Source of the DNA: an uncultured Gemmatimonadales bacterium
GTDB taxonomy: Bacteria > Gemmatimonadota > Gemmatimonadetes > Gemmatimonadales > GWC2-71-9
Length of the DNA: 64,000 nt
Direction of reading: 5' to 3'
NCBI GenBank assembly: GCA_963715665.1
Contig: OY970263.1
Coordinates: forward strand, 253,514 to 317,513
Shown here: positions 1-64,000 of the stretch, piece after piece
Layout of the letters: every line of letters begins with the position of its first letter
How positions within the stretch are numbered: the first letter of the stretch is position 1
Position numbers and translations under genes: made by a program
The notes under the pieces: model-generated
Told to the model about the DNA's origin: nothing
The model's database searches: none
Seen by the model: only the letters and a program-made list of their open reading frames with translations

Positions 1-581
1 GCAATCTCCGCGATGAGGTGATCCCGTTGGGCCGGACTGAGGGAAGCCGTATCGATCCGTTCCAATGCCACATCTGCGGAGTCGATCGAACCCACCTCGA
101 TCTCCAGGCGGATCCGGGTCGTCTCTAGCGACGTCGGGAGCACGGCGCTCCTGGCGGTTAGCGCGCGCAATTGCGTCAATTCGCGAGCTGGTGCCAACCA
201 AATGTATGGATACGGTGTAATCGCTTCGAGCTGTTCCGCGCTCCAGGAATTACCACTGTCGCTGGCGAGCAGTTGTCGAAGTGCGAGCACGGCCGGTGCG
301 CGCCACAGGGCTTCGCGCCCGGTGCGGGACGCCTCGGGCGGTGAGATCGGAGCGGCCATGGCGAGTGCGACTTGTGCCGCGAGGCTATCCAGGGGCGCAT
401 CCCGGGAGTTCCGTTGAGAGTCCTCGATCAGCCGCGAGGCGATTGGCTGCAATGCGGCTCGTGCCGCGGTGTCACCGTGCAAGACCATGGTGATCAGCGC
501 GTCCAACGTGGTGTCGGCAGCCCCGTCCCGGGCTGTGCCGTGACCGACGCAGCCAGCTATCAAGCAAGCGACGACGAACAC
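1..581 (-). CDS. putative lipoprotein, N-terminal part only (runs off left edge)
   Basis: My own minus-strand translation: GTG at 581, then FVVACLIAGC (lipobox-like), with the frame open to position 1. It is absent from the ORF track because it has no stop in the window. It lies directly downstream of the Cys-rich peptide gene. Confidence 0.4.
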   Translation of the reverse strand, partial: MFVVACLIAGCVGHGTARDGAADTTLDALITMVLHGDTAARAALQPIASRLIEDSQRNSRDAPLDSLAAQVALAMAAPISPPEASRTGREALWRAPAVLALRQLLASDSGNSWSAEQLEAITPYPYIWLAPARELTQLRALTARSAVLPTSLETTRIRLEIEVGSIDSADVALERIDTASLSPAQRDHLIAEI

Positions 582-681
582 CTGACCTCCATCGAAGCTC
601 CGGCGCTGCCCACGGGCCGACGATACACGATGCGACGCTCGGCGACAAGAGTCGTTGATCGATGAGTCACCTCACGCCGCG

Positions 682-984
682 TCAGAACACCCAGCATTGA
701 ACGTCGAAGTCGCAACCTGGCCCGCCGGCGTTGCAAGACGCTTCGACGTCGTCGCGGCTGACACCACCGCAGCCATAGTCTTCGGCGAGAATGGCAACGC
801 AAGCGTCGTAAGGATCATCGGTTGCGCAGGCTTCCCACGCCACGGAGTCGTCTTCGTTCACGCATGCAGAGTAGAAGCCAAAATCGCAGGACGGCCAAGC
901 CGCGACGGCTCGAGAGGGGAGGGTCAGCCCACCGACCGCCACTACGATGGCGCTAAGCATGGTGACGACGGAGCGTTTCGACAT
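682..984 (-). CDS. secreted acidic Cys-rich small protein (precursor-like), family member 1
   Basis: 100-aa ORF with AAGGAGG 6 nt upstream of the ATG. N-terminal signal peptide (cleavage guessed after SRAVA). The 72-aa mature part has 8 Cys and many D/E. Confidence 0.6.
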   Translation of the reverse strand: MSKRSVVTMLSAIVVAVGGLTLPSRAVAAWPSCDFGFYSACVNEDDSVAWEACATDDPYDACVAILAEDYGCGGVSRDDVEASCNAGGPGCDFDVQCWVF

Positions 985-1085
985 GTTGTCCTCCTTTTGG
1001 TGGAGTAATGGGGTGCGCCGTTCCGGTATTCAGTTGCGGTCATGCCGGTGACTCGGATCAGACCGGCCCGGCGACCGATGTAGGG

Positions 1086-1769
1086 CTACGCTGATGTGGC
1101 GGACTTAATTGCGGCGATCACCAGTCGGTTCAATGACGCGGAATCGGGCGCCCCCGGAAGTCGGAGGCCGTTGATCAACAGTGTCGGTGTGCCGCGCCCA
1201 CCGAGCTTGCGCGCCGCCGCAGAGTCGATGTCGATGGCAATCACGGGCCCGGTTCGGGAGGCACATGTTGCGAAGGCTCCGGTATCAGCCACGCCCGCAT
1301 CTCGCGCGAAACTCATGAATGATTTGAGTCCCAGTGAATCCTGCTTCTGGTAGAGCGCGTCGTGATACGCTTCGAATTGCCCCTGCGCTCCAGCACATTC
1401 TGCCGCCCGGGCAGCCGGGTAGGCGAACCGATGATAGGAAAGTGGCCAGTTCCGGAAGACGACCTGAACGTCGTTTGGATACTTGTTCCGGATATACCGC
1501 AGCGGGCCGAGTTCGAACTTCCTGCACACCGGGCACTCGAAGTCCGCGAATTCGACGATTGTCACCGGGGCATTGGCCGGGCCCATCCGATGGCCGACCG
1601 CCGCATATTGGCGCCAGTCGGGGACCTGAACGGGCGTCGTTGGGCCCCGTGTAGCGTCGCCGGCCGGCGGCTTGTGAAGGGAGTCACGGACCCGCAGGGT
1701 GGTGACCACGACGGCGCAGGCAACCGCAACTACCATGAACGTCTGTTGGACGGCCTCACCAGGTTTCAT
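1086..1769 (-). CDS. membrane-anchored DsbA-family thiol:disulfide oxidoreductase
   Basis: C-terminal 227 aa of ORF 1086..2540. Internal ATG at 1769, followed by a TM helix (FMVVAVACAVVVTTL) and FADFECPVC (CxxC). Close paralogue of 40388..41065, which starts at the equivalent position. Confidence 0.75.
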   Translation of the reverse strand: MKPGEAVQQTFMVVAVACAVVVTTLRVRDSLHKPPAGDATRGPTTPVQVPDWRQYAAVGHRMGPANAPVTIVEFADFECPVCRKFELGPLRYIRNKYPNDVQVVFRNWPLSYHRFAYPAARAAECAGAQGQFEAYHDALYQKQDSLGLKSFMSFARDAGVADTGAFATCASRTGPVIAIDIDSAAARKLGGRGTPTLLINGLRLPGAPDSASLNRLVIAAIKSATSA

Positions 1770-2540
1770 CGTCTTCCCCCCGCGGCCGTTCTCCCGGATC
1801 TGGACGAGCCATCGTGCCCCCCCCCCCCGCCTCACCCGGGCCCGGATCCGCTCCTTGACCCGCCTGACAAGCCTGCGCTGTTCGGCCGGCGGACGGTCGG
1901 TGATGCCCAGCACATCGGCGTAGACCTTGGTCCTTCGCTCGCCCTCACCCATCAGCTCCCAGACCCTGTGCTCGGCGGCACTCCAGTTGGCTCGATGTTC
2001 CGCGCAGACGGTGGGAGTCCCGCCGGTGGTAATCACTTCCTGTAATACCTTCCCCGCCGGGCCGAGAAGTGCAACAACCCGGGTGTCAGCGTCCCGCCGA
2101 CGCCGGGCGTGTTCCGCGGCGTAACGCCACTCCCGGCGCTTGAGCCGGCCCTCGCGGCGCAGGCCGTTGAGCAGGTTCCGCCAGGCGGCCAGCCGCAGGT
2201 GGGCCATCACCATTCGGCCATCGGACGCGTTCGCGCCGGCCGGATGCTGGATATACGCCATCACGGCGTCAGTCGCGGCGTCCTGCGCGAGTGATGCGTC
2301 AATGCGCGGCCGATGGGCGGTCAGGTAGGTAACCAGCCACGGATGGACCATGGCCGCGAGTCGCTGGCCGACGTTGTCATCTCCGGCGAGCAGCTGCTGG
2401 TGCAGTTCGGCGATGCGGTCGAAGGCCGGCTCGGTCAACGGGCAACCGCGTCCTGTTGGTGTACGAGCAAGGTAATACGAGCGGAGCGTACGGATGTCAA
2501 GCGGAAGGTACACCAGGGGCACGATCCCCTTGGCAGCCAC
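1770..2540 (-). CDS. sigma-70/ECF-like regulator domain (in this assembly fused in frame to the DsbA-like ORF)
   Basis: N-terminal 257 aa of ORF 1086..2540. Region-2-like (DAATDAVMAYI...AAWRNLLNGLRRE) and region-4-like (VYADVLGITDRPPAEQRRLVRRVKERIRARV) patterns recognised by eye. There is no stop before the DsbA start, only a G12 tract. Confidence 0.45.
1817..1828. repeat. C12/G12 homopolymer tract at the sigma-like/DsbA junction
   Basis: Counted directly: 12 consecutive C on the + strand. Confidence 0.95.
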
Positions 2541-2627
2541 GCGGGCGGCCGGTCGGCACGGCGGTTGCCCGGGCGGTCGGGCGGCGGACCCCGGCGGGGG
2601 CTATAGTTCACGCCTCCAGGAGGTAGT

Positions 2628-4247
2628 GTGAATTCCAAACGTCGACTGCTCGGGGTCCTTGCGTGCGGCATCGCACTCGCCGCCGTTCTTCCCGCCGCGC
2701 TGCCCGGCCAGAGCACGTCCGGCCCGCGCTTCGAGATCTCCTTTCCCGCCTCGGCCCACGCCGGCCCGATCACCGGGCGCGTGTACGTGGCGATCACGAA
2801 GGTGAACGACGCGCGCCGCACGCCCATTGACCAGACCGGCGAAGACGGCGTGCCGCTCTTCGGCGTCAACGTCGACGCCCTGAAACCGGGCCAGAGCGCC
2901 ACCATCGACGCGTCGACCTTCGGCTACCCGGCCCGCTCGCTCCGCGACATTCCCGCCGGCACCTACTGGGTGGAACCGTTCGTCAACGTCTACACCCGCT
3001 TTGCGCGGGCCGACGGGCACGTGGTGTGGCTCCACATGGACCAATGGGAAGGGCAGGACTGGAAGCGCTCGCCGGGGAACATCTGGGGCAAGCCGGTGGA
3101 GATCACCTTCGATCCGAAGTCGTCGACACCGGTCCGCCTCGTCGCCGACCAGGTGATTCCGCCGATCACCGAACCGGCCGATGACCAGTACGTCAAGCAC
3201 ATCAGGATCAAGAGCGAGATCCTGTCGAAGTGGTGGGGACAGCCGATCTGGCTCGGCGCCATCGTGCTGCTCCCCAAGGGCTACGACACGCACCCCGACG
3301 TGAAGTACCCGATTGTCTACGACGAAGGCCACTTCTCGCTGCGCCCGCCGGGCGGCGGCGCCAACCCGCAATGGCTCGCCGACAGCACGCCGCGGGTGAT
3401 CATGGTGTCGCTGCAACATCCGTCGCCCTACTACGACGATTCGTACGGCGTCAACTCGGCCAACAACGGCCCGTACGGCGACGCCATCATGCAGGAGCTG
3501 ATTCCCGAAGTCGAAAAGCGCTTCCGCGTCATCGGCCAGCCGTGGGCGCGATTGCTCACCGGTGGGTCGACCGGCGGCTGGATCGCCCTCTCGCAACAGG
3601 TGTTCTACCCCGACTTCTACGGCGGCACCTGGGCGCTCTGTCCCGACGCGGTGGACTTCCGGTACCACCAGATCGTCAACATCTACAGCGACAGCAACGC
3701 GTACTGGGTGGACCACGGCTGGATGAAGGTGGAGCGCCCCGACGTGCGTCGTCCCGACGGCAACATCACCACCATGATGAAGGACGAGAACTGGTACGAG
3801 CTGGCGGTGGGCGACAGCGGGCGGAGCGGCGGGCAATGGGACATCTGGCAGGCGACCTACGGTCCGGCGGGCGCCGGCGGCTACCCGGCACCGATCTGGA
3901 ACAAGCGCACCGGAGTGATCGACCACCAGGTGGCGGACTACTGGAAGCAGCACTACGACCTGCGGAACATCCTGCAGACCAACTGGTCGACCCTGGGGCC
4001 GAAGGTGGCCGACAAGATCAACGTCTACGTCGGCGCCATGGACACCTATTACCTGAACATGGGCGTCCACATGCTCGACGATTTCCTCACCTCGGCCACC
4101 GACCCGAAATGGACCGGCGAGATTGTCTTCCAGCCGATGGCGCCGCACTGCTGGGGGCCAAGAATGCCGGAACTGCTGCAGAAGATGGCGGCGCAGATGG
4201 TGGCCCATGCGCCGGCCGGGGCGGATGTGAAGGGGTGGAGGTACTGA
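2628..4247 (+). CDS. secreted alpha/beta-hydrolase, putative esterase family
   Basis: 539-aa ORF with AGGAGG upstream of the GTG, a signal peptide, and GGSTGG (GxSxG nucleophile elbow) in an esterase-like context. Confidence 0.75.
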   Translation: MNSKRRLLGVLACGIALAAVLPAALPGQSTSGPRFEISFPASAHAGPITGRVYVAITKVNDARRTPIDQTGEDGVPLFGVNVDALKPGQSATIDASTFGYPARSLRDIPAGTYWVEPFVNVYTRFARADGHVVWLHMDQWEGQDWKRSPGNIWGKPVEITFDPKSSTPVRLVADQVIPPITEPADDQYVKHIRIKSEILSKWWGQPIWLGAIVLLPKGYDTHPDVKYPIVYDEGHFSLRPPGGGANPQWLADSTPRVIMVSLQHPSPYYDDSYGVNSANNGPYGDAIMQELIPEVEKRFRVIGQPWARLLTGGSTGGWIALSQQVFYPDFYGGTWALCPDAVDFRYHQIVNIYSDSNAYWVDHGWMKVERPDVRRPDGNITTMMKDENWYELAVGDSGRSGGQWDIWQATYGPAGAGGYPAPIWNKRTGVIDHQVADYWKQHYDLRNILQTNWSTLGPKVADKINVYVGAMDTYYLNMGVHMLDDFLTSATDPKWTGEIVFQPMAPHCWGPRMPELLQKMAAQMVAHAPAGADVKGWRY

Positions 4248-4252
4248 GCGGC

Positions 4253-4483
4253 AGCCCGGAGCCCGGAGCCCGGAGCCCGGAGCGTGGGCACTGTCATTGT
4301 GAGCGGAGCGGTGGCGAAGCCACCGCGCAGTCGAACGCCTGCACTGAGCTTGTCGAAGGGACGACTTCGCAGCCACTCCGCGGCTGCTCCGCTCGGGATG
4401 ACATCGCTGCGTGGCCGGCCGATCCCTCGCTCCGCTCGGGATGACAGTGGCCGTCCCGCCCCCCGGGCCCCGGGCTCCGGGCT
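4253..4483. repeat. inverted pair of heptamer arrays flanking a REP/MITE-like segment
   Basis: (AGCCCGG)x4 at 4253-4280 and its complement (CCGGGCY)x3 at 4463-4483. The ~180 nt between them carries three copies of a ~20-nt motif (GAGCGGAGCG / CGCTCCGCTCGGGATGACA) in both orientations. Confidence 0.7.
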
Positions 4484-4552
4484 GCCTTTCTGGCATTGCG
4501 CTCCGGCACACGGGTTGCCTTCCTTTCACCGGATGCCGAATCGAGCCCCCTC

Positions 4553-5113
4553 ATGAAGGCTGATGATCCCATGGAAGACCCTGCGGGAAACCGCGACCAC
4601 GACCTCCCGATGACCGAGCCCCAGCCTCCCGAGGAGGAGTGGCGGCCGGAAGACAGCGTTCCGGCGGCGGAGGCGGCCAAGGCAGTCGCCGACGCCGAGG
4701 ATCGCTTTCTCCGCCTCGCCGCCGAATACGACAACTACCGGAAGCGGACCCACCGGGAAAAGACCGAGGCGTTCGACCGCGGCGCCGCCGCGATTGCGCT
4801 GCGGCTGCTCGACGTGCTCGACGACATCGACCGCCTGGCGGCAAGCCACCCCGAGCCCACCGACACCTTCCAGAGCGCCTTCCTGCTGATCCAGCGGAAA
4901 CTCTGGAAGGAGTTGCAGGCGGCGGGACTGGAACCGATCGACGCGGTAGGCAAGCCGTTCGACCCGACGCAGCACGAGGCGGTGTCGGTGGTCGCGCCGG
5001 AGGCGAAGGGGCAGGACCACACCGTCAAGGCCGTCTTCCAGACCGGCTACCGGTTCAAGGGGACGGTGCTGCGGCCGGCCCGGGTCCAGGTCTACTCCGA
5101 CCAGGGCAACTGA
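4553..5113 (+). CDS. grpE: nucleotide exchange factor GrpE
   Basis: AAEYDNYRKRTHRE...VGKPFDPTQHEAV...GYRFKGTVLRPARV are GrpE hallmarks. ATG at 4553 is preferred over the track start at 4496. Confidence 0.9.
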   Translation: MKADDPMEDPAGNRDHDLPMTEPQPPEEEWRPEDSVPAAEAAKAVADAEDRFLRLAAEYDNYRKRTHREKTEAFDRGAAAIALRLLDVLDDIDRLAASHPEPTDTFQSAFLLIQRKLWKELQAAGLEPIDAVGKPFDPTQHEAVSVVAPEAKGQDHTVKAVFQTGYRFKGTVLRPARVQVYSDQGN

Positions 5114-6202
<1,089 letters not shown>

Positions 6203-6233
6203 GGGTTGGTGCTGCGAAGGCGCTGACGGCCCA

Positions 6234-6261
6234 CGGAGCCCGGGGCCCGGGGCCCGGAGCC
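6234..6261. repeat. heptamer tandem array (CGGRGCC)x4
   Basis: Read directly. Lies between the convergent dnaJ and ppk 3' ends. Confidence 0.8.
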
Positions 6262-6263
6262 TG

Positions 6264-8429
6264 CTATCTCCGCCGCTCGATCAACACCCGATGGGTCCCC
6301 CGTTCCGGCTCGCCCGCGGCCGGGGTGCGCTGTTCGAAGCTGCCGTCGGGCCGCATCTCCCAGGCCTGGCGATTGTCGCGCAGCATGAGTTCCAGAACCC
6401 GCCGCACTTCCGCCCGATGCCGCGGGTCCTCGATCGGCACCGCCGCTTCGATGCGTCGCACCAGGTTGCGGGGCATCCAGTCGGCCGACGAGATCCAGAC
6501 CTCTTCCTCGCCGCCGTTGGTGAAGACAAACGCGCGGGAATGTTCCAGAAACCGTCCCAGGATCGAGATGACGCGGATGTTGTTGCTGACACCGGGGAGT
6601 CCGGGGCGGAGGCAGCAGATGCCGCGGATGATCAGGTCGATCGGCACCCCGGCGCGCGACGCCTGGTAGAGCGCCTCGATCACCTCCTGGTCAACCAGCG
6701 CGTTCATCTTGGCGAGAATGCCCGAGGGCCGTCCGGCGCGGGCATGTTCGGCCTCGCGCCCGATCCGCTCGAGCATCCGCTCCTTCATCCAGCGCGGCGC
6801 CACCAGCAGCTTGCGGTATCCGGCCGGCGCCGCGAACCCGGTGAGGACGTTGAAGAGGTCGCTCAGGTCCATGCCGAGTTCGGGGTCGGCGGTGATCAAC
6901 CCGAAGTCGGTGTAGAATCGCGCGGTCCGCGGGTTGTAGTTGCCGGTGCCGACATGCACGTAGCGCCGGATGGCGTCGCCCTCGCGGCGCACCACCAGCA
7001 GCACCTTGGCGTGGGTCTTGAGCCCCGCCACCCCGTAGCTCACGTGCACCCCGATGTCCTCGAAGCGCTTGGCCCAGCTGATGTTGTTCTCCTCGTCGAA
7101 GCGCGCCTGCAGTTCGATCAGCACCGCCACCTGCTTGCCCCGTTCGGCCGCCAGCGCCAGGAGTCGCGCGATCTCGCCGCCGGTGCGGTAGAGCGTGATC
7201 TTGATGGCGAGGACATCGGGATCTTCGGTGGCGACAGCAATGAGCCGCTCCACCGAGGTCTGGAACGAGTCGTAGGGGTGATGCAGCAGGATGTCGCCTT
7301 CGCGGATCGTGGCGAAGAGGTCGTGGTCTTCGGCGAGGCGCCGCGGGGTGGCCGGGATGAACGGCGGGTCGTGCAACGGCGGGAAGTCGAGGGCGGCGAT
7401 GGTCGCCAGGTCGCTGGCGTCGAGCGGCCCCGACACCTCGAAGACGTCGTCGTCGGTGAGCGGCAGCCCCTGGTCGGCGTCGGCGGCGTTGAACTCCTCG
7501 ATCAACAGCGCGCGGAGCGACGGCGGCATCGACTTCTGCACCTCGAGACGCACCACTTCGCCGAAGCGGCGGTTGCGAACCTCCTCCTGGATCAGCTCCA
7601 GGAGGTCTTCGGCTTCGTCGTTGCTTCCGCTGCCGAACTCGAGGTTGAGCTCGGTGTTGCGGGTGATGCGGAAGAGGTGCCAGCCGAGAATCTGCACGCC
7701 GGGGAACAGCGCCTCGACGTGCGCCCCGATCAGGTATTCCAGCGGGAAGAACTCGTTGGGCCGGGTCAGCGGCACCCACCGTGGCAGCAGCTTGGGCACC
7801 TTGACGCGGGCAAAGTGCGCGTGGCCGTCGGCGTCGGCGAGCGAGACGGCAAGCGACAGCGACAGGTTGGAGATGTGCGGGAACGGATGCGCCGGATCGA
7901 CCGCCAGCGGCGTCAGCACCGGAAAGACATTCGACCGGAAGTACCCGGTGAGGTGTTCCCGTTCCAGGGGCGAGAGGGCGTCGAAGCGGTCGTGCAGCCG
8001 GATGCCGTTGGCCGCCAGCGCGGGGACGACGTCGTTGATCAGGCAGCGCGAGTGCTGGTCGACGAGGCTCCGCACCGTGGTGCGGATGGCGCTCAGCTGC
8101 TGTGCCGGCGGCATCCGGTCGGCGGCGCGCTCGAGCACCCGCGCCGCAACCTGCTCGCGGAGCCCCGCCACCCGCACCTGGAAGAACTCGTCGAGGTTGC
8201 TCGAGAAGATGCCGAGAAACTTGACCCGTTCCAGCAGCGGGGTGCGGGCGTCGAGCGCCTCGTGCAGCACCCGCCGGTTGAACTCCAGCCACGCCAGCTC
8301 GCGATTGAGATAGAGCGACGCATCGCGCAGGTCGGGCGCCGGTTCGCTGGCCGCCGGCGCCGCCGACGCCGTGCAGGTCGACCGCCGACGCGGTGGGATT
8401 GCACGCTGCCGCCTCGATGACCCCGCCAC
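6264..8429 (-). CDS. ppk: polyphosphate kinase 1
   Basis: 721-aa ORF with LYLNRELAWLEFNRRVLHEA...FLGIFSSNLDEFF and full-length PPK1-like organisation. The start is uncertain (GTG 8429 overlaps the mnmA C-terminus). Confidence 0.9.
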   Translation of the reverse strand: MAGSSRRQRAIPPRRRSTCTASAAPAASEPAPDLRDASLYLNRELAWLEFNRRVLHEALDARTPLLERVKFLGIFSSNLDEFFQVRVAGLREQVAARVLERAADRMPPAQQLSAIRTTVRSLVDQHSRCLINDVVPALAANGIRLHDRFDALSPLEREHLTGYFRSNVFPVLTPLAVDPAHPFPHISNLSLSLAVSLADADGHAHFARVKVPKLLPRWVPLTRPNEFFPLEYLIGAHVEALFPGVQILGWHLFRITRNTELNLEFGSGSNDEAEDLLELIQEEVRNRRFGEVVRLEVQKSMPPSLRALLIEEFNAADADQGLPLTDDDVFEVSGPLDASDLATIAALDFPPLHDPPFIPATPRRLAEDHDLFATIREGDILLHHPYDSFQTSVERLIAVATEDPDVLAIKITLYRTGGEIARLLALAAERGKQVAVLIELQARFDEENNISWAKRFEDIGVHVSYGVAGLKTHAKVLLVVRREGDAIRRYVHVGTGNYNPRTARFYTDFGLITADPELGMDLSDLFNVLTGFAAPAGYRKLLVAPRWMKERMLERIGREAEHARAGRPSGILAKMNALVDQEVIEALYQASRAGVPIDLIIRGICCLRPGLPGVSNNIRVISILGRFLEHSRAFVFTNGGEEEVWISSADWMPRNLVRRIEAAVPIEDPRHRAEVRRVLELMLRDNRQAWEMRPDGSFEQRTPAAGEPERGTHRVLIERRR

Positions 8430-9479
8430 CGAGCAGCTGGTCGGCGGCGGAATAGAGCGCGCCGGACTGCCCCGGGGTAATGGCGCGAACCGGTGTGTCG
8501 AGCGCCAGGGCGACGCGGCCCGGTGCCACCTCGCGCACCCGGGCGGGAACGGCGGCGGCGCGGTAGCGCAACTGCACGAAGCAGCGGTCGCCCGCGGCGA
8601 GCGGCGCCGACAGCCAGTTGCATTCGCCCAGTGTCACCGCATCGCCGAACAGCTCCGATTCGTCGCCGACCACCACTTCTCGGCTCTCCGGACGGATCGC
8701 CACCACGTAGAGCGGCAGCGAGCGCCCGCCGGGCAGTCCGCGCCGCTGTCCCAGGGTGTAGCGGGCAAAGCCCTGGTGTTCGCCGACAACTTCGCCAGCG
8801 GTTGTCACCACGCGCCCCGGCGCGAGGGCCGGTGCGTCGGCGGGCAGGCGGCGCTCCAGCACGCCGACATAGTCATCGTCGGGGACGAAGCAGATCTCGA
8901 CGCTCTCGGGCTTGTCGGCGGTCTCCAGCGCCAGCGCCCGGGCGCGCCGCCGGGTCTCGCTCTTGGTGAGCGCTCCCACCGGCGTCCACATCCGCCGCAC
9001 CACCGCCCGGTCGATGCCCCACAGGAAGTAGCTCTGGTCCTTGTTGCGGTCGGCGCCGCGGAACAGCGCACCGTCGCGCGCCACGGCGTAATGTCCGGTG
9101 GCAATCCCGTCGCAGCCGAGCGCGTCGGCGTGCGCCAGCAGGTCGCGGAACTTGGTGAACGAGTTGCAGCGCACACAGGGAATCGGTGTGCGGCCGCGCG
9201 AGTATTCGTCGACGAAGTTGTCGATCACCCGGTCCGAGAAGCGGTCTTCGAAGTTGAGCACGTAGTGCGGAATCCGGAGCCGGTGCGCCACCGCGCGGGC
9301 GTCGGCGATCGAGTCGAGCGAGCAACAGGGCCGGTCGGGGACGTCTCGCCGTAGCAGAACAGCTTCATCGTGGCGCCGATGACCTCGTGGCCCTGCTCGA
9401 CGAGCAGCGCGGCGGCGAGCGACGAATCGACGCCGCCGCTCATCGCGACCAGAATCCGCGCGCGACCGTTCTCAGGCAC
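8413..9479 (-). pseudogene. mnmA: tRNA 2-thiouridine(34) synthase MnmA, frameshifted and without a recognisable stop
   Basis: The N-terminus ([12 protein letters not shown]...MKLFCYGE) is in one frame from GTG 9479. The rest ([26 protein letters not shown]...GQSGALY...LGGGVIE) is in another frame, with the shift near 9335-9345. After GGGVIE the frame stays open across ppk. Confidence 0.7.
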
Positions 9480-10641
9480 GGCCGAGGCTCCGGTGCAGGT
9501 CGCGCACCTTGCCGACGATGCCCGGAAAGAGCTCGACGACCCGGTCGATCTCGGCCGGCGTGGTGGCGTGGCCCAGCGAAAAGCGGATCGTGCTGGTCGA
9601 GACCGACGGGGCGACCCCCATCGCGACCAGCACATGTGACGGTTCCACCGAACCGGTGGAACAGGCCGAACCGCCGGAACAGGCGACACCGGCAAGGTCG
9701 AGGTGCATCAGCAGCGCCTCGGCCTCCGCGTCGGGCACGCCGAGCGAGAGGACGTGCGGAGCGCGAGGGGCGGTCGCACCGTGGACCACGGCGTCGGGAA
9801 TGGCGGCGACGAGGCGGCGCGCAAGGTCGTCGCGCAGCTGCCGCAGGCGGGTCATCTCGCCGTCGAGCTCGGCGCGGGCGAGCTTTGCGGCGCGTCCCAG
9901 TGCGACGGCACCGGCGACGTTCTCGGTGCCGGGGCGGATGCCGAACTGCTGGCCGCCGCCGTGGATGATGGCCTCGATGATGTGGCGGTTGCGCACGATG
10001 AGCGCGCCGATGCCCTTGGGCGCGCCGAGCTTGTGGCCGCTGATTGACAGCAGCTGCACGCCGGCGGCGTCGAGGTCGACCGGCACCTTGCCAAACGCCT
10101 GGACCGCGTCGCTGTGGAACGGCACGCCCGTCGCGGCGCACCGCGCGCCGATGTCGGCCACCGGCTGCAGCACGCCGACCTCGTTGTTGACCCACATCAC
10201 CGAAACGAGTGAGGGATGCCGCGCGAGGGCCGCGTCGAGTGCGTCGAGGTCGAGAATGCCGTCGGGGCGGACCGGAAGAATCGTCTCGTCGCCACCGAGT
10301 TCGACGACGGCGTGGGCGGCGGCGAGCACCGCCTTGTGCTCGATGGCGGTGGTGACGACGTGCATCGGCCGGCCCCGGTGCCGGGCGGCGAGTGCCGCGC
10401 CGATCACCGCCAGGTTGTCGGCCTCGGTCCCGCCCGAGGTGAAGATCACCTGGTTCGGTTCGGCGCCGACCGCTTCGGCCACCTCCCGCTTGGCCTGCTC
10501 GAACCCGGCGCGGGCCGCCCGGCCGAAGCGGTGCGATGACGAGGGGTTCCCCCACGAGGCGTTGAAGAAGGGGAGCATGGCCTCGAGGACGTCCCCCCGG
10601 ACCGGCGTCGTGGCGGCGTTGTCGAGATAGATCGGTTCCAT
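9472..10641 (-). CDS. cysteine desulfurase (NifS/IscS family)
   Basis: [10 protein letters not shown]..., [14 protein letters not shown] (PLP lysine) and a C-terminal CSSG-like motif. ATG at 10641. Its stop overlaps the mnmA start. Confidence 0.85.
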
Positions 10642-10800
10642 GGCGCTCAATCTAGCCGTCACTGGGCGGGGGAGCGACTCGACGGCGGCGATCACCGGTC
10701 AAGAATGGCACCTCGGCGCGCCGATGGAAAGTGCTGTGCCGCAAGGAGTTACAAGGTTGATACCGTGGTCGCACCGGTGCCACCTGGGTGGCATCGGTGA

Positions 10801-13689
10801 ATGGCCCGCTCGGGAGTCGCCGAGCATGGTACTTGCGCTCAGATTAGGGCAATGCCCGCATCGCAAGGAGATGGACCCGGACGCCTGGTCCGGCCCGGTT
10901 TGATCGCCGCCGGCACGGCAGCGAGCTACCTGCTTCTCGCGTCGGTGAGCTACGCCATCCCGCTGTTGGGGACCGAGATCGTGGCGGCGTGGCTCCCCGC
11001 TGGCTTGCTGCTCGCCTTCCTGCTCCTGCTCGACGGTTCCGAATGGGGTGCCGCGATGGCCGGGGCCGTCGTGGGCAACATGCTGGCCGACGTGCATCAC
11101 GGTTCGCGGCTCCTCGTTGCCCTGGCGGCCGGATTCGCCAACGTCGCCGAGTCATTCGTCGGGGCGCTGGTGCTGCGCCAGAAGCTGGGTCGGAAGATCT
11201 CCCTCGGGCGCCTCAGGGAACTCGGCTGGCTGTTGCTCGGCGTCGTGGTGGCAACAAACGCCGTGACGTCACTGCTTGGCGCGCTGGTGATGCACCTTGC
11301 CGGTAGCGCCGCCTTCAACCGGTCGTGGATCACGTGGTGGGTGGGAGACGGAGCCGGCATGCTGCTGATCACGCCGCTTCTGTTGACCTTTGTCGATCGG
11401 ACGAGGGGCGGCGAGCCGGTCGCCTGGCGAAGCGTCGTCCACGGGGCGGTCGCCGTTGTGGCGCTGATTGTCGTGGCGGGTTTCACCCTTGCCAATCCCC
11501 GCGGAAGCGGCCGCTTCATCGGCACCTCGCCGTACCTCGTCCTGCCGTTCGTGCTGTGGATCGCACTGGCCTTCGGTCCGGTTGGCGCGTCCGTCGCTGC
11601 GTTCGGGGTCGGGATGGCGGCGCTGGGCTACGGCGCAGCCGGGCATGGGCCCTTCGTGGCGCCGGGCGAGTCGGAACTCAAGGAAGTGCTGGGCCTCTAC
11701 AGCTTTCTTGCCCTGACGACGCTGACCGGGTTGGTGCCGGCGGCAATTCTCGAGGAGCGACGCCGCGCGACCGCGGCACTCCGGAGCAGCGAGGCCCGCT
11801 TCCGGGAACTCGCCGGTGCGATCGACGATGTCTTCTGGATTGCCGACCATGAGACGCTGGCGCCGCTCTACGTCTCGCCGGCGTTCGAACGGATCTGGGG
11901 CCGGCCCGGTATGGCGGTGACCGGCGGTCGCGACGGCCTCCTCGACACCGTCCACCCCGACGACGTCGCGGCAGTGGCAGCCACCTACGCCGCGAGCCGC
12001 GGCGGGAGGCCCTTCGAGCATACCTACCGCATCGTGCGGCCCGACGGTGAGGTCCGCTGGATTCACGGGCGCGGTTTTCCGGTGCGTGACGGCGCGGGAG
12101 CGGTGGTGCGGATTGCCGGTGTGGCCCGCGACATCACCACACAGCGCGAGGCGGAGACGGCGCTGGTGCGGACCGAAGAGCAGATGCGCTTTGCCCTCGA
12201 GGCGTCGGCGGTGGGGTTCTGGGAGGCTGACCTTGTCGGCGACACGGCCACGTGGTCGGCGACGTGTGAGGCGATGCACGGACTCGAACCGGGAACGTTC
12301 GGCGGCCGCCTCGGGGCGTTCATCGATCTGATCCACCCGGAAGACCGTGAGATCATCGCGCAGCGGGTGGCCGACTCGATTGCCGCGCACGCCGACGCCC
12401 AGATCGAATACCGGACTCGCTGGCCCGACGGCACCGTCCACTGGATCGTCTCGACCATTCACCCGGTGCACGACGCCGACGGGCGCCCGCTCAAGGCCAC
12501 CGGTGTCGCGATCGACGTCACCGAGCGCCGCGAGCTGGAGAATCAGCTACGGCAGGCCGGCAAGATGGAGGCCGTGGGCCAACTGGCTGGCGGCATTGCG
12601 CACGACTTCAACAACATCCTCACCGCGATCCTCGGCAACGCCGAGCTGCTGATCGAGGATGCCTCGGCGACGGTGGACCAGCGCAATTCCGCCGCCGAGA
12701 TCCGCACCGCCGCGGTGCGCGGCGCACGCCTCACCCGCCAGCTGCTGGCCTTCGGGCGGCGCCAGGTGCTGATGCCGCGACGCACCCGCGTCAGCGAGGT
12801 GGTCCGCGACATGCTGCCGATGCTGCGCCGCGTGCTCGGTGAGCACATCATCATCAGTGCGCCGGACACGACGGCCGATCCGGAGTTGGTGGCCGACGTC
12901 ACGCAGCTCGAGCAGATCATCCTCAACCTCGCCATCAACGCCGGCGATGCGATGCCGGATGGCGGCCAGCTCGACATCACGGTCGGTGAGGCGCTACTGC
13001 CGCCCGACGCCGGGCCGCGCGAGATGCCGCTCGACGGTGGCCGGTATGTCGTGATCGACGTGACCGACAGCGGCACCGGCATTGGCCGCGAAGTGCTGGC
13101 CCACATCTTCGAACCGTTCTTCACCACCAAGCCCGCCGGTCACGGCACCGGCCTCGGCCTGGCCACCGTCCACGGGATCGTGACGCAGATGCACGGCGCC
13201 GTCGAAGTGTCGAGCCGCCGGGGCGAAGGGACGCGGTTCCGCATCTACCTCCCCGCCGCCGACGAGACGGGTGAACGGGAAACGGAGAGCGAACGCCAGC
13301 AGGTCACGGTGGGCGGCAACGAGACGATCCTGCTGGTCGAGGACGAACCGGCGGTGCGGGCCTACCTCACCAAGACCCTCGAGCGGCACGGTTATCGGGT
13401 GATCGCGGCTGCGGACGCTGCCGCGGCGCAGGACGCCTTCCGGCGCGCGGCGGTGCCGATCGACGTGCTGATCACCGACCTGCGGATGCCGGGCATCAGC
13501 GGCGTCGATCTGGCCGCCGAGCTGCGGAAGACCCAGCCGGTGCTGCGGGTGATCTTCATGTCCGGGTACAGCGAATTGGCCGCCGACATCGCAAGCAGCG
13601 AGCAGCCGTTTCTCGCCAAGCCGTTCAGTGGGGCGGATCTTGCCGCGATGGTCCGCACCGTGCTCGATGCCGGACGGATCGTGAACTGA
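10801..13689 (+). CDS. hybrid sensor histidine kinase/response regulator (MASE1-PAS-PAS-HisKA-HATPase-REC)
   Basis: Multi-TM N-terminus, two PAS-like blocks (WIHGRGFPVRD, WIVSTIHPVHD), an H-box (GGIAHDFNNIL), G-boxes, and a REC domain (LLVEDEP...DLRMPG...K). The alternative start is ATG 10852. Confidence 0.85.
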   Translation: MARSGVAEHGTCAQIRAMPASQGDGPGRLVRPGLIAAGTAASYLLLASVSYAIPLLGTEIVAAWLPAGLLLAFLLLLDGSEWGAAMAGAVVGNMLADVHHGSRLLVALAAGFANVAESFVGALVLRQKLGRKISLGRLRELGWLLLGVVVATNAVTSLLGALVMHLAGSAAFNRSWITWWVGDGAGMLLITPLLLTFVDRTRGGEPVAWRSVVHGAVAVVALIVVAGFTLANPRGSGRFIGTSPYLVLPFVLWIALAFGPVGASVAAFGVGMAALGYGAAGHGPFVAPGESELKEVLGLYSFLALTTLTGLVPAAILEERRRATAALRSSEARFRELAGAIDDVFWIADHETLAPLYVSPAFERIWGRPGMAVTGGRDGLLDTVHPDDVAAVAATYAASRGGRPFEHTYRIVRPDGEVRWIHGRGFPVRDGAGAVVRIAGVARDITTQREAETALVRTEEQMRFALEASAVGFWEADLVGDTATWSATCEAMHGLEPGTFGGRLGAFIDLIHPEDREIIAQRVADSIAAHADAQIEYRTRWPDGTVHWIVSTIHPVHDADGRPLKATGVAIDVTERRELENQLRQAGKMEAVGQLAGGIAHDFNNILTAILGNAELLIEDASATVDQRNSAAEIRTAAVRGARLTRQLLAFGRRQVLMPRRTRVSEVVRDMLPMLRRVLGEHIIISAPDTTADPELVADVTQLEQIILNLAINAGDAMPDGGQLDITVGEALLPPDAGPREMPLDGGRYVVIDVTDSGTGIGREVLAHIFEPFFTTKPAGHGTGLGLATVHGIVTQMHGAVEVSSRRGEGTRFRIYLPAADETGERETESERQQVTVGGNETILLVEDEPAVRAYLTKTLERHGYRVIAAADAAAAQDAFRRAAVPIDVLITDLRMPGISGVDLAAELRKTQPVLRVIFMSGYSELAADIASSEQPFLAKPFSGADLAAMVRTVLDAGRIVN

Positions 13690-13703
13690 ATGCCGGCGAA
13701 GCT

Positions 13704-14420
13704 CTAGAGGCTCGCCACCCCCAGCGTCACCACGTCGTCGACCGCCATGGCCTCCGGCGTCCAGTACGGTTCGCCGTACCTGGCGCGGATCAGCGAACCG
13801 TAGTGCCCGTTCTGCGTCGCGATCAGGTCGTGCAACGGCTGCCCGGTGGGGTAGAGTTCGCCCGCCTGGCGCACGCCCTCGAACTGCGACGCAAAACAGG
13901 CCACGGCGCGGAGCTTCTTGTCGAACTGCTCGCTGATGTCCACCACGAACGTCGGCTTGACGACATCTTCGCGGAAGCTGAGGGCATAGCAGAGCTTGCT
14001 GGGCCGGAAGCGTTCGCCGGCGCCGGGATAGTTCTTCAGGCCGGCGAGAAAGCTCGCGTCGCGGATCAGCTCCGAGGCGATGCGGTGGTCGGGGTGGCGG
14101 CCGGTGATGTACTGCAGGATGACGGTCCGCGGGCGGAGTTCGCGCAGCAGCTCGACCACCACCCGGCGGCTGGCGTCGTCGTTGGCGAGGTGGCCGTCCG
14201 GCAGCCCGGCGTTGCGGCGTTCGGCGACGCCGAGAATCTCGGCTGCCTCCGCCGCCTCGCGCGCTCGCAGTTCGGGCGTGCCGCGCGAACCGAGCTCGCC
14301 GCGGGTCAGATCGACAATGCCGACCCGGTGCCCCTGCTCAACGGCGCGCGCCAGGGTGCCGCCGCAGAGGAGTTCAGCGTCGTCGGGGTGGGCCATGATG
14401 GCGAGAAGGTCGACGGGCAT
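13704..14420 (-). CDS. PIG-L family deacetylase (BshB1-like)
   Basis: AIMAHPDDAELLCGGT...HPDH motifs. ATG at 14420 was chosen because the upstream 27 codons of the track ORF are just a translation of the heptamer array. Confidence 0.8.
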   Translation of the reverse strand: MPVDLLAIMAHPDDAELLCGGTLARAVEQGHRVGIVDLTRGELGSRGTPELRAREAAEAAEILGVAERRNAGLPDGHLANDDASRRVVVELLRELRPRTVILQYITGRHPDHRIASELIRDASFLAGLKNYPGAGERFRPSKLCYALSFREDVVKPTFVVDISEQFDKKLRAVACFASQFEGVRQAGELYPTGQPLHDLIATQNGHYGSLIRARYGEPYWTPEAMAVDDVVTLGVASL

Positions 14421-14431
14421 GGGGTGAAGAT

Positions 14432-14582
14432 AGCCCAGAGCCCAGAGCCCCGAGCCCAGAGCCCAGAGCCCAGAGCCCAGAGGCGGCCCACAGCCCGCCA
14501 CGTGTCGCCTCCAATATCACGTCGACGTCAGCACGGACATTCCGTGTCCGATCTGCGGCCCCTGGGCTCTGGGCTCTGGGCC
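14432..14582. repeat. inverted pair of heptamer arrays
   Basis: (AGCCCAG)x7 (one AGCCCCG variant) at 14432-14480 and the complementary (CTGGGCT)x3 at 14562-14582, with 81 nt between them. Confidence 0.85.
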
Positions 14583-14585
14583 GCT

Positions 14586-15835
14586 CTATTCGTACCGCAG
14601 TGCTTCCACCGGATCCATCCGCGCCGCCCGGTTCGCCGGCACGATGCCGAACACCAACCCGATCGCGATCGACGCCGCCGTCGCCACCAGCGCGCTCCAC
14701 AGCGGCGGCGCCGCGTCGATGTGCAGCAGTGCCTTGAGCGCTTCGCCGCCGAGGATGCCGAGCCCGATGCCGATCAGCCCGCCGGTGGCGGTGAGGGTCG
14801 CGGCTTCCACCAGGAACTGCCAGAGGATTTCGCCGCGCGTCGCGCCGAGGGCCTTCCGCACGCCGATCTCCCGGGTCCGGTCGGTGACCGACACCATCAT
14901 GATCGCCATCACGCCGATCCCGCCCACCAGCAGCGCCACGCTCGACAGCGCGATCATCACGAGGAAGAACGCCGAGGTCAGCTTGTCGACGATCGCGAGG
15001 ATCTGGTCCTGGGTCAGGACGTCGAACGAGTTCGGCGCGCCGGGGCGTGAGCCCGCGGACGCGCCGCAATGCCGCCACCGTGGCGTCCTTGGCGATGTCG
15101 ATGTCGACGCCACGCTTGGCCAGGACGACGATGAACAGCGCATTGGTGTCGTCGTAGGGGAACAGCTGCTTGATGGCGCGGAACGGTGCCACGCCGCCGT
15201 CGGTCTGCCCCGGCGCCTGGAAGATGTTGTCGGGGCGGGCATAGACGCCGATGATGGTGAACGACCTGCCACCGACCCGGACCACCTTGCCGAGCGGGTC
15301 GAGGTACCCGAAGAGGTGCTGCGCCACCTGGGTCTCGATCACCATCACCTGTTCGCCGGCGTTGAGTTCGGCGTTCGAGAACCAGCGCCCCTCGAGCAGG
15401 TTGCCGCCCTGGACGTCGAGATAGTGCTGGTCGGCGCCCCCACACCAGCACGGTCTGCGAGTGGACGCCGTAGTACTCCATGCGCTGCTGCACCTGCACC
15501 CAGAGGCCGGCGTGGGCGATTTCGGGCATGGCGGCGATGGCGGCGGCGTCGCGCTCGTTGACCACCGGGCGGGCGCGCACCTCCGGGGGGAGGTTCTGCG
15601 GATTGAGCGGTGTCGACGAGAAGAACCGGATGACGTAGAACGTCTCGGGCGAGGCGGTCTCGATCGAGGCGAAGATCTGGCTGCGGATTCCTTCGACCAG
15701 CGAGGCCATCACCATCACGGTGGTGACGCCGATGACGACACCGAGCACTGTCAGCGCCGAGCGGAGCTTGCTGGCGCGCATGGCGTCGAAGGCCAGCACC
15801 ACGCCCTCGCCGACGTTGCGGACGCGGAAGGCCAT
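14586..15835 (-). pseudogene. MacB/FtsX-type ABC permease, paralogue d, 2 frameshifts
   Basis: The protein can be reassembled from three track ORFs. The shifts are at a C5 run (15437-15441) and a G4 run (15042-15045). The C-terminus is ...ANRAARMDPVEALRYE. Confidence 0.75.
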
Positions 15836-15838
15836 CGG

Positions 15839-17083
15839 CTACTCCTGCCGCAGTGCCGTGATCGGGTCGAGCCGCGCGGCGCGTGCGGCGGGATAGACGC
15901 CGAAGATGATCCCGGTGCCGGCGCCGAGGGCCAGCGCCACCGCGACCGACCAGACCGTGACCCTTGCCGGCAGCGGCGAGAAGCGCGCCACCAGCTGCGC
16001 CAGCCCCCAGCCGCTGGCAACGCCAAGCAGACCACCGAGGGTGCTGAGGATCACGGTCTCGACCAGGAACTGCCGCTGGATGTCGCGATGGTTGGCGCCC
16101 ACCGCCTTGCGGATGCCGATCTCGTGGGTGCGCTCGCTCACCGACATCAGCATGATGTTCATGATCACGATGCCGCCCACCACGATGCCGATGCCCACCA
16201 CCGCCGGGATGACGGCAAAGAGCAGCGCGGTGAGCTGCTTCCAGAACGCCACCAGCGCGTCGGCCTTGTCGACCGTGAAGTTGTCCTCCTGCGTGGGCAG
16301 CAGGTGATGGGCAATGCGCATCGCCTCCTCGGCGCGCTCCATCGCGTCCGGAATCGCCGCGGCGCTCCGCATCTTGACCGACACCACCGTGGTCTGGCGC
16401 CGGCCCCAGATGGCCTCGAAGGTGCTGATCGGCATCAGGGCGAAGGCATCGAACGACTGCCCGAGGGTCTTGCCCTTCTGGGCAATGACGCCCGAGATGG
16501 TGAACTCCTCGCCGGCAATCCGCACCTTCTGTCCGACCGCCGCCGCCGGCGACGAGAAGAGCTTGTCGGCAATGTCGTAGCCCACCACGATCACCGGGCG
16601 CCGCTCGCGCACGTCGGGGTCGACCAGCGGCCGGCCGGCGGCGAAGCGGTAGTCCTGCACCGTCTGGTAGGGCGGGGTGACCCCGAAGATCATCACGCCG
16701 CCGAGCGACTGGTTGCCGCTCACCACCGTGGTGACCGGCGTGGGCCAGCCGCTCTGGAGCGCCACCGCTTCGGCGTCGGGGAGGGCCCGTTCCACCGCGT
16801 CGGCGTCGCTCCGCGAGATGATCGGGCGGAGCGCCAGCCGGCGCACCTCCTCGTCGCTCAGCAGTCCCACGGTGATCGGCGTCCGCCGCACCTGGAACGC
16901 GTTGGTGCCGATCATCGCGTCGGTCAGGTTGGTCTGCACGTACGAGTTCATTCCCTGGATGATCGAGACGACGGTCACCAGGAAGCCGACCGAGACGATG
17001 ATGCCGAGGAGGGTAAAGAAGGAGCGGAGCTTGGCCCCACGGATCGTGGCGAGAGCGAGGCGGAGCGCTTCGCGGTAGGGCAT
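15839..17083 (-). CDS. MacB/FtsX-type ABC permease, paralogue c (intact)
   Basis: 414-aa uninterrupted ORF with an N-terminal TM helix, a periplasmic domain and an FtsX C-terminus (...RTHEIGIRKAVGA...ARLDPITALRQE). Confidence 0.9.
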   Translation of the reverse strand: MPYREALRLALATIRGAKLRSFFTLLGIIVSVGFLVTVVSIIQGMNSYVQTNLTDAMIGTNAFQVRRTPITVGLLSDEEVRRLALRPIISRSDADAVERALPDAEAVALQSGWPTPVTTVVSGNQSLGGVMIFGVTPPYQTVQDYRFAAGRPLVDPDVRERRPVIVVGYDIADKLFSSPAAAVGQKVRIAGEEFTISGVIAQKGKTLGQSFDAFALMPISTFEAIWGRRQTTVVSVKMRSAAAIPDAMERAEEAMRIAHHLLPTQEDNFTVDKADALVAFWKQLTALLFAVIPAVVGIGIVVGGIVIMNIMLMSVSERTHEIGIRKAVGANHRDIQRQFLVETVILSTLGGLLGVASGWGLAQLVARFSPLPARVTVWSVAVALALGAGTGIIFGVYPAARAARLDPITALRQE

Positions 17084-17098
17084 GGGGAGAAGATAGCC

Positions 17099-17126
17099 GA
17101 GGGCCCGGGGCCCGGGGCCCGGGCTG
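17099..17126. repeat. heptamer tandem array (CGGGGCC-type, ~4 units)
   Basis: Read directly. It fills the 45-nt gap between permease paralogues b and c. Confidence 0.8.
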
Positions 17127-17128
17127 CG

Positions 17129-18390
17129 TTACTCGTACCTCAACGCTTCGACCGGATCCAGCCTCGCCGCCCGGTTGGCGGGATAGAGCCCGAAGAACAC
17201 CCCGGTGATCGCCGAGGCGAGGATCGCGGCAAAGACCGCCCAGAGCGGAATCGCGGCCGGGATCGGCGTCAGGTGCTCGATGGCGAAGGCGATCAGCGCG
17301 CCGGCGGCGAGGCCCACCAGGCCGCCGATGACCGTCAGCGTCGCCGCCTCGACCAGGAACTGGAAGAGGATCTCGCCCCGGGTGGCGCCGAGGGCCTTGC
17401 GTACGCCGATCTCGCGGGTGCGTTCGGTCACCGAGATCATCATGATGGCCACCACGCCCACACCGCCCACCATCAGGCCGACGCTCGAGAGCACCAGCAT
17501 GACGAGGAAGAATCCGCTGGTGATGCTGTTGAAGCTCTCGAGGAACTTCTCCCCGAGACCAGGTCGAAGGTGTTGTCCTGTTCCGGTCGGAGTCCGCGCT
17601 TGACCCGCAGCGCCGAGGTGACCTGGTCCATGGCGTCCGCCTGGGTCGCGGCGGCGGCGGGGAACACCGCGATGTCCATCCAGTTGCGCTGGTAGTTGCC
17701 GTGGTGCACCAGCGTCCCATGGGGAATGACGATGCGCACCGCGGTGTTGTTGCCGAAGACGCCCTTGGGGTCGCGATATTCGCCCACGATGGTGAACGGC
17801 AGCCCGAAGATCCGGATCTGCTTGCCGATCGGGTCGAGCCCCGGCATCAGCTGCTTGACCCCCTTGTCGTTGATGACCGCCACGAACGCGCCGCCATCGG
17901 CCTCGGTCGGCGTGAAGTTGCGGCCCTCGAGCAGCTCGCCGCCCTCGACCTGCATCCACGTGGCGCTGTTGCCGTCAATGCCGCACCGAGCTGAGCCGCT
18001 TGTCGCGATACGACACTTCGGAATTCGCCGATTCGTGCACGTTGACGGCGGCCACGTCCGGGAGCGAGGCGATCAGCTTCGCGTCGGCCTCGGCGAGCGG
18101 CGGCCGGTGCCGCCACGGGGCATTCTGGCCGTCGTTGATCACCACGCCGGCCTGGAAGTAGCGCAGCACCATGAACGTCTTCGGCCCGGCCTGTTCGACG
18201 ATGCTCGGTGACCGAATCGCGGATGCCGGTGATCATCGACGCCATGCCCACCACCACCATCACGCCGATGGCGATGCCGAGGATGGTGAGCGCCGCGCGG
18301 GTCTTGCTGACGCGGAGGGCGTCGACGGCAAGCGCAGATGCCTTCGCCCGCCCGGGCAAAGAGATTGCCGCGTCCGAGGATCGGGTTCAT
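17129..18390 (-). pseudogene. MacB/FtsX-type ABC permease, paralogue b, about 4 frameshifts
   Basis: The homologous sequence is spread over 4-5 frame segments, with shifts near 18330-18345, 18200-18210, 17981-17986 and a C4 run at 17551-17554. The ATG at 18390 overlaps the stop of paralogue a (ATGA). Confidence 0.7.
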
Positions 18391-19629
18391 TCGTGGCCCA
18401 GCGCGTCGATCGGGTCGAGCCGCGACGCCTGGCGCGCCGGATACACGCCGGCAATCATCCCGACCAGGATGCCGAGGGCGACGCCGACGCCGATCGACCA
18501 TGGGGCCACCGCCGCCGGCAGCGGCGTGGTGGCGCGCAGCAGCGAACGCCAGCAGGATGCCGGCGCCGATCCCGAACAGGGCACCGGTCGACGACAGCGC
18601 CGCCGACTCGACGACGAACTGCGACATGATGTCACGGCGGCGCGCGCCAAGGGCCTTGCGAATGCCGATCTCGCGGGTACGCTCCGCCACCGCCATGAGC
18701 ATGATGTTCATGATCACGATGCCGCCCACCACCAGCGAGATCGCCACCAGCCCCGGCAGCGCCAGGAACAGCACGTTGGCGATCTTGTCCCATTCCGACA
18801 GCGCCGCCTCGGCGGTCTCCACCGAGAAGTTGTCCTGCTGCTCGGGCTTGAGGCCGCGCCGGTCGCGCATCAGCACCGTGACGTCTTCCACGGCGTTCTG
18901 CATCATCTTCGGATCGACGGTCTGCACCTGCAGCTCGTCGATGACATGGGGGCGGTTGACCATGTTGCGCACCGGCGAGGTGATCGGCACGATGGCGAAC
19001 TTGTCGAGCGAGAAGCCGAACAGGTCGCCCTGCTTCTCGACCACGCCGATGACGGTGTGCGGGATGCCGCCGATCTGCACCGCCTGGCCCAGCGGATCGC
19101 GCCCCTGGAAGAGGCGCTGCGCGAGTTCCCAGCCGAGGACCACCACGTGCGACCCGGCCTCCTGCTCCTGCTCGGTGTAGATCCGTCCGTCGGCGATGTT
19201 GTAGCTCTTGATCGCGAAGATGCTCGGGTCGGCGCAGATCACCTGGATGCCGGTGGCGGTGCGGCCGTTGTACTCGACGCCCAACTGGTCATAGCCGACC
19301 CGGGCAAACCGCGCCGGCACGTCGAGGTGCGCCTCGATGTAGGCGGCGTCTTCCAGGGTGATGCGCGGATTGCGCTGCCAGGCCCGCCACTGGTCCTCGG
19401 TGACGTTGCCCATCACGAAGTCGGGGCGGGAACGGAGCTGGAAGGTGTTCAGCCCGATCAGCGCCCCGGCAAACTTGTCGGTCATGTACACGTTCATGCC
19501 CTGCACGATCGAGACGACCGCGATCAGGAACGTCACGCCGATCATCACGCCCACCAGCGAGAAGAAGCTCTTCAGCTTCTGGGCGCGGATCGACGACAGC
19601 GCCAGGCGGATCGCCTCGAAGAACGGCAT
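18387..19629 (-). pseudogene. MacB/FtsX-type ABC permease, paralogue a, 1 frameshift
   Basis: The frame is good to ...GILLAFA, then shifts near 18538-18545. The proper C-terminus (TTPLPAAVAPWSIG...ARQASRLDPIDALGHE) is in ORF 18387..18650. Confidence 0.75.
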
Positions 19630-20345
19630 CAGGCCGCGGCCGCCGCACCACCGCGTGGCGCGCCGGGGTGATCGCTGTCAATCCGCCCGTCGCGCAGCAC
19701 GATGATGCGGTGGGCGTGGGCGGCAATGTCGGTCTCGTGGGTCACCAGCACCACCGTCTGGCCCTGGTCGTGGAGCGTGCCGAAGACCCGCATGATCTCC
19801 TCGCTGGTGGCTGAGTCGAGGTTGCCGGTCGGTTCGTCGGCGAGGAGGATCGACGGCTCGTTGACCAACGCCCGGGCAATCGCCACCCGCTGCCGCTGGC
19901 CGCCCGAGAGCTCGTTGGGCTTGTGGTGCAGCCGCTCGCCAAGGCCGACCCGCCGCAGCGCCGCCTCGGCGCGCCGCCGCCGCTCGCGGGCCGGCAGCCC
20001 GGCATAGACCAGCGGCAGCTCGACGTTGGCCAGTGCCGACGCCCGGGGGAGCAGGTTGAAGGTCTGGAAGACGAAGCCGATCTCGCGATTGCGGACCATC
20101 GCGAGGGCGTCGTCGGCCATCCGCGACACCTCGTGCCCGTTGAGCCAGTAGCTGCCGCCGCTCGGCGTGTCGAGGCAGCCGAGGACGTTCATCATCGTCG
20201 ACTTCCCCGACCCCGACGGCCCCATGATGGCCACGTATTCGTTGCGGCCGATCTCCAGGTCGACGCCCTTGAGCGCCTGCACCCGCTCGGAGCCCATCAG
20301 GTACTCGCGGGTGATGCCCCGCAGGCGGATGATCGCGTCGGTCAT
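19629..20345 (-). CDS. ABC transporter ATP-binding protein (MacB/LolD type)
   Basis: Walker A (GPSGSGKST), signature (LSGGQRQR) and Walker B ([11 protein letters not shown]). Confidence 0.9.
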
Positions 20346-21625
20346 GGCGTCTTCACCTGCGGCGCGAGCTTCACCTTGGTCGAATCCTTCATGTCGCGGA
20401 TCGCCTGGTAGGTGCCCGAGACCACGGTGTCGCCCTGCGTGAGGCCGCCGAGGACCTCGAAGTACTCGTCGCCCGCGATGCCCACCGTGACCGGCGTGAA
20501 GTACGCCACGCCGTTGCGCACCACGAAGACGCCGTCGGTCTCCTTCACCTTGGTCACCTCGGCGGTGTCGCCCGGCTTCATGGTGGTGGTGATCGCCGCC
20601 GACTTGCTGGTGTCGCTGCCGACCTGGTTGGCCGGACGCGCGGTGAGCGCGATGATCGGGATGCTCAGCGCGTTGTGCCGCGTGTCGGTGACGATCCGTG
20701 CCGTCATGCTGAGGTCGGGCCGGATGTCCTTCGGCGGACGGCGGAGCGTCACCTCGACGTTGAAGTCGACCGCCTGGTCGCCCGACCCGGTCGAGGCGGT
20801 GGTCGACGTGGTTGCCGCGCTGTTGCCGATCTTGGTCACCGTGCCGGCAAAGCTGGTGTCGGGGAAGGCGTCGATCGCGACGCTCACCGAATCGCCGAGG
20901 GCGAGCCGGACCACGTCGGTCTCGTCGACTTTGACGTTGGCGATGATCGTCGAGAGGTCGGCGATCCGCATCAGCAGCGCCTGCTCCGACGAGAAGGTGC
21001 CGGGCACCGCGACTTCGCCTTCCTTCTTGGGCAGCTCCACCACCTTGCCGTCGATCGGCGAGATGATCATGGTGCGGTCGAGGTTGTCCTGCGCCTCCTT
21101 GAGCGTCGCCTTGGCGTTGTCGACGTTGGCGACCGCCGCCTCGAAGTTGGCCTGCGCCACCTTGTAGGCGTCCTGGGCCTGTTCCACCGCCTCGTCGGAG
21201 GTAAGGGTGGGCTGCACCTTCTTCAGTTCGAGGGTGCGGTCGAGGGATCGCTTGGCCTGGTCGCGGTTGGCGAGCGCCTGGGCCTGCAGCGCCTGCACCT
21301 GCAGCAGCCCCGCCTTGCCGCGGTCGACGGCGCCCTTGAACTGCGACTGGTCGAGTTCCACCAGCAGCTCGCCCTTGTGGACGTAGTCACCTTCCTTGAC
21401 GTGGATCTTCATGATCCGCGCCTGCACGTCCGAGGAAACGTCGACGTCGCTCTTCGCCTCGATCTGGCCGCTGGCGGTGACCACCGCGACCAGGTCGCGG
21501 CGCGCGACCGGCTCCATCCGGACCGCGACGACCTGGCCCCGGCTGGCGCGGGTCCTGACCGAGACCCCGGCCAGCACCACGCCGACGATGATGACGCCCA
21601 ATCCGACTTTCGCTCCGCGAGTCAT
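20342..21625 (-). CDS. efflux periplasmic adaptor (HlyD/MacA family)
   Basis: 427 aa with an N-terminal TM helix, a coiled-coil hairpin region and beta-barrel-like C-terminal blocks. It sits between the TolC-like and ABC genes. Confidence 0.8.
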
Positions 21626-21652
21626 GTTGGTGTGACGTTCCTTTCGGGTCGG

Positions 21653-23194
21653 TTACCGCAACGGCCGGCCCACCGCCGCCTCGAGCGCCGCGATGGCCAG
21701 GTGATAGTTGTAGACCGCGGTCACATAGGCCCCTTCGGCCTGTGCCACCGCTCCCTCGGCGGTGACGACGTCGATCGCCGTCCCGTTGCCGATACGATAC
21801 TTCTCCTGCGCCAGTTCCAGCTGCTGATGCGCCAGCACCCGGTTGGAATCCTGGATCTGCGCCGTCTGCCACGACGTCCGCACCGCCACCAGCTGCTGCT
21901 GGATCTGTGCGTCGGTGGCGAGCTGCTGCTGGCGCAGCGTCTCGTCGGCGTTGTCGGCCTGGGCCCGCGCCTGGGAAATCTGCAGCGACCGCGAGAAGCC
22001 GTCCCAGATCGGCAGCGAGACGCCGAGCGAGATGCTCCAGGGCTGCTGCGAGAAGCTGAACGGGAAGACCTCGTTGGCCGTCTTGATCGACTGCACCCGG
22101 CTGGCGTCGAGCGCCGTGCCGTTGCTGTTCAGCCCCGCAAAGCTGTTGCAGTCGGCAATGATGCCGCCGTTGGCTTCCGGCAGCGGCGAGGTGAGCCGCT
22201 GGATGATCTCGTTCTGGAAATTGCAGTTCGACGCCGAGCCCTGGGCGCTCCGCAGTGCATTGTTGAGCAGCACGTTCTCGTTGGTGAACTGCTGGGTGTA
22301 GCCCCGGAACCCGGTGCTCACGCTGAACGACGGGAAGTAGTGATATTGCGCGGCGCGGACGCCGATGTGCGCCGCGTGCGCCTGGTCGCCGGCGGCCTGG
22401 ATGTTGGGGTTGGACTGGTGCGCCATCGCCAGCAGGTTCTGCAGGTCGAAGTCCGGCGCCGTCATCGGGAACTGTTCCGTCAGCTGCAGCGAATCGACGT
22501 CGGCCATCATCGGCACGCCGATGTGCTGCAGCAGGGTGATCTTGGCCTGGGTGAGCGCCTGCTGGTCCTGCGCCACCGTCACCTGCGCGTTGGTGAGGTT
22601 GACCCGCGCCTGGGTGACATCGAGCTGCGTCCCCTGGCCGACCTGGAAGCGCGCCTGCGCGAGATCGGAGTTCGACTGATAGATCGCCACCTGGTCCTGC
22701 GCCACCTTGAGCGTCGCCGCCGCGCGCAGCGCCGTGATGTACTGGCTGGTCACGTCGTTGGTGACCGAGACCGCCGCGGCACCGACATTCGATTCGGCGG
22801 CGCGCTCGTTGGCCTTTGCCTGCGCCGGACCGAGGAAGGTCGACGGCGACAGCGACCAGCTGGCCGAGAGCTGGTACCCCGAGGTGAGCGACGGCGACGT
22901 CTGGTTGAATGTCGTGCCGCCGAACGTCGAACTGCCGGCGCCGGTATAGCCCACCGAGCCGCCGGCGTCGATCGTCGGCAGCAGGGCAAACTGGGCCTGC
23001 CGTACCGCCACGGCCGCCGGGTCGGCATTGTTCTCGGCGGTGCGGTAGACCGGGCTGTAGCTCTTCGCCAGCCGGATCGCGTCCGCCAGCGAGAGTTGCC
23101 GGGGAACCTGCGGGCCCCCCGTCTGGGCCGCCAGCGGGGCGACCAACGCCGCCAGGGTGATTGCCAGAGTGCAGCCAAACCGACGCTTCGTCAT
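21653..23194 (-). CDS. TolC-family outer membrane efflux protein
   Basis: 513 aa with a signal peptide and two repeated helical/beta halves typical of OMF proteins. First gene of the efflux operon. Confidence 0.8.
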   Translation of the reverse strand: MTKRRFGCTLAITLAALVAPLAAQTGGPQVPRQLSLADAIRLAKSYSPVYRTAENNADPAAVAVRQAQFALLPTIDAGGSVGYTGAGSSTFGGTTFNQTSPSLTSGYQLSASWSLSPSTFLGPAQAKANERAAESNVGAAAVSVTNDVTSQYITALRAAATLKVAQDQVAIYQSNSDLAQARFQVGQGTQLDVTQARVNLTNAQVTVAQDQQALTQAKITLLQHIGVPMMADVDSLQLTEQFPMTAPDFDLQNLLAMAHQSNPNIQAAGDQAHAAHIGVRAAQYHYFPSFSVSTGFRGYTQQFTNENVLLNNALRSAQGSASNCNFQNEIIQRLTSPLPEANGGIIADCNSFAGLNSNGTALDASRVQSIKTANEVFPFSFSQQPWSISLGVSLPIWDGFSRSLQISQARAQADNADETLRQQQLATDAQIQQQLVAVRTSWQTAQIQDSNRVLAHQQLELAQEKYRIGNGTAIDVVTAEGAVAQAEGAYVTAVYNYHLAIAALEAAVGRPLR

Positions 23195-23249
23195 GTTCCG
23201 TCCTTACCGGTCAATGGATGATGCCGTGGCCACTTACGGTGACCAGCCA

Positions 23250-26200
23250 ATGAAGTTTCAGAGTGCTACATCCGCTCCCGATCGGCCGGCCACCGCCTTC
23301 TGGATCGCCGTGGCCGGAAACGTAGTGCTGGCCGGCGAGGCCGCCCGTCTCGCCACCTGGCCCTGGCTTGCCGCGGCGACAGTGCTCAGCGCCGTCGTGG
23401 CGTGGTACGCATGGTACCGGGTGGCCGGTGCCCGCGGAACCGCCGTCGGGCTCGTGCTGCTCCTCCTTGGCCTCGGCGTTGCCACCGTCCGGTTGGCGCA
23501 CGTCGTGGTCCACGCCCGCATCCTCGTGGCGGAAGCGGTGCGCGATGCCACCGCGGCCCGCGACCGCGACCTCGCCACCGCCGTCGACGGCGCCATCCAT
23601 GTCGCCCGAACAGCACTACAACGTGCGGGGAAGAGCCCTCCAGAGGAAGTGCCGCCGCTCGCCGACCTGGTGCGCGGGGCGCCGCTCGAAGAGGCGCTCG
23701 CGGTCCTCGGCGGCGACACGGTGATCGCCGTTGCGGGGCCGCAGCGCACGCCGCCAAGGCCCGGCGGCGCGCCGGCCCGTCTGGTGATCACCCCGTTCAG
23801 CCACGCGTTGGCGCTCCGCGAGCAGCTCGGCAACCGGATCGCCGAAGTCACCTTGCTGCTCGACGCCTTGCCGTCGTTGCCGTCGGCGGGGCCGTCACTC
23901 GCCGGCCGAGCGGGGAAGTGGCAGGGGGTGCGCTGGAGGTGGGATGCGCCGGGTGACTCCGAGGTTGCGTTCGCCAGCGTCCCGGCCGCCATCGCGGGCG
24001 TCGAGCGCGCGATGGTGCCGATCGCTCCCGATTCGGCGGCATACGTGGCACGGGAAGCGGCGACGGCGCGCTGGGTGGTGGCGGCCGGGCTCATTGCGCT
24101 CGCGCTGCTGGTGTTGCTGTCGGCGAGCCAGGTCGGCCCGCGGGCCGGCGCACTGCTGGTGCCGCTCTGGGCGGTGTTGCGTTCCGGCGTGGCGACCGGG
24201 ATCACCGACGCCAGGCTGATCGAAGCGCTCCTCGTCACGGTGGCCGTCGCCGAACTGGCGATCATCGCGTGGCGCCGCGGGCCACGACGACGCATCGCGG
24301 GCGGCGTGGTCGCGGCGATCCTGATTGCCGGTGCCCCGGCGCTGATCGTCTTCGGTGCCCGGGCGGTGATTCCGGTCGGCGAGTTGCAGGCTTCGCGCAG
24401 CTGGTTTCTCTGGGAGGCGGTGGTCGCGGTGGCGGCGGCGGGATACCTCGCCCTTGCCAACGTGCCGCTCCGCTCCGCCGATGACGATGCCGCGCCGCGC
24501 TGGGCAGGATGGCTGGCGGCCGTCGCGGCGCTGGTGATCGGCGCGATCGGTGTGGAAGGGTGGACGCCGGCGGGGTGGAGCGCGTGGTACGTGGCGCTCT
24601 GGGTGGTGCCCCTGGGGCTGCTGCTGCCGCGAATGCCGGCGCGCCTCCGCCTCGGCGCGCTCGCCTGTTGCGCGGTGGTGCTCGCGGCGCTCGCGACCTG
24701 GGGCACGTCGCTCGACCGCACCATGTCGCTGGCGAGTGCCGACCTGGCGCGACTCGACGCCGGGAGCGATCCGCTGGCGGTCGGCGCGCTCGACGCCTTT
24801 GCCGATTCGGCGCGGGCGGTGCACGCCACCCGCCTCGACCGGCTCTACGCCGCGTGGCGCAACTCGCCGTTGTGGCGCGACGGCTTTCCGTCGTACCTCT
24901 CGCTCTGGGACAGCACCGGCCACCAGTTCGACGAGGTGCCGCTGGATTCGCTGTCGGTGAGCTGGTTCGACCTGGCGCCGCTGGTGCGCGGTGTCGACTC
25001 GGAGCCGGAGATCGTGCCGCTGGCCCGCGGCGCGGGGCACCACGACGTTCTCGTGCTGCCGCTGACGCCCGATACGATCGCGACCGTGATGGTCGGTCCC
25101 CGCTCGCGGCTCCTGGTCCCGACCGTCTTCGGCCAGCTGACCGGCTGGCGGAGCACCACCACGCCGTCGTACCGGGTCGACGTGATTCCCGCCGCTGCCG
25201 CGTCGAGTGACACCGCGTTCTACCGCACCCATCGCTTCATCCGGACCGACCGGGTGGTGACTCGCGGTGACTACCCCCGAACCGTGCGGGCCGAAATCGA
25301 GATCGACAAGCCGGCGCAATACATCGTGCGCGCGCTGCTGGTGACGATCCTCGACCTGTTGCTGGTGGGCGCCGTGTGGTTCGGGTTGCAGTGGATCTTC
25401 GGGCAGTGGCGCCCGCCGGGGAGCCGGGTGTTCCGGCGCTCGTATCGCCGGATGATCGCGACGGCGCTGATGGCGTTCTTCATCGTGCCGGCCGCGCTGT
25501 TCACCCTCTGGTCGGTGTACCGGCTGCGGTTGAGCGCCGCCGACCAGCGCGCCGACGAACTCGAGGCGACGCTGCGCGATGTGACGGTGCGCGGCGGACT
25601 GTCGATTGCCGACGCCCGGCAGCCGAGCCACGATTCGCTGGCACTGGTGGCGGACGACGCCAGCGCCGAGCTGGGGGTCTACCGCGACAGCCGGCTGATT
25701 GCGGCGAGCAACCCGATCCTCGAGCAGCTGGGATTGCTGCCGGCGGTGATCAACCCGCCGTCACGAGGCCCCGCGGTGCTGGGGCCGGTCAACCTCTCGA
25801 ACGCGCTCCCCGGCGGCCGCGCGAGGGTCGGCGTGCAGGCGACGGCGCGCCCGGCCACGCTGATTGCCGCGGTGCTGCCGGGGGGCGAAACCGACTTCGA
25901 GCGCGGCCAGGTGGACCTCGCGATGCTGCTGGTGCTGACCACGCTGGCCGGTGCTGGTGCGGCGATCTTCGTCGCGGGGCGCGTTGCCGACGGGTTGGGT
26001 CAGCCAATCGACATGCTGCGGCGGACCGCGCTCGCCATCGGCCGGCGGGAAACCGCGCCGCTCGCCGAACGGATCCCCGCCGAATTCGTCCCGGTCTTCG
26101 GTGCCATCAGCCAGATGGAGCACGACCTCCGCGACAGCGAAGCGGAACTGCGGGCCGGACGGGCGCGCACCGCGGCGATCCTGGCGACGGTGGCCACCGG

Positions 26201-27176
26201 CGTGATCGGTGTCGACGGCAGCGGAACGGTGACCCACGCCAACCCGCGCGCCGGCGAACTGCTCGGCAACGCGATCGCGGTCGGGGCGCCGATCGGCGGT
26301 CAACTGCCGGAAGCCTGGGCGCCGGTGTCCCACGGGGTGACCCGGCTGCTGGGCCGCCATACCCGCACGCCGGAGAGCTTCGAGCTTCCCGTGGAACAGC
26401 GACGCTACGAGGTCACGCTGGCACCGCTCGCCGACGGCGGACTGGTCCTCGCCATCACCGACATCACCGAAGCGGCCCGTGCGGCGCGCGTGCTGGCGTG
26501 GGGCGAGATGGCGCGGCAGGTGGCGCACGAGATCAAGAACCCCCTCACGCCGATGCGGCTTGGCCTGCAGCATCTGCGCCGGGTGACCGAGGGCGCCGGC
26601 GACGATGTCGACCCCGGAGTGCGCCGGCTGGTTGACGAGACGGTGGCGCGGCTCCTCGCCGAGATTGAACGGCTCGACCGGATCGCGCGGTCGTTTGCCC
26701 GCTACGGCGCGCCGCCCGACCAGTCGGCGGCCCCGCTGGAGGCGATCGACCTGCGGATGGTGAGCGACGAGATTGCCGGCCTCTACGGGCTCGCGTCGGA
26801 GGGGCTGCAGATCGAGGTGACCGGCACCGGCACCCACCCGGTCCGGGCCCGGCGCGAGGAGCTGGTGCAGGTGCTGCTCAACCTCCTCGACAACGCCCGG
26901 CAGGCGGGGGCCGACCGGATCCGGCTGGCGGTTGACGGCGGGACACTGCATATAGAGGACAACGGCCCGGGAATTCCCCCTGACCAGCTGGGGAGGATCT
27001 TCGAGCCGTCGTTCTCGACCCGGACCAGTGGCACCGGGCTGGGCCTGGCGATTGTCCGGCGGCTGGTGGAGGGGTGGGGCGCGACGATCGGCGCCCGGAG
27101 CGCGCCGGGGCGCGGTGCGGCGTTCGTGATCCGGTTCGTCGCCGACGGAGACGAACCGGGTGCGACGGGAGCATGA
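23250..27176 (+). CDS. large multi-TM sensor histidine kinase (HAMP/PAS-HisKA-HATPase)
   Basis: A long N-terminus rich in TM helices, an H-box (MARQVAHEIKNPLTPM), an N-box (LLNLLDNARQA) and a G-box (GTGLGLAIVRR). ATG 23250 was chosen to avoid overlap with the tolC start. Confidence 0.85.
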   Translation: MKFQSATSAPDRPATAFWIAVAGNVVLAGEAARLATWPWLAAATVLSAVVAWYAWYRVAGARGTAVGLVLLLLGLGVATVRLAHVVVHARILVAEAVRDATAARDRDLATAVDGAIHVARTALQRAGKSPPEEVPPLADLVRGAPLEEALAVLGGDTVIAVAGPQRTPPRPGGAPARLVITPFSHALALREQLGNRIAEVTLLLDALPSLPSAGPSLAGRAGKWQGVRWRWDAPGDSEVAFASVPAAIAGVERAMVPIAPDSAAYVAREAATARWVVAAGLIALALLVLLSASQVGPRAGALLVPLWAVLRSGVATGITDARLIEALLVTVAVAELAIIAWRRGPRRRIAGGVVAAILIAGAPALIVFGARAVIPVGELQASRSWFLWEAVVAVAAAGYLALANVPLRSADDDAAPRWAGWLAAVAALVIGAIGVEGWTPAGWSAWYVALWVVPLGLLLPRMPARLRLGALACCAVVLAALATWGTSLDRTMSLASADLARLDAGSDPLAVGALDAFADSARAVHATRLDRLYAAWRNSPLWRDGFPSYLSLWDSTGHQFDEVPLDSLSVSWFDLAPLVRGVDSEPEIVPLARGAGHHDVLVLPLTPDTIATVMVGPRSRLLVPTVFGQLTGWRSTTTPSYRVDVIPAAAASSDTAFYRTHRFIRTDRVVTRGDYPRTVRAEIEIDKPAQYIVRALLVTILDLLLVGAVWFGLQWIFGQWRPPGSRVFRRSYRRMIATALMAFFIVPAALFTLWSVYRLRLSAADQRADELEATLRDVTVRGGLSIADARQPSHDSLALVADDASAELGVYRDSRLIAASNPILEQLGLLPAVINPPSRGPAVLGPVNLSNALPGGRARVGVQATARPATLIAAVLPGGETDFERGQVDLAMLLVLTTLAGAGAAIFVAGRVADGLGQPIDMLRRTALAIGRRETAPLAERIPAEFVPVFGAISQMEHDLRDSEAELRAGRARTAAILATVATGVIGVDGSGTVTHANPRAGELLGNAIAVGAPIGGQLPEAWAPVSHGVTRLLGRHTRTPESFELPVEQRRYEVTLAPLADGGLVLAITDITEAARAARVLAWGEMARQVAHEIKNPLTPMRLGLQHLRRVTEGAGDDVDPGVRRLVDETVARLLAEIERLDRIARSFARYGAPPDQSAAPLEAIDLRMVSDEIAGLYGLASEGLQIEVTGTGTHPVRARREELVQVLLNLLDNARQAGADRIRLAVDGGTLHIEDNGPGIPPDQLGRIFEPSFSTRTSGTGLGLAIVRRLVEGWGATIGARSAPGRGAAFVIRFVADGDEPGATGA

Positions 27177-27299
27177 TCCGGCCTGCTACGGACCACGTTT
27201 CAACCTGCGGTCGCCCCGGGGCGTAGGAAGGCCAACCCGCGGCGCGCCGATTCCCGGACGATTCCAGCGGGCCGAACCAGTCGACCGGAGTCTCCTTCT

Positions 27300-27677
27300 A
27301 TGAAGTCCCGTTTTGCACTGCTGGCATTGCTGGTGGTGGCGGTGTCCCCCCTGGCGGCTCAACGCGGCGGTCGCGGGTTCGGACCGACCGGCGTCCTGAA
27401 CTACGATCAGATGAATTCGCTGCTCAAGCTGTCGTCGCAGCAGAAGACCCGGTATCAGGCCGCGCTCACGACATACAACAAGCTGGTGCAGCCGTTGCAG
27501 CAATACACTCGCGACCAGCGCCAGGCCGGTGCGGTCGTCTCGGCCGATTCGACCAGGAAGCAGCAGGACGTGTTCGATTCGTTCAGGAGCTCGATCGACA
27601 GCATGCTCACCGACGTGCAGCGGCCGAAGTTCGATTCCGTGGCGGCGCTGACCGGCCGCGGTGCCCGGGGCTTCTGA
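27300..27677 (+). CDS. Spy/CpxP-like periplasmic protein
   Basis: Signal peptide plus two LTxxQ-like motifs (LSSQQ, LTDVQ). Confidence 0.55.
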   Translation: MKSRFALLALLVVAVSPLAAQRGGRGFGPTGVLNYDQMNSLLKLSSQQKTRYQAALTTYNKLVQPLQQYTRDQRQAGAVVSADSTRKQQDVFDSFRSSIDSMLTDVQRPKFDSVAALTGRGARGF

Positions 27678-27716
27678 GGGAGGGGAACCATTCGCCGGCT
27701 CGCGCTCTGTATCGTA

Positions 27717-28253
27717 TTGCTTGCCGGGTGCCGGCGCGGGAGTGCTCCGCCGGCACCCGGCGCTTCGTTGGCGCCCATGAACGGTGCCGCGCCGGGCGAC
27801 ACCGCCGCACCGCTCACCTATGAGGACGTCGCCCCGGGCGACACCGGCGCGGTGCTCGACATCATGCGGCGAACCATGTCCACGGTCGACGCGGCGCTCG
27901 ACCAGATGGTGCGCCGCGACACGCTGGTCGTCCCGCCGCCGCCGGACACCGTGCCGCAACGGGTGTCGCTCTGGAGCGTCAACGGCGTGCCGCGCAAGCT
28001 GGTGGTGAGTGATTCGAATGCTTTTGCCGGAATGACTCCCGACACCTCCATCTGGTTCGTTGGCGGCGACGTGAGCGTGGTGCAGGAGCCGGCCGACCTC
28101 TTCGCCTTCGACGCCGGAAAGATGCTGCTCTGGACCGACCAGGCGTTCGACCCGCGCCAGGACGTGACCCAGGCGCAGGTGATGGCGCAGGAGACCGCGG
28201 TCATGCAGCGAGCGGAGCAACTGCTGGCGCTGTTCGGGGTGAAGCTGCCGTAG
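27717..28253 (+). CDS. hypothetical lipoprotein
   Basis: A lipobox (LLAGC) sits at the very start of the track ORF. The in-frame upstream codons (IRRLALCIV) look like the missing signal peptide, but no canonical start codon is present there (possibly ATT near 27690). Confidence 0.5.
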   Translation: MLAGCRRGSAPPAPGASLAPMNGAAPGDTAAPLTYEDVAPGDTGAVLDIMRRTMSTVDAALDQMVRRDTLVVPPPPDTVPQRVSLWSVNGVPRKLVVSDSNAFAGMTPDTSIWFVGGDVSVVQEPADLFAFDAGKMLLWTDQAFDPRQDVTQAQVMAQETAVMQRAEQLLALFGVKLP

Positions 28254-28405
28254 GTCTCGCCGCGTTTTTCTGGTACGTCCCACATCTCCAGGTATTCTCG
28301 ATGTCGTTGGTCGCCACTACGGTCAGGCGTGGCGCGAATTGGCCGCTTGCGTCGGACCACCGACATGGTCATAATATTATGACCTATTTGCCGGGAGTGA
28401 TCGTC

Positions 28406-28678
28406 ATGACGAAGACCGCAAGTCAGCCGCCGGCGGTGCCGGTGGCCACGTTCAAGGCCAAGTGCGCCGAGCGGCTCGACACGGTGCACGAGACCGGTCA
28501 GCCGCTGGTGGTGACCAAGTACGGCCGCCCCTTTGTCCAGGTGGTGCCGTGCGACGGGTTCACCGCCGACCCGATCGGTTTCATGCAGGGCACGGTGGTG
28601 ATGGCCGGCAACCTGGTGTCGGCGGATCATGCCAGCTGGCGCGCGAGCGGCAGCGATCCGCTCGCCGGCCGGCCGTGA
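28406..28678 (+). CDS. type II antitoxin, Phd/YefM family
   Basis: VATFKAKCAERLDTVHETGQPLVVTKYGRPFVQVVP is typical of Phd/YefM. Its stop overlaps the next ORF. Confidence 0.7.
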   Translation: MTKTASQPPAVPVATFKAKCAERLDTVHETGQPLVVTKYGRPFVQVVPCDGFTADPIGFMQGTVVMAGNLVSADHASWRASGSDPLAGRP

Positions 28679-28740
28679 CTCCGCGGGCGTCCCGCCGGGG
28701 CGGCGTGGCAGGATGGCGCCGCCCCGAGCTGGTCTGGCGA

Positions 28741-29181
28741 GTGGGAAGCCGTCCCGACTACATCGGGCCGTTGCTGCTCGACACGCACCTCTGGGTGTGG
28801 ATGCTGGACGGCGACACCAGCCGGCTGCCGCTGCCATTGGTGCCGCTGGTCCGGGCCGCGGCGCGGGATGGTCGGCTGTTCGTAAGCGAGATCTCGTTCT
28901 GGGAAGTGGCCCAGAAGGTCGGCAAGGGAAGACTGCGGCTGACGATGCCGGTTTCCACCTGGACCCGTCGGGCCGCGATGGCACCCGGTGTGAACTATCT
29001 CGCCGTCGACCGCGACGTGCTGGTGACCAGCACGGGGATCGACACGATGCACGGCGATCCCGCCGACCGGATGCTGGTGGCCACCGCCAAGCTCACCGGT
29101 ACGCCGCTGGCGACGGCGGACGAGGCGATTGTCGCATGGGCGCATGGTGAAGGCGCGACGCCGGTGTGCGATTGCCGGTAG
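28741..29181 (+). CDS. type II toxin, PIN domain (VapC-like)
   Basis: LLLDTHLWVW...SEISFWEV...GDPADRMLVATA carries the PIN acidic residues. The start is GTG 28741, or alternatively GTG 28675. Confidence 0.7.
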   Translation: MGSRPDYIGPLLLDTHLWVWMLDGDTSRLPLPLVPLVRAAARDGRLFVSEISFWEVAQKVGKGRLRLTMPVSTWTRRAAMAPGVNYLAVDRDVLVTSTGIDTMHGDPADRMLVATAKLTGTPLATADEAIVAWAHGEGATPVCDCR

Positions 29182-29284
29182 CGGTCTCAGCGTGCTGCAC
29201 TTTCGTGTACCCGCTGGCGTTGGTTCCTTGTCCCCGCCTCCGCTGACGCGCTGATTCTCCCGGCCTCCCCGACAGGAGGCCGCA

Positions 29285-30817
29285 TTGCTCTCCCGCATCC
29301 ACTCCGCCACGGTGCTCGGCGTCGAGGCGCTCGCCGTCGACGTCGAGATCGACATTGCCAACGGCCTGCCGTCGTTCACCACGGTCGGGTTGCCGGTGGG
29401 CGCGGTCAAGGAAGGGCGGGAGCGTGTCGCGGCGGCGCTCCAGAACGCCGGCTTCCAGCTGCCGCTGCGGCGGATCACCGTGAACCTGGCGCCGGCCGAC
29501 GTGCAGAAGCGCGGCAGCGCGTTCGACCTGGCCGTCGCCGTGGGGATCCTCGCCGCGAGCGGCCAGATCTCCGACGACCGGCTGCATCGTTCGTTGCTGC
29601 TGGGCGAGCTGGGACTGGAAGGCGACCTGCGGCCGGTCCGCGGCGCGCTGCCGATTGCGCTGGCGGCGCGGGGGTTCGGGTGCGACGAGCTGATCCTGCC
29701 GCAGGCCAACGTGGCCGAAGCGGCGGTGGTGGGCGGGGTGTCGGTGCGCGGGGCGGCGAGCCTCACGGCGGTATGCCGGCACCTCACCGGTGAGGCGCCG
29801 CTGGCGGCGGTGCGCACCGACGCGGCGGCACTGATGGCGGAATTGCCGCAGAGCGATGTGGATTTTGCCGAGGTGAAGGCGCAGGGGGCGGCAAAACGGG
29901 CGATGGAGGTGGCGGCGGCGGGGGCGCACAACCTGTTGCTGATCGGTCCGCCCGGGGCGGGCAAGACGATGCTGGCGCGGCGGCTGCCGACGATCCTGCC
30001 GTCGATGTCGCTGGCCGAAGCGCTCGACGTGACGCGGATTCACAGTGTGGCGGGGTTGTTGCCGGCGGGGCAGGCGCTGGTGACGCGGCGTCCGTTCCGG
30101 GCGCCGCACCACACCGTCTCGTACGCCGGGCTGATCGGTGGTGGGGCGATTCCGCGGCCCGGTGAGGTGTCGCTGGCGCATCACGGGGTGCTCTTTCTCG
30201 ACGAAGTGGCCGAGCTGTCGAGCAACGTGCTGGAAGTACTGCGGCAACCGCTGGAGGACGGGCAGGTCACCATCTCGCGGGCGGCGATGACGCTGGCGTA
30301 TCCGGCGCGGTTCCTGCTGGTGGCGGCGATGAATCCCTGTCCCTGCGGCTACCTGGGTGACGCGACGCGGCAGTGCAGCTGTTCGCCGATGGCGGTGCAG
30401 CGGTACCGCGCGAAGATCTCCGGGCCGTTGCTCGACCGGGTGGACATCCACCTGAGTGTCCCGCCGGTGGCCTACGACGATCTCACCGCGCGCAAGGCAG
30501 CGGAATCGAGTACCGTGGTGCGCCAGCGGGTGGAAGCGGCGCGGGCGCGGCAGCTGGAGCGGTTCCGGGAGGTGCGCGGGGTGTATGCCAATGCCCACAT
30601 GGGACCGCGGGAGCTGGCGAAGTTCGTGCGGACCGACGCGGCGACGGATGCGGTACTGAAGCAGGCAATCGTCAAGCTGGGGCTTTCGGCGCGGGCGTAT
30701 CACCGCGTGCTCAAACTGGCGCGGACACTGGCGGATCTGGAGGGGGTGGAGGACGTGGGGCCGCAGCATGTGGGGGAGGCGATCCAGTATCGGGTGCTGG
30801 ACCGGGGGGAGGGGTGA
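29285..30817 (+). CDS. comM: YifB/ComM family Mg-chelatase-like ATPase (intact)
   Basis: 510 aa with GGAGG before the TTG start. Lon-like N-terminus, AAA+ core (LLIGPPGAGKTM, VLFLDE), the NPCPCGY motif and a C-terminal helical domain. Confidence 0.9.
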   Translation: MLSRIHSATVLGVEALAVDVEIDIANGLPSFTTVGLPVGAVKEGRERVAAALQNAGFQLPLRRITVNLAPADVQKRGSAFDLAVAVGILAASGQISDDRLHRSLLLGELGLEGDLRPVRGALPIALAARGFGCDELILPQANVAEAAVVGGVSVRGAASLTAVCRHLTGEAPLAAVRTDAAALMAELPQSDVDFAEVKAQGAAKRAMEVAAAGAHNLLLIGPPGAGKTMLARRLPTILPSMSLAEALDVTRIHSVAGLLPAGQALVTRRPFRAPHHTVSYAGLIGGGAIPRPGEVSLAHHGVLFLDEVAELSSNVLEVLRQPLEDGQVTISRAAMTLAYPARFLLVAAMNPCPCGYLGDATRQCSCSPMAVQRYRAKISGPLLDRVDIHLSVPPVAYDDLTARKAAESSTVVRQRVEAARARQLERFREVRGVYANAHMGPRELAKFVRTDAATDAVLKQAIVKLGLSARAYHRVLKLARTLADLEGVEDVGPQHVGEAIQYRVLDRGEG

Positions 30818-30916
30818 GGGCGGGGGCGGCACAGGGGCCACCGATCAACGCTTGACTGTCGGGCAACCTGGCTGCGAGGCCGGGTTGACACGGGTTGCAC
30901 CAGCCGGTACCGTTGA

Positions 30917-30946
30917 ACGCCACGCCACGCCACGCCACGCCACGCC
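30917..30946. repeat. pentanucleotide tandem repeat (ACGCC)x6
   Basis: Counted directly. The paralogous site at 47229-47273 has 9 units. Confidence 0.9.
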
Positions 30947-30957
30947 ATGGTGGTGTG

Positions 30958-31674
30958 ATGCGCTCGCCGGAGGTTGGTGGCCCTAAGTCGAGGCGTCGAC
31001 CGATGACTGTGTGCTGCCTGCTAACCGGCGAACCGACGGCGATTGACGCGGGGCCGCCTGCACCGCGCCCCCTGGGCACAGTGTTCGTGGTTCCGGGCGG
31101 CGATGATGATCTGGCGCGAGTCGCCGAGTCCGTCGACCAGTGGCGCGCCAGTCCGTGGTGCCCGACGGTGCTGGTCGGCGCCGATAACGTTACGCCTCGG
31201 ACGCTGGACCTGCTGGTTCCCTCTGCAATGCATGTAACCCCGCTTTGCGGTGAGGCCTTGCACCCGGTCGCCGAAATCAGGAACGGGATCGGTCAGCGCC
31301 GGATTCCCGACGCCACCGATGTTGCCGCCTACATCGCGTTCAGGACATCGCTCGGCCTCGCCAACCTGTACTGCGACATACGCGATTCGGCGGGCGACGC
31401 CGACTTTCTGCGCCGATCGCTCCGGAGGTACGGAGCATGGCTGCCCCACGATTGGCGGGCACTCGGGAGTTGCCTGGAGCTGGTCGCACGCGCGGTCGCG
31501 GCCGGGCATTCGGAGGCCATGGCGGCGGAGCTGGCGGGCGTGGACGTCAAGACGGTCTCGCGGTGGTGCCGTCGGTGCTTCGGGCTGACCTGGCGGGAGC
31601 TCGTGGGAATGGACGCCTGGGAGGCGGCGCTGGAGGCCGCTCTGCGGACGGGTGGATATGTAACAGACCGCTGA
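30958..31674 (+). CDS. island-borne HTH regulator (AraC-like C-terminal HTH), copy 1
   Basis: Near-identical paralogue of 47291..48007. The C-terminus (AAELAGVDVKTVSRWCRRCFGLTWRELV) is HTH-like. The start is uncertain: track TTG 30895 runs through the repeat, and ATG 30958 or 31003 are alternatives. Confidence 0.6.
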   Translation: MRSPEVGGPKSRRRPMTVCCLLTGEPTAIDAGPPAPRPLGTVFVVPGGDDDLARVAESVDQWRASPWCPTVLVGADNVTPRTLDLLVPSAMHVTPLCGEALHPVAEIRNGIGQRRIPDATDVAAYIAFRTSLGLANLYCDIRDSAGDADFLRRSLRRYGAWLPHDWRALGSCLELVARAVAAGHSEAMAAELAGVDVKTVSRWCRRCFGLTWRELVGMDAWEAALEAALRTGGYVTDR

Positions 31675-31872
31675 TCGGGGCGAAATTGGGCGAAAAACAG
31701 CGAAAGGCACTGCTTTCTGGTATGGCGGTTTCCGGGACGAAGGTGAGCATTGATGGGCGCGAGAACCGCCGAATCCCATCGCGTCGTCGAGACGTGGGAC
31801 TCAACGGTTCGGGTCTCTGAAACGGTTTGGAGCGGTTCACCGCCTCACGTTATAGGAACTGAGGGTAACACG

Positions 31873-32847
31873 ATGCCTATGCTCTTTCGGATGCCCCGAT
31901 GGATGCTTCTTGTATGCGTTCTCTCAGCAGTGGGCTGTCGGTCGGATACGATGGCTACAACGAGCGGCTATCAGGGCCAAACGGTAAGTGGAGCTAGTGG
32001 ACTATCGAAGAAGCAAATGATGACCGCGATCTTGACGCGGAGTCGTATCGCACGCGGAACGTTGCGACCGACTCAATCTGTGATTCGCACCTATGACAGG
32101 AACGGTGAGCCTCTGAGCGAGATAGTGGATTCGTCGGGCACATGGATTCGTCGAACACCATCGATCCCTGACTCGTTGATGCGCAAACCACTGTCCTCAT
32201 TTCTAAATGGGGAAACGCCCGCACCCGGTCCGAAGATGGCGTCGCTCATCGTGGGCGCCCCCGTTGGCACCTACTCGTTCAGTACGACACTCGGCGGTGA
32301 GCCGCTCAGCGTCACTGATTCGACGTGGACCGACACGCCGAGTGCGTGGGTGAATCCGACCCGAGACGCCTCGAATCCGTATGCGCCATTTGAGGGCGAT
32401 TTCTTCGCGGTCGACTCAAGCAATATCTACAACGTCCTTGCGGTTGGCAGCAATAGCGTCGACCTAGTCATGGTGTCGCCTGACAGTTCCGACGATGCTG
32501 GCGACTTCGTGGAGATTGATCCAGATGACAGCGCGATCGTGCAAGCTCAATCCGAGTTCACAACTGACACCGCCGAATCGGGCTATCTGCGCACCGGTGG
32601 AAGTTCTGCGGGGGCCTCTGGCACGGAGTTGGCGTCGCCAGGCGTGGTTGGTTTCCTGACACTCTGCCAGGGTGCCAGGATTACACTAGGGTTCGCAGCG
32701 GCGAAGACCGTGTTCTTTGGTGTGTTGGCGATCGCGTCGCTTGGAGATCAACCGGAATTCGCGGTTTGGGCTGGAAAGCAGGCGGTGCAGTCGCTGGCGC
32801 TAGCTGGAGCATCCTACTACACTGCGCACAAGAACGGGTGCTTATAG
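31873..32847 (+). CDS. hypothetical lipoprotein with hydrophobic C-terminal region
   Basis: GAGGG before ATG 31873 and a lipobox (LSAVGC). The last ~70 aa form two hydrophobic/Gly-Ala-rich segments. Lower-GC region. Confidence 0.6.
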   Translation: MPMLFRMPRWMLLVCVLSAVGCRSDTMATTSGYQGQTVSGASGLSKKQMMTAILTRSRIARGTLRPTQSVIRTYDRNGEPLSEIVDSSGTWIRRTPSIPDSLMRKPLSSFLNGETPAPGPKMASLIVGAPVGTYSFSTTLGGEPLSVTDSTWTDTPSAWVNPTRDASNPYAPFEGDFFAVDSSNIYNVLAVGSNSVDLVMVSPDSSDDAGDFVEIDPDDSAIVQAQSEFTTDTAESGYLRTGGSSAGASGTELASPGVVGFLTLCQGARITLGFAAAKTVFFGVLAIASLGDQPEFAVWAGKQAVQSLALAGASYYTAHKNGCL

Positions 32848-32937
32848 TTGCGCTGACAGCATGGGCCGAGCTCGGATTGGCGCACGTAGGCTGTCGGGCA
32901 CTTGAGAATTGCGACTCGTTGGCCGTTGAGGTGTTCG

Positions 32938-33252
32938 ATGAAGCAGAGTCCGCCGGATCTTATCATGGCCGCTGTCTTTCTCGGTTTGGCTGTCGTGTTC
33001 TGGCTCACCCGACCAGGAGCATTCCTCCGGAGGCAGTTGCCGAGCAGCCGATTGGGCACTTGGGCTACGATCGAGTCGTTGCTAAGCATCGGGCTATGTG
33101 TCGTTGCCTTCGTTGCATGGCTAGTTCCAGGGGGGTCGATAACGTGGACTCTTCGGGCTGCACCATTCGCGTGGTTCATCTTTGGCGGCGGGGGAGTTGC
33201 AAATGTCTGGGGAGGATGGTCAGTCTGGAACTCGCACAGACACCGTCGGTAG
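32938..33252 (+). CDS. small multi-TM membrane protein
   Basis: 104 aa with three to four hydrophobic helices and a basic tail. Its stop lay 4 nt before the next gene prior to IS insertion. Confidence 0.5.
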   Translation: MKQSPPDLIMAAVFLGLAVVFWLTRPGAFLRRQLPSSRLGTWATIESLLSIGLCVVAFVAWLVPGGSITWTLRAAPFAWFIFGGGGVANVWGGWSVWNSHRHRR

Positions 33253-33310
33253 CTGCATGATGAATCGCCCCGGGTTTGCCGGAGGCTCCAATCTGTGAGA
33301 GGTTGGAGGC

Positions 33311-33631
33311 ATGGACAAACGAACCCGATATTCGCCTGAAGTCCGGGAGCGCGCCACCCGCCTGGTCCTGGAGCAGCAAGCGGCCCACGGCTCGCAGTGG
33401 CAGGCCATTCGCTCCGTGGCCGACCAGATTGGCTGCACGCCGGAGTCGCTACGCCGCTGGGTGCGGCAAGCGGAAACCGACACCGGCCGCCGGGCCGGCC
33501 TGACGACGAGTGAGCAGCAGCGCGTGAAGGAACTGGTGCGGGAGAATCGCGGGCTGCGGCGCGCGAATGCAATCCTGCGCAAGGCGTCGGCGTATTTTGC
33601 GCAGGCGGAGCTCGACCGCCGCGGGACGTGA
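33311..33631 (+). CDS. IS3-family transposase OrfA (HTH)
   Basis: RYSPEVRERATRLVLE...LRRWVRQAE...leucine-zipper-like...KASAYFAQAE is typical of IS3 OrfA. Confidence 0.8.
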   Translation: MDKRTRYSPEVRERATRLVLEQQAAHGSQWQAIRSVADQIGCTPESLRRWVRQAETDTGRRAGLTTSEQQRVKELVRENRGLRRANAILRKASAYFAQAELDRRGT

Positions 33632-34536
33632 TGGTGGCGTTCCTCGACGCGCACCGTGCGACGTACGGAGTCGAGCCGATCTGAGCCCAGCTGCCGATCG
33701 CTCCGTCGACCTACTTCGAGCAGAAGGCGCGCGAGCGCGATCCGGCCCGGCTCCCCGCACGCACGCAGCACGATGCCGTGCTGATCCCAGCCATCACCCG
33801 GGTCTGGCAGCGCACGCGGCGACGCTACAGCGCGGACAAGGTGTGGAAGCCATTGAATCGGGAACAGATCCGGGTGGCGCACTGCATGGTCGAGCGCCTG
33901 ATGCAGGCGCACGGACTGCGGGGCGTGGTGCGCCGCAAACGCCGCTTCACCACGGTCCCCGATCTCCTAGCCGACCGGCCGGAGAACCTGGGGCAACGCA
34001 ACTTCACCGCCACGCGGCCCAACCAGCTGTGGGTCTCGGATCTGACCTACGTCGTGACGTGGCGGGACATGGTGTACGTGGCGCTTGTTACCGACGCCTT
34101 CTCGCGCCGCATCGTGGGCTGGCGGGCGAGCACGTCGCTGCGGACCGACCTGGCGCTCGACGCGCTGGAGCAGGCGCTGTACGATCGGGACACCGACGCC
34201 CCGCTCGTCCACCATAGCGACCGTGGATCGCAATAACTTGCCATCCGCTACACCGAACGCCTGCTTGCCGCGGGGATCGAGTCCTCGGTCGGCAGTCGCG
34301 GCGATGCGTACGACAATGCGTTGGCCGAAACGGTCAATGGGCTCTACAAGGCGGCAGTGATTCATCAACTCGGCCCGCGGAAGGGCTTGGAGGAGGTCGA
34401 GTACGCCACCCTCGAATGGGTGGCGTGGTACAATAGTGAGCGGCTGATGGAACCGCTGGGCTATCTCCCGCCGGCGGAATATGAGGAGCAGTTTCATCGG
34501 GCCCGGACCGACATCGCGGTCCCGGCACTCAACTAA
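33628..34536 (+). pseudogene. IS3-family transposase OrfB with two in-frame stops
   Basis: DDE-type OrfB (LWVSDLTYV...HHSDRGSQ*LAIRY...GDAYDNALAE), interrupted by TGA at 33682-33684 and TAA at 34234-34236 in the same frame. Confidence 0.8.
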
Positions 34537-34568
34537 CCGAGTCTCCGAGAAAGCCGGGGCGATTCATC

Positions 34569-35699
34569 ATGACTCTTCGGCGCCTGTTGGGAGTCGTGCT
34601 TTTCACCTGTGTGCGGGTATGGTCGCATCCTGGTCCTGTGTTTGGTCAGCAGGTATGGCGGCTGACGGAGGACCTGCGGATTGGTGGCGCTGATGCAGGC
34701 CCTGCCTCGTTCGCCGAGGTGGGCGATGTCGCGGTTGACGGGGCATCGGATATCTTTGTTCTGGACTATAAGGCTAGCGAGATTCGCGAATTCGATTCGG
34801 TCGGCCGCTTTGTACGCACGATTGGTCGCGTTGGTGCTGGCCCCGGCGAATACGGTCAGCGAGTCCATGGCATTCGTACCGCTCCCGACGGGCGGCTGTG
34901 GGTCAACGATGCGGAACACGGCCGTTTGGTGGTATTCGACTCGAACGGTTCGTTTTATCGACAGGTGTTGAGGCGCTACAACGGATTCAGTGCTGTATGG
35001 CATGCTCGATTTGACACGCTCGGTCGCCTCATGGAGGTTATCCCGTCGGTTGATTCCGCGGGATCTGCGGTACTGGCTGCCCTTCGATTGGACCCGAAGA
35101 CGTTAGCGTGGAGTGTACATGCGCTGCCGTGGTTCTCTGACTTCCAAGTGAGCTCGGATCGAAATCGCTGGCATTATCGCAATACTTCTGGGGGCGGTAC
35201 GATTGCAATACCGTTTGCACCTCAATCGTTGAGCGTCTTTGACCCGGCGGGGACTTGGTGGTGCAGCGCCGCGACATCATATCAGGTTCGGCTCGTTGAC
35301 ATAGACAATGGTGATGTCATCGCGAGCATTCGAAAGAAAGCTGCACGGTATGACATTGGACGGTCCGTGCGCGATTCCGCAATGACGGCGGTTGCGGCTA
35401 TCATGTCGTCGGTTCCCCGTGGTACGGTTGACTTGGATGCGATCCCGAAGACGTACCCGCCGGTCGGTGGGCTCGCCGTCGATGATAAACACGAGTTGTG
35501 GGTCACGTACGAAACGGAACGTGGTCCGAAGATCGATGTGTGGTCCCCGGACGGCACACGCATCGCGATGCTCAATGCACCGCCGGGGACTCTCGCCAAA
35601 TGGATCTTGGTGATTTCCCAAGGACGATACTACACGGTAGCGCTCGACCATGACGATGTGCCCTTCGTCGTTCGGTACCGGATTGACAGAGAGCACTGA
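34569..35699 (+). CDS. six-bladed beta-propeller family protein (GxGPGEF type), paralogue 1
   Basis: Signal peptide, repeated ...V.D..G.... strands and GRVGAGPGEY. Paralogous to 41161, 48946, 50883 and 52363. Its ATG is formed at the IS junction. Confidence 0.7.
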   Translation: MTLRRLLGVVLFTCVRVWSHPGPVFGQQVWRLTEDLRIGGADAGPASFAEVGDVAVDGASDIFVLDYKASEIREFDSVGRFVRTIGRVGAGPGEYGQRVHGIRTAPDGRLWVNDAEHGRLVVFDSNGSFYRQVLRRYNGFSAVWHARFDTLGRLMEVIPSVDSAGSAVLAALRLDPKTLAWSVHALPWFSDFQVSSDRNRWHYRNTSGGGTIAIPFAPQSLSVFDPAGTWWCSAATSYQVRLVDIDNGDVIASIRKKAARYDIGRSVRDSAMTAVAAIMSSVPRGTVDLDAIPKTYPPVGGLAVDDKHELWVTYETERGPKIDVWSPDGTRIAMLNAPPGTLAKWILVISQGRYYTVALDHDDVPFVVRYRIDREH

Positions 35700-35916
35700 T
35701 CATCGGGCGCTCTGCTGACACTGACGTCTCCCGTCAAGACCTGGCCGTCCAATGTGGAGGGGGTTCGTCCGGACGATTGAACAGATGCTGACGTTCCCCG
35801 CGACAGGTAGGGCAGTTCAGGAGGACAGCGGTTTGACGTGGGAAAGCGCATTGTGGCGCGGAACGATGCCAAGCTCGTCGATCGGAGCGCCGCTTTCGAT
35901 TGTCGGGTCGACCCTT

Positions 35917-36153
35917 CGCTCACCGGCCGCGCACAGGGTGCTAGTTCAGACGCCGATGACCGCAAAGTGACTGCCACGTCGGCGGTCTGACCGAGACTAG
36001 CCGCAGCGTCCGCCGGACCGCTTGCCCGACTCGCGCCGTGTCCCTTTATGTGTCTGCCTCGGCTCGCGCGCCGCTTGCACGGTCCAGTTCCGCCGAGGCA
36101 AGCCAGATCATCCAGGGACCAACCTTGGGCTTATCCGTGTCCGGGATAGGGCG
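35917..36153. repeat. conserved non-coding module downstream of the XRE gene (copy 1)
   Basis: Near-identical to 44247-44481. Contains a hairpin, GCCTCGGC...GCCGAGGC (36056-36099), and a longer imperfect palindrome, GCTAGTTCAGAC...GTCTGACCGAGACTAGC. Confidence 0.7.
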
Positions 36154-36402
36154 TCACCGGGCCACCGAGGGGACAGGCGGCGGTTCGCACCCCAGGAAGG
36201 CGGCGATTGCCGGGCGGGTCGCTGGCACCGGGTCCGTCTTGCCCAACTCCCAGTTCGTCACCGTGGCCGTGTCCACGCCGATCTGGGCCGCCACCTCTCG
36301 TTGCAATAGCTCAAGATCAATCCGCCGAGCCCTGATCTCGTCCCCTAAGTGTTTGATCTGCTTGGGGTAACCCGGCTTCGGGGTGGGTGCCGTCAGCCGC
36401 AA
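36154..36402 (-). CDS. XRE-family HTH protein, island-end copy 1
   Basis: 82 aa (LGDEIRARRIDLELLQREVAAQIGVDTATVTNWELG). The TTG start lies ~16 nt from the comM-fragment junction. Three paralogous copies are present. Confidence 0.7.
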   Translation of the reverse strand: MRLTAPTPKPGYPKQIKHLGDEIRARRIDLELLQREVAAQIGVDTATVTNWELGKTDPVPATRPAIAAFLGCEPPPVPSVAR

Positions 36403-36418
36403 CGGCAGTTTGGCAACA

Positions 36419-36904
36419 AATCCCTGTCCCTGCGGCTACCTGGGTGACGCGACGCGGCAGTGCAGCTGTTCGCCGATGGCGGTGCAGCGGTACCGCGCGA
36501 AGATCTCCGGGCCGCTGCTCGACCGGGTGGATATCCACCTGAGTGTCCCGCCGGTGGCCTACGACGATCTCACCGCGCGCAAGGCAGCGGAATCGAGTAC
36601 CGTGGTGCGGCAGCGGGTGGAAGCGGCGCGGGCGCGGCAGCTGGAGCGGTTCCGGGAAGTGCGCGGGGTGTATGCCAATGCGCACATGGGTCCCAGGGAG
36701 CTGGCCAGGTTCGTGCGGACCGATGCCGCGACCGATGCGGTGCTCAAGCAGGCGATCGTCAAGCTGGGGCTGTCGGCGCGGGCGTATCACCGCGTGCTCA
36801 AACTGGCGCGGACACTGGCGGATCTGGAGGGGGTGGCCGAGGTGGGGCCGCAGCATGTGGGGGAGGCGATCCAGTACCGGGTGCTGGATCGGGGGGAGGG
36901 GTGA
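36419..36904 (+). pseudogene. comM: comM 3' fragment (copy 1)
   Basis: Matches comM 30332-30817 from NPCPCGYLGDATRQCSC to the stop, with only a few amino-acid substitutions. It lacks the 5' two thirds. Confidence 0.9.
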
Positions 36905-36952
36905 GGGCCGGGGGCGACATAGAGGCCACCGATCAACGCTTGACTGTCGGGC

Positions 36953-37657
36953 GTGGGACGGTATCCGGCCCGATGCCCTTGGCTCCTGACAGTCGCTGTC
37001 GTGGCGGACCACGATTCATCGGGGAGCGCACGATTGTTTGGCCTCGGGGGCTGCGGTGTGCGCTATCTGGTAGACGTTGGGCAGGAGGGCGGGTGGGCTA
37101 GGTTGCGGCGGTTGGTCGCAGAATCCGGAGGTCGCACGACCACGGCCATCCTGGCCAAGGTCCTGCCGGCGTTGGGAGACACCACTGACGGTACGCGCCA
37201 TTTCTTCGACACGATGGTACGTTCTGCGCCCCGCATTTGGACCGCAACGTTGTTAGCCGGCGTCCTCAGGGTCCGAAGCAGCACCCTCAACTCGCGGTTT
37301 GCCCGTGCCGGACTGCCGACGCCGAAGACGTACCTGGCAATGATCCGGCTTGCGTACGCAGCAGCCCTCTTTGATGAGACCGAAGCGACAATCGCGGAGG
37401 TGGCCTATCGTCTCGGCTTCGCCTCGCCACAGTCCTTCGGGCGCCATCTCCGAATCGGTCTTGGAGTGACTGGGAGTGAGTTTCGGTGCCGGTTCCCATT
37501 CAACGTCATGCTTGATCGGTTCCTTGCGGCGTTGGTGCTGCCGAATGGGCCGGTCTGGACGGGCTTCGATCCATTGGCCGCGAGACGATTGGGGCGTGGC
37601 GCATCATCTGCGGCAGAAGTTCGAGGGAGTCGAGCCGGATTCGCTATCGATCGATGA
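36953..37657 (+). CDS. AraC-type HTH regulator
   Basis: The C-terminus (TIAEVAYRLGFASPQSFGRHLRIGLGVTGSEFR) is an AraC-family HTH. The N-terminal extent is uncertain. Confidence 0.6.
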   Translation: MGRYPARCPWLLTVAVVADHDSSGSARLFGLGGCGVRYLVDVGQEGGWARLRRLVAESGGRTTTAILAKVLPALGDTTDGTRHFFDTMVRSAPRIWTATLLAGVLRVRSSTLNSRFARAGLPTPKTYLAMIRLAYAAALFDETEATIAEVAYRLGFASPQSFGRHLRIGLGVTGSEFRCRFPFNVMLDRFLAALVLPNGPVWTGFDPLAARRLGRGASSAAEVRGSRAGFAIDR

Positions 37658-37668
37658 GTGAGGTCGTG

Positions 37669-37696
37669 AAAGCCAGCGACATTGGTCGCTGGCTTT
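37669..37696 (+). terminator. stem-loop downstream of the AraC-like gene
   Basis: AAAGCCAGCGAC-ATTG-GTCGCTGGCTTT is a perfect 12-bp stem followed by GTGG (weak U tract). Confidence 0.5.
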
Positions 37697-37752
37697 GTGG
37701 TGCAGTGCTCTCTCCGGGGGCGCTAGGCGGTCAAGGATATTGTGGAACGTTC

Positions 37753-37780
37753 TTGACTAGAACGATTACCGCATTATAAC
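37753..37780 (+). promoter_or_regulatory. sigma-70-like promoter candidate
   Basis: TTGACT, a 16-nt spacer, then TATAAC, in an AT-richer gap ~90 nt upstream of the XRE gene at 37872. Confidence 0.4.
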
Positions 37781-37871
37781 TTCACCTTGGAATCTGTGGT
37801 CGTGTATGCGAACGTTGACCGGCCGGGATCATGACCGGTGTCGAGAGTCCTTTGATCGTTGACGGGACCTT

Positions 37872-38330
37872 ATGCCAAGCACGAATAGGAGCGAGATAGG
37901 GTCGAGGCTGCAGCGCATTCTCCGAGATCAGGCCATGGGCCAGATCGATTTGGCCCGGCTGGTCGGCACGACGCAATCGACCATCAGCCGTGTCGTCTCG
38001 GGGAAGATGGGTCTGTCTGTTGACTTGGCAATACGAATTGCCGATGTCGCCGGAGTTCGAGTTGGCTGGTTGCTTAGTGGCGAACCGCCCGTTAGACCGG
38101 ACGAAGCGTTGGAAGTCGCGCTCACGAATTCATATGAAACGGGCTGGCTCGATGCCACAAGTGTTTTGGAAGGCGCCTTCAAAGCTTTGAGAGGATTGAA
38201 GGGTCGATCCGGTTCGCCTGAAATCACTGACTTCGTGGCGCAACTCGAGGTGCAACGACCTGAATTCATCAATCTGATCCGACGTCGTCTCACGAAAAGC
38301 TCCTCCCAGCGGCGCCGGAATTCAGCCTGA
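37872..38330 (+). CDS. XRE-family transcriptional regulator with C-terminal extension
   Basis: HTH (IDLARLVGTTQSTISRVVSGK), then RVGWLLSGEPP and a helical tail. Same architecture as 60426..60914. Confidence 0.7.
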   Translation: MPSTNRSEIGSRLQRILRDQAMGQIDLARLVGTTQSTISRVVSGKMGLSVDLAIRIADVAGVRVGWLLSGEPPVRPDEALEVALTNSYETGWLDATSVLEGAFKALRGLKGRSGSPEITDFVAQLEVQRPEFINLIRRRLTKSSSQRRRNSA

Positions 38331-38363
38331 GAAGAATTGGTGGATGCCCCTAGTGGGCCAGCA

Positions 38364-38693
38364 TCAGGCCCTCACGGGTCGCTGGCCCGGGTCGTTTGGG
38401 ATTGGCCGCTGAATTGAATCGCACGTGGAGTCCGGAGCGACGGCTCGTACATGCTTCTGGCGACGGTCTAGGCGTAAGCGCCTCGCTTCCATAGGGCGAA
38501 ACCCCGTTGGCGATTCATAACTGATCGGAACTGCAGCCCCTTTCGACACCGCAAGCCATAGTTGTCGGGAACTGTCCACTTGCCGTGCGATCACGATAGG
38601 AAACCGGTGACTTAGGTCACGCAGGATGATATCGCCGCAGCGAATACCGAGTGGCGGATAATCGGCGACTGCCAAATAGTACGTAGGTGGCAT
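38364..38693 (-). CDS. hypothetical protein (weak call)
   Basis: Only an ORF with no recognisable motif. Its start overlaps the reconstructed 5' end of the IS-split peptide gene on the other strand. Confidence 0.2.
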   Translation of the reverse strand: MPPTYYLAVADYPPLGIRCGDIILRDLSHRFPIVIARQVDSSRQLWLAVSKGAAVPISYESPTGFRPMEARRLRLDRRQKHVRAVAPDSTCDSIQRPIPNDPGQRPVRA

Positions 38694-38778
38694 TGAACCA
38701 TCCTAGAGGATCGGTGTGAGCTGACCCCGGTTTGGAGGACACACCATTTAGGTGTTTTCCTTCATCTGGGAGGTCAGG

Positions 38779-39072
38779 ATGCGGACCAGGCGGCAGTTCA
38801 GTCGGGAGTATAAGCTCGAGGCAGTACGGTTGGTGCTGGAGCGCGGGGTGAGTATCGCCCAGGCGGCTCGCGATCTGGATATCCACGTGAATTCCCTGCG
38901 CAAATGGATTGACGACTTCAAGCAGGATCCGGCGCACGCGTTCCCCGGCGAGGGGCGCCAGAAGCCCGACGATGCGGAAGTGACCCGGCTGCGGCGCGAG
39001 GTGGCGCAGTTGCGGATGGAGCGTGACATCCTAAAAAAAGCCGCGGCGTACTTCGCCAAGGAAGCGACGTGA
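38779..39072 (+). CDS. IS3-family transposase OrfA
   Basis: RRQFSREYKLEAVRLVLERGVSIAQAARDLDIHVNSLRKW...ILKKAAAYFAKE. Confidence 0.85.
   Translation: MRTRRQFSREYKLEAVRLVLERGVSIAQAARDLDIHVNSLRKWIDDFKQDPAHAFPGEGRQKPDDAEVTRLRREVAQLRMERDILKKAAAYFAKEAT
39033..39040 (+). promoter_or_regulatory. programmed -1 ribosomal frameshift site (A AAA AAA G)
   Basis: A7G lies in the orfA zero frame (CTA AAA AAA GCC). The -1 frame reads straight into orfB (…VKFRFVAKYR). Confidence 0.75.
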
Positions 39073-39935
39073 AGTTCCGCTTCGTGGCGAAGTACCGGAC
39101 CACGTGGCCAGTGCGAGCGATCTGCCAGGCCTTGGCGGTCTCGCCAAGCGGCTTTTACGCCTGGCTTCGGCGCGGGCCAAGTGCGCGCGCCCGCCGGCAT
39201 GCCGCGCTGATGCCAGCGATCCGCACCGCGTTTCTGCAGAGCGATCGCACCTACGGCGCCCACAAGATCCTCCGCGATGTGCGCGAGCTGGGGCACGCGT
39301 GCGGTCGGCATCAGGTCGCCCGGCTGATGCGGGCCCAGGCGCTGCGGGCCCGTCCGCGGCGCCGCGCGGTGCCGGTGGATCGCGGGGTGCGGCCGAGCAC
39401 GGCGCCGGCGGCGAATCTGCTCGCTCGGCAATTCGTCGCCACGGCGCCGAATCAGAAATGGGTCGCCGACTTCACGTACATCTGGGCGGGCGAGGGCTGG
39501 CTCTACGTCGCGGTCGTGCTGGATCTCTTCTCGCGCCGTGTGGTGGGTTGGGCGATGCAGCCGGCCATGACGACGCAGCTCGTCACCGACGCCCTGATGA
39601 TGGCGGTATGGCGGCGCGGACACCCGCAGGCGGTGCTGCATCACTCGGACCGGGGGAGTCAGTATACGAGCGACGACTTCCAGCGCCTGCTCCGCGATCT
39701 GGGGGTGACGTGCAGTCTGAGTCGGGCGGGCAATGTGTGGGACAATTCGGTGATGGAGAGTTTCTTCTCGATCCTGAAGACCGAGCGCACCGCGCGTCGC
39801 CAGTATCGCACGCGGGCCGACGCCCGGGCCGACATCTTCGACTACATCGAGCGCTTCTACAATCCGGTCCGTCGGCATTCGACGCTCGGCTATCTCAGTC
39901 CGGTGATGTATGAACGACAGGCAGAAGTAGCTTAG
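39069..39935 (+). CDS. IS3-family transposase OrfB (DDE)
   Basis: WVADFTYIW...LHHSDRGSQYTS...GNVWDNSVMESFF is a DDE integrase-like catalytic core with no internal stops. Confidence 0.9.
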   Translation: MKFRFVAKYRTTWPVRAICQALAVSPSGFYAWLRRGPSARARRHAALMPAIRTAFLQSDRTYGAHKILRDVRELGHACGRHQVARLMRAQALRARPRRRAVPVDRGVRPSTAPAANLLARQFVATAPNQKWVADFTYIWAGEGWLYVAVVLDLFSRRVVGWAMQPAMTTQLVTDALMMAVWRRGHPQAVLHHSDRGSQYTSDDFQRLLRDLGVTCSLSRAGNVWDNSVMESFFSILKTERTARRQYRTRADARADIFDYIERFYNPVRRHSTLGYLSPVMYERQAEVA

Positions 39936-40022
39936 GCAGGTGTCCACGAACTCGGGGTCAGCTCAGTTGCCCTATCGGCTGGCGTAGCACTGCTTGGTGC
40001 ACGCAACAAGCCAGCCTGGGCG

Positions 40023-40247
40023 TTGCCTGGCTGCGACCCCGGACCCAACGCCTACTGTGTCTATGGCGATTACACCTCGTGTGAAGATTCGGGCGGTGAT
40101 GCATCAGTGTACTGTACACAGCTACAGCAGTACACGGAGTGCGCCGGGCAAGGTTCCTTCGACTACGGTGAAGAGTGCGACGATAACAGTGCGGCGTGCA
40201 ATGGCAACGGTACCCTTGCCATTTGCGACTGGGATCCTTGGTCCTGA
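40023..40247 (+). CDS. acidic Cys-rich small protein, family member 2 (5' end split by the IS)
   Basis: 8 Cys in 74 aa. The frame is open upstream to the IS end (39966) and encodes VALSAGVALLGARNKPAWA, a signal-peptide remnant. No good start codon remains on this side of the IS. Confidence 0.55.
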   Translation: MPGCDPGPNAYCVYGDYTSCEDSGGDASVYCTQLQQYTECAGQGSFDYGEECDDNSAACNGNGTLAICDWDPWS

Positions 40248-40260
40248 ACTTCGATAGGGT

Positions 40261-40306
40261 CAGGAGTCGCGTCATGTCACGGTCAGTGTCGATGACGCGG
40301 CTCCTG
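40261..40306 (+). terminator. strong stem-loop after peptide gene 2
   Basis: CAGGAGTCGCGTCAT, a 16-nt loop, then ATGACGCGGCTCCTG (14 of 15 bp paired), 14 nt after the stop. Confidence 0.45.
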
Positions 40307-40387
40307 GCAGCTGCCCGAATGCACCCCTGAGCGCTCTGTCCCAGCGGATCTGGTAGCCGCCCCAGTTGATCTGGAGGTCCACGCCAC

Positions 40388-41065
40388 ATGAGAATTCAGA
40401 CGGCCATCGGTGAATGGGTGTCGAGGGGGTTCGTCCTGATTGCGGTCACATGCGCCGTCGTCTCGACGGTTGTGAGCCTCCGAGGGAGTGGATCGCACAG
40501 CATCAATCTTCGGGCTCCCAAGCCGAAGGTCGTCGCAGATTGGACCCAATATGAAACCGGGGGACACCGAATAGGCCCGCAAGCAGCCAAGCTGACGATT
40601 GTCGAGTTTGCTGATTTTGAGTGCCCTGTGTGCGGTCAATTTGAAAACCGAGTACTGCCGGGGTTGAGGCGAGAATTTCCGAACACAATATCGGTCGTAT
40701 TTCGCGAATGGCCGCTCGCCCAACACCACCTCGCGTATCCGGCCGCGCGCGCGGCTGAATGCGCGGGAGAGCAGGGTCGCTTCCAAGAGTATCACGATCT
40801 CCTGTACGCTAAGCAAGACTCCTTGGGCCTACTAAGCTTCGTGGACTTTGCCATCGAAGCCGGTATCCCCGATACGGCGCGATTTGCGGCTTGCAATGCA
40901 CGCCCCGGTGCTGTTAGTGCAATCGATGCCGATGTCGCCGCAGCAAGGCGTCTTGGCGGCCGCGGCACGCCGACGCTGATCGTAAACGGGCTGTTGCTTC
41001 TTGGACTGCCCGACAGCGCGGATCTTCATGATATAGTCGCGGCTCAACTGAAGAAGGCCGGCTGA
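40388..41065 (+). CDS. membrane-anchored DsbA-family thiol:disulfide oxidoreductase, paralogue 2
   Basis: GGAGG upstream, a TM helix and FADFECPVC. Collinear with 1086..1769. Confidence 0.8.
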   Translation: MRIQTAIGEWVSRGFVLIAVTCAVVSTVVSLRGSGSHSINLRAPKPKVVADWTQYETGGHRIGPQAAKLTIVEFADFECPVCGQFENRVLPGLRREFPNTISVVFREWPLAQHHLAYPAARAAECAGEQGRFQEYHDLLYAKQDSLGLLSFVDFAIEAGIPDTARFAACNARPGAVSAIDADVAAARRLGGRGTPTLIVNGLLLLGLPDSADLHDIVAAQLKKAG

Positions 41066-41160
41066 GCGAACACCTTTCAGAGGTCTTGCGTGTTGCGATT
41101 CGACGAAACCTCAGTATTCTTTGTCGCTGGAATTAGACGAAGTCTACCACTGAGGGACCG

Positions 41161-42336
41161 ATGATCGGTGTGCGGGCCACAGTTGCACTTATTGGACTGC
41201 CCTCTGTGGTGCCCATGCATGGTATTGCGCAGGTCGAGCGGCACTTTGCGCTTGTCCCCGTTCTCACCATCGATAGCCCCGTGGTTGACTCTGCCATCGC
41301 GGGAGGCGTCTTCCAATCCAATGGGCAAGTTGTCCTCTTTCAGCCGCAACGTGACCGCATCATCGTTTTTGACGCCTCAGGTCATCAACTGGCGGAAACG
41401 CCGGGTCGAGGCGAAGGGAAGGGTGAGTTCATACGACTCAGCGCGGGTGGTCCCGCACCCGACGGCTTCTGGGCTTATGATGCGCTTCGAACCAGAGTCA
41501 CGCTCTTTAGGCTCAATGGATCGGTGGTTCGAAGCGTTTCGGTGCCGACCTTTAAGGCCGCGCCTTCGGGGTCGGACGCATCATTCGACATCCCAAACGG
41601 ACCATTCACATACGTCTCGGCGATTCCGTGGACGGGCGAATACCTTGTGAGCAGCGTGGTTGGGCCCGAGGCCTCGGTCCCGCGGACGTGGCGGCGCCCA
41701 GCAGGTGCCGTTCAAATCCTGGTAAATGCGTCTTCCGGTGGGATGATTCGGAACGTGGTCGCCTGGACACCGTTCGTCCGGTGCGACACGACGGTGAACG
41801 TCGCAAATGATGAGCCGATCCACACACGGATGCCATTTTGTGTACAACCCATCAGGGCCGTTGGCCCCGAAGGTCACGTTACCGCAATAGTTCAGGCAAT
41901 AATGACCGGAAGGGATAGCGTGGATTTCGTCACTACCTCGCTTGCGCCTCGCGGTGATACGGTTTTTGTGAGTCACGTTAGGGCTCGTGCCGTGCCGGTC
42001 ACGCCCCAGGCAAGAGATAGTGAAGTGACGCTGATGGGTCGAGGCAAGACTGCGGCGGAGATCGCAGCGCTTCGCCAATTGTGTCCCGCGTCGTATTCTG
42101 GACTGAAGTCGGTGGTGGTCGGCGCAGATGGTTCCGTGTGGATCGAGCAAGTAGCGGCGCGAGGCCGGCGAACATGGATTGTGCTCGACTCGAGCGGCGT
42201 CGAATGGGGACGGTCGACGCTCGCGAGAGAAATTCGGCCCAAATTTGTGGGGCTTGCGACGATGTGGGGTATTGAGGAGCACCTCAATGGCGGGAGTGTG
42301 CCAGTGCACTGGGTGATTCACCGTTCCGGGCAGTAG
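41161..42336 (+). CDS. six-bladed beta-propeller family protein, paralogue 2
   Basis: Signal-like N-terminus, IIVFDASGHQLAETPGRGEGKGEF and repeated blade-like segments. Confidence 0.65.
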   Translation: MIGVRATVALIGLPSVVPMHGIAQVERHFALVPVLTIDSPVVDSAIAGGVFQSNGQVVLFQPQRDRIIVFDASGHQLAETPGRGEGKGEFIRLSAGGPAPDGFWAYDALRTRVTLFRLNGSVVRSVSVPTFKAAPSGSDASFDIPNGPFTYVSAIPWTGEYLVSSVVGPEASVPRTWRRPAGAVQILVNASSGGMIRNVVAWTPFVRCDTTVNVANDEPIHTRMPFCVQPIRAVGPEGHVTAIVQAIMTGRDSVDFVTTSLAPRGDTVFVSHVRARAVPVTPQARDSEVTLMGRGKTAAEIAALRQLCPASYSGLKSVVVGADGSVWIEQVAARGRRTWIVLDSSGVEWGRSTLAREIRPKFVGLATMWGIEEHLNGGSVPVHWVIHRSGQ

Positions 42337-42340
42337 TCGT

Positions 42341-44185
42341 ATGCCTATCGGAGCGGCGCTGCTGTATATGGCACTGGCGCTACAGGCTGCGCCGGCCCGC
42401 GGTGGGCAACCCAATAATCCGGTGATTGACCCCCGCGGCGGTTGGTTCCGGCAGGTCAGTTGGTCGGGGCCGAGTCGCCGCGCTGCACCATCGTGTGTCG
42501 GCGGCGGAATCAATCAGCCGGACATCGATGGGATGGGTACCGACTCGCTCCTGACGCTCCAGAACGACGGTGCGACCAGCGCGGAACGCAGCGGAGCGTG
42601 GCGGGAATGGTTGCTGGTCGGTTGCGTTCGCCTCCGACTGGCGTTTCCGCTGGGTGGCGCGGTCAGGAACGCGGAGATCCTCATGCCCCGCGGAACGTCG
42701 TGGCAGACCGGCGCACGGCGGGCCTTTCTCAAGGCTGCCTTCGCTGCCCCGAGGGAGGTCGAGGCGTGGCGATCCCTCGCGTTCGCAACACTGCTCAGCG
42801 TACCAGGGGACGTACCTGTCGTCCCGCGGATGCTGCCAGATTGGAGTTCTCAGATTGTTGATTATCCGCAGACCGGCGGCCGTGTGAATCTTGAGCCGGA
42901 GACGACCGCGATCTATGGTGCGGTACGGGCGGGTGTTGTCGATCCGCTCGTATTCCGGGCGTGTCTCGTGGGGATGATCTTCGAGGGGAATCTCGGCGGC
43001 GCTCGCGATTGCGGGACGCGCGCGTTGCTCGCGGGCCAGGATTCCACCTGGCAGCTCCTGCGCCTGGCGTGGCTGTCGTACCACGAGTCGGATTCCGTTG
43101 GCGGCGATGCGGAACTTGCCGCCGCGGTGGCGGCGGCGCACGATTCCGCGAGCCGGACGCAGATCGGATGGCTCTGGGAACGAGAGCATGATCCACATGC
43201 GGCGTATTCGCCGTTTGATATTGCATTGAGCGTGCGGCCGAATCTGGGAGCGGCAGGAACGGAACTCCTGCAGAAGCGCGAGTGGCTTGCCCTTCCGGAT
43301 TCCGAGCTGACCAGATGGGTAATTGGCCAACTTGGCACCAGTGAGGGAAAGGCAACATGGAGCGATCCGCGCGCCGTCGGTCTGCATTTCTTCATGTCGT
43401 TGACACTCGGAGATGGCGGCGACTTCCGGCCATGTATCCCTGACCGTGACACGGTGGCGGTCTGTGTGAGACGCGGCAAAGCCCTTCCCCGTGACCTTGT
43501 TGCCGCCCGTTGGCGGGGCTGGGATCCGACCACCGAGGCCCCGATTTCGCTGGTTCGCTTTGTCAGGCCGTCGCAAGGCCGCGGTGAATCTGATAGCATC
43601 GAGGTTCGCCAGTGGAATGGTCCTGGCGATTCCTTGCTGGATACGATTGTGGTCTCGTCATTCGCCGCCGGGCATGACGCGGCGAGCGGGAATGATCTGA
43701 TCGTGCGCCGTCTGCCGAACGAACGCCATTGGAGTGTCGTGTTGGCGCCAACGGCGTCAACTGACGCACCGATGACATTCCAGGAGAGCCAGGACGCGCT
43801 CGGTACGTCCGGCGCCATCGCGTTGTCGGATGTTGCGATCGGCCCGGCATCTGCTGTGGCACCGTCCAGCGCGGTTTGCGGTGAGACGTTCGTTGTAAGG
43901 CCGCGGATTGACCGGAACGCTGGCGCGACGGTGTGCTATCAGGTCCGCAGCAGACAAGTGCCGATCGCGATCGCAATTACTGAGACGGTGATGGCGACGA
44001 CGGGTGGGTCGCATCCGTCGGTCGCGATCAGGACGTCACGCACGCTTGGTGCGACGACAACGACCGTTGCAACAGCTGTCGATTTGCGACACTTGCGTCC
44101 GGGCTCATATCGGCTCGTCATCGAGATCGGCGAGGACCCGAAGTCTCCGGGAGCGCGGGCGATTACCAAGTTCGAATTGTACTGA
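42341..44185 (+). CDS. hypothetical secreted protein (614 aa), no recognised domain
   Basis: Starts 5 nt after the propeller stop and has a signal-like N-terminus. I recognised no family motif. Confidence 0.5.
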   Translation: MPIGAALLYMALALQAAPARGGQPNNPVIDPRGGWFRQVSWSGPSRRAAPSCVGGGINQPDIDGMGTDSLLTLQNDGATSAERSGAWREWLLVGCVRLRLAFPLGGAVRNAEILMPRGTSWQTGARRAFLKAAFAAPREVEAWRSLAFATLLSVPGDVPVVPRMLPDWSSQIVDYPQTGGRVNLEPETTAIYGAVRAGVVDPLVFRACLVGMIFEGNLGGARDCGTRALLAGQDSTWQLLRLAWLSYHESDSVGGDAELAAAVAAAHDSASRTQIGWLWEREHDPHAAYSPFDIALSVRPNLGAAGTELLQKREWLALPDSELTRWVIGQLGTSEGKATWSDPRAVGLHFFMSLTLGDGGDFRPCIPDRDTVAVCVRRGKALPRDLVAARWRGWDPTTEAPISLVRFVRPSQGRGESDSIEVRQWNGPGDSLLDTIVVSSFAAGHDAASGNDLIVRRLPNERHWSVVLAPTASTDAPMTFQESQDALGTSGAIALSDVAIGPASAVAPSSAVCGETFVVRPRIDRNAGATVCYQVRSRQVPIAIAITETVMATTGGSHPSVAIRTSRTLGATTTTVATAVDLRHLRPGSYRLVIEIGEDPKSPGARAITKFELY

Positions 44186-44246
44186 GCGATCGCCGCGGTG
44201 CGTGATCGCGTGGATCAAGCGTCGTGGGCAGTTCTGGTCAATGCCC

Positions 44247-44481
44247 CGCTCACTGGCCGCGCACAGGGTGCTAGTTCAGACGCCGATGACCGCAAAGTGA
44301 CTGCCACGTCGGCGGTCTGACCGAGACTAGCCGCAGCGTCCGCCGGACTGCTTGCCCGACTCGCGCCGTGTCCCTTTATCTGTCTGCCTCGGCTCGCGCG
44401 CCGCTTGCACGGTCCAGGTCCGCCGAGGCAAGCCAGATCATCCAGGGACCATCTCGGGCTCATCGAGCTCAGGATAGGGCG
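44247..44481. repeat. conserved non-coding module downstream of the XRE gene (copy 2)
   Basis: Near-identical to 35917-36153. Confidence 0.7.
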
Positions 44482-44730
44482 TCACCTGGCCACCTGGGGG
44501 GCAGGTGGCGGGTCGCAGCGCAGGAAGGCGAAGATCGCCTGGCGGGTTGCTGTCGCCGGGACCGTATTGCCCAACTCCCAGTTCCTTATGGTCGCCTTGT
44601 CCACGCCCATCTGGACCGCCACCTCTCGTTGCAGCAGCCCAAGGTCGATCCGCCGCGCTCTGATCTGGTCCCCTAAGTGCTTGATCTGCTTGGGGTAACC
44701 CGGCTTCGGGGTCGGTGCCGTCAGCCGCAA
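44482..44730 (-). CDS. XRE-family HTH protein, island-end copy 2
   Basis: 82 aa, a paralogue of 36154..36402 with scattered substitutions. Confidence 0.7.
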   Translation of the reverse strand: MRLTAPTPKPGYPKQIKHLGDQIRARRIDLGLLQREVAVQMGVDKATIRNWELGNTVPATATRQAIFAFLRCDPPPAPQVAR

Positions 44731-44746
44731 CGGTAGTTTGGCAACA

Positions 44747-44796
44747 AATCCCTGTCCCTGCGGCTACCTCGGCGACGCGACGCGGCAGTGCAGCTG
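44747..44796 (+). repeat. 50-nt comM core fragment (att-like)
   Basis: AATCCCTGTCCCTGCGGCTACCTCGGCGACGCGACGCGGCAGTGCAGCTG matches comM 30332-30381 with 2 mismatches, after which homology stops. Confidence 0.8.
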
Positions 44797-44947
44797 CGAT
44801 TGGCTGTCCCTGGTCGGCGAGACTATTCTTACCCAGGCGTACTAGCTCGCCAATGGCGTGGAACTGCAATTCCGGTAAGGATGGTCGTCCTGGGAGAGGC
44901 TGTTGAGTAGGCCACAGCGTGCTGGGCATACCAATAGAGTAGTTGGG

Positions 44948-46060
44948 ATGGTGACAGCTGCGTTTTCAACGGCAGCAGTTGGGCTTCTCGTTTGGGTGTC
45001 CGGTTGTAGCCATTCGGCGCCATTTGTCACCGGCAACTATTTGACCGACAGCGTTCGCGTCTCCGGCCCCTTCGCCCTCTTGACCGACGACAAGGGAACA
45101 TCGGACCCGGCATGGAACGCGGACGGTCAGGGGTTCCTGTATCATTTCCTGATCCGGCCGCCGCTCATCAACGATGTCAAGATCGCAATCCAATTCGGCA
45201 CCAGAGTCCAGCTCGTGCTGAAGGACAGCATGGATGTCTGTGTCGGGATGTTTCCCGCCACTGGCGGCAATCGGCACTGGACGCTGTGCGACACCCGCGA
45301 TCTGCAGTGGGATTCTGTCAACGTGTTCGGCACCACAGCGATCGCACCCAATGGCAGGTTGCTCTACCAAGAAGCGGTCGGGCGTACCGATTATCCGCTG
45401 CCGGTCGACTACCACGTCGACTTTTGGCTGGCGGACACGTCGCGTCCGTTCACGCGTCGGCGCTTGTTGGCGCTGTATACCGACTCGTCCGGCATTCCGA
45501 GGTCGCCCCCGACCACCGTCAACTGGGTAGAGCAGGCGCAGTGGCTCGGAGCAGACTCGTTTCTGGTGATCGGACGGCACATCCTTCCCGACAGTGCCTT
45601 GACGACTCTTGGACTGGGAGTCGGCAGGATCACGGACGCCGGCGCCGACCTGCAGCTGATTCCCGGAACTGCGGCGATACAGCGTTACGCCATCGCGCCG
45701 GGCGGGAGGGCGGCAATCTTCACCGACGGCACGTTGCAGGTCTGGCGAGCGGCATTCGATGGCGGGATGCCGGTCCCCTTCGTCACCATCCCCGCCATGG
45801 CCCACCGATCGATTCTCGATATCGCATGCACGGGCAATGGATGCCGGCTGCTCGTGCAGGAGACGGTGGATACCGTGGAGGGGCGCAATGCGCTGCAGGT
45901 CGCACGCTCCTGGATCTGGTCGGTGTCGGCGGACGGGAGTGCGTTGCAGCAGCTGATGGAGTTGCCCGGCGGGCCACGCCTGGATCAGGCGGCGCTCGCC
46001 CCGGTGGCGAACAGCGTGGTTGGTCGTGCCAACGGCGAGCTGTATCTCATCCGGCCGTAA
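44948..46060 (+). CDS. lipoprotein with TolB/PD40-like beta-propeller repeats
   Basis: Lipobox (LVWVSGC) and PD40-like repeats (APNGRLLYQE, IAPGGRAAIF, SADGSALQQL). A different family from the GxGPGEF propellers. Confidence 0.55.
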   Translation: MVTAAFSTAAVGLLVWVSGCSHSAPFVTGNYLTDSVRVSGPFALLTDDKGTSDPAWNADGQGFLYHFLIRPPLINDVKIAIQFGTRVQLVLKDSMDVCVGMFPATGGNRHWTLCDTRDLQWDSVNVFGTTAIAPNGRLLYQEAVGRTDYPLPVDYHVDFWLADTSRPFTRRRLLALYTDSSGIPRSPPTTVNWVEQAQWLGADSFLVIGRHILPDSALTTLGLGVGRITDAGADLQLIPGTAAIQRYAIAPGGRAAIFTDGTLQVWRAAFDGGMPVPFVTIPAMAHRSILDIACTGNGCRLLVQETVDTVEGRNALQVARSWIWSVSADGSALQQLMELPGGPRLDQAALAPVANSVVGRANGELYLIRP

Positions 46061-46069
46061 ACGCACAGG

Positions 46070-46627
46070 TCAGGTGCCGGACTCGGCCTCGGTTACCGGG
46101 CGTGTCCCGGAATGGGGCTTTCGCCAGTCTTGACGATCTGACGGGGCACGGAATGTCGACTGGATGTGTCGGCGCGTCCCGATCGTCCATCCGCCTGCAC
46201 CGAAGGCACCGGGACGCGAAGAGACCTTGGGCGGAAGGATCGATGAGCGGGCTGATCTTTGGCGCGACCACAGCTGTCTCGGGACGGTCCCTCGCGTCCG
46301 GTGCCTCTCCCACGGGTTGAGCGGTTGACCCTTCAGGGTCAAGGACCACCCTTGGATAGCCGGAGCCCGGCGTACGGCCTCACTGGGCGTCGCGGGGGCG
46401 GGGAACGGGTCGTACCCCAGGAACGCGACGATCGCGGGATAGGCGGCCGTCATCGGGGTCGTGTGGCCCAACTCCCAGTTCGTCACCGTGGCCGTGTCCA
46501 CGCCGATCTGGGCCGCCACCTCTCGTTGCAGTAGCTCAAGATCAATCCGCCGAGCCCTGATCTCGTCCCCTAAGTGTTTGATCTGCTTGGGGTAACCCGG
46601 CTTCGGGGTGGGTGCCGTCAGCCGCAA
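46070..46627 (-). CDS. XRE-family HTH protein, island-end copy 3 (C-terminally extended ORF)
   Basis: The first ~75 aa are near-identical to copy 1. The remaining ~100 aa are not conserved and may be read-through of a lost stop. Confidence 0.55.
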   Translation of the reverse strand: MRLTAPTPKPGYPKQIKHLGDEIRARRIDLELLQREVAAQIGVDTATVTNWELGHTTPMTAAYPAIVAFLGYDPFPAPATPSEAVRRAPAIQGWSLTLKGQPLNPWERHRTRGTVPRQLWSRQRSARSSILPPKVSSRPGAFGAGGWTIGTRRHIQSTFRAPSDRQDWRKPHSGTRPVTEAESGT

Positions 46628-46643
46628 CGGCAGTTTGGCAACA

Positions 46644-47129
46644 AATCCCTGTCCCTGCGGCTACCTGGGTGACGCGACGCGGCAGTGCAGCTGTTCGCCG
46701 ATGGCGGTGCAGCGGTACCGCGCGAAGATCTCCGGGCCGTTGCTCGACCGGGTGGACATCCACCTGAGTGTCCCGCCGGTGGCCTACGACGATCTCACCG
46801 CGCGCAAGGCAGCGGAATCGAGTACCGTGGTGCGGCAGCGGGTGGAGGCGGCGCGGGCGCGGCAGCTGGAGCGGTTCCGGGAGGTGCGCGGGGTGTATGC
46901 CAATGCACACATGGGACCCAGGGAGTTGGCCAGGTTCGTGCGGACCGATGCCGCGACCGATGCGGTGCTGAAGCAGGCGATCGTCAAGCTGGGGCTGTCG
47001 GCGCGCGCGTATCACCGCGTGCTCAAACTGGCGCGGACGCTGGCGGATCTGGAGGGGGCGGCCGAGGTGGGGCCGCAGCATGTGGGGGAGGCGATCCAGT
47101 ACCGGGTGCTGGATCGGGGGGAGGGGTGA
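46644..47129 (+). pseudogene. comM: comM 3' fragment (copy 2)
   Basis: Matches comM 30332-30817. Homology continues downstream through the VNTR and the regulator to about 48060. Confidence 0.9.
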
Positions 47130-47228
47130 GGGCGGGGGCGGCACAGGGGCCACCGATCAACGCTTGACTGTCGGGCAACCTGGCTGTGAGGCCGGGTTGA
47201 CACGCGTTGCACCAGCCGGTACCGTTGA

Positions 47229-47273
47229 ACGCCACGCCACGCCACGCCACGCCACGCCACGCCACGCCACGCC
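47229..47273. repeat. pentanucleotide tandem repeat (ACGCC)x9
   Basis: Counted directly. The paralogous site at 30917-30946 has 6 units. Confidence 0.9.
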
Positions 47274-47290
47274 CCGCCGGCAGCGGTGTG

Positions 47291-48007
47291 ATGCGCTCGC
47301 GGGAGGTTGGTGGCGCTAAGCCGAGGCGTCGACCGATGACTGTGTGCTGCCTGCTACCCGGCGAACCGACGGCGATTGACGCGGGGCCGCCTGCACCGCG
47401 CCCGCTGGGCACAGTGTTCGTGGTTCCGGGCGGCGATGATGATCTGGCGCGAGTCGCCGAGTCCGTCGACCAGTGGCGCGCCAGTCCGTGGTGCCCGACG
47501 GTGCTGGTCGGCGCCGATAACGTTGCGCCTCGGACGCTCGACCTGCTGGTTCCCTCTGCAATGCATGTAACCCCGCTTCGCGGTGAGGTCTTGCAACCAG
47601 CCGCCGAAATCAGGAACGGGATCCGTCAGCGCCGGATTCCCGACGCCACCGATGTTGCCGCCTACATCGCGTTCAGGACGTCGCTCGGTCTGGCCAACCT
47701 GTTCTGCGACATACGCGATTCGGCGGGCGACGCCGACTTGCTGCGCCGATCGCTCCGGAGGTACGGAGCATGGCTGCCGCACGATTGGCGGGCACTCGGG
47801 AGTTGCCTCAAGCTGATCACACGGGCGGTCGCGGCCGGGCATGCGGAGGCCAGGGCGGCGGAGCTGGCGGGCGTGGACGTCAAGACGGTCTCGCGGTGGT
47901 GCCGTCGGTACTTCGGGCTGACCTGGCGGGAGCTCGTGGGAATGGACGCCTGGGAGGCGGCGCTGGAGGCCGCTCTGCGGGCGGGTGGATATGTAACAGA
48001 TCGCTGA
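47291..48007 (+). CDS. island-borne HTH regulator, copy 2
   Basis: Near-identical paralogue of 30958..31674, with the same start-codon uncertainty. Confidence 0.6.
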   Translation: MRSREVGGAKPRRRPMTVCCLLPGEPTAIDAGPPAPRPLGTVFVVPGGDDDLARVAESVDQWRASPWCPTVLVGADNVAPRTLDLLVPSAMHVTPLRGEVLQPAAEIRNGIRQRRIPDATDVAAYIAFRTSLGLANLFCDIRDSAGDADLLRRSLRRYGAWLPHDWRALGSCLKLITRAVAAGHAEARAAELAGVDVKTVSRWCRRYFGLTWRELVGMDAWEAALEAALRAGGYVTDR

Positions 48008-48060
48008 TCGGGGCGAAACTGGGCGAAAAGCAGCGAAAGGCACTGTTTTCTGGTATGGCG

Positions 48061-48122
48061 GAATACGGGGGATGGGTGAGTGTTGAGGGTGCGAGGCCGC
48101 GACAGTTTGAAGAATACGGGGG
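48061..48122 (+). promoter_or_regulatory. direct repeats GAATACGGGGG x2 upstream of peptide gene 3
   Basis: Identical 11-mers at 48061-48071 and 48112-48122, 51 nt start to start, just where homology with island copy 1 ends. Confidence 0.35.
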
Positions 48123-48279
48123 CTCGAGGTAGAACACGGGACATCTCGTGGCCCCGTGGGGCCATGATCTGCCGGTCGACCACAGGCCGGCGCAATAGGT
48201 CAAGGTTCCGGAGGAGCGGGCGTCGTCGGGTCAGAATGCCGTCGTCGGCTTCGTGGCGGAAACCCTATCAAGGAGGCAG

Positions 48280-48561
48280 ATGATGATTATCGTAAAGAGT
48301 GCTATCCGGTGTTTGGGAATGGCCGCGACGGTCGTTGCGCTCGCCGCCATTTCCGGTCAGTCGAGCCGACTGCGCGCCGAAACGGGCGCAACTTGCGATG
48401 CGTCGGACCCTTCGCATGCCTGCGTCAAGACGACCTTTGATCAAGGCGACCAGTGCTCTTCGCACTCGGGCTGCACAACATGTGAACCGCTCACCGGGTA
48501 CAATTGTGACCCCTATGGTAGCGGCGTATTCAAGGAAGATTGGAAGATGGACTGGGATTGA
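48280..48561 (+). CDS. secreted acidic Cys-rich small protein, family member 3
   Basis: AGGAGG at 48271-48276 before ATG 48280. 33-aa signal peptide (cleavage guessed after SRLRA) and a 60-aa mature part with 6 Cys. Confidence 0.65.
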   Translation: MMIIVKSAIRCLGMAATVVALAAISGQSSRLRAETGATCDASDPSHACVKTTFDQGDQCSSHSGCTTCEPLTGYNCDPYGSGVFKEDWKMDWD

Positions 48562-48587
48562 CCGATCAGGCGTTGAGTCACGCTACG

Positions 48588-48624
48588 GATACGCGGCCGA
48601 GCGATTGTGTACCGGCCGCGTATC
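48588..48624 (+). terminator. strong stem-loop after peptide gene 3
   Basis: GATACGCGGCCG, a 13-nt loop, then CGGCCGCGTATC (perfect 12 bp), 27 nt after the stop, with no U tract. Confidence 0.45.
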
Positions 48625-48945
48625 GGTGCGCCCGTCGCCGCAGCCGGGCCAATCGGCCTGCATTCGGATCACCACCGGCCGGAGTCCGCCGCATTGCGCG
48701 GCAATGGCGAAGCCCGCCAACGAGTTGCTGCGACCGAGTGCTGTACGACACCACCGGATCACTTTGGGTTCTGGAGTGCGTCACACAGCTGGCTCCTGCT
48801 CCGAGCAACATTCATTCGACAGTGCGGAGTCCGGCACTTTGTTCGCGCTGGGCGCAAGGTCCCTCGCCGGTAGCGGCAGCATGATGTGTGTTCTGGCGAC
48901 CGGATCCGACTTCGAGGGGTTCGGTAGCGATCTTCTCCTGGGCGA

Positions 48946-50124
48946 GTGGAAGAGGGATTGACCACGGTGGCGGATCAACGGGCGAGCACGTGCAGCGCGT
49001 GGGCAGAGGCAAGGGCTTGTTGTGACCCGTCGCCCGCATTGGCGTCGGCGAGCCGAAAGGCAACAGCCATTTCGGGTGTCATTCTTGTGCTTGGCCTGAT
49101 TGGTTGTGGGATGAGAGCCTCGGCCAGACTCCGGGACAGCTTGGATCCCACCGGTACTCGGCTGATACGGGATTCTGGTGAGGTCGATCTGGTCGGGGCG
49201 TTGGAGGTCACGGCGCCCATCATCGGAATGCCGCGTCACATGGCCACCAACGGCGCTTTCATGTGGCTGTACGATAGGGTCGGCGAACCCTATTTCCACC
49301 TTATCGATCTGTCTCACCATCGAATCGCGGTGTCATATGGCAGGTCTGGTGAGGGGCCAGGCGACTTCGCCTCAGTTGCCAGTCTGCAGGTCCGCCCCGG
49401 CGACACCTCGGGCGTGTGGGCGTACGATCCTCAGCTCCGGCGGCTGACACAACTTACGCCAAATCGAAACCGGGTTCGTGGCCGTACGATCACGGTCAGT
49501 GGCGGCCGGCGGCCGTACGATCTTCTGTGGCTCGATCGGGACCGGCTGTTGGGAATCAACGATTTGGACACGAACCGATTCCAGGTGTTCGACACATCCG
49601 GCAATCTGCTGAGGACGATGTCCGGGCCGCTGCTGGGATCTGATTCAATGCCATGGCAAGTACGTCGGGGTCTCTCAAGTGCGTTTGTTGCGTGTGTGGA
49701 TCCGGCAGGTGGGCGATTCGCCGTTCTATTTGTGGGGGCGGGGCGCATCGACATTCACGACACGTCGGGCGCGCTTGTCCGACACGCCGACGTGCCGTTT
49801 GTATCTGACGGTGAGTTCCATCGGGACCGGGACGGCCGCTACAGTTTCGGCACGCGATGGCGCTATTACGCCGATTGTGCTGCCACGACGCGATACCTAT
49901 ATGCCCTCTTTGCGGGCTATCGGACCGATGTTCCTGGTGCCTCTCGCGACGTCGCGGCGACACATGTCCAGGTGTTCGACTGGAACGGCGCCCTACGCGG
50001 GGAGTACCATCTTGACAGGCCAATGGGAAACATCGCAGTGGTGGGCGACACGCTGCTATACGCCGCCAGCATGATCACTCCGGGTGTCTATCGGTATCGG
50101 CTTCCAGTGCGCGATGGCCGTTGA
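48946..50124 (+). CDS. six-bladed beta-propeller family lipoprotein, paralogue 3
   Basis: Lipobox (LGLIGCG), GRSGEGPGDF and blade-like repeats (RFQVFDTSGNLL, RIDIHDTSGALV, HVQVFDWNGALR). Confidence 0.7.
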   Translation: MEEGLTTVADQRASTCSAWAEARACCDPSPALASASRKATAISGVILVLGLIGCGMRASARLRDSLDPTGTRLIRDSGEVDLVGALEVTAPIIGMPRHMATNGAFMWLYDRVGEPYFHLIDLSHHRIAVSYGRSGEGPGDFASVASLQVRPGDTSGVWAYDPQLRRLTQLTPNRNRVRGRTITVSGGRRPYDLLWLDRDRLLGINDLDTNRFQVFDTSGNLLRTMSGPLLGSDSMPWQVRRGLSSAFVACVDPAGGRFAVLFVGAGRIDIHDTSGALVRHADVPFVSDGEFHRDRDGRYSFGTRWRYYADCAATTRYLYALFAGYRTDVPGASRDVAATHVQVFDWNGALRGEYHLDRPMGNIAVVGDTLLYAASMITPGVYRYRLPVRDGR

Positions 50125-50184
50125 GCCCACAGGAGCGTATGGTTGCGGGGCTGTCGCATTACCCTCGTACGGAGTGAAAGAGCG

Positions 50185-50886
50185 ATGACGAACCTCAGGC
50201 GAGTTCTCGATTGGACGACGGTGATTCTATGCGTCGCCGCAGGCGCAATCGCGATACGGATCGTCAGCAATGGCATGCCTACGGTGCAGGCCGGCCCAGC
50301 CCAGGCGCTCCCCTCGGCGTACGCGTCTGAGAGCCAGGTTCCGATTGGTGATGACACGATGCTGGCTGGGCGGCTACGGTTGGGTGCCGATGGTGTGCCC
50401 GTCACAATCACCGTGTTCGCAAACTTCTACTGCAGCCATTGCGCGGATCTCGATCCGGTCTTGCGGGATCTCGTGACGCGGTATCCGGATCAGGTGGCGA
50501 TAGTCATAAAGCACTTCGTGCCGATCGCGATTCGTGCGCAATTGACAGCAGACCTCGCGGCCGAGTGTGCCGCCGATCAAGGCAAGTTCCCAGAATTCGA
50601 CCGTGCGTTCTTCGCGTACGGCGCCAAATCGGGCTTGCCAGACGAGTGGCGTCGGATCGGCGTGGACATCGGCATCCACGATCTTGCTCAATACGACCGA
50701 TGCGTGCGGTCGCAACGACATCTCGCGGCGGTGGTGCGAGACACGCGCGAGGCGGCCCGGCTTGGCGTCGATCGGACGCCAATCGAGTTCGTCAACGGGC
50801 GACGCATCGTCGGAGTTCAAGCGGAAGCCGTCTACGACACGGTCATCGCCGCGGCCCTGGATCGGGTCGGGCGGAACGCCACATGA
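50185..50886 (+). CDS. membrane-anchored DsbA-family oxidoreductase, paralogue 3
   Basis: TM helix (VILCVAAGAIAIRIV), FANFYCSHC (CxxC) and a DsbA-like helical insert. ATG 50185 has GGAG upstream. Confidence 0.75.
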   Translation: MTNLRRVLDWTTVILCVAAGAIAIRIVSNGMPTVQAGPAQALPSAYASESQVPIGDDTMLAGRLRLGADGVPVTITVFANFYCSHCADLDPVLRDLVTRYPDQVAIVIKHFVPIAIRAQLTADLAAECAADQGKFPEFDRAFFAYGAKSGLPDEWRRIGVDIGIHDLAQYDRCVRSQRHLAAVVRDTREAARLGVDRTPIEFVNGRRIVGVQAEAVYDTVIAAALDRVGRNAT

Positions 50887-52172
50887 ATCGCAGGCTCTCG
50901 ACGATGGTGGGACGTAGACGTGCCCGGGTGGCCGGGATCCGGACATCGCCGACCCTGGCGATGCGCACCACCTGCATGTCGATGTTTTGTATCGTGATTC
51001 CTACGGCGCTGGTGGCGCAAGACCTAGTCCGGCAAGACAGCGCTGGGGTGGAGATCGTGGTGAACCATGTTGCTGCCGACGGCATGGCGCCGGCGTTTGA
51101 GGTCGCCAAGGCGCCCGCTGCGGTATTCCGTTTGTCAACCGACGTTTCTGACATCCGTGGAGCGTTCCAATTTGCGGGCGGCGGAGTCTTGGTGGCTGAC
51201 GGTGCGTCGGAACGTGTAATCTATTTCGATTCAGCGGGCAAACGGCAATTTGTGGTAGGCAATGGACGATCAGCGGATGGTGCCGGGTCGTTCGATGCCA
51301 TAATGGGAGTGGTTGCGGCTGGCCCCGGAGCGGCTGCGGTATGGGACGCAGCGCGAAACCGTCTGACCGTACTGAATGCGAGAGGAACGGTGCTGGATCG
51401 CGAATATCTTGGTGCGCCGCCGATGGGGGCGACACCGATTGGCCCGATGCGCAGCCGATACCTGATAGTGGGGCAGCTTACGGCCGACCGGTACGTGGCT
51501 GCGGTAGAAGTGCCGTATCGCGACAAGACGACGACGCGAGTCGGATTCGACAGTGTCGCAATCGTGCTGTTGACCAAGCAAGGGCATCGGATCCGAACCG
51601 ATCAACACCTACGGTTCGGAGAATACTTCGAATTCAGGGATTCGGGTAATGTCGCAGCGATCAGCGGACCGGTACCTCTCGCCCATCTCGGCCATGTTGC
51701 AGTCAGTCAGAAGTCATGGTATCTGACACGCGGCACAACATGGGAAATCGAAAAGTGGTCGGCGAACGGAAGGCTTGTCTCGCTGTTCCGAATTACTCGA
51801 CCGATCGAGAGACTGCGGACGGACTTGTGGAGGCAGGTGAGTGCGGACCTACTCGATTCGGTGGCGCCGCCCCGGAGATCGCTGTATGAGCGAGCGCTGG
51901 CATGGATACCCCGGGAACAGACCGTGCCCGCATATGTGGGCTTGCTTGGCGACACCCATGGTCGTATTTGGGCGGAGTTGTGGACGAGGCCGAATCGTCC
52001 GTCGGAGTGGGACGTATTTCAGAGTGATGGCACGTATTTGGGATCTGTGGAAATGCCACCGTCTTGTCAAGTGGTGCAGGTCGGTGATAGCGCAATGTTA
52101 TGCGTCCGCGAGGGTGGCAACGACACGGCCGAACAGGTCAGGTCGTACGCTGTCCATCATGTCAGGAACTAG
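50883..52172 (+). CDS. six-bladed beta-propeller family protein, paralogue 4
   Basis: ATG 50883 overlaps the DsbA stop (ATGA). Signal-like segment (MFCIVIPTALVAQ) and VIYFDSAGKRQFVVGNGRSADGAGSF. Confidence 0.65.
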   Translation: MNRRLSTMVGRRRARVAGIRTSPTLAMRTTCMSMFCIVIPTALVAQDLVRQDSAGVEIVVNHVAADGMAPAFEVAKAPAAVFRLSTDVSDIRGAFQFAGGGVLVADGASERVIYFDSAGKRQFVVGNGRSADGAGSFDAIMGVVAAGPGAAAVWDAARNRLTVLNARGTVLDREYLGAPPMGATPIGPMRSRYLIVGQLTADRYVAAVEVPYRDKTTTRVGFDSVAIVLLTKQGHRIRTDQHLRFGEYFEFRDSGNVAAISGPVPLAHLGHVAVSQKSWYLTRGTTWEIEKWSANGRLVSLFRITRPIERLRTDLWRQVSADLLDSVAPPRRSLYERALAWIPREQTVPAYVGLLGDTHGRIWAELWTRPNRPSEWDVFQSDGTYLGSVEMPPSCQVVQVGDSAMLCVREGGNDTAEQVRSYAVHHVRN

Positions 52173-52362
52173 CGCGTTGGTGTCGGATCACGCTGCCCCT
52201 TCCGGAGCCTCGGTTGGTCAAGTCCTCAAGACTGGAAGTCGATCCTGGCGAGTAGCGCCACCCCTCCAACGCCGCCGGTGCCGCACCAGCCAGCGGTCGC
52301 TACGGCCCCTCGCTTCTCCTCCCGCCAATTGACCCGTACGGTACCGCGGCGTACCGTACCCG

Positions 52363-53430
52363 ATGCGAAAGCAGCTCTTCCGGGGCCTCGTCAGCACCGT
52401 TGCGCCGCTAGTCGTCGGCTGCCACCGCGCCACTCCGACCGACGCTCAGGCGTTTCAGCCATTCGACGCAGCCCGCTGTGATACCGCCGTGGCTTCCGGA
52501 CGGTCCGAAGACGGAATGATCGGGATGGCCGCCCCGGGGCCCCACGGCGTCCTGGCATGGAGCGCCGGCAGGCGCCCCGCGACGATCCACCTCGACGCCG
52601 GCGGACATGACGCCACGGCGGGCCGTAACGGTGAGGGGCCGGGCGAATTCCGTTCGATCGGTGTCGCGTGGTGGGTCGGTGATACGCTCTGGGTGAGCGA
52701 CTATCGGCTGGGCCGGTCCGTTGCCTTTACCGCCGACGGACGGTACGCCGGCACGCTGACGCCACCGATGCCGGGAAGCTGGGTCCGCACCGCGTCCGGA
52801 CGATCGGTGGGCGTCGCGCAGACATCCGTGTCCATCCCCGACGTCCGGATCCTGGCGTTCGGTCCGGATCAACGACTCGATACGCTCGCCGACGTCGCAG
52901 CACCCGACACATTTCGCGCCGGCGATCCGCACAACGCCGGGCCGTTCACGATGCGGCTCGCCCTGGCGGCATGGACGCCGGACGGAGCGCGTTGGTGCGT
53001 CATCGTCCCGGGGCAGGCATCCGACCTGCACCTCCAGTGCCTGGATCCGGCCGGTAATGCGGTACTCGACACCACCGTAACGCTTCCGCCGAGGGCGGTC
53101 ACACAGGAGGAGTACGACACAGTCATGGCCTCGATGGTCAAGGGGCTCGATCCCATCGCCGCGGCGAGGCTGCGGGCCGATACCCCGAGGCCGCCCTTCT
53201 TTGCCGCGGCGTTCGAGGCCCTGATGGACAACCACGATCGCTTCTGGGTTCTCCGGTCCACCCTCGGCGAACGTCCCGAGGTCTGGACCGAGTTGTCACC
53301 GACCGGCGCGGTGGTCCGTACAATGACCCTGCCGGCAGCGATGCACCTGCTCGCCGCGCGCGACGATCTCCTCTATCTCCGGGCGGCGCAGGATGACGGG
53401 TTCCAGACGTTGCTGCGGTGCCAGCTGTGA
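52363..53430 (+). CDS. six-bladed beta-propeller family lipoprotein, paralogue 5
   Basis: Lipobox (PLVVGC) and GRNGEGPGEFRSI. It has the same tail pattern as the other paralogues. Confidence 0.65.
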   Translation: MRKQLFRGLVSTVAPLVVGCHRATPTDAQAFQPFDAARCDTAVASGRSEDGMIGMAAPGPHGVLAWSAGRRPATIHLDAGGHDATAGRNGEGPGEFRSIGVAWWVGDTLWVSDYRLGRSVAFTADGRYAGTLTPPMPGSWVRTASGRSVGVAQTSVSIPDVRILAFGPDQRLDTLADVAAPDTFRAGDPHNAGPFTMRLALAAWTPDGARWCVIVPGQASDLHLQCLDPAGNAVLDTTVTLPPRAVTQEEYDTVMASMVKGLDPIAAARLRADTPRPPFFAAAFEALMDNHDRFWVLRSTLGERPEVWTELSPTGAVVRTMTLPAAMHLLAARDDLLYLRAAQDDGFQTLLRCQL

Positions 53431-53543
53431 ACTCGCCCCTGCCGCCTTGCGCGCGGTGCCGCTCCCGCCGTATCGTCGTGCCGACCGTCGCCTGACCGCC
53501 TGAGAACGCGCCGCAACCCGCGGCACTCCCCCCGGAGCCCGCC

Positions 53544-54887
53544 ATGTCCGAATCGGCTGCCACTCCCTCGACCCCGGGTGCCGCCTCCGCCGCACCCGCC
53601 GGCCCGTTCTTCCTGGTCTGCATCGGCGGCGCCGACCTCGGCAAGCGGCTGGCGCTCACCCCGGGCGCGCTGCTGGTCGGCACCTCCCACGAGTCCAACC
53701 TGCTGAGCGCCGACCCCGGCGTCACTGAGCGCTTCGCCACGCTCCACTGGGATGGCGCCGTGCTGCACGTCAAGGCGCTGGGCAAGTCGCTGCCATTCGT
53801 CGACGGCCATTCCGGTGCCGAGCTGACCGTCACCGGCTCGCAACAGCTGCGTCTCGGCACGTCGGTCTGGCGCGTCGAGGCGCCGCACGCCGCCAACGCC
53901 GGCGGCGTGATGGACTTTGTCAGCCGGATCGGCGATCAGCTGTCGAGCGCCGCGGGCATCGAAACGCCCGGCGAATGGAACGCCCGCGAGATGTTCGCCG
54001 ACGCCACCAAGAAGCACAGCGACGAGGACGTCGAGCGCTACTTCACGGTCGGCACGCCGGAAACCACGCCGAGCCTCCAGCAGATCGACGCGTCGTGGCC
54101 CAGGCCATGGATGTTCCTGCGCGTCTTTGCCCTGTCGCTGGTGCTCTATCTCGGCTTTGTGTACACCTGGGAGAAGTTCGACAACGAGAACCTGATTCCC
54201 GGGCTGATCATGATCGGCGCGGTGGCGGTGCCGCTGTCGCTGCTGGTGTTCTTCTTCGAAGTGAACGTGCCTCGCAACGTCTCGCTCTACCAGGTCATCA
54301 AGCTGCTGCTGGTGGGCGGGCTGCTGTCGATCGCGGTGGCACTGGTGTTCTTCGACGTGACCCACCTCGACAACTGGCTCGGCGCGGCGAGCGCCGGCAT
54401 CATCGAGGAGACCGCCAAGGCGCTGACGCTGCTGCTGGTGGTGCGGAAGCCGCGCTATCGCTGGACGCTCAATGGCCTGCTGCTCGGTGCCACGGTGGGC
54501 ACCGGGTTTGCCGTCTTCGAGTCGGCGGGATATGCGCTGCGGATCGGTCTCGAGAACGGCGGCCCCGCGATGCTGGCCAACATCCAGCAGCGCGGTTTCC
54601 TCAGCATCCTGGGCGGCCACGTGCTGTGGACCGGGCTGGTCGGCGCGGCGCTCTGGCGGGTGCGCGGCGACCGGCCGTTCCGGAAGGAGATGTGGTTCGA
54701 CCCCCGGTTCCTCAGGGTGCTGGTGATCTGCATGCTGATGCACATGCTGTGGAACTTCGACGGGCTCTCGCTCCCGTTCGACGGCAAGTACATCCTGCTC
54801 GGCGCGGCGGCGTGGTTGCTGGTGCTGGGGATGATCCAGGCGGGGCTCAAGGAGGTGCGGGCGGCGCAGGCCGCGGCAACTGCGTGA
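53544..54887 (+). CDS. FHA domain fused to PrsW-family intramembrane protease
   Basis: N-terminal FHA-like region (GKRLALTPGALLVGTSHESNLLSADPGVTERFATL). The C-terminal multi-TM part has EETAK, FAVFESAGY and GGHVLWTG motifs typical of PrsW. Confidence 0.7.
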   Translation: MSESAATPSTPGAASAAPAGPFFLVCIGGADLGKRLALTPGALLVGTSHESNLLSADPGVTERFATLHWDGAVLHVKALGKSLPFVDGHSGAELTVTGSQQLRLGTSVWRVEAPHAANAGGVMDFVSRIGDQLSSAAGIETPGEWNAREMFADATKKHSDEDVERYFTVGTPETTPSLQQIDASWPRPWMFLRVFALSLVLYLGFVYTWEKFDNENLIPGLIMIGAVAVPLSLLVFFFEVNVPRNVSLYQVIKLLLVGGLLSIAVALVFFDVTHLDNWLGAASAGIIEETAKALTLLLVVRKPRYRWTLNGLLLGATVGTGFAVFESAGYALRIGLENGGPAMLANIQQRGFLSILGGHVLWTGLVGAALWRVRGDRPFRKEMWFDPRFLRVLVICMLMHMLWNFDGLSLPFDGKYILLGAAAWLLVLGMIQAGLKEVRAAQAAATA

Positions 54888-54965
54888 GGGCGTGTGGGGG
54901 ATTTCCCGCTGGCGTCGTCGCCCGGATCGGTTCATGATGCATGGAATCCGATCCCGGGAGGAATC

Positions 54966-55226
54966 ATGGCTGAAGTCCGAGACCCCGTCTGCGACATGAT
55001 GGTCGAGCCGGCCGAGGCGGCCGGATCGTCGCAATGGCGGGGAAAGACCTGGTACTTCTGCTCGACGATGTGCAAGGAGTCGTTCGACGCCGATCCGGCC
55101 AAGTTTGCGCCGCGCGACGATCCGCCGTTCACCACGACGGGTCCGCTGACGGCACCGAAGTTCGGTGCGGCGGGGAGTGGCGGCGCGGAAGACGAACCTG
55201 GGCCGTCACCCGGCAAGCACCGGTAG
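54966..55226 (+). CDS. YHS/TRASH-domain protein
   Basis: DPVCDMMVEP...YFCSTMCKESFDADPAKF. Confidence 0.7.
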   Translation: MAEVRDPVCDMMVEPAEAAGSSQWRGKTWYFCSTMCKESFDADPAKFAPRDDPPFTTTGPLTAPKFGAAGSGGAEDEPGPSPGKHR

Positions 55227-55314
55227 CGCTGAGGCAATCCCGCCGCCCCGGCACGCCACGACCGCCGCCGATCCTGCCCGGATCGACGGCGGTCTGCATG
55301 GTGACCGGTGGGGC

Positions 55315-55947
55315 CTACCAGCCGAGCTGCACCCCTCCGAGAATGAGCAGTGCGTGATTGCGGTAGCTGACGTTGTCCGACGTGTTGTTGTAGACGTCGG
55401 TCAGGCCGAGGTCGTACCGGGCGCTGAGCGACAGGGCGTTCACGCTGACCCCGGCGCCGAACATCACGCTGAAGTCGGCGCTCTTGATGTTGTTGTTTGT
55501 CGAGCTGCTGCAATCGCCGCCGATCGACCCCGAACCGGTGCTGAGGTCACTGGAGCACGACAGCTTGAAGGCGATGCTGGGGCCGCCCAGGACGAACAGG
55601 CGTGTGGTGCCCGCCCCGGCTCCCAGCCGCAGCAGCACCGGGACCTCGATGTAGTTCAGCTTGAAGGTGCCGGTGACGCCGCCCACGGTGGACCGGTAGC
55701 CCTTCTCGATGAACACCGCCTCGGGCCCGAGCGACAGGTTGGGCGACAGCTGCCCCTGGACCGAGACGCCAGCGGCAAAGCCGCTGCGCGCGCTGGGGGA
55801 GAAGGTGCCGTTGGTCCCGCTGGTGGTGATGTTGGAGCTGACAAATCCGCCGATGACACCGACCCGCGCCTGCGCGGCAAGCGGTGCGGTGAGGAATGCG
55901 ACGGCGGTGACGGCGGTGGCGGTGCCGGAGATGAGGATGTTTCGCAT
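55315..55947 (-). CDS. outer-membrane beta-barrel protein (porin-family, OMP_b-brl type)
   Basis: ATG 55947, a signal peptide ending AQA, alternating beta-strand pattern and a C-terminal ...GGVQLGW. Confidence 0.65.
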   Translation of the reverse strand: MRNILISGTATAVTAVAFLTAPLAAQARVGVIGGFVSSNITTSGTNGTFSPSARSGFAAGVSVQGQLSPNLSLGPEAVFIEKGYRSTVGGVTGTFKLNYIEVPVLLRLGAGAGTTRLFVLGGPSIAFKLSCSSDLSTGSGSIGGDCSSSTNNNIKSADFSVMFGAGVSVNALSLSARYDLGLTDVYNNTSDNVSYRNHALLILGGVQLGW

Positions 55948-56242
55948 CGATGGGTCCTTGGGGCGAAGGGTGAATCGAGCCGTGCCGGCCGTCGCCTGGC
56001 GGCCGTCTGAGGGGTAGGACGCCCGGCGGGCGATGGGGCCCACGCCGCGGCACCGGGATTGGCGATGATGACAACGCATCCGCAATGCGTCTCGCTCGTG
56101 GCGAAGCGCAGCCTTCGCGGGGCGGGCCCCCGGGGTCGTGCGTCCGGGGACCGTGACTTGACCGTGACGTGGGGCGGGTAGGATGACGCGCGACGGGGCG
56201 GTGCCGGGGCGCCGCCACGGAACGACTCACACGGAGCGTCGC

Positions 56243-56458
56243 ATGGAACAGCAGGGACCGGTGCGGATCGTGCTCACGCCCGAGCAGCGTGAGCTGGTGC
56301 GGCGGATGTCGGGGCAGTCGATCGATGCCATCGACCTCGAGCCGGAGGATCCGAAGAAGGGCGGCGGGCAGATGAAGTTCGTCTGGCGCCTGTCGGAAGC
56401 GTCGGGGATTCCCAGGCAGCGGTGGGTGGAGGACGAGGCGGAGGAGAAGGCGCCGTGA
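56243..56458 (+). CDS. small hypothetical protein
   Basis: GGAG before ATG 56243. 71 aa, acidic, with no recognised motif. Confidence 0.35.
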   Translation: MEQQGPVRIVLTPEQRELVRRMSGQSIDAIDLEPEDPKKGGGQMKFVWRLSEASGIPRQRWVEDEAEEKAP

Positions 56459-56528
56459 CCGGCCGCCGTCGCGCCCGGAATTCGTTATAGTGTCGCTTTA
56501 ATGAATTGACGGGGCCGGGACTGCCGCC

Positions 56529-57362
56529 TCAGAGGTCGCGCTGGTGGAGGTGGCGGAGGGCGATGCCGAGCACCACGGCGAGATAGACGCCGGCATACGC
56601 CACCGCCACGCCGCTCGGAATGGACACGTTCGCGAACGGCGAGAACGACAGCGATCCGGCGAGCGGTGTCTGCATTTCGTACGCCGCCCGGCGCCAGAGC
56701 GACTCGCCCGGCATGATCAGGCTCGAGGCAACGCCAAGGGTCACGATGTGGACGCTCTGCGAGAAGCCGCTGACCTGCTCCAGCCAGCCGCCAAGGAATG
56801 CCACGGCCTGCAGTCCCAGCGCGATGACGCCGGTGGTCAGGGTCGTGAACCAGGTGCCGAGGGCGAACGTCACCGCGAGCGCCACGAGGCATTCGAAGTA
56901 GATCAGCAGGGCGCCGACGACGGCGCGCTGGGGCACCACCCCGGTGATCGCGTGCGAGACGGCAACGGTGCAGAGAAACGTGACCGCAACGTAGGCCGCC
57001 ACCATGGCGGCAAAGCCGAGGTATTTCCCGAGCAGGATCTGCCAGCGGGCGACCGGCTTGGTGGCGATGGCGTGGATGGTGCCCGAGCTGATTTCGCCGG
57101 CGAGGGTGTCGATCGACGTGAGGATGGTCATCACCACCGCCAGCAGGTCGCAGACGTAGAGCCCCACCATCAGCATGCCGCTTTCCACCTGATAGCGCAC
57201 GAACGGCGACATGGCCCGCGACCGGAACTCCGCGACCTGCAGGTGCAGCGCGATGGCGAAGATTGCCAGCAGGATGGCGGCGGCGAGGAGCGCGGTCCAG
57301 AGGACCCGCCGACGCGCCGCTTCGCGCCAGGTCATGCGGGCCATGATCCAGATCGGGGTCAC
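56529..57362 (-). CDS. ABC-2 type transporter permease
   Basis: 277 aa with six hydrophobic segments. Translationally coupled to the upstream ATPase. Confidence 0.7.
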   Translation of the reverse strand: MTPIWIMARMTWREAARRRVLWTALLAAAILLAIFAIALHLQVAEFRSRAMSPFVRYQVESGMLMVGLYVCDLLAVVMTILTSIDTLAGEISSGTIHAIATKPVARWQILLGKYLGFAAMVAAYVAVTFLCTVAVSHAITGVVPQRAVVGALLIYFECLVALAVTFALGTWFTTLTTGVIALGLQAVAFLGGWLEQVSGFSQSVHIVTLGVASSLIMPGESLWRRAAYEMQTPLAGSLSFSPFANVSIPSGVAVAYAGVYLAVVLGIALRHLHQRDL

Positions 57363-58276
57363 TGTCCGCTGTCCTTGCCCATGATCTGCACGAACAACTC
57401 CTCAAGGGATTGCCGCTCGGGAGTGACCCCGAAGACGTCGGCGCCGGCAGTGACCAGGTGCCGGACGATCTCGGGCAGCAGGTCTTCGGTCGGCAATGTG
57501 AAGCGCAGGAGGCCGGCATCGAGGGTGGCGTCGCCGGCCCAGCGGTCCATCGCGGCGAGCGCCGCGGGGGAGATGTTGACGGCGCGGATCACGACCCGGA
57601 CATCCCGGGTCCGTTCGGCCCGCAGGTCGAGGGACGTCACCAGCTGCCCGGTGCGGATGAACGCGACCCGGTCGCAGGTGACCTCGATTTCGCTGAGGAT
57701 GTGGGAATTGAGGAACACCGTGGCGCCGCGCGCCCGCTCGGCACGGAGAATGTCGCGGACCAGCCGGCGTCCCATCGGGTCGAGTCCCGAGGTCGGTTCG
57801 TCGAGGAAGATCAGGTCGGGTTCATGGACAATGGCCTGCGCCAGGCCAATCCGCTGCAGCATCCCCTTCGAGTAGCCCCGGATGCGACGGCGTTCCACAC
57901 CCTCGAGCCCCACCTGCGACATGACCTCGGGGATCCGGCGCTGCAGCGCGGCCCGCGGCATGCCGGCCAGCTGCCCGTGCAGTTCCAGCAATTCGCGGCC
58001 GGTCAGCCAGTCGTAGAAGCGGAAGTCCTCGGGAAGAAAACCGATCCGGCGCCGCATCGCCGCGTGGTCCGGTGCGCTGCCGAGGACTTCGGCGCGCCCC
58101 GACGTGGGATGGACGAGGCCGAGGAGCATCTTGATCGAGGTGCTCTTGCCGGCGCCGTTGGGACCGAGAAAGCCGAAGATCTCGCCCCGCCGGACTTCGA
58201 GCGAGAGCCCGCCGACGGCGGTGTGCGCGCCGTAGACCTTGCGGAGGTTCTCGGTCCGGATCGCGAGGTCAGCCAT
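57359..58276 (-). CDS. ABC transporter ATP-binding protein
   Basis: Walker A (GPNGAGKST), signature (YSKGMLQR) and Walker B (IFLDEPTSGLD). Confidence 0.9.
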   Translation of the reverse strand: MADLAIRTENLRKVYGAHTAVGGLSLEVRRGEIFGFLGPNGAGKSTSIKMLLGLVHPTSGRAEVLGSAPDHAAMRRRIGFLPEDFRFYDWLTGRELLELHGQLAGMPRAALQRRIPEVMSQVGLEGVERRRIRGYSKGMLQRIGLAQAIVHEPDLIFLDEPTSGLDPMGRRLVRDILRAERARGATVFLNSHILSEIEVTCDRVAFIRTGQLVTSLDLRAERTRDVRVVIRAVNISPAALAAMDRWAGDATLDAGLLRFTLPTEDLLPEIVRHLVTAGADVFGVTPERQSLEELFVQIMGKDSGQ

Positions 58277-58294
58277 GGATGGGGACGTCCCGGT

Positions 58295-59218
58295 TCACTG
58301 GCCGTCGATCCGGTTGGCGATGGACTCGCCGTCGGCGGGATTGCCGTAGCCGGTCAGCGAGTAGACGATGCCGTTGCGGGCCCAGACCAGCAGATACGCC
58401 GGACCGCGCCGGCCGCCGGCACCGAAGAGCAGTCCCGGCGCGCCGGCGACCGTCACCGTGTCGAAGCTGCGGATGAAGCGCGGCGGCGAGAGCGCAAGCG
58501 TGGAGCGCCAATCGAGCCGGCGCTGGAATGTGGCGGCGCGGTCGGGGCTGAGGCCGGAGAGTTCGAGGGCGATCTCGACCAGTTGTTCGAACGCGACGCC
58601 GGGTGGTGCGGTGGCGACGACCTGCGGTGTTTCGGTCAGTTCGATGCAGTCGGCGACATTGGCCGGCAGCGGCGGTGGACCCTGCACCTGGGTTGCCAGC
58701 GTGGCCGGCGCCGGGCCGGGACAGTGACCATAACGCAGTTCGACGGCGGGCGGTGTGTGCATCGTCACGGCGGCGCCCTGGACCGACGCGGGCACCGTGA
58801 CACCGCTCTGGCCGGCTTCGGCGAGAATGGTCCGGAAACGCTGCCGGTCAATGGCAACGGTGACGTCGTGGGCGCCGGTAATGCTGATCGATGGGGTATC
58901 CGGGCGGCCCCGTGGCAGCTGCGGGACGAATCCCGCGATGGCACCGGCGTCTGCCGTGGTGGCGGCGGTCCGGTTGGGACCGTTGTGCTCGCTGGACGCG
59001 CTGTCGGCGAGCATCCCCGCGACGAGCTCCTGGATGTGGTACGTGGCGCCCGGGGCCGCGGGAAGGTTCACGGCGACCGATTGTGGGCGCGCGATGCGCA
59101 GCGAGGCGAGGAAGCGTTCGAAGAGCTGTCGCCCCGGTGCCGACAGGAGCACCGCGACCGCGACGAGTGTTCCTGTAATCCACCACCAGCCGCGGTGCAA
59201 TCCAGAGCGCGTGGTCAT
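58295..59218 (-). CDS. membrane-anchored hypothetical protein
   Basis: ATG 59218 and a TM helix (WWWITGTLVAVAVLL). First gene of the ABC-2 operon. CTATCTT lies 10 nt upstream of the ATG. Confidence 0.5.
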   Translation of the reverse strand: MTTRSGLHRGWWWITGTLVAVAVLLSAPGRQLFERFLASLRIARPQSVAVNLPAAPGATYHIQELVAGMLADSASSEHNGPNRTAATTADAGAIAGFVPQLPRGRPDTPSISITGAHDVTVAIDRQRFRTILAEAGQSGVTVPASVQGAAVTMHTPPAVELRYGHCPGPAPATLATQVQGPPPLPANVADCIELTETPQVVATAPPGVAFEQLVEIALELSGLSPDRAATFQRRLDWRSTLALSPPRFIRSFDTVTVAGAPGLLFGAGGRRGPAYLLVWARNGIVYSLTGYGNPADGESIANRIDGQ

Positions 59219-59288
59219 CGTCCGGCCAAGATAGGACCGGCGACCTTTCACTACGATGACAACGCGGCGTGGTGCGCGCGAGCGCCGA

Positions 59289-59807
59289 TCAGACGCCGTA
59301 CCGTTCGCGAAGCTGCCCGGTGTGGTGCCGTTCATGCCCGGCAATGACGTACGCCGCCGCACGGGCCGACATCGGGTTGCCGCTGGCGGTGCCCCGCCGG
59401 GCAAGCTGCGCGTCGGTCATTCCGCCAAAGAGCGCCACCGTTGCCGCACGCACCGCGGCGAATTCGGCCACCAGGCTGTCGAGGGTCCGCTGGTCGGCGC
59501 CCGACTCGGGGGTGTAGGCGTTCTCGTCGAACGACGGCAGCGGGGTCGTGTCGCCGCGCGAGAAGCACATCGCGCGATACCCGAAGACCCGCTCGGTGTC
59601 GATGATGTGTCCGAGCACTTCCTGCACGCTCCATTTGCCCGGGGCGTAGCGGAAGTGGGCCTTCTCCGGCGGGATGGCGCGGAACATCGCCGCCGTCGCG
59701 GCACCGGCCCGCGACAGCTCCGCGAGGAGGTCGCCGTCGGGGACCAGCGCGATGTAGCGGCTGTAGTACGGAGCATGTTCGTCGGCGGCGGGGCGGGGAA
59801 TCGGCAT
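59289..59807 (-). CDS. DinB-family protein
   Basis: WSVQEVLGHIID...AGHERHHTGQL carries the His triad of the DinB/YfiT fold. Confidence 0.75.
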   Translation of the reverse strand: MPIPRPAADEHAPYYSRYIALVPDGDLLAELSRAGAATAAMFRAIPPEKAHFRYAPGKWSVQEVLGHIIDTERVFGYRAMCFSRGDTTPLPSFDENAYTPESGADQRTLDSLVAEFAAVRAATVALFGGMTDAQLARRGTASGNPMSARAAAYVIAGHERHHTGQLRERYGV

Positions 59808-60425
59808 CTGCGGCTCGGTGGGTATGGGACTTGAGTGGGGTCGCTGGCGGATAACGATAGCGGGACGCAGGGGCCGGCCGCGGGGGCGCGGCGCGATTCA
59901 GTGGGCGGCGGCCTACGAGGGGTTGCCATTCCGATTCGGCAGGTTGGGAATCGGCCGGTGCGGTGACGGCAACCACCGGGACGATGAGGCGGACCTCGGC
60001 GGTGTGCCGCGGGCCGACGATCACCGCGGTGGCGGTGTCCGCTGATGGAATCTGCTGGGCCGGGGCGGCGCTCGCCGCGAGGGCGACGAGCGCGTTGATC
60101 AGGGATGCTGCTGCCATGCCTGTGGGCCTTGCCGGAGACGGGAGAAGCGGAAACCTTTCCCCGGTCACGCCGTACCACTCCTGTCCCGTTGCCACCATCC
60201 CGATGCAATTGACAGCCCCACCGGGGTGGCGTACCCTAGACGACCTCTTGTGGAGACCGCCGATGGCCACGTGGTATCACGTGACGGCCCCGTATCCTCC
60301 CCTGCATGTCCAGCCGGGTGACGTGATCCGGTACGAACCCGGCAGCGAAGACCCGGTGGAGATCTACCGGCCGCTGGGGGAGGACAGCGTCGGGGCGTTC
60401 TGGCGCGCCGTGCAGGCCGGCGCGG

Positions 60426-60914
60426 TTACGCCCGTTTCCGACGACGCGACGCCCGAGCTCGACCTCCACCGAGCAGTCCCCGCTGCGCCAGTTCCGCCCG
60501 ATGACGCCGAGCCGCGGCCACCGTTGCGGATGGTGAGGTAGGGGCAGCCTTCCGCCCCCGGCCTGCGGGCTTGGCGGGCTTGACGCTGTCACGGAGTGCG
60601 GTGACATCGGAGAGCACCGCCTGCATGGCGGCGCGCCAGCCGGCCTGATAGGCGGCCTTGTTCATGTCGTCGCGGGCCTGGTTCGGGAAGACCGGCAGTT
60701 CGCCGGTCATCAGCCAGCCGACCCGTGCGCCGGTCCGTGACGCAATCAATTCCGCCATGCCGAGCGTCAGCGCCTGCTTGCCGGAAACGATGCGGGAAAC
60801 CGACGCGGCCGTGGTGCCGATCTCGTCGGCGAGCTGCGATTGGCTGATGTCGAGCATCCGCAGGAGTTCGGCGAGCTGGTCGCCCGGGTGAGACTGTGGT
60901 GTCGGTCGCGGCAT
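60426..60914 (-). CDS. XRE-family transcriptional regulator with C-terminal extension
   Basis: HTH (ISQSQLADEIGTTAASVSRIVSGK), then RVGWLMTGELP. Paralogous architecture to 37872..38330. Confidence 0.65.
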   Translation of the reverse strand: MPRPTPQSHPGDQLAELLRMLDISQSQLADEIGTTAASVSRIVSGKQALTLGMAELIASRTGARVGWLMTGELPVFPNQARDDMNKAAYQAGWRAAMQAVLSDVTALRDSVKPAKPAGRGRKAAPTSPSATVAAARRHRAELAQRGLLGGGRARASRRRKRA

Positions 60915-61187
60915 TCGAGGTTATGCTCCGAGAGTAAGGCGTTCAAGGTTGTCATCGACGAACCAGCCACACCGGGTCGCGGCGCCGCTGTGCAGGTGTA
61001 AAAGATCGACTGCCAGCCGCGTCAGCGCCAGTCCCCCCCTTGACATCGGGGGCCCGCGGGGCTGGGTGGGAGGGGCTCCGGCGACCCCGGCGCGGGGCGG
61101 CGCATCCAGTGATGTGACCCGCACCACCGGTCGTATCCGTGCGGCGCGCCGCGAACCCGACCGACCCTGACCGCCAGCGGAATTCCG

Positions 61188-63629
61188 ATGCCCCGACTCT
61201 GGACTGACCTGCGCTACGCCGCCCGGAAACTCGCTGCCGCCCCCGGTTTCACGCTGGTGGCGGTGCTCACGCTGGCGCTGGGGATCGGTGCGACGACCGC
61301 CGTCTTCAGCATCGTCGACACGGTCTTGCTCAAGCCGTTGCCGTATCCCGACGGTGACCGCCTGGTGCGGATCTTCACGGTCGGCCGGGACGGCAATCCG
61401 CGTCCGATGTCGTACCTCGACTTCATCGACTATCGCGCCGGAAGCCACGCGGTGGCCGAAATGGCCTCGATCGACCCGGAGACCGAGAACCTCACCGGCG
61501 ACGGCGGCGCGCCGCTGAAGCTGAGTGCCGCCCGGGTGAGCGCCGACTTCTTTTCGGTGTTGCGCGTGCCGATGGTGCTGGGCAACGGCCTGGCGACGGA
61601 CGCCGACCGCCCCGGTACCGCTGAGACGGCGGTGCTCTCCGAAGGGTTGTGGCGGAGCCGATTCGGTGCGGACCGGGGAATCATCGGCCGGGCGATCGTG
61701 CTGAACGGCCGCCCGGTGACGGTGGTCGGCGTGGCACCGCGCTCGGTGATCACGCCGGCCGGCACCGAACTCTGGCTGGCCGCCGTGCCGTCGCCCGACG
61801 ACCTCGATCCCGGTGCGCGCGGCGCGCATTACCTCGCCGGCATCGGGCGGCTCGCGCCGGGGGCGACGGCGGCCGGGGCCGACGCCGAATTGCGGGCCAT
61901 CGCCGCCCGGCTGGCCGCGGCGTATCCGCAGACCGACGCAGAATTCTCCGCCGGAGCCGGCGACCTGCGCGCGCTGATGGTGCAGCAGGTGAAGCCGGCC
62001 CTCGAGATGTTGCTGGCGTGTGTCGGCTGCCTGCTGCTGTTGGCGTGCGCCAACGTGGCCAACCTGTTGCTGATCCGGGCGGCGGCCCGCGACGCGGAGA
62101 TGGCGGTGCGCAGCGCGCTGGGCGCCGGGGCGTGGCGCCTGGTGCGTCAGCTGCTGGCCGAGAGCGCGCTGCTGGTGCTGGGCGGCGTGGTACTGGGGAC
62201 AGCACTCGCGGGCTGGGCGATTGCGATCGTCAAGGCCGCCGGGCCGCCGGGGCTGCCGCGATTGAATCAGGTGCACATCGACGGGCGCCTGCTGCTGTTC
62301 ACCGCGGCGGTTGCGGTGACGACGGCGGTCCTCTTCGGCCTCGTGCCGGCGTGGCACGCGCTGCGCACCGACGTCGCCGACACCCTCCGGAGCGGCGGCC
62401 GCGGCGGGACGGTGCAGCGGCGCAGCCACCGGGTGCGGTCGGTGCTGGCGGTCATCGAGCTGTCGATGGCGCTGGCCCTGCTGGTCGGCGCCGGGTTGCT
62501 GACCCGGAGCCTGATCCGGCTGGTGAACGTCGACCCCGGGTTCCGGCCCGATCGGGTCGTGACGATGTCGGTCTCGCTGCCGGGGCAGCGCTACCCGTGG
62601 GACAAGCAGGCGCGCGCGTTCGGCGACCAGCTGGTGGCGGCGATGCGGGCGGTGCCCGGCGTCGAAGCCGCCGCGGTCGCCTTCGGGCGTCCGCTCGATC
62701 CGAACGCGATGCGGCTCACCTTCAATCGGGACGATCAACCGCCGACGCCGCCGGGGCACCCCGACGTCTCCGACATCCGGATGGTCTCGCCGGATTTCTT
62801 CCGGGTCCTCGGTGTCCATTTCCTGGCGGGTCATGCCTTCACCGACCAGCAGCGCGGCGGCGATCCGCTGCGCGTCGTGGTGAGCGAGGCGTTCGTCAAG
62901 CAGTACTTCCCCAACGAATCGCCGCTCGGCAAGCACATCACCTTCGGCTGGACCCGCGACACGTCGGCGGCGGGGCAGCAGGTGGCCACGTCGGGCGAGA
63001 TCATCGGCGTGGTCCCCGATATCGAGCAGCGCGGCCCGGCGGCGCCGCCGGTGCCGGCGGTGTACGTCGATTTTGAACAGGTGCCGGTGACGTATGTCTC
63101 GCTCCTGGTCCGGTCGCGGGGTGATCCACGCCAGGTAATGAACGCGGGAAGAGCCGCGATCCGGACACTCGACCCGGACCTGCCGGTGTTCGGCGTGGAA
63201 ACGATGGACGCGGCGCTGTCGCAGGCGGTGGCCGAGCCGCGGTTCTACGCCCTGCTGCTCGGGTCGTTTGCGGTCATCGCCCTGTTGCTGGCCGGGCTGG
63301 GGCTCTACGGCGTGATCGCCTACAGCGTCTCCCAGCGCACCCGCGAGCTGGGTATCCGCATCGCCCTCGGCGCGGGGCGGGGCCGCGTGGTCGGGATGGT
63401 GCTCCGCCAGGGGGTGGCGCTGGTGGCGGTCGGGGTAGTGGTCGGCCTGGTTCTCGCGGCAATGCTCGGTCGGCTGCTGAGTGCCGAACTCTTTGGCGTG
63501 ACACCCCACGACACGGTGACCTTCTGCGCGGTCCCGGCGGTGCTCGCGGTGGTGGCGATCGTCGCGACGTGGGTTCCGGCGCGTCGGGCGGCGCGAGTCG
63601 ATCCGCTGATCGCGATGCGGGAGGAGTAG
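61188..63629 (+). CDS. duplicated FtsX/MacB-type permease (ADOP family)
   Basis: 813 aa. The start (LRYAARKLAAAPGFTLVAVLTLALGIGATTAVFS) and the two FtsX halves, each ending in a ...R.DP..A.R.E-like motif, fit the ADOP family. Confidence 0.85.
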   Translation: MPRLWTDLRYAARKLAAAPGFTLVAVLTLALGIGATTAVFSIVDTVLLKPLPYPDGDRLVRIFTVGRDGNPRPMSYLDFIDYRAGSHAVAEMASIDPETENLTGDGGAPLKLSAARVSADFFSVLRVPMVLGNGLATDADRPGTAETAVLSEGLWRSRFGADRGIIGRAIVLNGRPVTVVGVAPRSVITPAGTELWLAAVPSPDDLDPGARGAHYLAGIGRLAPGATAAGADAELRAIAARLAAAYPQTDAEFSAGAGDLRALMVQQVKPALEMLLACVGCLLLLACANVANLLLIRAAARDAEMAVRSALGAGAWRLVRQLLAESALLVLGGVVLGTALAGWAIAIVKAAGPPGLPRLNQVHIDGRLLLFTAAVAVTTAVLFGLVPAWHALRTDVADTLRSGGRGGTVQRRSHRVRSVLAVIELSMALALLVGAGLLTRSLIRLVNVDPGFRPDRVVTMSVSLPGQRYPWDKQARAFGDQLVAAMRAVPGVEAAAVAFGRPLDPNAMRLTFNRDDQPPTPPGHPDVSDIRMVSPDFFRVLGVHFLAGHAFTDQQRGGDPLRVVVSEAFVKQYFPNESPLGKHITFGWTRDTSAAGQQVATSGEIIGVVPDIEQRGPAAPPVPAVYVDFEQVPVTYVSLLVRSRGDPRQVMNAGRAAIRTLDPDLPVFGVETMDAALSQAVAEPRFYALLLGSFAVIALLLAGLGLYGVIAYSVSQRTRELGIRIALGAGRGRVVGMVLRQGVALVAVGVVVGLVLAAMLGRLLSAELFGVTPHDTVTFCAVPAVLAVVAIVATWVPARRAARVDPLIAMREE

Positions 63630-63673
63630 CGGGGCACCCTGTCGTGACGCGACGACGACGGGTATCGTTGCAC

Positions 63674-64000
63674 ATGCCGCTCGATGGCCGGTTCAGGGCG
63701 CTTGCGCCGATGCGTCACGCCGCGCGTTGCGTTGTCGTTACCACGCTCGCCGCGTTGTCGCTGGCCGTCGTGACACCCCTCCCGGCGTGTGCGCAACAGC
63801 CGGTACCTCCCGAGATGCAGCAGCTCGAAACCCGGTTCATGCAGTCGGTCGCCCGCGGTGGGCTCGACGCGTGGGTCGCAGCGTTCTCCGACAGTGCGGT
63901 GATCTTCCGGGCCGACCACCAGATCCTCCGCGGTCACGCGGTGATCCGCGAGGGCATGGCGACGGTCTTCTCCGACAGCAGCGTGCACGTGGTCTGGCGT
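63674..64000 (+). CDS. secreted SnoaL/DUF4440-like protein, N-terminal part (runs off right edge)
   Basis: My own translation from ATG 63674: a signal peptide (...PLPACAQQ), then LETRFMQSVARGGLDAWVAAFSDSAVIF. Absent from the ORF track because it has no stop in the window. Confidence 0.45.
   Translation, partial: MPLDGRFRALAPMRHAARCVVVTTLAALSLAVVTPLPACAQQPVPPEMQQLETRFMQSVARGGLDAWVAAFSDSAVIFRADHQILRGHAVIREGMATVFSDSSVHVVWR

Follow-up and report, generated by a model that had tools for sequence, protein, structure and literature searches.

Five open reading frames within 19 kb of the window, which is the whole stretch of 64,000 nucleotides that was analysed, belong to one exported family of NHL-type propellers. 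The cluster consists of mobile units accreted behind comM, together with a core gene that adjoins the site. The propellers that are encoded beside a small Cys-rich peptide and a DsbA-like protein are putative periplasmic binders of these peptides, and the probability of this joint account is put at roughly 55%.

Gemmatimonadetes are abundant in soil, and few of their genes have been studied. In about one third of the family the propeller is linked to a DsbA protein of its own and a disulfide-rich mini-protein, in cassettes that vary between close relatives. If these propellers are specific partners of the peptides, they would form a large undescribed envelope system of competition or signalling. 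If they are not, the cluster is still a clear example of an apparent 'local expansion' that was built from accreted mobile units.

Table 1. Features of the window, in order of position
Feature	Position	Strand	Basis or remark
comM/yifB, full length (Mg-chelatase-like ATPase)	29285..30817	+	Pfam; unit array starts past its stop codon
IS3-family element	33256..34571	+	33-nt inverted ends; HTH_Tnp_1 and rve domains
Propeller gene 1	34569..35699	+	376 aa; signal-peptidase-I type signal
comM 3' end, second copy	36383..36904	+	repeats the final ~540 bp of comM with 96% identity
Cys-rich peptide gene, 3' part	40023..40247	+	translation; cut off by IS3 element
DsbA-like thioredoxin-fold gene, cassette 2	40388..41065	+	Thioredoxin_4 1.7e-22, DSBA 1e-12
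Propeller gene 2	41161..42336	+	391 aa; DsbA-like gene directly upstream
comM 3' end, third copy	46608..47129	+	96% identical
266-aa protein, first gene of unit 3	47207..48007	+	weak C-terminal HTH, below Pfam cut-off
Exported acidic 6-Cys peptide gene	48253..48561	+	first gene of cassette 3; translation
Propeller gene 3	49039..50124	+	lipoprotein, LIGC lipobox; 'P48' subfamily
DsbA-like gene, cassette 3	50143..50886	+	between propellers 3 and 4; Thioredoxin_4 5.4e-16, DSBA 6.6e-13
Propeller gene 4	50883..52172	+	family member by iterated genome ORF search
Propeller gene 5	52363..53430	+	lipoprotein, LVVGC; core gene, not unit cargo

Sequence family and fold

The sequence-only reading had listed five frames (34569, 41161, 48946, 50883 and 52363, here propeller genes 1 to 5) with export signals and a GxGPGEF motif, and all five are present with both features (Table 1). 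Two are clear lipoproteins, genes 3 and 5, and the signals of genes 1, 2 and 4 are of the signal-peptidase-I type; all of these were read by eye. The start of gene 3 is probably the TTG at 49039, the GTG at 48946 being too far upstream, and the start of gene 4 overlaps the stop codon of the preceding DsbA-like gene (ATGA). The motif is FDSVGRFVRTIGRVGAGPGEY in gene 1, FDASGHQLAETPGRGEGKGEF in gene 2, GRSGEGPGDF in gene 3, FDSAGKRQFVVGNGRSADGAGSF in gene 4 and GRNGEGPGEF in gene 5.

Pairwise BLAST similarities among the five are weak (25–41% identity over 42–137 residues), and their earlier description as diverged rather than recent copies is supported. Their homology extends over the whole length of the proteins. 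When the open reading frames of the genome were searched iteratively, the five were joined with E values of 1e-19 to 1e-170, and alignment of the P48 subfamily profile with the main-family profile by hhalign gives a probability of 99% (E = 2e-18) over 286 columns. The three other large orphan frames of the region (31750, 42341 and 44903) were examined for hidden membership of the family and do not belong to it.

In Pfam, gene 1 matches DUF5128 (PF17170) with 39.9 bits (cut-off 22.9) and NHL (PF01436) with 24.9 bits (cut-off 20), and gene 3 matches TolB_like (PF15869) with 36.6 bits (cut-off 29.2). Genes 2, 4 and 5 have no Pfam match to DUF5128 or TolB_like; PF17170 is carried by a relative of gene 5 that is 28% identical to it, and some members in Gemmatimonadaceae bear the NCBI name '6-bladed beta-propeller'. 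Judged by these sequence matches, the family probably belongs in the DUF5128/TolB_like corner of the NHL superfamily. Gene 2 is nearly an orphan, as a word-based search of 5.8 billion proteins returned one weak relative. The search of a representative library gave at least three full-length single-stretch matches, among many giant multi-NHL proteins. No account of the family was found in the literature on DUF5128/BF3164, on NHL proteins in Gemmatimonadetes, or on NHL proteins with DsbA and Cys-rich peptides.

In TRIM71, Thin, TRIM2/3 and Brat, all NHL blades are matched by the family profile (E = 4e-49 to 8e-15), and the blade matches run through positions 26–118 of the profile. The motif region reads ..FD..G.....G..G.GPGEF....v.vD....i.V.D..N.R...F. 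GxGPGEF is the canonical NHL repeat signature, taken from the best-kept blades, and the idea that it marks a pocket specific to the family is given up in favour of this generic signature.

The evidence for the fold consists of AF2 models of gene 2 (pLDDT 83.6, pTM 0.83) and gene 3 (pLDDT 88.2, pTM 0.89), each built on a shallow alignment of 22 sequences, and of the full-length alignment of the remaining three to the modelled ones. The models contain 26–29 strands. The best Foldseek matches of the gene 2 model are NHL propellers, DUF4221 and BF0058, and the gene 3 model superposes on the NHL domain of Brat with a TM of 0.72–0.75. The five are predicted to share a six-bladed NHL-type propeller fold, in agreement with the blade number proposed from the sequence; the number is taken from the best Foldseek matches, which are six-bladed NHL domains.

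The family spans the class Gemmatimonadetes, with Sec-exported members of which some are lipoproteins. Full-length matches occur in 62 of the 121 genomes of a phylum sample, and the family is present in all 18 same-genus genomes of the first sample, with 2 to at least 64 matches each. About 36 copies at 25 loci were found in the 3.33 Mb genome by the iterated ORF search, so that this one exported family makes up about 1% of the genes. At this density only about 0.2 copies are expected per 19 kb, and the five observed therefore constitute a real cluster.

Origin of the cluster

The five genes had been taken for a local expansion of paralogues. In a tree built from all 36 copies in the genome, however, they are dispersed and the closest relative of each lies elsewhere. 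For three of the five, the tree gives a supported sister at another place in the genome (SH-aLRT 88–96); gene 4 pairs with the copy at 675312 (SH-aLRT 96), and the sister of gene 1 is the copy at 1554211. Local tandem duplication is therefore rejected, and the 19-kb cluster is instead an accretion of mobile units behind comM, plus the core gene 5 next to the site.

Four of the five genes lie in low-GC3 units behind comM. Besides the two further copies of the comM 3' end (Table 1), a 50-nt remnant of this end is present at 44747–44796. Gene 1 is in the first unit, where both DsbA and peptide genes are absent, and the ATG of gene 1 is included in the right end of the IS3 element. The 266-aa protein of unit 3 has a 90% identical copy at 30895–31674, and its homologues precede cassettes at genome positions 466677, 678157 and 681357 and in the congeneric genome G001. 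The corresponding site in G001 is occupied by units of the same types, but their cargo differs greatly. Gene 5, with a GC3 of 0.80, has an orthologue in G001 (82% identical in protein, 86% in DNA) at the same place before prsW.

Saturation at synonymous sites, with dS undefined or above 1.1, makes the dN/dS ratios among the paralogues and between positional counterparts in G001 unusable. The sole non-saturated pair, gene 5 and its G001 orthologue, has a dN/dS of 0.30; two core genes nearby have 0.15 and 0.20. Selection on gene 5 is thus mildly relaxed, with no sign of positive selection over the whole gene. The role in immunity, as receptors or as modifiers that the sequence-only reading had suggested is a candidate only.

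Peptide and DsbA cassettes and the role of the propellers

About one third of the family, genes 2, 3 and 4 among them, is encoded in compact cassettes together with an exported acidic Cys-rich peptide and a DsbA-like protein of the cassette's own. Of the 16 DsbA-like genes, nine have a propeller gene at a distance of 1.5 kb or less, compared with a mean of 0.78 and a maximum of 6 in 5000 trials of random placement. Signal-bearing acidic Cys-rich peptide genes were selected by a hydrophobic N-terminus, at least 4 Cys and a net acidic charge, a filter that may miss or over-call genes; all 12 adjoin a DsbA gene and 8 also adjoin a propeller gene, the other 4 being peptide–DsbA pairs without a propeller gene. 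Counted from the propellers, 12 of 36 have a DsbA gene within 1.5 kb and 24 have neither a peptide nor a DsbA gene nearby. Therefore, the general role of the family cannot depend on the peptides. The earlier proposal of a link to peptides and DsbA genes thus stands as a non-random association, but only for about one third of a family that is otherwise scattered over the genome.

The order peptide, P48 lipoprotein propeller, DsbA, second propeller occurs at 7 complete loci in 6 genomes and at 3 more partial ones; its coding sequences overlap or abut, and its proteins are only 30–49% identical across genomes. Homologues of the 6-Cys peptide of cassette 3 are encoded upstream of P48-type propellers at 8 other loci in this and other genomes of the genus. 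Peptides with 6–7 Cys go with P48, and those with 6–10 Cys with the clade of gene 2, whose own peptide gene is truncated by an element at 38752–39935 with IS3 transposase domains. A Pfam search with three cassette peptides, at E values up to 5, gave no relevant match, including to NVEALA (PF14055) and Me-amine-dh_L. Other multi-copy families at these loci are Ser/Thr kinases and PadR proteins, the latter encoded with duplicated FtsX-type permeases. Modules of PadR and duplicated permeases adjoin two cassettes and were considered as possible exporters.

It is proposed that the propellers are non-catalytic binding modules. The co-encoded peptide would be oxidised by DsbA and then bound in the periplasm by the cassette propeller, which may hold or carry it or act as a partner of the immunity type. 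The disulfide of the invariant Cys pair in the P48 lipoprotein may be a further product of DsbA, and the propellers without a peptide gene would be stand-alone binders. A bolder version, which we regard as unlikely, is a periplasmic peptide system of a new kind in which the Sec-exported acidic mini-protein oxidised by DsbA would be a toxin or signal, the propellers its specific immunity proteins or receptors, and the approximately two dozen peptide-less propellers an orphan repertoire, with exchange from strain to strain at hot spots such as the comM end.

The co-location might also have no functional meaning, the propellers being general envelope binders or sensors that are common cargo of mobile units, or that lie near DsbA for the sake of their own disulfide. 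The 24 stand-alone copies, the lack of a cassette of its own for gene 5, the invariant Cys pair of P48 and the presence of other multi-copy families (PadR/FtsX-type permeases and Ser/Thr kinases) at the same loci are all consistent with this, but the four-gene order has remained fixed across several genomes despite the low protein identity, and the type of peptide is matched to the clade of the propeller. Such a coincidence is considered improbable.

The propellers might, alternatively, be enzymes with lyase, amidase or lactonase activity that process the cassette peptide. Their models would be the six-bladed propellers peptidyl-alpha-hydroxyglycine alpha-amidating lyase (PAL), virginiamycin B lyase and Drp35. 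Among the structural matches of the gene 3 model, PAL (3fvz) ranks second (E = 6e-12, TM 0.61), and it matches the family profile with E = 3e-8; the gene 2 model also matches virginiamycin B lyase and Drp35. PAL has a three-His zinc site, with a catalytic Tyr and Arg, in its central channel. The invariant residues of the P48 subfamily, apart from the NHL blade motifs, are the Cys pair C197/C258, His65 and Tyr255; the latter two would suit an active site, but a single invariant His falls short of the three that PAL needs. The near-invariant residues in the main-family alignment are only G, G, D, R, W and G, with no His, Glu or Cys among them. The invariant Arg and Asp positions of the P48 alignment fall in the repeated blade motif D..N.R..FD..G and therefore look structural. 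Divergence to 15–25% identity also suits a binding scaffold more than a fixed active site. Membership of the PAL family is rejected, the likeness being one of fold alone, and a processing enzyme seems a doubtful interpretation.

Comparison with known systems

The methylamine dehydrogenase set comprises a Cys-rich light chain (MauA), a propeller heavy chain (MauB) and a thioredoxin-like protein (MauD). The likeness to the cassettes lies in a small disulfide-rich exported subunit, a propeller that holds it and a co-encoded dedicated thioredoxin-fold helper. However, the heavy chain is seven-bladed, while the best matches of both models here are six-bladed, and the light chain is twice as large as the cassette peptides, which gave no match to its family. 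No gene for a MauG-like haem protein is found among the recurrent neighbour families. The cassettes are accordingly not assigned to quinoproteins of this type.

A thioredoxin-like domain is joined to a six-bladed NHL propeller in NHLRC2 (PMC6107167) and in the plant protein SOQ1 (10.1101/2021.03.16.435614); in NHLRC2, surface conservation is found in the cleft that separates the two domains. The cassettes resemble these proteins in pairing a thioredoxin fold with an NHL propeller in an oxidising compartment, but the two are encoded by separate genes, the fold is of the DsbA type, a Cys-rich peptide is encoded as well, and most members have no thioredoxin partner. The family is not placed with NHLRC2/SOQ1, whose modules share one polypeptide, given that only 12 of 36 propellers have even a neighbouring DsbA gene. 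The propeller could nonetheless act as the unfused equivalent, a target recruiter for the adjacent DsbA-like oxidoreductase, the pair oxidising or reshuffling the disulfides of the peptide or of envelope clients. Adjacency far above chance, coding sequences that sometimes overlap and a weak match of SOQ1 to the family profile (E = 0.0016) point in this direction. Nevertheless, the thioredoxin-fold genes here are of the DsbA/Thioredoxin_4 type, whereas the domain of NHLRC2 is TlpA-like, such a neighbour is missing from two thirds of the propellers, and the DsbA genes follow the peptides (12/12) more closely than the propellers (9/16). This role is therefore held to be unlikely, and binding of the DsbA-oxidised peptide by the propeller is preferred.

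With the NHL domains of TRIM71/LIN-41, Brat, Thin and TRIM2/3, the family shares a motif that these proteins have in every blade, and it is on them that the models superpose best (target TM ≤ 0.75). The motif is kept here in the first two or three blades only. In the eukaryotic proteins these domains bind RNA or protein in the cytoplasm, whereas the present family consists of bacterial proteins of 340–400 aa that are exported to the envelope and have insertions, such as the two-helix insert at residues 261–286 of the gene 2 model.

Compared with the DUF5128, TolB_like and DUF4221 propellers of Bacteroidota, three of the five window genes are without a Pfam match, and to our knowledge no DsbA partner of those families has been described. 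The Bacteroidota propellers are likewise multi-copy and exported or lipoproteins, and two of them, 3s9j (BVU_1028) and 4raa (BF0058), are among the best structural and profile matches of the family.

Fold and distribution of the propeller family

The frames of the five propeller ORFs (34569, 41161, 48946, 50883 and 52363, named by start coordinate) are open, and their translations agree with the sequence-only reading, which had described five exported proteins with a GxGPGEF-type motif: each has an N-terminal export signal and, where expected, an FD..G...G.G.G[ED][FY] stretch. That reading had counted two or three lipoboxes; two are seen, LVVGC in 52363 and LIGC in 48946. The GTG start of 48946 is probably too far upstream, because the lipoprotein signal comes after an internal TTG at 49039. 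In 50883 the start codon shares nucleotides with the stop codon of the DsbA-like gene before it.

In BLAST comparisons the five are only weakly similar to one another (25–41% identity across 42–137 residues), and the Pfam cut-off is passed for only two of them, 34569 (DUF5128 '6-bladed beta-propeller' and an NHL repeat) and 48946 (TolB_like). When all ORFs of the genome are searched iteratively with HMMs, the five come together as one family, most members of which align over their full length. When a profile built from 22 paralogues was searched against PDB sequences, its positions 26–118 matched every NHL blade of TRIM71, Thin, TRIM2/3 and Brat (E down to 4e-49), with further matches to BF0058 (4raa), PAL and, weakly, SOQ1. 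Therefore, 'GxGPGEF' is the ordinary NHL-repeat signature, best preserved in the first blades. The most divergent subfamily, that of 48946 (P48), aligns with this profile over 286 columns (99% probability, E 2e-18).

The proposed six-bladed fold is also borne out by AlphaFold models of 41161 (pLDDT 83.6, pTM 0.83) and 48946 (pLDDT 88.2, pTM 0.89), which are all-beta with 26–29 strands. The top structural matches of both are six-bladed NHL propellers (Brat, TM 0.72–0.75 of target), followed by PAL, DUF4221 (3s9j), BF0058, Vgb lyase and Drp35. Three further large orphan ORFs of the region were tested as hidden members and are not members.

The genome, a single contig of 3.33 Mb, contains about 36 family members at 25 loci, and a maximum-likelihood tree disperses the five genes among them. 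34569 is the sister of 1554211 (SH-aLRT 96), 50883 of 675312 (96) and 48946 of 674226 (88); the last two form, with 468303, the P48 clade of this genome (100). The remaining two, 41161 and 52363, group loosely with 2690902, 1578418, 182166 and 3218262. The local paralogue expansion that had been suggested is thus not upheld, while the view that the genes are diverged rather than recent copies stands: the closest pairs share just 25–29% identity, or 42–44% inside P48.

Each of the 18 congeneric genomes sampled at first carries the family, with from 2 to at least 64 matches per genome, and a phylum-wide sample of 121 genomes gave full-length matches in 62, often as tandem runs. In the NCBI annotation the relatives are labelled 'hypothetical protein' or '6-bladed beta-propeller'. 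No paper on the family was found in the literature. The fold and superfamily are already known; the class-wide expansion and the peptide–DsbA–propeller cassette are not described in the searchable literature.

Units behind comM

Against a G+C of about 69% for the window, the stretch from 30.8 to 52.3 kb is poorer in G+C, both overall and at third positions (GC3 0.6–0.7, flanks about 0.9). The last ~540 bp of comM are repeated twice here; a small conserved XRE-type gene on the minus strand precedes each copy, and a 259/266-aa protein with a weak HTH follows comM copies 1 and 3, the two proteins being 90% identical. These repeats with shared flanking genes therefore make the region a string of units behind comM. 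No recombinase was found for the units.

Features of the comM region and related loci elsewhere on the contig (C1)
Feature	Coordinates	Remarks
comM/yifB	29285-30817	complete
(ACGCC)n repeat	30917-30957	~8 copies
IS3-family element	33256-34571	33-nt inverted ends; transposase orfB looks truncated
Unit 1		contains propeller 34569
comM 3' copy	36383-36904	96% identity
Unit 2		IS-split peptide gene, DsbA gene, propeller 41161, 614-aa orphan
614-aa orphan ORF	42341-44185	begins 5 nt past stop of 41161; no Pfam match; unrelated to propeller family
comM 3'-end remnant	44747-44796	50 nt
Short unit, lipoprotein gene	44903-46060	lipoprotein signal (VSGC); tested, not in propeller family
402-aa ORF	45112-46320	probably no gene
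comM 3' copy	46608-47129	96% identity
(ACGCC)n repeat	47229-47279	~11 copies
Last unit		order: HTH protein, peptide (48253-48561), 48946 (49039-50124 from the TTG), DsbA (50143-50886), 50883
Paralogue of 44903-46060	C1:177856-179253	next to another propeller cluster
Small exported protein	C1:186012-186401	contains HHGCCCDCCSCC; 1.8 kb from propeller gene, no DsbA gene alongside
Fourth comM 3'-end copy	C1:465957-466484	175 kb away, outside window
Fourth copy with cassette	C1:465957-470043	HTH-protein homologue 466677, 7-Cys peptide 467674, P48 propeller 468303, DsbA gene 469252; same type as last unit
Propeller–peptide–DsbA cassette	C1:2101120-2107012	directly adjoins PadR regulator and 900-aa duplicated FtsX/MacB-type permease genes
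Propeller–peptide–DsbA cassette	C1:2426087-2435715	same neighbours

The right end of the IS3-family element supplies or abuts the ATG of 34569, so that the native promoter of this gene is displaced. The overlapping lipoprotein frame, which has a coding GC3 pattern, is preferred to the 402-aa ORF. The pentanucleotide repeat is located after the stop of comM, or the copy of that stop, and ahead of the start of the HTH-protein gene; it also occurs at the homologous place in G001 (the nearest relative, same genus), where it translates as repeated ATPRH, and could be a slippage-prone switch for downstream genes.

At the same site G001 has three comM 3' copies and the same kinds of units with different cargo. 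The sole window propeller with a conserved orthologue there is 52363, likewise before prsW; it is found in three further genomes at 68–72% DNA identity, has a GC3 of 0.80, and is here treated as a core gene. G001 has the last unit in the same gene order, yet the proteins encoded there share only 46%, 34% and 29% identity with those of the window; on the flanks the figures are 70% for the HTH protein and 82% for 52363. A dN/dS ratio could be obtained for one pair only, 52363 and its orthologue (0.30; neighbouring core genes, 0.15–0.20). The G001 propeller pair is nearer (67–68%) to the peptide-less pair 674226/675312 of the window genome, and therefore cassettes are moved or swapped from one locus or strain to another. 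Under a rival explanation, propeller, peptide and DsbA merely co-travel on such mobile units.

Association with DsbA and Cys-rich peptides

Nine of the 16 DsbA-like genes in the genome have a propeller gene no more than 1.5 kb away (random placement: mean 0.78, maximum 6 in 5000 trials). With our own peptide filter (signal-like N-terminus, at least four Cys, net acidic mature part), 11 small peptide genes adjoin a DsbA gene, or 12 counting the IS-split gene, and eight of the 12 also adjoin a propeller gene. The suggested link thus holds from the side of the DsbA and peptide genes, but not for the family as a whole, since 24 of the 36 propellers have neither neighbour.

P48 occurs in 20 of 51 other genomes of the genus, at no more than 49% identity to 48946. 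Among 30 P48 loci fetched, the order peptide, P48, DsbA, second propeller is complete at seven, from six genomes, with abutting or overlapping genes, and partial at three more; more distant P48 genes retain the P48–propeller pair alone. The peptides of these loci share a six-Cys framework, C..SD..H.C ... C...C..C......CDP..SG, and propeller clade and peptide type go together. Three cassette peptides compared with Pfam gave no relevant match, even with E values of up to 5 allowed.

The FtsX/MacB-type permeases beside two cassettes might export the peptide, or may stand there by chance. The product of C1:186012-186401 resembles a metal-binding protein more than a cassette peptide.

Possible roles of the propellers

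Under the favoured reading, the propellers would be periplasmic or outer-membrane-anchored binding modules, which in the cassettes may bind the DsbA-oxidised peptide. Alternatively, the propeller could be a peptide-processing enzyme. The main-family alignment contains no conserved catalytic signature, its near-invariant residues being G, G, D, R, W and G; this argues against a fixed active site in the main family, though the argument does not extend to P48, whose invariants comprise, besides the recurring blade motif D..N.R..FD..G, a Cys pair (C197/C258), a single His (H65) and a single Tyr (Y255), all in mature numbering. A PAL-type zinc site consists of three His and is ruled out by these residues in both the main family and P48. 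Besides peptide binding, a further possibility is that the propeller recruits targets for DsbA, as an unfused analogue of NHLRC2/SOQ1 (PMC6107167).

Follow-up and report, generated by a model that had tools for sequence, protein, structure and literature searches.

The 64,000-nucleotide window analysed here contains a group of genes, cassette 2 (39966–44185), in which a small cysteine-rich peptide, a DsbA-like protein, a beta-propeller and a 614-aa protein are encoded one after the other. The locus raises the question of whether these genes form a functional module or a chance neighbourhood, and, if they form a module, what it may do.

Organization of cassette 2

The peptide open reading frame (40023–40247, forward strand) encodes 74 residues, including eight cysteines, 13 Asp plus Glu and no Lys or Arg. 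The frame is open back to 39966, exactly the end of an insertion sequence of 1249 bp (38717–39965, forward strand). This element is bounded by 26-nt inverted repeats (TGAGCTGACC...GGTCAGCTCA) and contains orfA (38752–39072; Pfam HTH_Tnp_1) and orfB (39069–39935; Pfam rve), the product of the latter scoring 346.8 bits on the NCBIfam IS3 model (cut-off 160). The flanking triplets, GTG and GTT, form an imperfect target duplication. When the element and 3 bp are removed in silico, a 102-aa open reading frame is restored (MALNHPRGSVALSAGVALLGARNKPAWA followed by LPGC...), composed of a Sec signal, which aligns with the signal peptides of ten homologues, and the 74-aa, eight-Cys mature-like peptide. 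The first 9–10 codons, with the start and the n-region of the signal peptide, are located at 38687–38716, and the remainder, from the rest of the signal peptide (ending in AWA, before LPGC) to the stop, at 39966–40247, both on the forward strand. This IS3-family insertion inactivates the peptide gene of cassette 2, or at the least separates the peptide from its own signal peptide; the remaining genes are intact. An IS-free copy of cassette 2 itself was not found, the closest DsbA of another genome being 56% identical, and a short-read contig of the same strain (L001), identical in sequence, stops within the insertion sequence. Just 3' of the peptide stop codon is a strong stem-loop without a U tract (40259–40308, forward strand; dG -40.8 kcal/mol, z -3.6), the stem of which is about 17 bp long and not 15 bp as first read. 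The peptide genes of W3, L088, L089 and L091 likewise have long stems after them.

The next gene (40388–41065, forward strand) encodes a membrane-anchored DsbA-like thiol:disulfide oxidoreductase of 225 aa (Thioredoxin_4, 1.7e-22; DSBA, 1e-12; both above cut-off), DsbA2. It has a hydrophobic anchor at the amino-terminus, a CPVC motif at residues 79–82 and the family-conserved G-T-P cis-Pro loop; no variation is seen across the family in the CxxC motif, in this loop or in a second Cys pair. There are 907 homologues, and all the named ones are from Gemmatimonadota.

It is followed by an exported NHL-repeat beta-propeller of 391 aa (41161–42336, forward strand; motif GEGKGEF), propeller 2, which itself has no match in Pfam. 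A profile of the propeller paralogues in the window, which are 17–26% identical to one another, matches six-bladed NHL propellers in the PDB at 5.9e-22. A low-confidence AF2 model of propeller 2 (pLDDT 50) has Brat/TRIM NHL as its best match, and a word-index search returned only one remote homologue.

The last open reading frame (42341–44185, forward strand) begins 4 nt past the propeller stop codon and encodes an exported protein of 614 aa, with a signal peptide, a helical, faintly TPR-like amino-terminal half and a beta-rich carboxy-terminal half. The first-pass annotation had taken it for an unrecognisable secreted orphan. The signal-like amino-terminus and the lack of any Pfam or NCBIfam match stand, but orphan status is ruled out by 114 related clusters at E<=1e-3 and by links to GWxTD proteins: it is 27% identical (E 2e-25) to a 591-aa protein of another module of the same genome, and hhalign gives a probability of 99.8% against a GWxTD-positive paralogue of 812 aa. 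Its family evolves fast and is related to proteins with a GWxTD domain. Its public annotation (P0121) is truncated to 500 aa, starting at M115. The structure models (pLDDT 50 and 34) are too poor for binding tests.

Two regulator genes lie upstream, both on the forward strand: an AraC-type transcriptional regulator of 234 aa (36953–37657; HTH_18, 5.3e-13, with NCBIfam AraC-family matches only below threshold) and an XRE/HigA-like HTH regulator of 152 aa (37872–38330; HTH_3, 1.5e-8; HigA antitoxin model, 2.4e-7, below cut-off). Convergent with the latter is a hypothetical gene of the ORF list, encoding 109 aa without a family match (38364–38693, reverse strand). The pair is conserved in a syntenic relative (L085), where the XRE homologue adjoins comM and a 92-aa product resembles, by eye, the 109-aa product. 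The two regulators, the IS-split eight-Cys peptide, the anchored DsbA with its CPVC motif and the GxGxGEF propeller had all been named in the first-pass annotation, and these calls are upheld by the matches, motifs and element boundaries given above; every feature it listed lies where it had been placed.

Segment borders and insertion hotspot

Cassette 2 is contained in a tandem segment (36419–44746). The left border (36419–36952, forward strand) is a displaced repeat of the final 486 nt of comM and the 47 nt beyond, 95% identical to 30332–30864 at the intact comM. At the right end is a conserved block (44247–44746; 90.8% identical to 35917–36468), made up of about 235 bp of non-coding DNA and a gene for an 82-aa HTH_3 protein (44482–44730, reverse strand; the paralogue at 36154–36402 scores 5e-8), which abuts the next comM core. 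This 50-bp core (44747–44796, forward strand, encoding NPCPCGYLGDATRQCS) is the minimal sequence common to all junctions and a candidate recombination site. In every copy, and in the other genome, L085, the junction falls on the same nucleotide. The cassettes are tandem segments bordered by copies of the comM 3' end, inside a comM–PrsW hotspot; in L085 the comM and PrsW-YHS-OMP flanks are the same and the cargo is different, and an analogous triple array is present at PhzF in L084. The GC content is 0.59–0.64 inside the island versus about 0.69 outside.

Some integrative elements bring with them a substitute for the 3' end of the gene they target, as e14 and phage 21 do in icd, and the CIMEs of Streptococcus thermophilus arise by tandem accretion of integrase-less elements. 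The arrangement described here is similar in that an intact comM is followed by displaced 3' copies with nucleotide-identical junctions and a 50-bp core, and several segments are stacked head to tail. It differs in its long repeats (533 bp) and in its cargo, which consists of envelope-peptide modules and not of phage or ICE functions. Furthermore, neither the segments nor the rest of the window contain a recognisable recombinase, integrase or excisionase, so mobility is deduced from structure only, and exchange could equally well proceed by homologous recombination of the conserved arms.

Recurrence of the gene set

Comparison of paralogues reveals two further cassettes in the window. Cassette 1 (682–1772, reverse strand) contains DsbA1 (CPVC, 57% identical to DsbA2), then a 100-aa eight-Cys peptide (682–984) and a downstream lipoprotein gene that runs past the window edge; the locus syntenic to it in L090 continues with a 633-aa GWxTD-like family protein. 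Cassette 3 (48253–53430, forward strand) contains a 102-aa peptide, a TolB-like propeller, DsbA3 (CSHC) and two more NHL propellers, and another genome has the order peptide, TolB-like propeller, DsbA as well, at a locus that is unrelated (L090, 11865–14762). Cassettes 2 and 3 are similar in DNA only at the comM'/HTH_3 borders and share no cargo DNA; DsbA2 and DsbA3 are 29.6% identical. Together with the low identity of the propellers, this deep divergence rules out cassette 2 as a recent, near-identical duplicate of cassette 3.

The source genome encodes several DsbA paralogues, each beside a different Cys-rich signal-peptide ORF (cassettes 1–3, L082 and L083). The synteny is also conserved in relatives: when close-family loci from other assemblies, covering several Gemmatimonadota genomes, are considered, a membrane-anchored DsbA adjoins a Cys-rich signal-peptide ORF of 79–102 aa in 14 out of 15, and the gap is at most 126 nt for the 11 members of the eight-Cys family. 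NHL propellers adjoin DsbA at 9/13 Gemmatimonadota loci versus 1/67 loci of other phyla (Fisher p=3e-8). The large partners differ by locus (NHL, 600-aa, CarboxypepD_reg or none), and many modules, such as L082, L084 and L101, are without any propeller. A homologue of the 614-aa protein comes directly after the DsbA–peptide pair at several further loci; the 614-aa family is also met on its own, for of the eight metagenome loci it retrieved, seven have neither DsbA nor the peptide. Every partner protein has a signal-peptide or lipoprotein signal.

The peptides share an AxA cleavage motif, the eight-Cys framework and an aromatic tail past the last Cys, signal peptide and framework being conserved in 11 aligned members. 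Among the eight Gemmatimonadales eight-Cys peptides tabulated, seven have a net charge between -10 and -16, and the eighth, of L091, has -1. The peptide genes, which public gene callers also call, have dN/dS values of 0.24–0.29, as expected for coding sequences; values above 1 were not detected, although dS is saturated. In the closest comparison, dN is 0.40 for the peptide, 0.35 for the 600-aa protein, 0.10 for DsbA and 0.08 for the regulator, i.e. the first two evolve about four times faster than the others, and peptide dN tracks that of the 600-aa protein in the only three pairs available. Co-divergence of peptide and DsbA, which the first-pass annotation had suggested looking for, is visible at the subtype level only: the overall correlation is not significant (Mantel rho 0.21, p 0.07; p 0.33 once recent duplicates are left out), so DsbA looks generic and not matched to each peptide.

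Discussion

We propose, giving the idea an even chance, that cassette 2 is one of the copies of an envelope module that is portable and specific to Gemmatimonadota. Its core would be a Sec-exported precursor of about 100 aa, with a strongly acidic mature part of 60–75 aa containing the eight-Cys framework and essentially no Lys or Arg, and a dedicated membrane-anchored DsbA-type oxidase, which would introduce four disulfides into the peptide of the adjoining gene at the periplasmic face. Exported NHL propellers and/or a TPR/beta-sandwich, GWxTD-related protein of about 600 aa would accompany the pair, most likely as peptide-binding partners, be it as a receptor, a carrier or an immunity protein. 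Expression would be under the control of a local regulator (AraC-like, sigma-like or LuxR-like), and the stem-loop may set the ratio of peptide to downstream transcript. The kits would be horizontally exchanged cargo, in low-GC tandem segments bordered by duplicated 3' ends of a housekeeping gene (comM here), with a content that differs between close relatives.

The sublancin 168 locus of the SPbeta prophage (sunA-sunT-bdbA-sunS-bdbB, plus sunI) similarly combines, on horizontally acquired DNA, a disulfide-containing secreted peptide with its own thiol-disulfide oxidoreductases, the precursor gene coming first and the accessory genes downstream; there, BdbB forms both disulfides of the peptide (PMC6391423). 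Unlike sublancin, with its leader and ABC/C39 transporter, the module described here uses a Sec signal peptide, has no glycosyltransferase or recognisable immunity gene, and encodes an oxidase of the DsbA type (Thioredoxin_4/DSBA) and not a DsbB-type membrane protein; its peptide is anionic with four predicted disulfides, its partners are NHL propellers and GWxTD-related proteins, and it resides in a diderm from another phylum. Arylsulfate sulfotransferase, the client in the assT-dsbL-dsbI cluster, is a beta-propeller enzyme. In uropathogenic E. coli and Salmonella this cluster provides an extra DsbA paralogue dedicated to a clustered periplasmic client (Grimshaw et al. 2008, as cited in PMC6067686). 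Multiple DsbA paralogues in one genome are a further shared trait, but our module encodes no DsbB/DsbI partner, its propellers are NHL-type without an arylsulfotransferase signature (no Pfam match), and its constant neighbour, the small Cys-rich peptide, is absent from the assT cluster. Finally, Bacteroidota have clusters of "6-bladed beta-propeller" proteins (DUF5128, PF17170) and TolB-like lipoproteins (PF15869), likewise exported or lipoprotein propellers with many divergent paralogues. Window paralogues match both (34569–35699, DUF5128, 3.9e-10; 48946–50124, TolB_like, 4.2e-9), propeller 2 reaches neither Pfam model, and a search of the literature on these families returned nothing; these families are not known to be associated with a DsbA and a Sec-exported eight-Cys peptide.

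The acidic disulfide-rich peptides and propellers could instead be periplasmic inhibitors or immunity proteins of an "orphan immunity" island, directed against, for example, cationic toxins, lysozymes, proteases or incoming effectors. The targeting of all components to the envelope by Sec or lipoprotein signals with no exporter, the extreme acidity of the peptides and the hypervariable, horizontally exchanged cargo stacked in hotspot arrays all agree with this, and the short aromatic tail recalls small protease inhibitors. However, known immunity or defence families are not matched (none in PADLOC or Pfam), cognate toxin genes and secretion systems are absent nearby, and a regulator for each module fits a producer locus equally well. 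We consider such a defensive module rather unlikely.

By analogy with DsbL/DsbI and arylsulfate sulfotransferase (the precedent cited in PMC6067686), DsbA might serve the large exported proteins, NHL propeller and/or 600-aa, with the peptide as an accessory or independent product. The 614-aa family could equally be a DsbA client, given at least five conserved cysteines of its own (52, 95, 208, 224 and 375, nearly invariant); propellers often flank DsbA in Gemmatimonadota, and one DsbA (P0095, in L091) has propellers and no adjoining peptide. Against this, no neighbour is more constant than the peptide, and its Cys density, with 8 in about 70 aa, is the highest by a wide margin; the large partners are not the same from locus to locus, and propeller 2 has only three cysteines, with no Cys column invariant among its paralogues. 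A DsbA that serves the large proteins instead of the peptide appears rather unlikely.

It is quite improbable that the NHL propeller is an enzyme, of the lyase or six-bladed amidating-lyase type, modifying or cleaving the oxidised peptide in a RiPP-like pathway. Peptide-processing NHL propellers exist (the PAL domain), the fold matches of the poor model include virginiamycin B lyase, and a stem-loop after the precursor gene is found in many peptide operons; but the invariant positions of the paralogues are only structural-looking Gly, Trp, Asp and Pro, without a candidate catalytic set, few parts of the module diverge as fast as the propellers, a pace not typical of enzymes, and many modules lack them. 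A chance neighbourhood, in which a generic DsbA lies beside small ORFs that are unrelated to it or spurious, in an island of genomic debris, has hardly any probability left, for although the island is IS-ridden and mosaic and an automated Cys-rich-ORF filter gave no separation (Gemmatimonadota 3/13, other loci 7/67, p 0.35), this reading is already largely refuted by recurrence in several genomes, and the conserved signal peptides and Cys framework, the dN/dS below 0.3 and the public gene calls also speak against it. The first-pass proposal of a functional module is supported by recurrence, divergence and NHL adjacency.

Returning to the proposed peptide-oxidising envelope module, our best guess is that it would act in inter-bacterial antagonism or recognition, or in defence against either. 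An outer-membrane exporter, an ABC/C39 transporter and a recognisable immunity gene are all absent from it; as Sec export in a diderm reaches the periplasm only, a role as a classical bacteriocin is weakened. Searches of the literature and of family libraries returned no description of this module. Undescribed versions of a peptide–DsbA kit recur across Gemmatimonadota, in an insertion hotspot.

The split peptide gene of cassette 2

The genes of cassette 2 (39966–44185) are all real open reading frames at the positions that the first-pass annotation had assigned to them, and the AraC-type and XRE regulators placed upstream both have Pfam matches. The cassette is enclosed by an island of lower GC content (0.59–0.64, approximately 31.7–53.4 kb) in a window with a GC content of about 0.69. 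Its peptide frame (40023–40247) encodes 74 residues with eight cysteines and is the tail of a longer frame, open back to nucleotide 39966, which is the exact end of an insertion sequence. This insertion sequence (38717–39965) has 26-nucleotide terminal inverted repeats (TG...CA) and overlapping OrfA (HTH_Tnp_1) and OrfB (rve) frames; OrfB scores 346.8 bits against the NCBIfam model NF033516, "IS3 family transposase" (cut-off 160), which places the element in the IS3 family. The flanking triplets, GTG and GTT, agree at two of three positions, a target-site duplication of 3–4 bp being expected for IS3 elements. In-silico removal of the insertion sequence plus 3 bp restores a 102-residue open reading frame, MALNHPRGSVALSAGVALLGARNKPAWA continuing LPGCDPG..., in which a Sec-type signal peptide precedes the eight-cysteine domain; the earlier label "IS-split" is therefore correct. 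A short-read contig from the same strain with identical sequence (L001) terminates within the insertion sequence, which would fit an element present in multiple copies. Cassette 2 has probably lost the function of its peptide, which is now cut off from the signal peptide; the remaining genes are intact.

On the 3' side of the peptide stop codon, a stem-loop is located (40259–40308, dG −40.8, z −3.6), which lacks a U tract. A hairpin had been described here with a length of 15 bp; it is present, with a stem of about 17 bp. The leader of the repaired precursor is a Sec signal with an AxA site, not the double-glycine leader of class II or glycocin-type bacteriocins, and neither an ABC/C39 exporter gene nor an immunity family was found in the cassette 2 segment, so a bacteriocin cluster of that type was rejected.

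The DsbA enzymes

The DsbA of cassette 2 (DsbA2, 40388–41065) has the N-terminal membrane anchor and CPVC motif proposed for it. It passes the Pfam cut-offs for Thioredoxin_4 (80.8 bits, cut-off 23.2) and DSBA (48.7 bits, cut-off 25.6), and both C79-P-V-C82 and the cis-Pro loop G193-T194-P195 are invariant among 18 aligned homologues. Assignment to the Rcas_1661 family of thioredoxin-like (seleno)lipoproteins (NCBIfam NF041057) was rejected, with DsbA2 and DsbA3 scoring 76.5 and 61.2 bits against an equivalog cut-off of 190. Neither a DsbB nor a VKOR gene was noticed within the cassette 2 module. The clade contains 907 homologues, the named ones all from Gemmatimonadota, and the source genome has at least five paralogues, each beside a different cysteine-rich reading frame with a signal peptide (cassettes 1–3, and loci L082 and L083 elsewhere in the genome).

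The 484-residue reading frame at 1086–2540 on the minus strand is in fact two genes, encoding a regulator-like protein of about 220–250 residues followed by DsbA1; the regulator-like part has no family match. At the locus syntenic to cassette 1 in another assembly (L090, 7342–8852), the regulator-like gene and the DsbA gene are called separately, with a 4-nucleotide overlap.

The propellers

Propeller 2 (41161–42336) carries the motif GEGKGEF and on its own has no Pfam match at E<0.01; a word-index homology search returned the protein itself and one weak match. A profile of the propeller paralogues of the window plus the database protein P0123 matches the NHL domains of Thin, TRIM71 and TRIM2 in the PDB (5.9e-22 to 1e-14), which supports the earlier identification of a GxGxGEF propeller and relates it by sequence to the six-bladed NHL propellers. 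The AF2 model, obtained with seven input sequences, is nearly all-beta but has a pLDDT of 50.4, and the best Foldseek matches, again NHL domains, reach TM-scores of only 0.3–0.45; therefore, the predicted structure only supports an NHL-like fold. A 385-residue lipoprotein encoded at 44903–46060 aligns weakly to the NHL paralogues; it does not carry GxGxGEF, and no family model matches it.

The 614-residue protein and its family

The product of the last gene (42341–44185) had been described as an orphan. It has no match in the standard family libraries, and a word-index search returned only the protein itself, as its public 500-residue annotation (P0121). Exhaustive phmmer searching of 1.84 billion representatives overturned the orphan status, giving 114 related clusters at E<=1e-3, 56 of them at E<=1e-10, mostly of 550–750 residues. 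The homologues begin to align at residues 8–20, and the nearly invariant Cys52 and Cys95 precede Met115, at which P0121 starts; these alignments indicate that the form with the signal peptide is the true gene and that the public start is wrong. The annotation thus omits nucleotides 42341–42682, with the signal peptide and two conserved cysteines.

Members of this family, named here the 600-residue family, have a helical, faintly TPR-like amino-terminal half and a beta-rich carboxy-terminal half with weak PKD-like signals; the AF2 model of the 614-residue protein alone (pLDDT 34) is unusable. A 591-residue paralogue in the same genome (L082) is 27% identical to it (E 2e-25). Another, of 812 residues (L083), passes the TIGR04514 GWxTD model (32.9 bits, cut-off 28) and can be aligned to the family profile over the whole length (hhalign probability 99.8%), the GWxTD core being largely absent from the family. 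The 614-residue protein itself matches neither TIGR04514 nor PF20094, and only one of 28 family members matches PF20094 (2e-4). By profile comparison, it is a relative of the GWxTD-domain proteins rather than a member, its branch having lost most of the GWxTD core.

A metagenome profile search with a nine-sequence alignment of the family gave eight short loci, with the full trio in L097 alone; the family also exists without the DsbA–peptide pair. In L092–L096, L098, L099 and L087 (9010–16672), family members or true GWxTD proteins occur without DsbA and peptide, beside conserved proteins of 420–470 residues and large beta-rich proteins, which hints at an older, separate role of the family.

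Recurrence of the gene set

The alternative that the cassettes are recent duplicates does not apply, as they share no cargo DNA. Pairwise alignment reveals deep divergence: DsbA2 is 57% and 30% identical to DsbA1 and DsbA3, respectively, and the window propellers are 17–26% identical to each other. An automated filter for cysteine-rich reading frames missed genuine cases and also let spurious ones through, so peptide adjacency was scored from called genes and manual inspection. In other assemblies, the DsbA–peptide pair is present in L084 (twice), L085, L088, L089, L090 (twice), L091, L097, L100 and L101, the sole exception to the pairing being the second DsbA of L091. At several loci, members of the 600-residue family come after the pair. 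An NHL propeller lies beside DsbA in 9 of 13 Gemmatimonadota loci versus 1 of 67 loci from other phyla (p=3e-8), the latter, mostly generic DsbAs among the matches listed in a profile search of genome contigs with the DsbA alignment, serving as the negative control. The divergent cassettes and the recurrent neighbourhoods of DsbA, peptide and partner therefore support the proposal that the gene set is a functional module.

The module recurs with synteny in relatives (L085, L090), although a search for an IS-free version of cassette 2 found none. The order of cassette 3 (48253–53430), with peptide, TolB-like propeller and DsbA and the CxxC motifs CSHC/CEYC, is repeated in L090 beside cinA, and a syntenic counterpart of cassette 1 (682–1772, minus strand) adjoins ppk-dnaJ-grpE-esterase in L090. 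The suggested co-divergence of peptide and DsbA is seen as a trend at most: the Mantel correlation is weak and non-significant (rho 0.21, p 0.07), and falls to a rho of 0.07 (p 0.33) without recent duplicates.

The peptides

Eleven peptides can be aligned as one family. The residues after their AxA cleavage site read x-P-x-C, the cysteines are spaced as C-x4-7-C-x7-11-C-x7-10-C-x3-9-C-x6-11-C-x4-6-C-x5-11-C, and an aromatic residue comes past the last cysteine. Seven of the eight tabulated eight-cysteine peptides from Gemmatimonadales have a net charge of −10 to −16 and contain no or one Lys or Arg, that of L091 having a net charge of −1. The family has no match in Pfam or by PDB profile search, and its HMM, run on the fetched loci, recovered training members only. 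The modules of Longimicrobia contain much shorter peptides: those of L007 (6220–6468) and L064 (1768–2241) have the conotoxin-like framework CC-x12-CC-x4-C-x6-C, accompanied by the same DsbA and NHL partners, while that of L010 (6429–6614) has a related eight-cysteine pattern with two CC pairs. The gene order in these three loci is peptide, NHL propeller, DsbA.

In the closest comparison, between L082 and L084b, dN reaches 0.40 in the peptide and 0.35 in the 600-residue protein, versus 0.10 in DsbA and 0.08 in the regulator, and over the three pairs available the dN of the peptide tracks that of the large protein. From these rates, peptide and large protein look like a fast-evolving pair, and DsbA and regulator like conserved service functions. 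The dN/dS values (NG86) are below 1 throughout and give no sign of positive selection, with the cargo dS saturated (around 1). The regulator dS is only 0.08–0.22, and the pattern is a mosaic of conserved "arms" versus divergent "cargo".

The comM insertion hotspot

Intact comM (29285–30817) is followed by displaced copies of its 3'-end. The junctions, at 30332, 36419, 44747 and 46644, are nucleotide-identical in all copies, which form direct repeats as in a site-specific integrative element; the junctions therefore divide the region into four tandem segments: A (30332–36418), B (36419–44746, containing cassette 2), C (44747–46643, with the 385-residue lipoprotein gene as its only gene) and D (from 46644, containing cassette 3). 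At 36419 and 46644, the copies comprise the last 486 nucleotides of comM plus 47 nucleotides downstream and are 95–96% identical. A 50-bp core, AATCCCTGYCCCTGCGGCTACCTGGGYGACGCGACGCGGCAGTGCAGCTG, is common to all copies and stands alone at 44747, and an 82-residue HTH_3 gene on the minus strand precedes every internal junction. In a related genome (L085), the same comM has its junction 486 nucleotides before the stop codon (junctions at L085 2216 and 6283); the right flank is PrsW, YHS and OMP, as at 53544–56085 of the window, and the cargo differs, including another DsbA–peptide–NHL trio. The four copies, the shared core, the HTH_3 gene and the shared junction argue that the interval between comM and PrsW defines an insertion hotspot.

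No Phage_integrase or resolvase domain was found in any reading frame tested between 27 and 64 kb, so no element-encoded recombinase was identified there. A recombinase supplied in trans could have carried out site-specific integration, by analogy with the accretion of integrase-less elements; homologous recombination between the conserved arms, swapping the cargo, is likewise possible. An integron cassette (no attC or IntI) and a prophage (no phage genes and no viral-contig matches) were rejected; viral contigs lack both the junction motif and the HTH_3 protein. No tRNA genes were found in the window.

Segment A contains a second, unrelated IS3-family element (33300–34540), the orfB of which appears broken into pieces (33778–34236 and 34321–34536); its ALIL frameshift pseudoknot (33589–33705, 94 bits) is the only Rfam match. 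In both segment A and segment B, the HTH_3 gene at the right end is directly preceded, in plus-strand orientation, by a block of approximately 235 bp (35917–36153 and 44247–44481) that is about 95% conserved, with no convincing reading frame or Rfam match; it might belong to a recombination arm or encode a small RNA. The XRE/HigA-like gene and the convergent gene for a 92–109-residue protein (37872–38693), a pair also present in L085 (2837–3611) inverted relative to comM, could be a toxin–antitoxin-like stabilisation pair. Outside the island, the minus strand encodes an XRE paralogue with 40% identity (60429–60920).

A comparable array is present in L084 (1843–16197), where intact PhzF is followed by three tandem units of a PhzF 3' fragment of about 200 bp, an AraC-like 229-residue regulator, DsbA, a 94/95-residue eight-cysteine peptide and a protein of about 600 residues. 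In the third unit, DsbA and peptide give way to a 256-residue acidic protein. The regulators hardly differ (dS 0.08–0.22), with cargo dS saturated at about 1. A 42-bp sequence repeated in tandem around ten times (2639–3059) lies directly past the PhzF stop codon, before the first module.

Proposed function

We infer that the precursor would be exported via Sec, that the membrane-anchored DsbA would oxidise its eight cysteines to four disulfides, and that, once folded, the peptide would be bound by the exported NHL and/or 600-residue proteins, which may act as its receptor or carrier or confer immunity. Expression may be tuned by the local regulator and by the stem-loop after the peptide gene. 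Sec export by itself does not explain passage through the outer membrane. Hypervariability and mobility suggest that the role could be in interactions between bacteria, be it antagonism, recognition or defence.

Alternatively, DsbA may serve the large exported proteins. A purely defensive set of periplasmic inhibitors is another alternative, for which the PADLOC-DB anti-phage models gave no defence match, only generic HTH matches for the XRE and HTH_3 proteins. The propeller may also act as an enzyme in a RiPP-like pathway; a RiPP cluster as such was rejected, there being no maturase. A chance neighbourhood is hard to reconcile with the recurrence of the pair.

A further reading, which we consider rather unlikely, is that Gemmatimonadota possess an unrecognised class of mobile "peptide cassettes", each of them a self-sufficient kit. 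In each kit, a peptide that is hypervariable, anionic and closed by four disulfides would be accompanied by a regulator, a dedicated DsbA and an exported partner, NHL or GWxTD-like, that co-evolves. Tandem insertion or swapping of such kits would take place where housekeeping genes end (the 3' ends of comM, PhzF and possibly a peptidase M13 gene), would use the 50-bp core and conserved arms, and would need no element-encoded integrase. The arrays may serve, much like integrons, as a store of effector/receptor pairs of the envelope, through which cells discriminate kin or antagonise others.

Relation to known systems and significance

Among known systems, the module comes closest to the sublancin operon of SPbeta, in which Bdb oxidoreductases are encoded together with the peptide (PMC6391423), and to assT-dsbL-dsbI (cited in PMC6067686). 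Systems in which mobile DNA encodes a secreted client and a Dsb enzyme dedicated to it are thus an already known kind. The present module differs from both in export route, peptide chemistry, partner proteins, phylum and mode of genomic propagation, and, apart from DsbA and the NHL repeat, none of its components belongs to a described family. Searches for DUF5128, NVEALA, BF3164, the uncharacterised GWxTD proteins and Gemmatimonadota cysteine-rich peptides found no relevant literature.

Gemmatimonadota are abundant in soil, with few characterised species (PMC11271474). The gene kit is widespread in the phylum, as the size of its DsbA clade alone illustrates. Its eight-cysteine peptides, secreted and extremely acidic, constitute a new family, which is joined by a dedicated DsbA clade, fast-evolving NHL propellers and a 600-residue family tied to the GWxTD proteins. 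For heterologous production, disulfide-knotted and protease-resistant peptides that come with a catalyst of their folding are attractive. The module also provides a handle on the purpose of multiple DsbA paralogues outside pathogens, on the role of large expansions of NHL/DUF5128-type propellers and on how comM hypervariable islands form without a visible recombinase.

Follow-up and report, generated by a model that had tools for sequence, protein, structure and literature searches.

The window analysed in this work, a stretch of 64,000 nucleotides, derives from a soil bacterium of the Gemmatimonadales. Between 47.2 and 53.4 kb it carries a group of plus-strand genes, designated cassette 3, in the order regulator, peptide, hairpin, propeller 1, DsbA-like protein, propeller 2 and propeller 3:

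47207-48007, plus strand: regulator-like gene (ORF), conserved left flank of the cassette; in-frame alternative ATG at 47291
48271-48276, plus strand: AGGAGG ribosome-binding site of the peptide gene, read from the sequence
48280-48561, plus strand: peptide precursor (signal peptide 48280-48378, mature part 48379-48558), from ORF, ribosome-binding site and family alignment
48588-48624, plus strand: perfect 12-bp hairpin 3' of the peptide gene (arms 48588-48599 and 48613-48624)
49039-50124, plus strand: propeller 1, TolB_like/NHL six-bladed lipoprotein (PF15869, AF2, Foldseek), likely start TTG 49039
50185-50886, plus strand: membrane-anchored DsbA-like thiol-disulfide oxidoreductase with CSHC, ATG 50185, ORF open from 50143
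50883-52172, plus strand: propeller 2, exported (hhalign); its ATG overlaps the DsbA stop (ATGA)
52363-53430, plus strand: propeller 3, lipoprotein (lipobox VVGC, GRNGEGPGEF), conserved right flank
48097-52321, no strand assigned: hypervariable, exchanged four-gene core (peptide, propeller 1, DsbA, propeller 2), from comparison with locus L008

All six ORFs described for this cassette in the first-pass annotation are present on the plus strand, at the coordinates given there or close to them. The leftmost had been called an HTH regulator; the ORF stands, with 47291 as an in-frame ATG, whereas for the HTH identity Pfam returned sub-threshold, C-terminal matches only (HTH_28 2e-3, DUF6003 7.5e-4). 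A second copy, 90% identical, lies at 30895-31674 of the window. Homologues are found 5' of the peptide gene in L008 (70% amino acid identity), L009 and L012, and a predicted HTH regulator is usually encoded just 5' of the peptide gene in such cassettes.

The peptide gene has ATGs at 48280 and 48283, and its stop codon ends at 48561. Counted from 48280 the precursor has 93 residues, the database copy (P0001) 92. The AGGAGG, the signal peptide and the acidic mature part of 60 residues with six cysteines (pI 4.2, net charge -8), all proposed in the first-pass annotation, were recovered. The small ORF is real and founds a rare family, represented by 35 clusters/representatives among the 1.84 billion representatives searched; syntenic homologues are present in the loci of relatives, and the ORF is thus conserved in sequence as well as in position. 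In the family alignment (A6) the six cysteines are invariant, and an arginine of the signal peptide and the alanine at -1 are also conserved. The AF2 model (pLDDT 86) shows a compact, all-beta domain along the full length, for which Foldseek found no match among the known structures of the PDB. In this predicted fold the six invariant cysteines would fit three disulfides, and the even number of cysteines throughout the peptide families (6 or 8) is in keeping with disulfides. Judged from these sequence features, a precursor of about 90 residues with a Sec-type signal peptide probably yields an acidic mini-protein of about 60 residues.

The perfect hairpin was located with both arms as annotated. 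The folding energy of the 101 nt region is -48.4 kcal/mol (z = -1.9), but no T-tail follows and terminator prediction makes no call there; the hairpin is therefore not a classical terminator. The spacer between the peptide gene and propeller 1 is 477 nt if the TTG at 49039 is the start. Propeller 1 had been placed at 48946-50124 as a lipoprotein propeller with GRSGEGPGDF. The reading frame does extend back to 48946 and the motif is present, but a sensible lipoprotein signal, MASASRKATAISGVILVLGLIGC, requires the TTG at 49039, which makes this the likely start. Its Pfam match to TolB_like (PF15869, 4.2e-9) is over the cut-off, and the best Foldseek matches of its AF2 model (pLDDT 75) are NHL propellers. 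Propeller 2 had no Pfam match; hhalign related it to the propeller-1 family (93.9%) and to propeller 3 (96.9%). Its homologues lie 3' of DsbA in seven to eight loci (L002 (= L005), L003, L006, L008, L009, L072 and L073). The overlap of its ATG with the DsbA stop and the lipoprotein character and motif of propeller 3 agree with what had been annotated.

In the propeller alignment (A1) Cys250 and Cys311 are invariant throughout and no histidine is; the conserved residues look structural, and the alignment suggests no conserved metal or catalytic site. A match of the propellers to a characterised enzyme family had been named as an observation that would speak against a new system, and the searches instead support their assignment to the uncharacterised family PF15869/PF17170. 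Propeller paralogues and MacB-type permeases are plentiful in this genome. The earlier description of the gene at 50185 as a membrane-anchored thioredoxin-fold protein with CSHC was corroborated by Pfam (Thioredoxin_4 5e-16, DSBA 7e-13), the presence of a TM segment and the nearest solved structures, the DsbA-like proteins 7unn and 4pwo.

The window encodes three DsbA paralogues, each adjoining a small exported Cys-rich ORF. The other two belong to cassettes 1 and 2:

682-984, minus strand: cassette-1 peptide precursor, 100 aa, signal peptide, 8 Cys, pI 4.05
1086-2540, minus strand: cassette-1 DsbA-like protein, CPVC, with an in-frame 240-aa N-terminal extension; thioredoxin domain residues 316-473 (Thioredoxin_4 4.6e-23)
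38687-38716, plus strand: 5' fragment of the cassette-2 peptide gene (start codon, first 10 codons; translation *VALNHPRGSV)
38717-39965, plus strand: IS3-family insertion sequence within the cassette-2 peptide gene, 26-nt terminal inverted repeats
39966-40247, plus strand: 3' part of the cassette-2 peptide gene (remaining signal peptide and mature part; acidic, pI 4.05, 8 Cys)
40388-41065, plus strand: cassette-2 DsbA-like protein, CPVC, 57% identical to the cassette-1 DsbA
41161-42336, plus strand: cassette-2 propeller, linked by BLAST to other propellers

A pairing of peptide, DsbA and propeller had been annotated at 39966-44185. The three genes are there, but not the start: position 39966 is the first base past the IS3 element (transposase ORFs 38752-39072 and 39069-39935) and offers no start codon, and the 5' fragment of the peptide gene abuts the IS3 inverted repeat on the left. 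The order peptide-DsbA-propeller recurs in L019. The pairing proposed at 682-2540 likewise holds for peptide and DsbA but not for gene order, which is opposite: on the minus strand, DsbA then peptide. No propeller of cassette 1 was found within the window; the 240-aa extension of its DsbA has a coding-like GC pattern.

About 12 independent loci share the order regulator, peptide, propeller, DsbA, propeller, so that the co-occurrence of peptide, DsbA and propeller, absence of which had been named as refuting the proposal, is far beyond chance. Searches seeded with the propeller found peptide-propeller-DsbA(-propeller) in L002 (= L005), L003, L006, L008, L009, L012, L016 and L027; searches seeded with the peptide found peptide-TolB_like-Thioredoxin_4 in L025, L072 and L073, and DsbA-peptide in L074. 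Every DsbA-linked propeller locus contains a small exported Cys-rich ORF, including L019 and loci with four other peptide families (L050, L052, L053 and L055). Conversely, six propeller loci from Gemmatimonadales-type MAGs have neither DsbA nor peptide (L007 (= L004), L010, L011, L013, L014 and L015), and in L075, a locus of the window's own genome that was looked at for DsbA only, none lies between the propellers. Exceptions are L029 and L049, where small Cys-containing ORFs adjoin propellers and DsbA is absent within the available sequence. DsbA thus tracks the Cys-rich peptide rather than the propeller, although Cys250 and Cys311 of the latter are invariant. Divergences correlate between propeller and DsbA (r = 0.84) and between peptide and propeller (r = 0.59), as is equally expected under simple co-inheritance.

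At the nucleotide level, similarity to L008, a syntenic locus, ends at 48096 and restarts at 52322, with none in between. Protein identities in the flanks are 96% (comM 3' end), 84% (PrsW), 82% (propeller 3) and 70% (regulator), compared with 35-38% (peptide), 47% (propeller 1), 39% (DsbA) and 28% (propeller 2) in the core, and GC content is 57-63% in the core versus 68-69% in the flanks. The peptide is nearer to those of the non-syntenic loci L002 and L003 (55-56%) than to its syntenic counterpart in L008. Neighbouring genes in relatives include toxin-antitoxin modules and IS elements, and the island has been rearranged through IS elements and repeats. From these comparisons the four-gene core behaves as a swappable cassette, apparently exchanged horizontally as a unit in a comM-adjacent island, a feature absent from the first-pass annotation.

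Cassette 3 is best explained as a copy of an envelope module that is self-contained and regulated separately. The mini-protein gene always adjoins genes for a membrane-anchored DsbA-like protein and for TolB_like/NHL six-bladed propeller lipoproteins. A polymorphic exported peptide with its own oxidase and cognate propeller partners, probably serving antagonism/immunity or recognition, is the reading we favour, with slightly less than even confidence in the whole. Its parts differ in strength. The disulfides of the peptide are very likely formed in the periplasm by the cassette's own DsbA-like oxidase. The folded mini-protein would then, with fair probability, act as a ligand of the cognate propeller lipoprotein(s), which would be its partners and not enzymes. 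More tentatively, peptide and propeller may form a polymorphic ligand-partner system acting between cells, to which the hypervariable core, its exchange as a unit, its position in an accessory island beside IS elements and toxin-antitoxin modules and the existence of orphan propeller pairs all point. In its likeliest form the peptide would be bacteriocin-like and the propellers would confer immunity or serve as receptors; otherwise the system might serve strain recognition or surface variation. Against the bacteriocin-like version, the peptides have an acidic median pI of 4.4, whereas membrane-active bacteriocins are mostly cationic. In family searches, none of the cassette genes matched an exporter, a leader peptidase or a lysis function; classical bacteriocin export is unsupported, as is assignment of the cassette to known defence systems. 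To our knowledge, there is no citable precedent for a propeller acting as an immunity protein.

Alternatively, the propellers might be enzymes that modify or process the DsbA-folded exported peptide in a RiPP-like periplasmic maturation, the product being a signal or an antibiotic. The peptide-amidating lyase PAL (3fvz), itself an NHL propeller, ranks second among the fold matches of propeller 1, small peptide genes lie directly 5' of homologous propellers across phyla, and the presence of several distinct propellers in one cassette might reflect several maturation steps. The NVEALA peptides of Bacteroidales, moreover, combine a conserved leader-like part with a variable tail. However, PAL is a fold neighbour only (14% identity), and in a family devoid of an invariant histidine the PAL-type three-histidine zinc site is absent, so that the analogy drawn in the first-pass annotation fails as a mechanism. 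The peptide model is compactly folded throughout rather than divided into leader and core, its C-termini are variable and do not end in glycine, and family searches matched no recognised RiPP enzymes. We regard such maturation as unlikely.

Similarly unlikely is a heteromeric envelope complex or enzyme like methylamine dehydrogenase, housekeeping or metabolic and not acting between cells, with the mini-protein as small subunit, the propeller as large subunit and the DsbA-like protein in the role of MauD, maturing the small disulfide-knotted subunit. The triad does parallel the mau logic (bioRxiv 10.64898/2026.03.05.709764), in which a Cys-rich small subunit and a propeller are accompanied by a thioredoxin-fold protein of their own, the genes are closely linked with ORFs that overlap or abut, and an aromatic residue near the peptide C-terminus is conserved. 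Yet MauG, MauE and other cofactor-maturation genes are absent from the cassette, the propeller is of the six-bladed NHL type and not seven-bladed, and close propeller homologues exist without peptide and DsbA. Alleles that diverge so strongly and are swapped horizontally at a single site of the chromosome would also be unusual for a metabolic enzyme.

A coincidental neighbourhood, in which envelope genes unrelated to each other and DsbA paralogues of general purpose share a recombination-prone island and the small ORF is unlinked, would suit the clear rearrangement of the island and the abundance of propeller and permease genes, but appears largely refuted by the synteny and is very improbable: the order recurs also in distant peptide-seeded loci, DsbA presence matches that of the Cys-rich peptide, and the four genes were replaced together. 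Just as improbable is an exported metal or iron-sulfur mini-protein binding its ligand through C-x4-C-x2-C, with the thioredoxin-fold protein holding the thiols in the right redox state; the consensus sC-xAGx-C-xT-C resembles the plant-type [2Fe-2S] ferredoxin cluster loop SCRAGSCSTC, and such ferredoxins are the only PDB sequence matches, but the match is local and not significant (E = 0.056), the spacing of the fourth ligand is missing, the predicted fold is not ferredoxin-like, the cysteine number is always even, the partner is of the DsbA type, and the signal peptides, with a single arginine and no twin-arginine motif in A6, make a cofactor-loaded export route unlikely. Ferredoxin identity is thus unsupported.

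As the first-pass annotation had surmised, the combination of a small disulfide-rich peptide, DsbA and propellers had no match in the searchable literature or family databases. The adjacency of NVEALA peptides and propellers that it had noted for Bacteroidota was found in Bacteroidales, with PF14055 (4e-12) directly 5' of PF15869 (3e-24). The cassette is related to these gene pairs of human-gut Bacteroidales, which are equally unstudied. Overall, a small signal-peptide ORF lies just 5' of the propeller on the same strand in 18/35 loci, those with NVEALA peptides included, compared with 4/35 on the opposite strand.

Cassette 3 was found to be a conserved, regulated module, exchanged as a unit, in which genes for NHL-type propeller lipoproteins and a DsbA-like protein accompany that of an exported six-cysteine mini-protein. 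The six ORFs named by the first-pass annotation at 47291-53430 (regulator, peptide, propeller 1, DsbA-like protein, propeller 2 and propeller 3) were all present, all on the + strand. The features at the regulator and the peptide gene are as follows:

47207-48007, + strand: regulator, with an in-frame ATG at 47291; helix-turn-helix matches below threshold only
48271-48276 (AGGAGG), 48280 and 48283 (ATGs), + strand: peptide gene, as read from the sequence
48588-48599, pairing with 48613-48624: perfect 12-bp hairpin 3' of the peptide gene

In the product of the peptide gene (peptide 3, 48280-48561) a signal peptide precedes the mature part, which comprises 60 aa, six of them Cys, and has a pI of 4.2 and a net charge of -8. 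The hairpin has no T-tail and was not called as a terminator, classical terminator and promoter patterns did not rise above chance level, and no Rfam family was detected within 46-54 kb. Propeller 1 passed the cut-off of Pfam TolB_like (PF15869; 36.6 bits vs. 29.2), which its homologues already bear in precomputed annotation. Its lipoprotein signal (MASASRKATAISGVILVLGLIGC) works only from a TTG at 49039, and this start leaves a 477-nt spacer (48562-49038) between the peptide gene and propeller 1. The spacer is unusually long and lacks a coding signature and any Rfam match; in relatives the peptide and propeller-1 genes abut or overlap. The membrane-anchored DsbA-like protein carries a CSHC motif and an R-T-P loop, with a hydrophobic anchor at the N-terminus. 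It scored above the cut-offs of both Thioredoxin_4 (59.6 bits, 5e-16) and DSBA (49.3 bits, 7e-13), and its closest solved structures are DsbA-like proteins. It fits a DsbA-like thiol-disulfide oxidoreductase of the Thioredoxin_4/DSBA type and is a predicted oxidase. Propellers 2 and 3 had no Pfam match; in profile-profile comparisons (hhalign) propeller 2 scored 96.9% with propeller 3 and 93.9% with the propeller-1 family. The ORF at 44903-46060, considered as another propeller, reached 3% by hhalign and is unsupported as such.

A word-indexed search with peptide 3 retrieved the peptide itself alone. Around the propeller-1 homologues of Gemmatimonadales MAGs, uncalled small ORFs stood in the identical position and showed clear homology to peptide 3; one of them reads ...CDSSDAFHACVTT...GGGCTTC...YRCDPYGSGVNQLDWAME; in two relatives' loci examined (L002 and L003) the peptide genes had been left uncalled by the gene callers. 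Searching with the peptide family yielded seven clusters among 5.8 billion proteins (profile search) and 35 representatives among 1.84 billion (exhaustive HMM search). The homologues in the same position and the HMM representatives bear out the earlier proposal that the small ORF is genuine. Family members are 88-146 aa long, mostly about 90 aa, barring P0043, a 2088-aa protein with a local match only, in eight stretches. The alignment of 33 small members shows one invariant Arg in the signal peptide and Ala at position -1. In the mature part six Cys are invariant, C-x-T-C recurs as a motif, and an aromatic residue is conserved close to the C-terminus. The family is acidic throughout (median pI 4.4). 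AlphaFold2 predicted a compact, all-beta structure with confidence (pLDDT 86), for which Foldseek found no structural match in the PDB. No family in Pfam or NCBIfam matched peptide 3, and a DNA-pattern scan of JGI metagenomes for the peptide motif CDP[YVF]GSG[VI][DFN] gave no relatives. If true, these peptides would constitute a new bacterial family of small, exported, disulfide-rich proteins whose fold is without a detectable relative in the PDB, and a possible source of stable disulfide-knotted peptides. The idea that the C-terminal DPxGSG..DW tail of the peptide inserts into a propeller in the manner of a colicin TolB box was weakened by the AlphaFold2 model, which makes the C-terminal segment a strand of the compact fold.

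Eighteen genome and 45 metagenome loci found via the propeller, and several further ones found via the peptide, were scanned in all six frames with purpose-built profiles. The order peptide, propeller 1, DsbA, in some cases followed by propeller 2, was observed in L002 (the same as L005), L003, L006, L008, L009, L012, L016, L025, L027, L072 and L073, and in L074 DsbA precedes the peptide. Directly 5' of most peptide-propeller-DsbA loci there is an HTH regulator gene, whose family varies. Wherever a DsbA-like gene adjoined a propeller gene, a small exported Cys-rich ORF was present too. The co-occurrence of peptide, DsbA and propeller held, with the same order recurring in about 12 independent loci. 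Where the peptide-3 family is missing, other peptide families are present, with 4 Cys (L050/L054), 5 Cys (L052, two copies, and L055) or 7 Cys (L053); the peptide of L019 has 8 Cys and stands in cassette-2 gene order. Conversely, six distinct propeller loci of Gemmatimonadales type (L007, the same as L004, L010, L011, L013, L014 and L015) had neither DsbA nor a Cys-rich ORF. L075, from the same genome as the window, also has no DsbA between its propellers; it was outside the peptide screen. Two non-lipobox Cys of the propeller are invariant in the propeller alignment, including homologues from DsbA-less loci. Since the presence of peptide and DsbA match and the propeller cysteines are kept without DsbA, DsbA tracks the peptide rather than the propeller. 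Counter-examples are L029 and L049, with Cys-containing ORFs but no DsbA within the sequence examined. In L013 (7779-10199) the counterparts of propellers 1 and 2 are each broken across two frames, with no peptide and no DsbA, and the locus looks like a decaying cassette. L073 contains, at 7239-9044, a second DsbA-like sequence of cassette-1/2 type, with its N-terminal part missing in frame, that continues into the next propeller gene. It looks less like a DsbA-propeller fusion than like what is left of a DsbA gene, sharing a frame with the gene that follows; decay of a second cassette or a frameshift in the assembly could account for it.

The Gemmatimonadales MAG locus L008 shows synteny with the window, with nucleotide similarity of about 82-83% over 46340-48096 and 52322-54888 and none between 48096 and 52322. 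The same split is seen at the protein level:

Protein identity between the window and L008
comM 3' end: 96%
PrsW-like: 84%
propeller 3: 82%
regulator: 70%
propeller 1: 47%
DsbA: 39%
peptide: 35%
propeller 2: 28%

The GC content is 57-63% in the core and 68-69% in the flanks. The window peptide is closer to those of the non-syntenic loci L002 and L003 (55-56%) than to that of L008 (38%), and divergence within the module is correlated (r = 0.84 for propeller and DsbA, r = 0.59 for peptide and propeller). Taken together, the loss of similarity, the split in identity, the low GC, the affinities of the peptide and the correlated divergence indicate that peptide, propeller 1, DsbA and propeller 2 form a co-adapted four-gene unit that has been swapped between conserved flanks. 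The swap, beside comM, amounts to a clean experiment of nature in how cassettes are exchanged.

Cassette 3 forms the right end of a lower-GC stretch (59-64%, about 30 to 53 kb) in a window of about 68% GC overall. The stretch begins within the 3' end of the full-length comM/yifB gene, and this 3' end occurs in three copies of 93-95% identity (30332-30864, 36419-36952 and 46644-47176). Downstream of copies 1 and 3 the regulator genes are near-identical (30332-31763 resembling 46644-48095), and copies 2 and 3 are preceded by an XRE-type gene. The repeated comM 3' ends delimit units of the low-GC island; the cassettes of L008 and L012 likewise adjoin comM 3' ends. The XRE-type HTH gene (minus strand, 44482-44730 and 46070-46627) lies with its surroundings in a repeat present three times at 86-93% identity (35917-36468, 44247-44796 and 46340-46693), each copy of which lies next to either a fragment of the comM 3' end or the boundary of a cassette. 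No integrase was seen in the island; in relatives, toxin-antitoxin modules and IS elements are neighbours of the cassettes. Remnants of a second IS3-type transposase at 33311-34236 (orfA-like 33311-33631, truncated orfB-like 33778-34236) are flanked by the gene of an orphan exported protein on one side and, on the other, by that of a DUF5128/NHL propeller (34569-35699). The island ORFs 31750-32847 (365 aa), 42341-44185 (614 aa) and 44903-46060 (385 aa) had no match in Pfam, NCBIfam or PADLOC, and none of nine island proteins matched the PADLOC anti-phage defence profiles.

Pairing of a propeller with a small exported peptide extends beyond the six-Cys family. A same-strand small ORF with a signal peptide ended no more than 800 nt upstream of the propeller in 18 of the 35 loci with enough upstream sequence, as compared with 4/35 in the opposite-strand control. 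In low-GC loci of human-gut type an NVEALA protein (PF14055, 4e-12) is encoded immediately 5' of a TolB_like propeller (3e-24), as seen in L058, L062, L063, L066, L067, L068 and L070; the first-pass annotation, which had cited this adjacency, was therefore correct. These Bacteroidales pairs, with TolB_like (PF15869) or DUF5128 (PF17170) propellers, resemble cassette 3 in that an exported small peptide gene directly precedes a homologous propeller gene, whereas their peptides are unrelated in sequence to those of the window and have about two Cys, and the loci contain no DsbA gene. The window peptides did not match the NVEALA profile, whose motif was confined to the low-GC loci. The window cassettes are a Gemmatimonadota form of this broader pairing, with DsbA added, and the closest relative of the cassette by homology is the functionally uncharacterised NVEALA/TolB_like pair. 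Literature searches on the function of NVEALA, DUF5128, PF17170, BF3164 and PF15869, on NHL with RiPP, and on Gemmatimonadota with DsbA returned nothing relevant. If true, the pairing would open a first way into the function of the TolB_like/DUF5128 propeller families, which are large and unstudied, and of the NVEALA peptides found in Bacteroidales of the human gut.

The AlphaFold2 model of propeller 1 (pLDDT 75, pTM 0.74) had Brat NHL, PAL, Thin and TRIM71 as best Foldseek matches, and propeller 1 is accordingly modelled as an NHL-type six-bladed beta-propeller. The likeness to PAL, Brat and TRIM71 lies in the six-bladed NHL fold (E about 1e-11 to 1e-12, TM-score 0.5-0.7), whereas identity is just 11-16%. 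Among the top fold matches binding modules (Brat, TRIM) were as frequent as enzymes. In PAL (peptidyl-alpha-hydroxyglycine alpha-amidating lyase) three conserved His form the zinc site, and a Tyr and an Arg are catalytic. An alignment of 15 propeller-family sequences contained no invariant or near-invariant His, and a 10-sequence set a single near-invariant one. PAL-like catalysis was rejected because, in spite of the similar fold, the His triad is not conserved; of the original interpretation, this part fell, and the conserved small ORF, the gene co-occurrence and the NVEALA adjacency stood. No plasmid-borne relatives of propeller 1 were found.

The co-occurrence pattern argues that the cassette DsbA would, very probably, make the three disulfides of the peptide. 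Somewhat less surely, yet still with the better chance, the mini-protein would act through binding its cognate propeller(s), to which the cross-phylum adjacency and the lack of a conserved catalytic site in the propeller point; the fold neighbours of propeller 1 include binding modules such as the Brat and TRIM NHL domains. The hypervariability, the horizontal exchange, the presence of several cassettes per genome, the propeller pairs that occur as orphans and the setting in an accessory island tentatively suggest that the peptide-propeller pair might serve antagonism with immunity, or strain recognition. On the other side, the peptides are acidic and the cassette encodes no outer-membrane export or processing function. 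It is possible, though less likely than not, that TolB_like/NHL propeller lipoproteins and small upstream exported peptides make up an unrecognised, phylum-spanning class of peptide-partner systems. At the same level of confidence, the class might span the six-Cys family, at least two other Cys-rich families and the NVEALA peptides of gut Bacteroidales, and its peptides might be polymorphic ligands (toxins or recognition tags), with the propellers as cognate immunity or receptor proteins and a cassette DsbA recruited for disulfide-knotted ligands. We know of almost no characterised competition systems in Gemmatimonadota; a polymorphic ligand and its partner would, if true, be a new route of interbacterial antagonism or recognition in soil members of the phylum.

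MacB_PCD/FtsX permease paralogues form a diverged array at 14557-19629 (repeat families of 67-72% identity), with another 813-aa copy at 61188-63629; pumps of this type could in principle move periplasmic peptides over the outer membrane. In the Gemmatimonadales-type loci L003 (13310-21137) and L073 (1-3759) the peptide-propeller cassettes are flanked by RND efflux genes for a membrane-fusion protein, an AcrB-type pump and an outer-membrane factor, and the same gene types flank the Bacteroidales NVEALA locus L063 (1-2228 and 8303-12584). As RND and MacB-type pumps are common in these genomes, no conclusion is drawn from their proximity to several cassettes.

RiPP-like maturation in the periplasm, with the propellers as maturing agents, is unlikely. 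Bufferins, Sec-signal RiPP metallophores, have small Cys-rich precursors that act in the periplasm (PMC11626156). Cassette 3 also encodes a small Cys-rich precursor with a Sec signal peptide; however, bufferin clusters require MNIO (DUF692) and DUF2063 enzymes, and the cassette had no match to either or to the bufferin precursor family. None of the known RiPP enzyme families matched the cassette proteins, nor did transporter/peptidase families (C39-peptidase ABC exporter), and the leader is not of the class II double-glycine type but a Sec-type signal peptide ending in L-x-A. An equally small chance is given to a complex resembling methylamine dehydrogenase, in which a small subunit would pair with the propeller and DsbA would be the counterpart of MauD. 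The mau cluster (MauA small subunit, MauB propeller, MauD/MauE) does bring together a small exported polypeptide with several disulfides, a beta-propeller as its partner and, dedicated to maturation, a thioredoxin-fold factor with CxxC. In contrast to cassette 3, MauB has seven blades, MauA is larger, with six disulfides, and the TTQ cofactor requires MauG; there is no sequence relationship, MauG/MauE-type families were unmatched by all six cassette proteins, and the cassette propeller is a six-bladed NHL type. A coincidental neighbourhood of the cassette genes, set beside their common order in about 12 independent loci, is extremely improbable. Just as little credence attaches to a metal or iron-sulfur site in the peptide, for which there is a weak likeness to a ferredoxin loop and against which plant-type [2Fe-2S] ferredoxins gave no Pfam match and the fourth Cys is spaced by 7-8 residues instead of the required C-x4-C-x2-C-x29-C. 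The peptide residues C-SSHSG-C-TT-C at 48454-48486, and the motif sC-xAGx-C-xT-C of the family alignment, resemble the [2Fe-2S] loop SCRAGSCSTC, a similarity that is probably convergent; the best PDB match for a ferredoxin-like metal site was local and non-significant (E = 0.056), and this candidate was dropped.

The Bacillus sublancin cluster has the order sunA-sunT-bdbA-sunS-bdbB; the system is Gram-positive, with a dedicated ABC transporter/peptidase, a glycosyltransferase, the small membrane immunity protein SunI and no propellers. It resembles cassette 3 in encoding a disulfide peptide beside its own oxidoreductase. The transporter/peptidase, the glycosyltransferase and SunI are absent from cassette 3, whereas the propellers of cassette 3 are absent from the sublancin cluster. 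In sublancin/glycocin clusters a secreted disulfide-containing antimicrobial peptide is encoded beside its own thiol-disulfide oxidoreductases (PMC4336743 and PMC6391423, among others). By analogy of logic, such bacteriocin clusters with Bdb oxidoreductases and the mau cluster are the closest systems. In AssT-DsbL-DsbI of UPEC, an extra Dsb component is tied genetically to a beta-propeller protein. Helicobacter DsbI is described as a DsbB-like protein with a beta-propeller (PMC4597128). Both share with cassette 3 the genetic linkage of an additional Dsb component to a beta-propeller protein; there the propeller is a substrate or part of the oxidase, whereas in cassette 3 DsbA follows the Cys-rich peptide. 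Cassette 3 is taken to follow a known plan, in which a disulfide peptide is exported and has an oxidase of its own and matching partner proteins.

The peptide and DsbA pairing was reported earlier to recur at 39966-44185 and 682-2540. The pairing was found at both places; however, an IS3 element interrupts the peptide gene of cassette 2, and 39966 is the start of the remainder of that gene. The gene order of cassette 2 is peptide, DsbA (CPVC), propeller, matching L019. The IS3-family element occupies 38717-39965 and has terminal inverted repeats of 26 nt (TGAGCTGACCCCGG...). It interrupts the codons for the signal peptide, flanked by GTG and GTT, and leaves the first ten codons at 38687-38716. 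Cassette 1, on the minus strand, contains DsbA followed by an intact peptide of 100 aa with 8 Cys; a propeller, if there is one, would be outside the window. Peptides 1 and 2 have the same number and spacing of Cys, and neither has a detectable sequence relation to the peptide-3 family. The DsbA ORF of cassette 1 extends 240 codons upstream in frame (1821-2540, minus strand), with coding-like GC and no Pfam match. By eye this extension resembles an ECF sigma factor with a region-4-like HTH; it may have been fused to the DsbA or belong to an upstream gene that went unrecognised.
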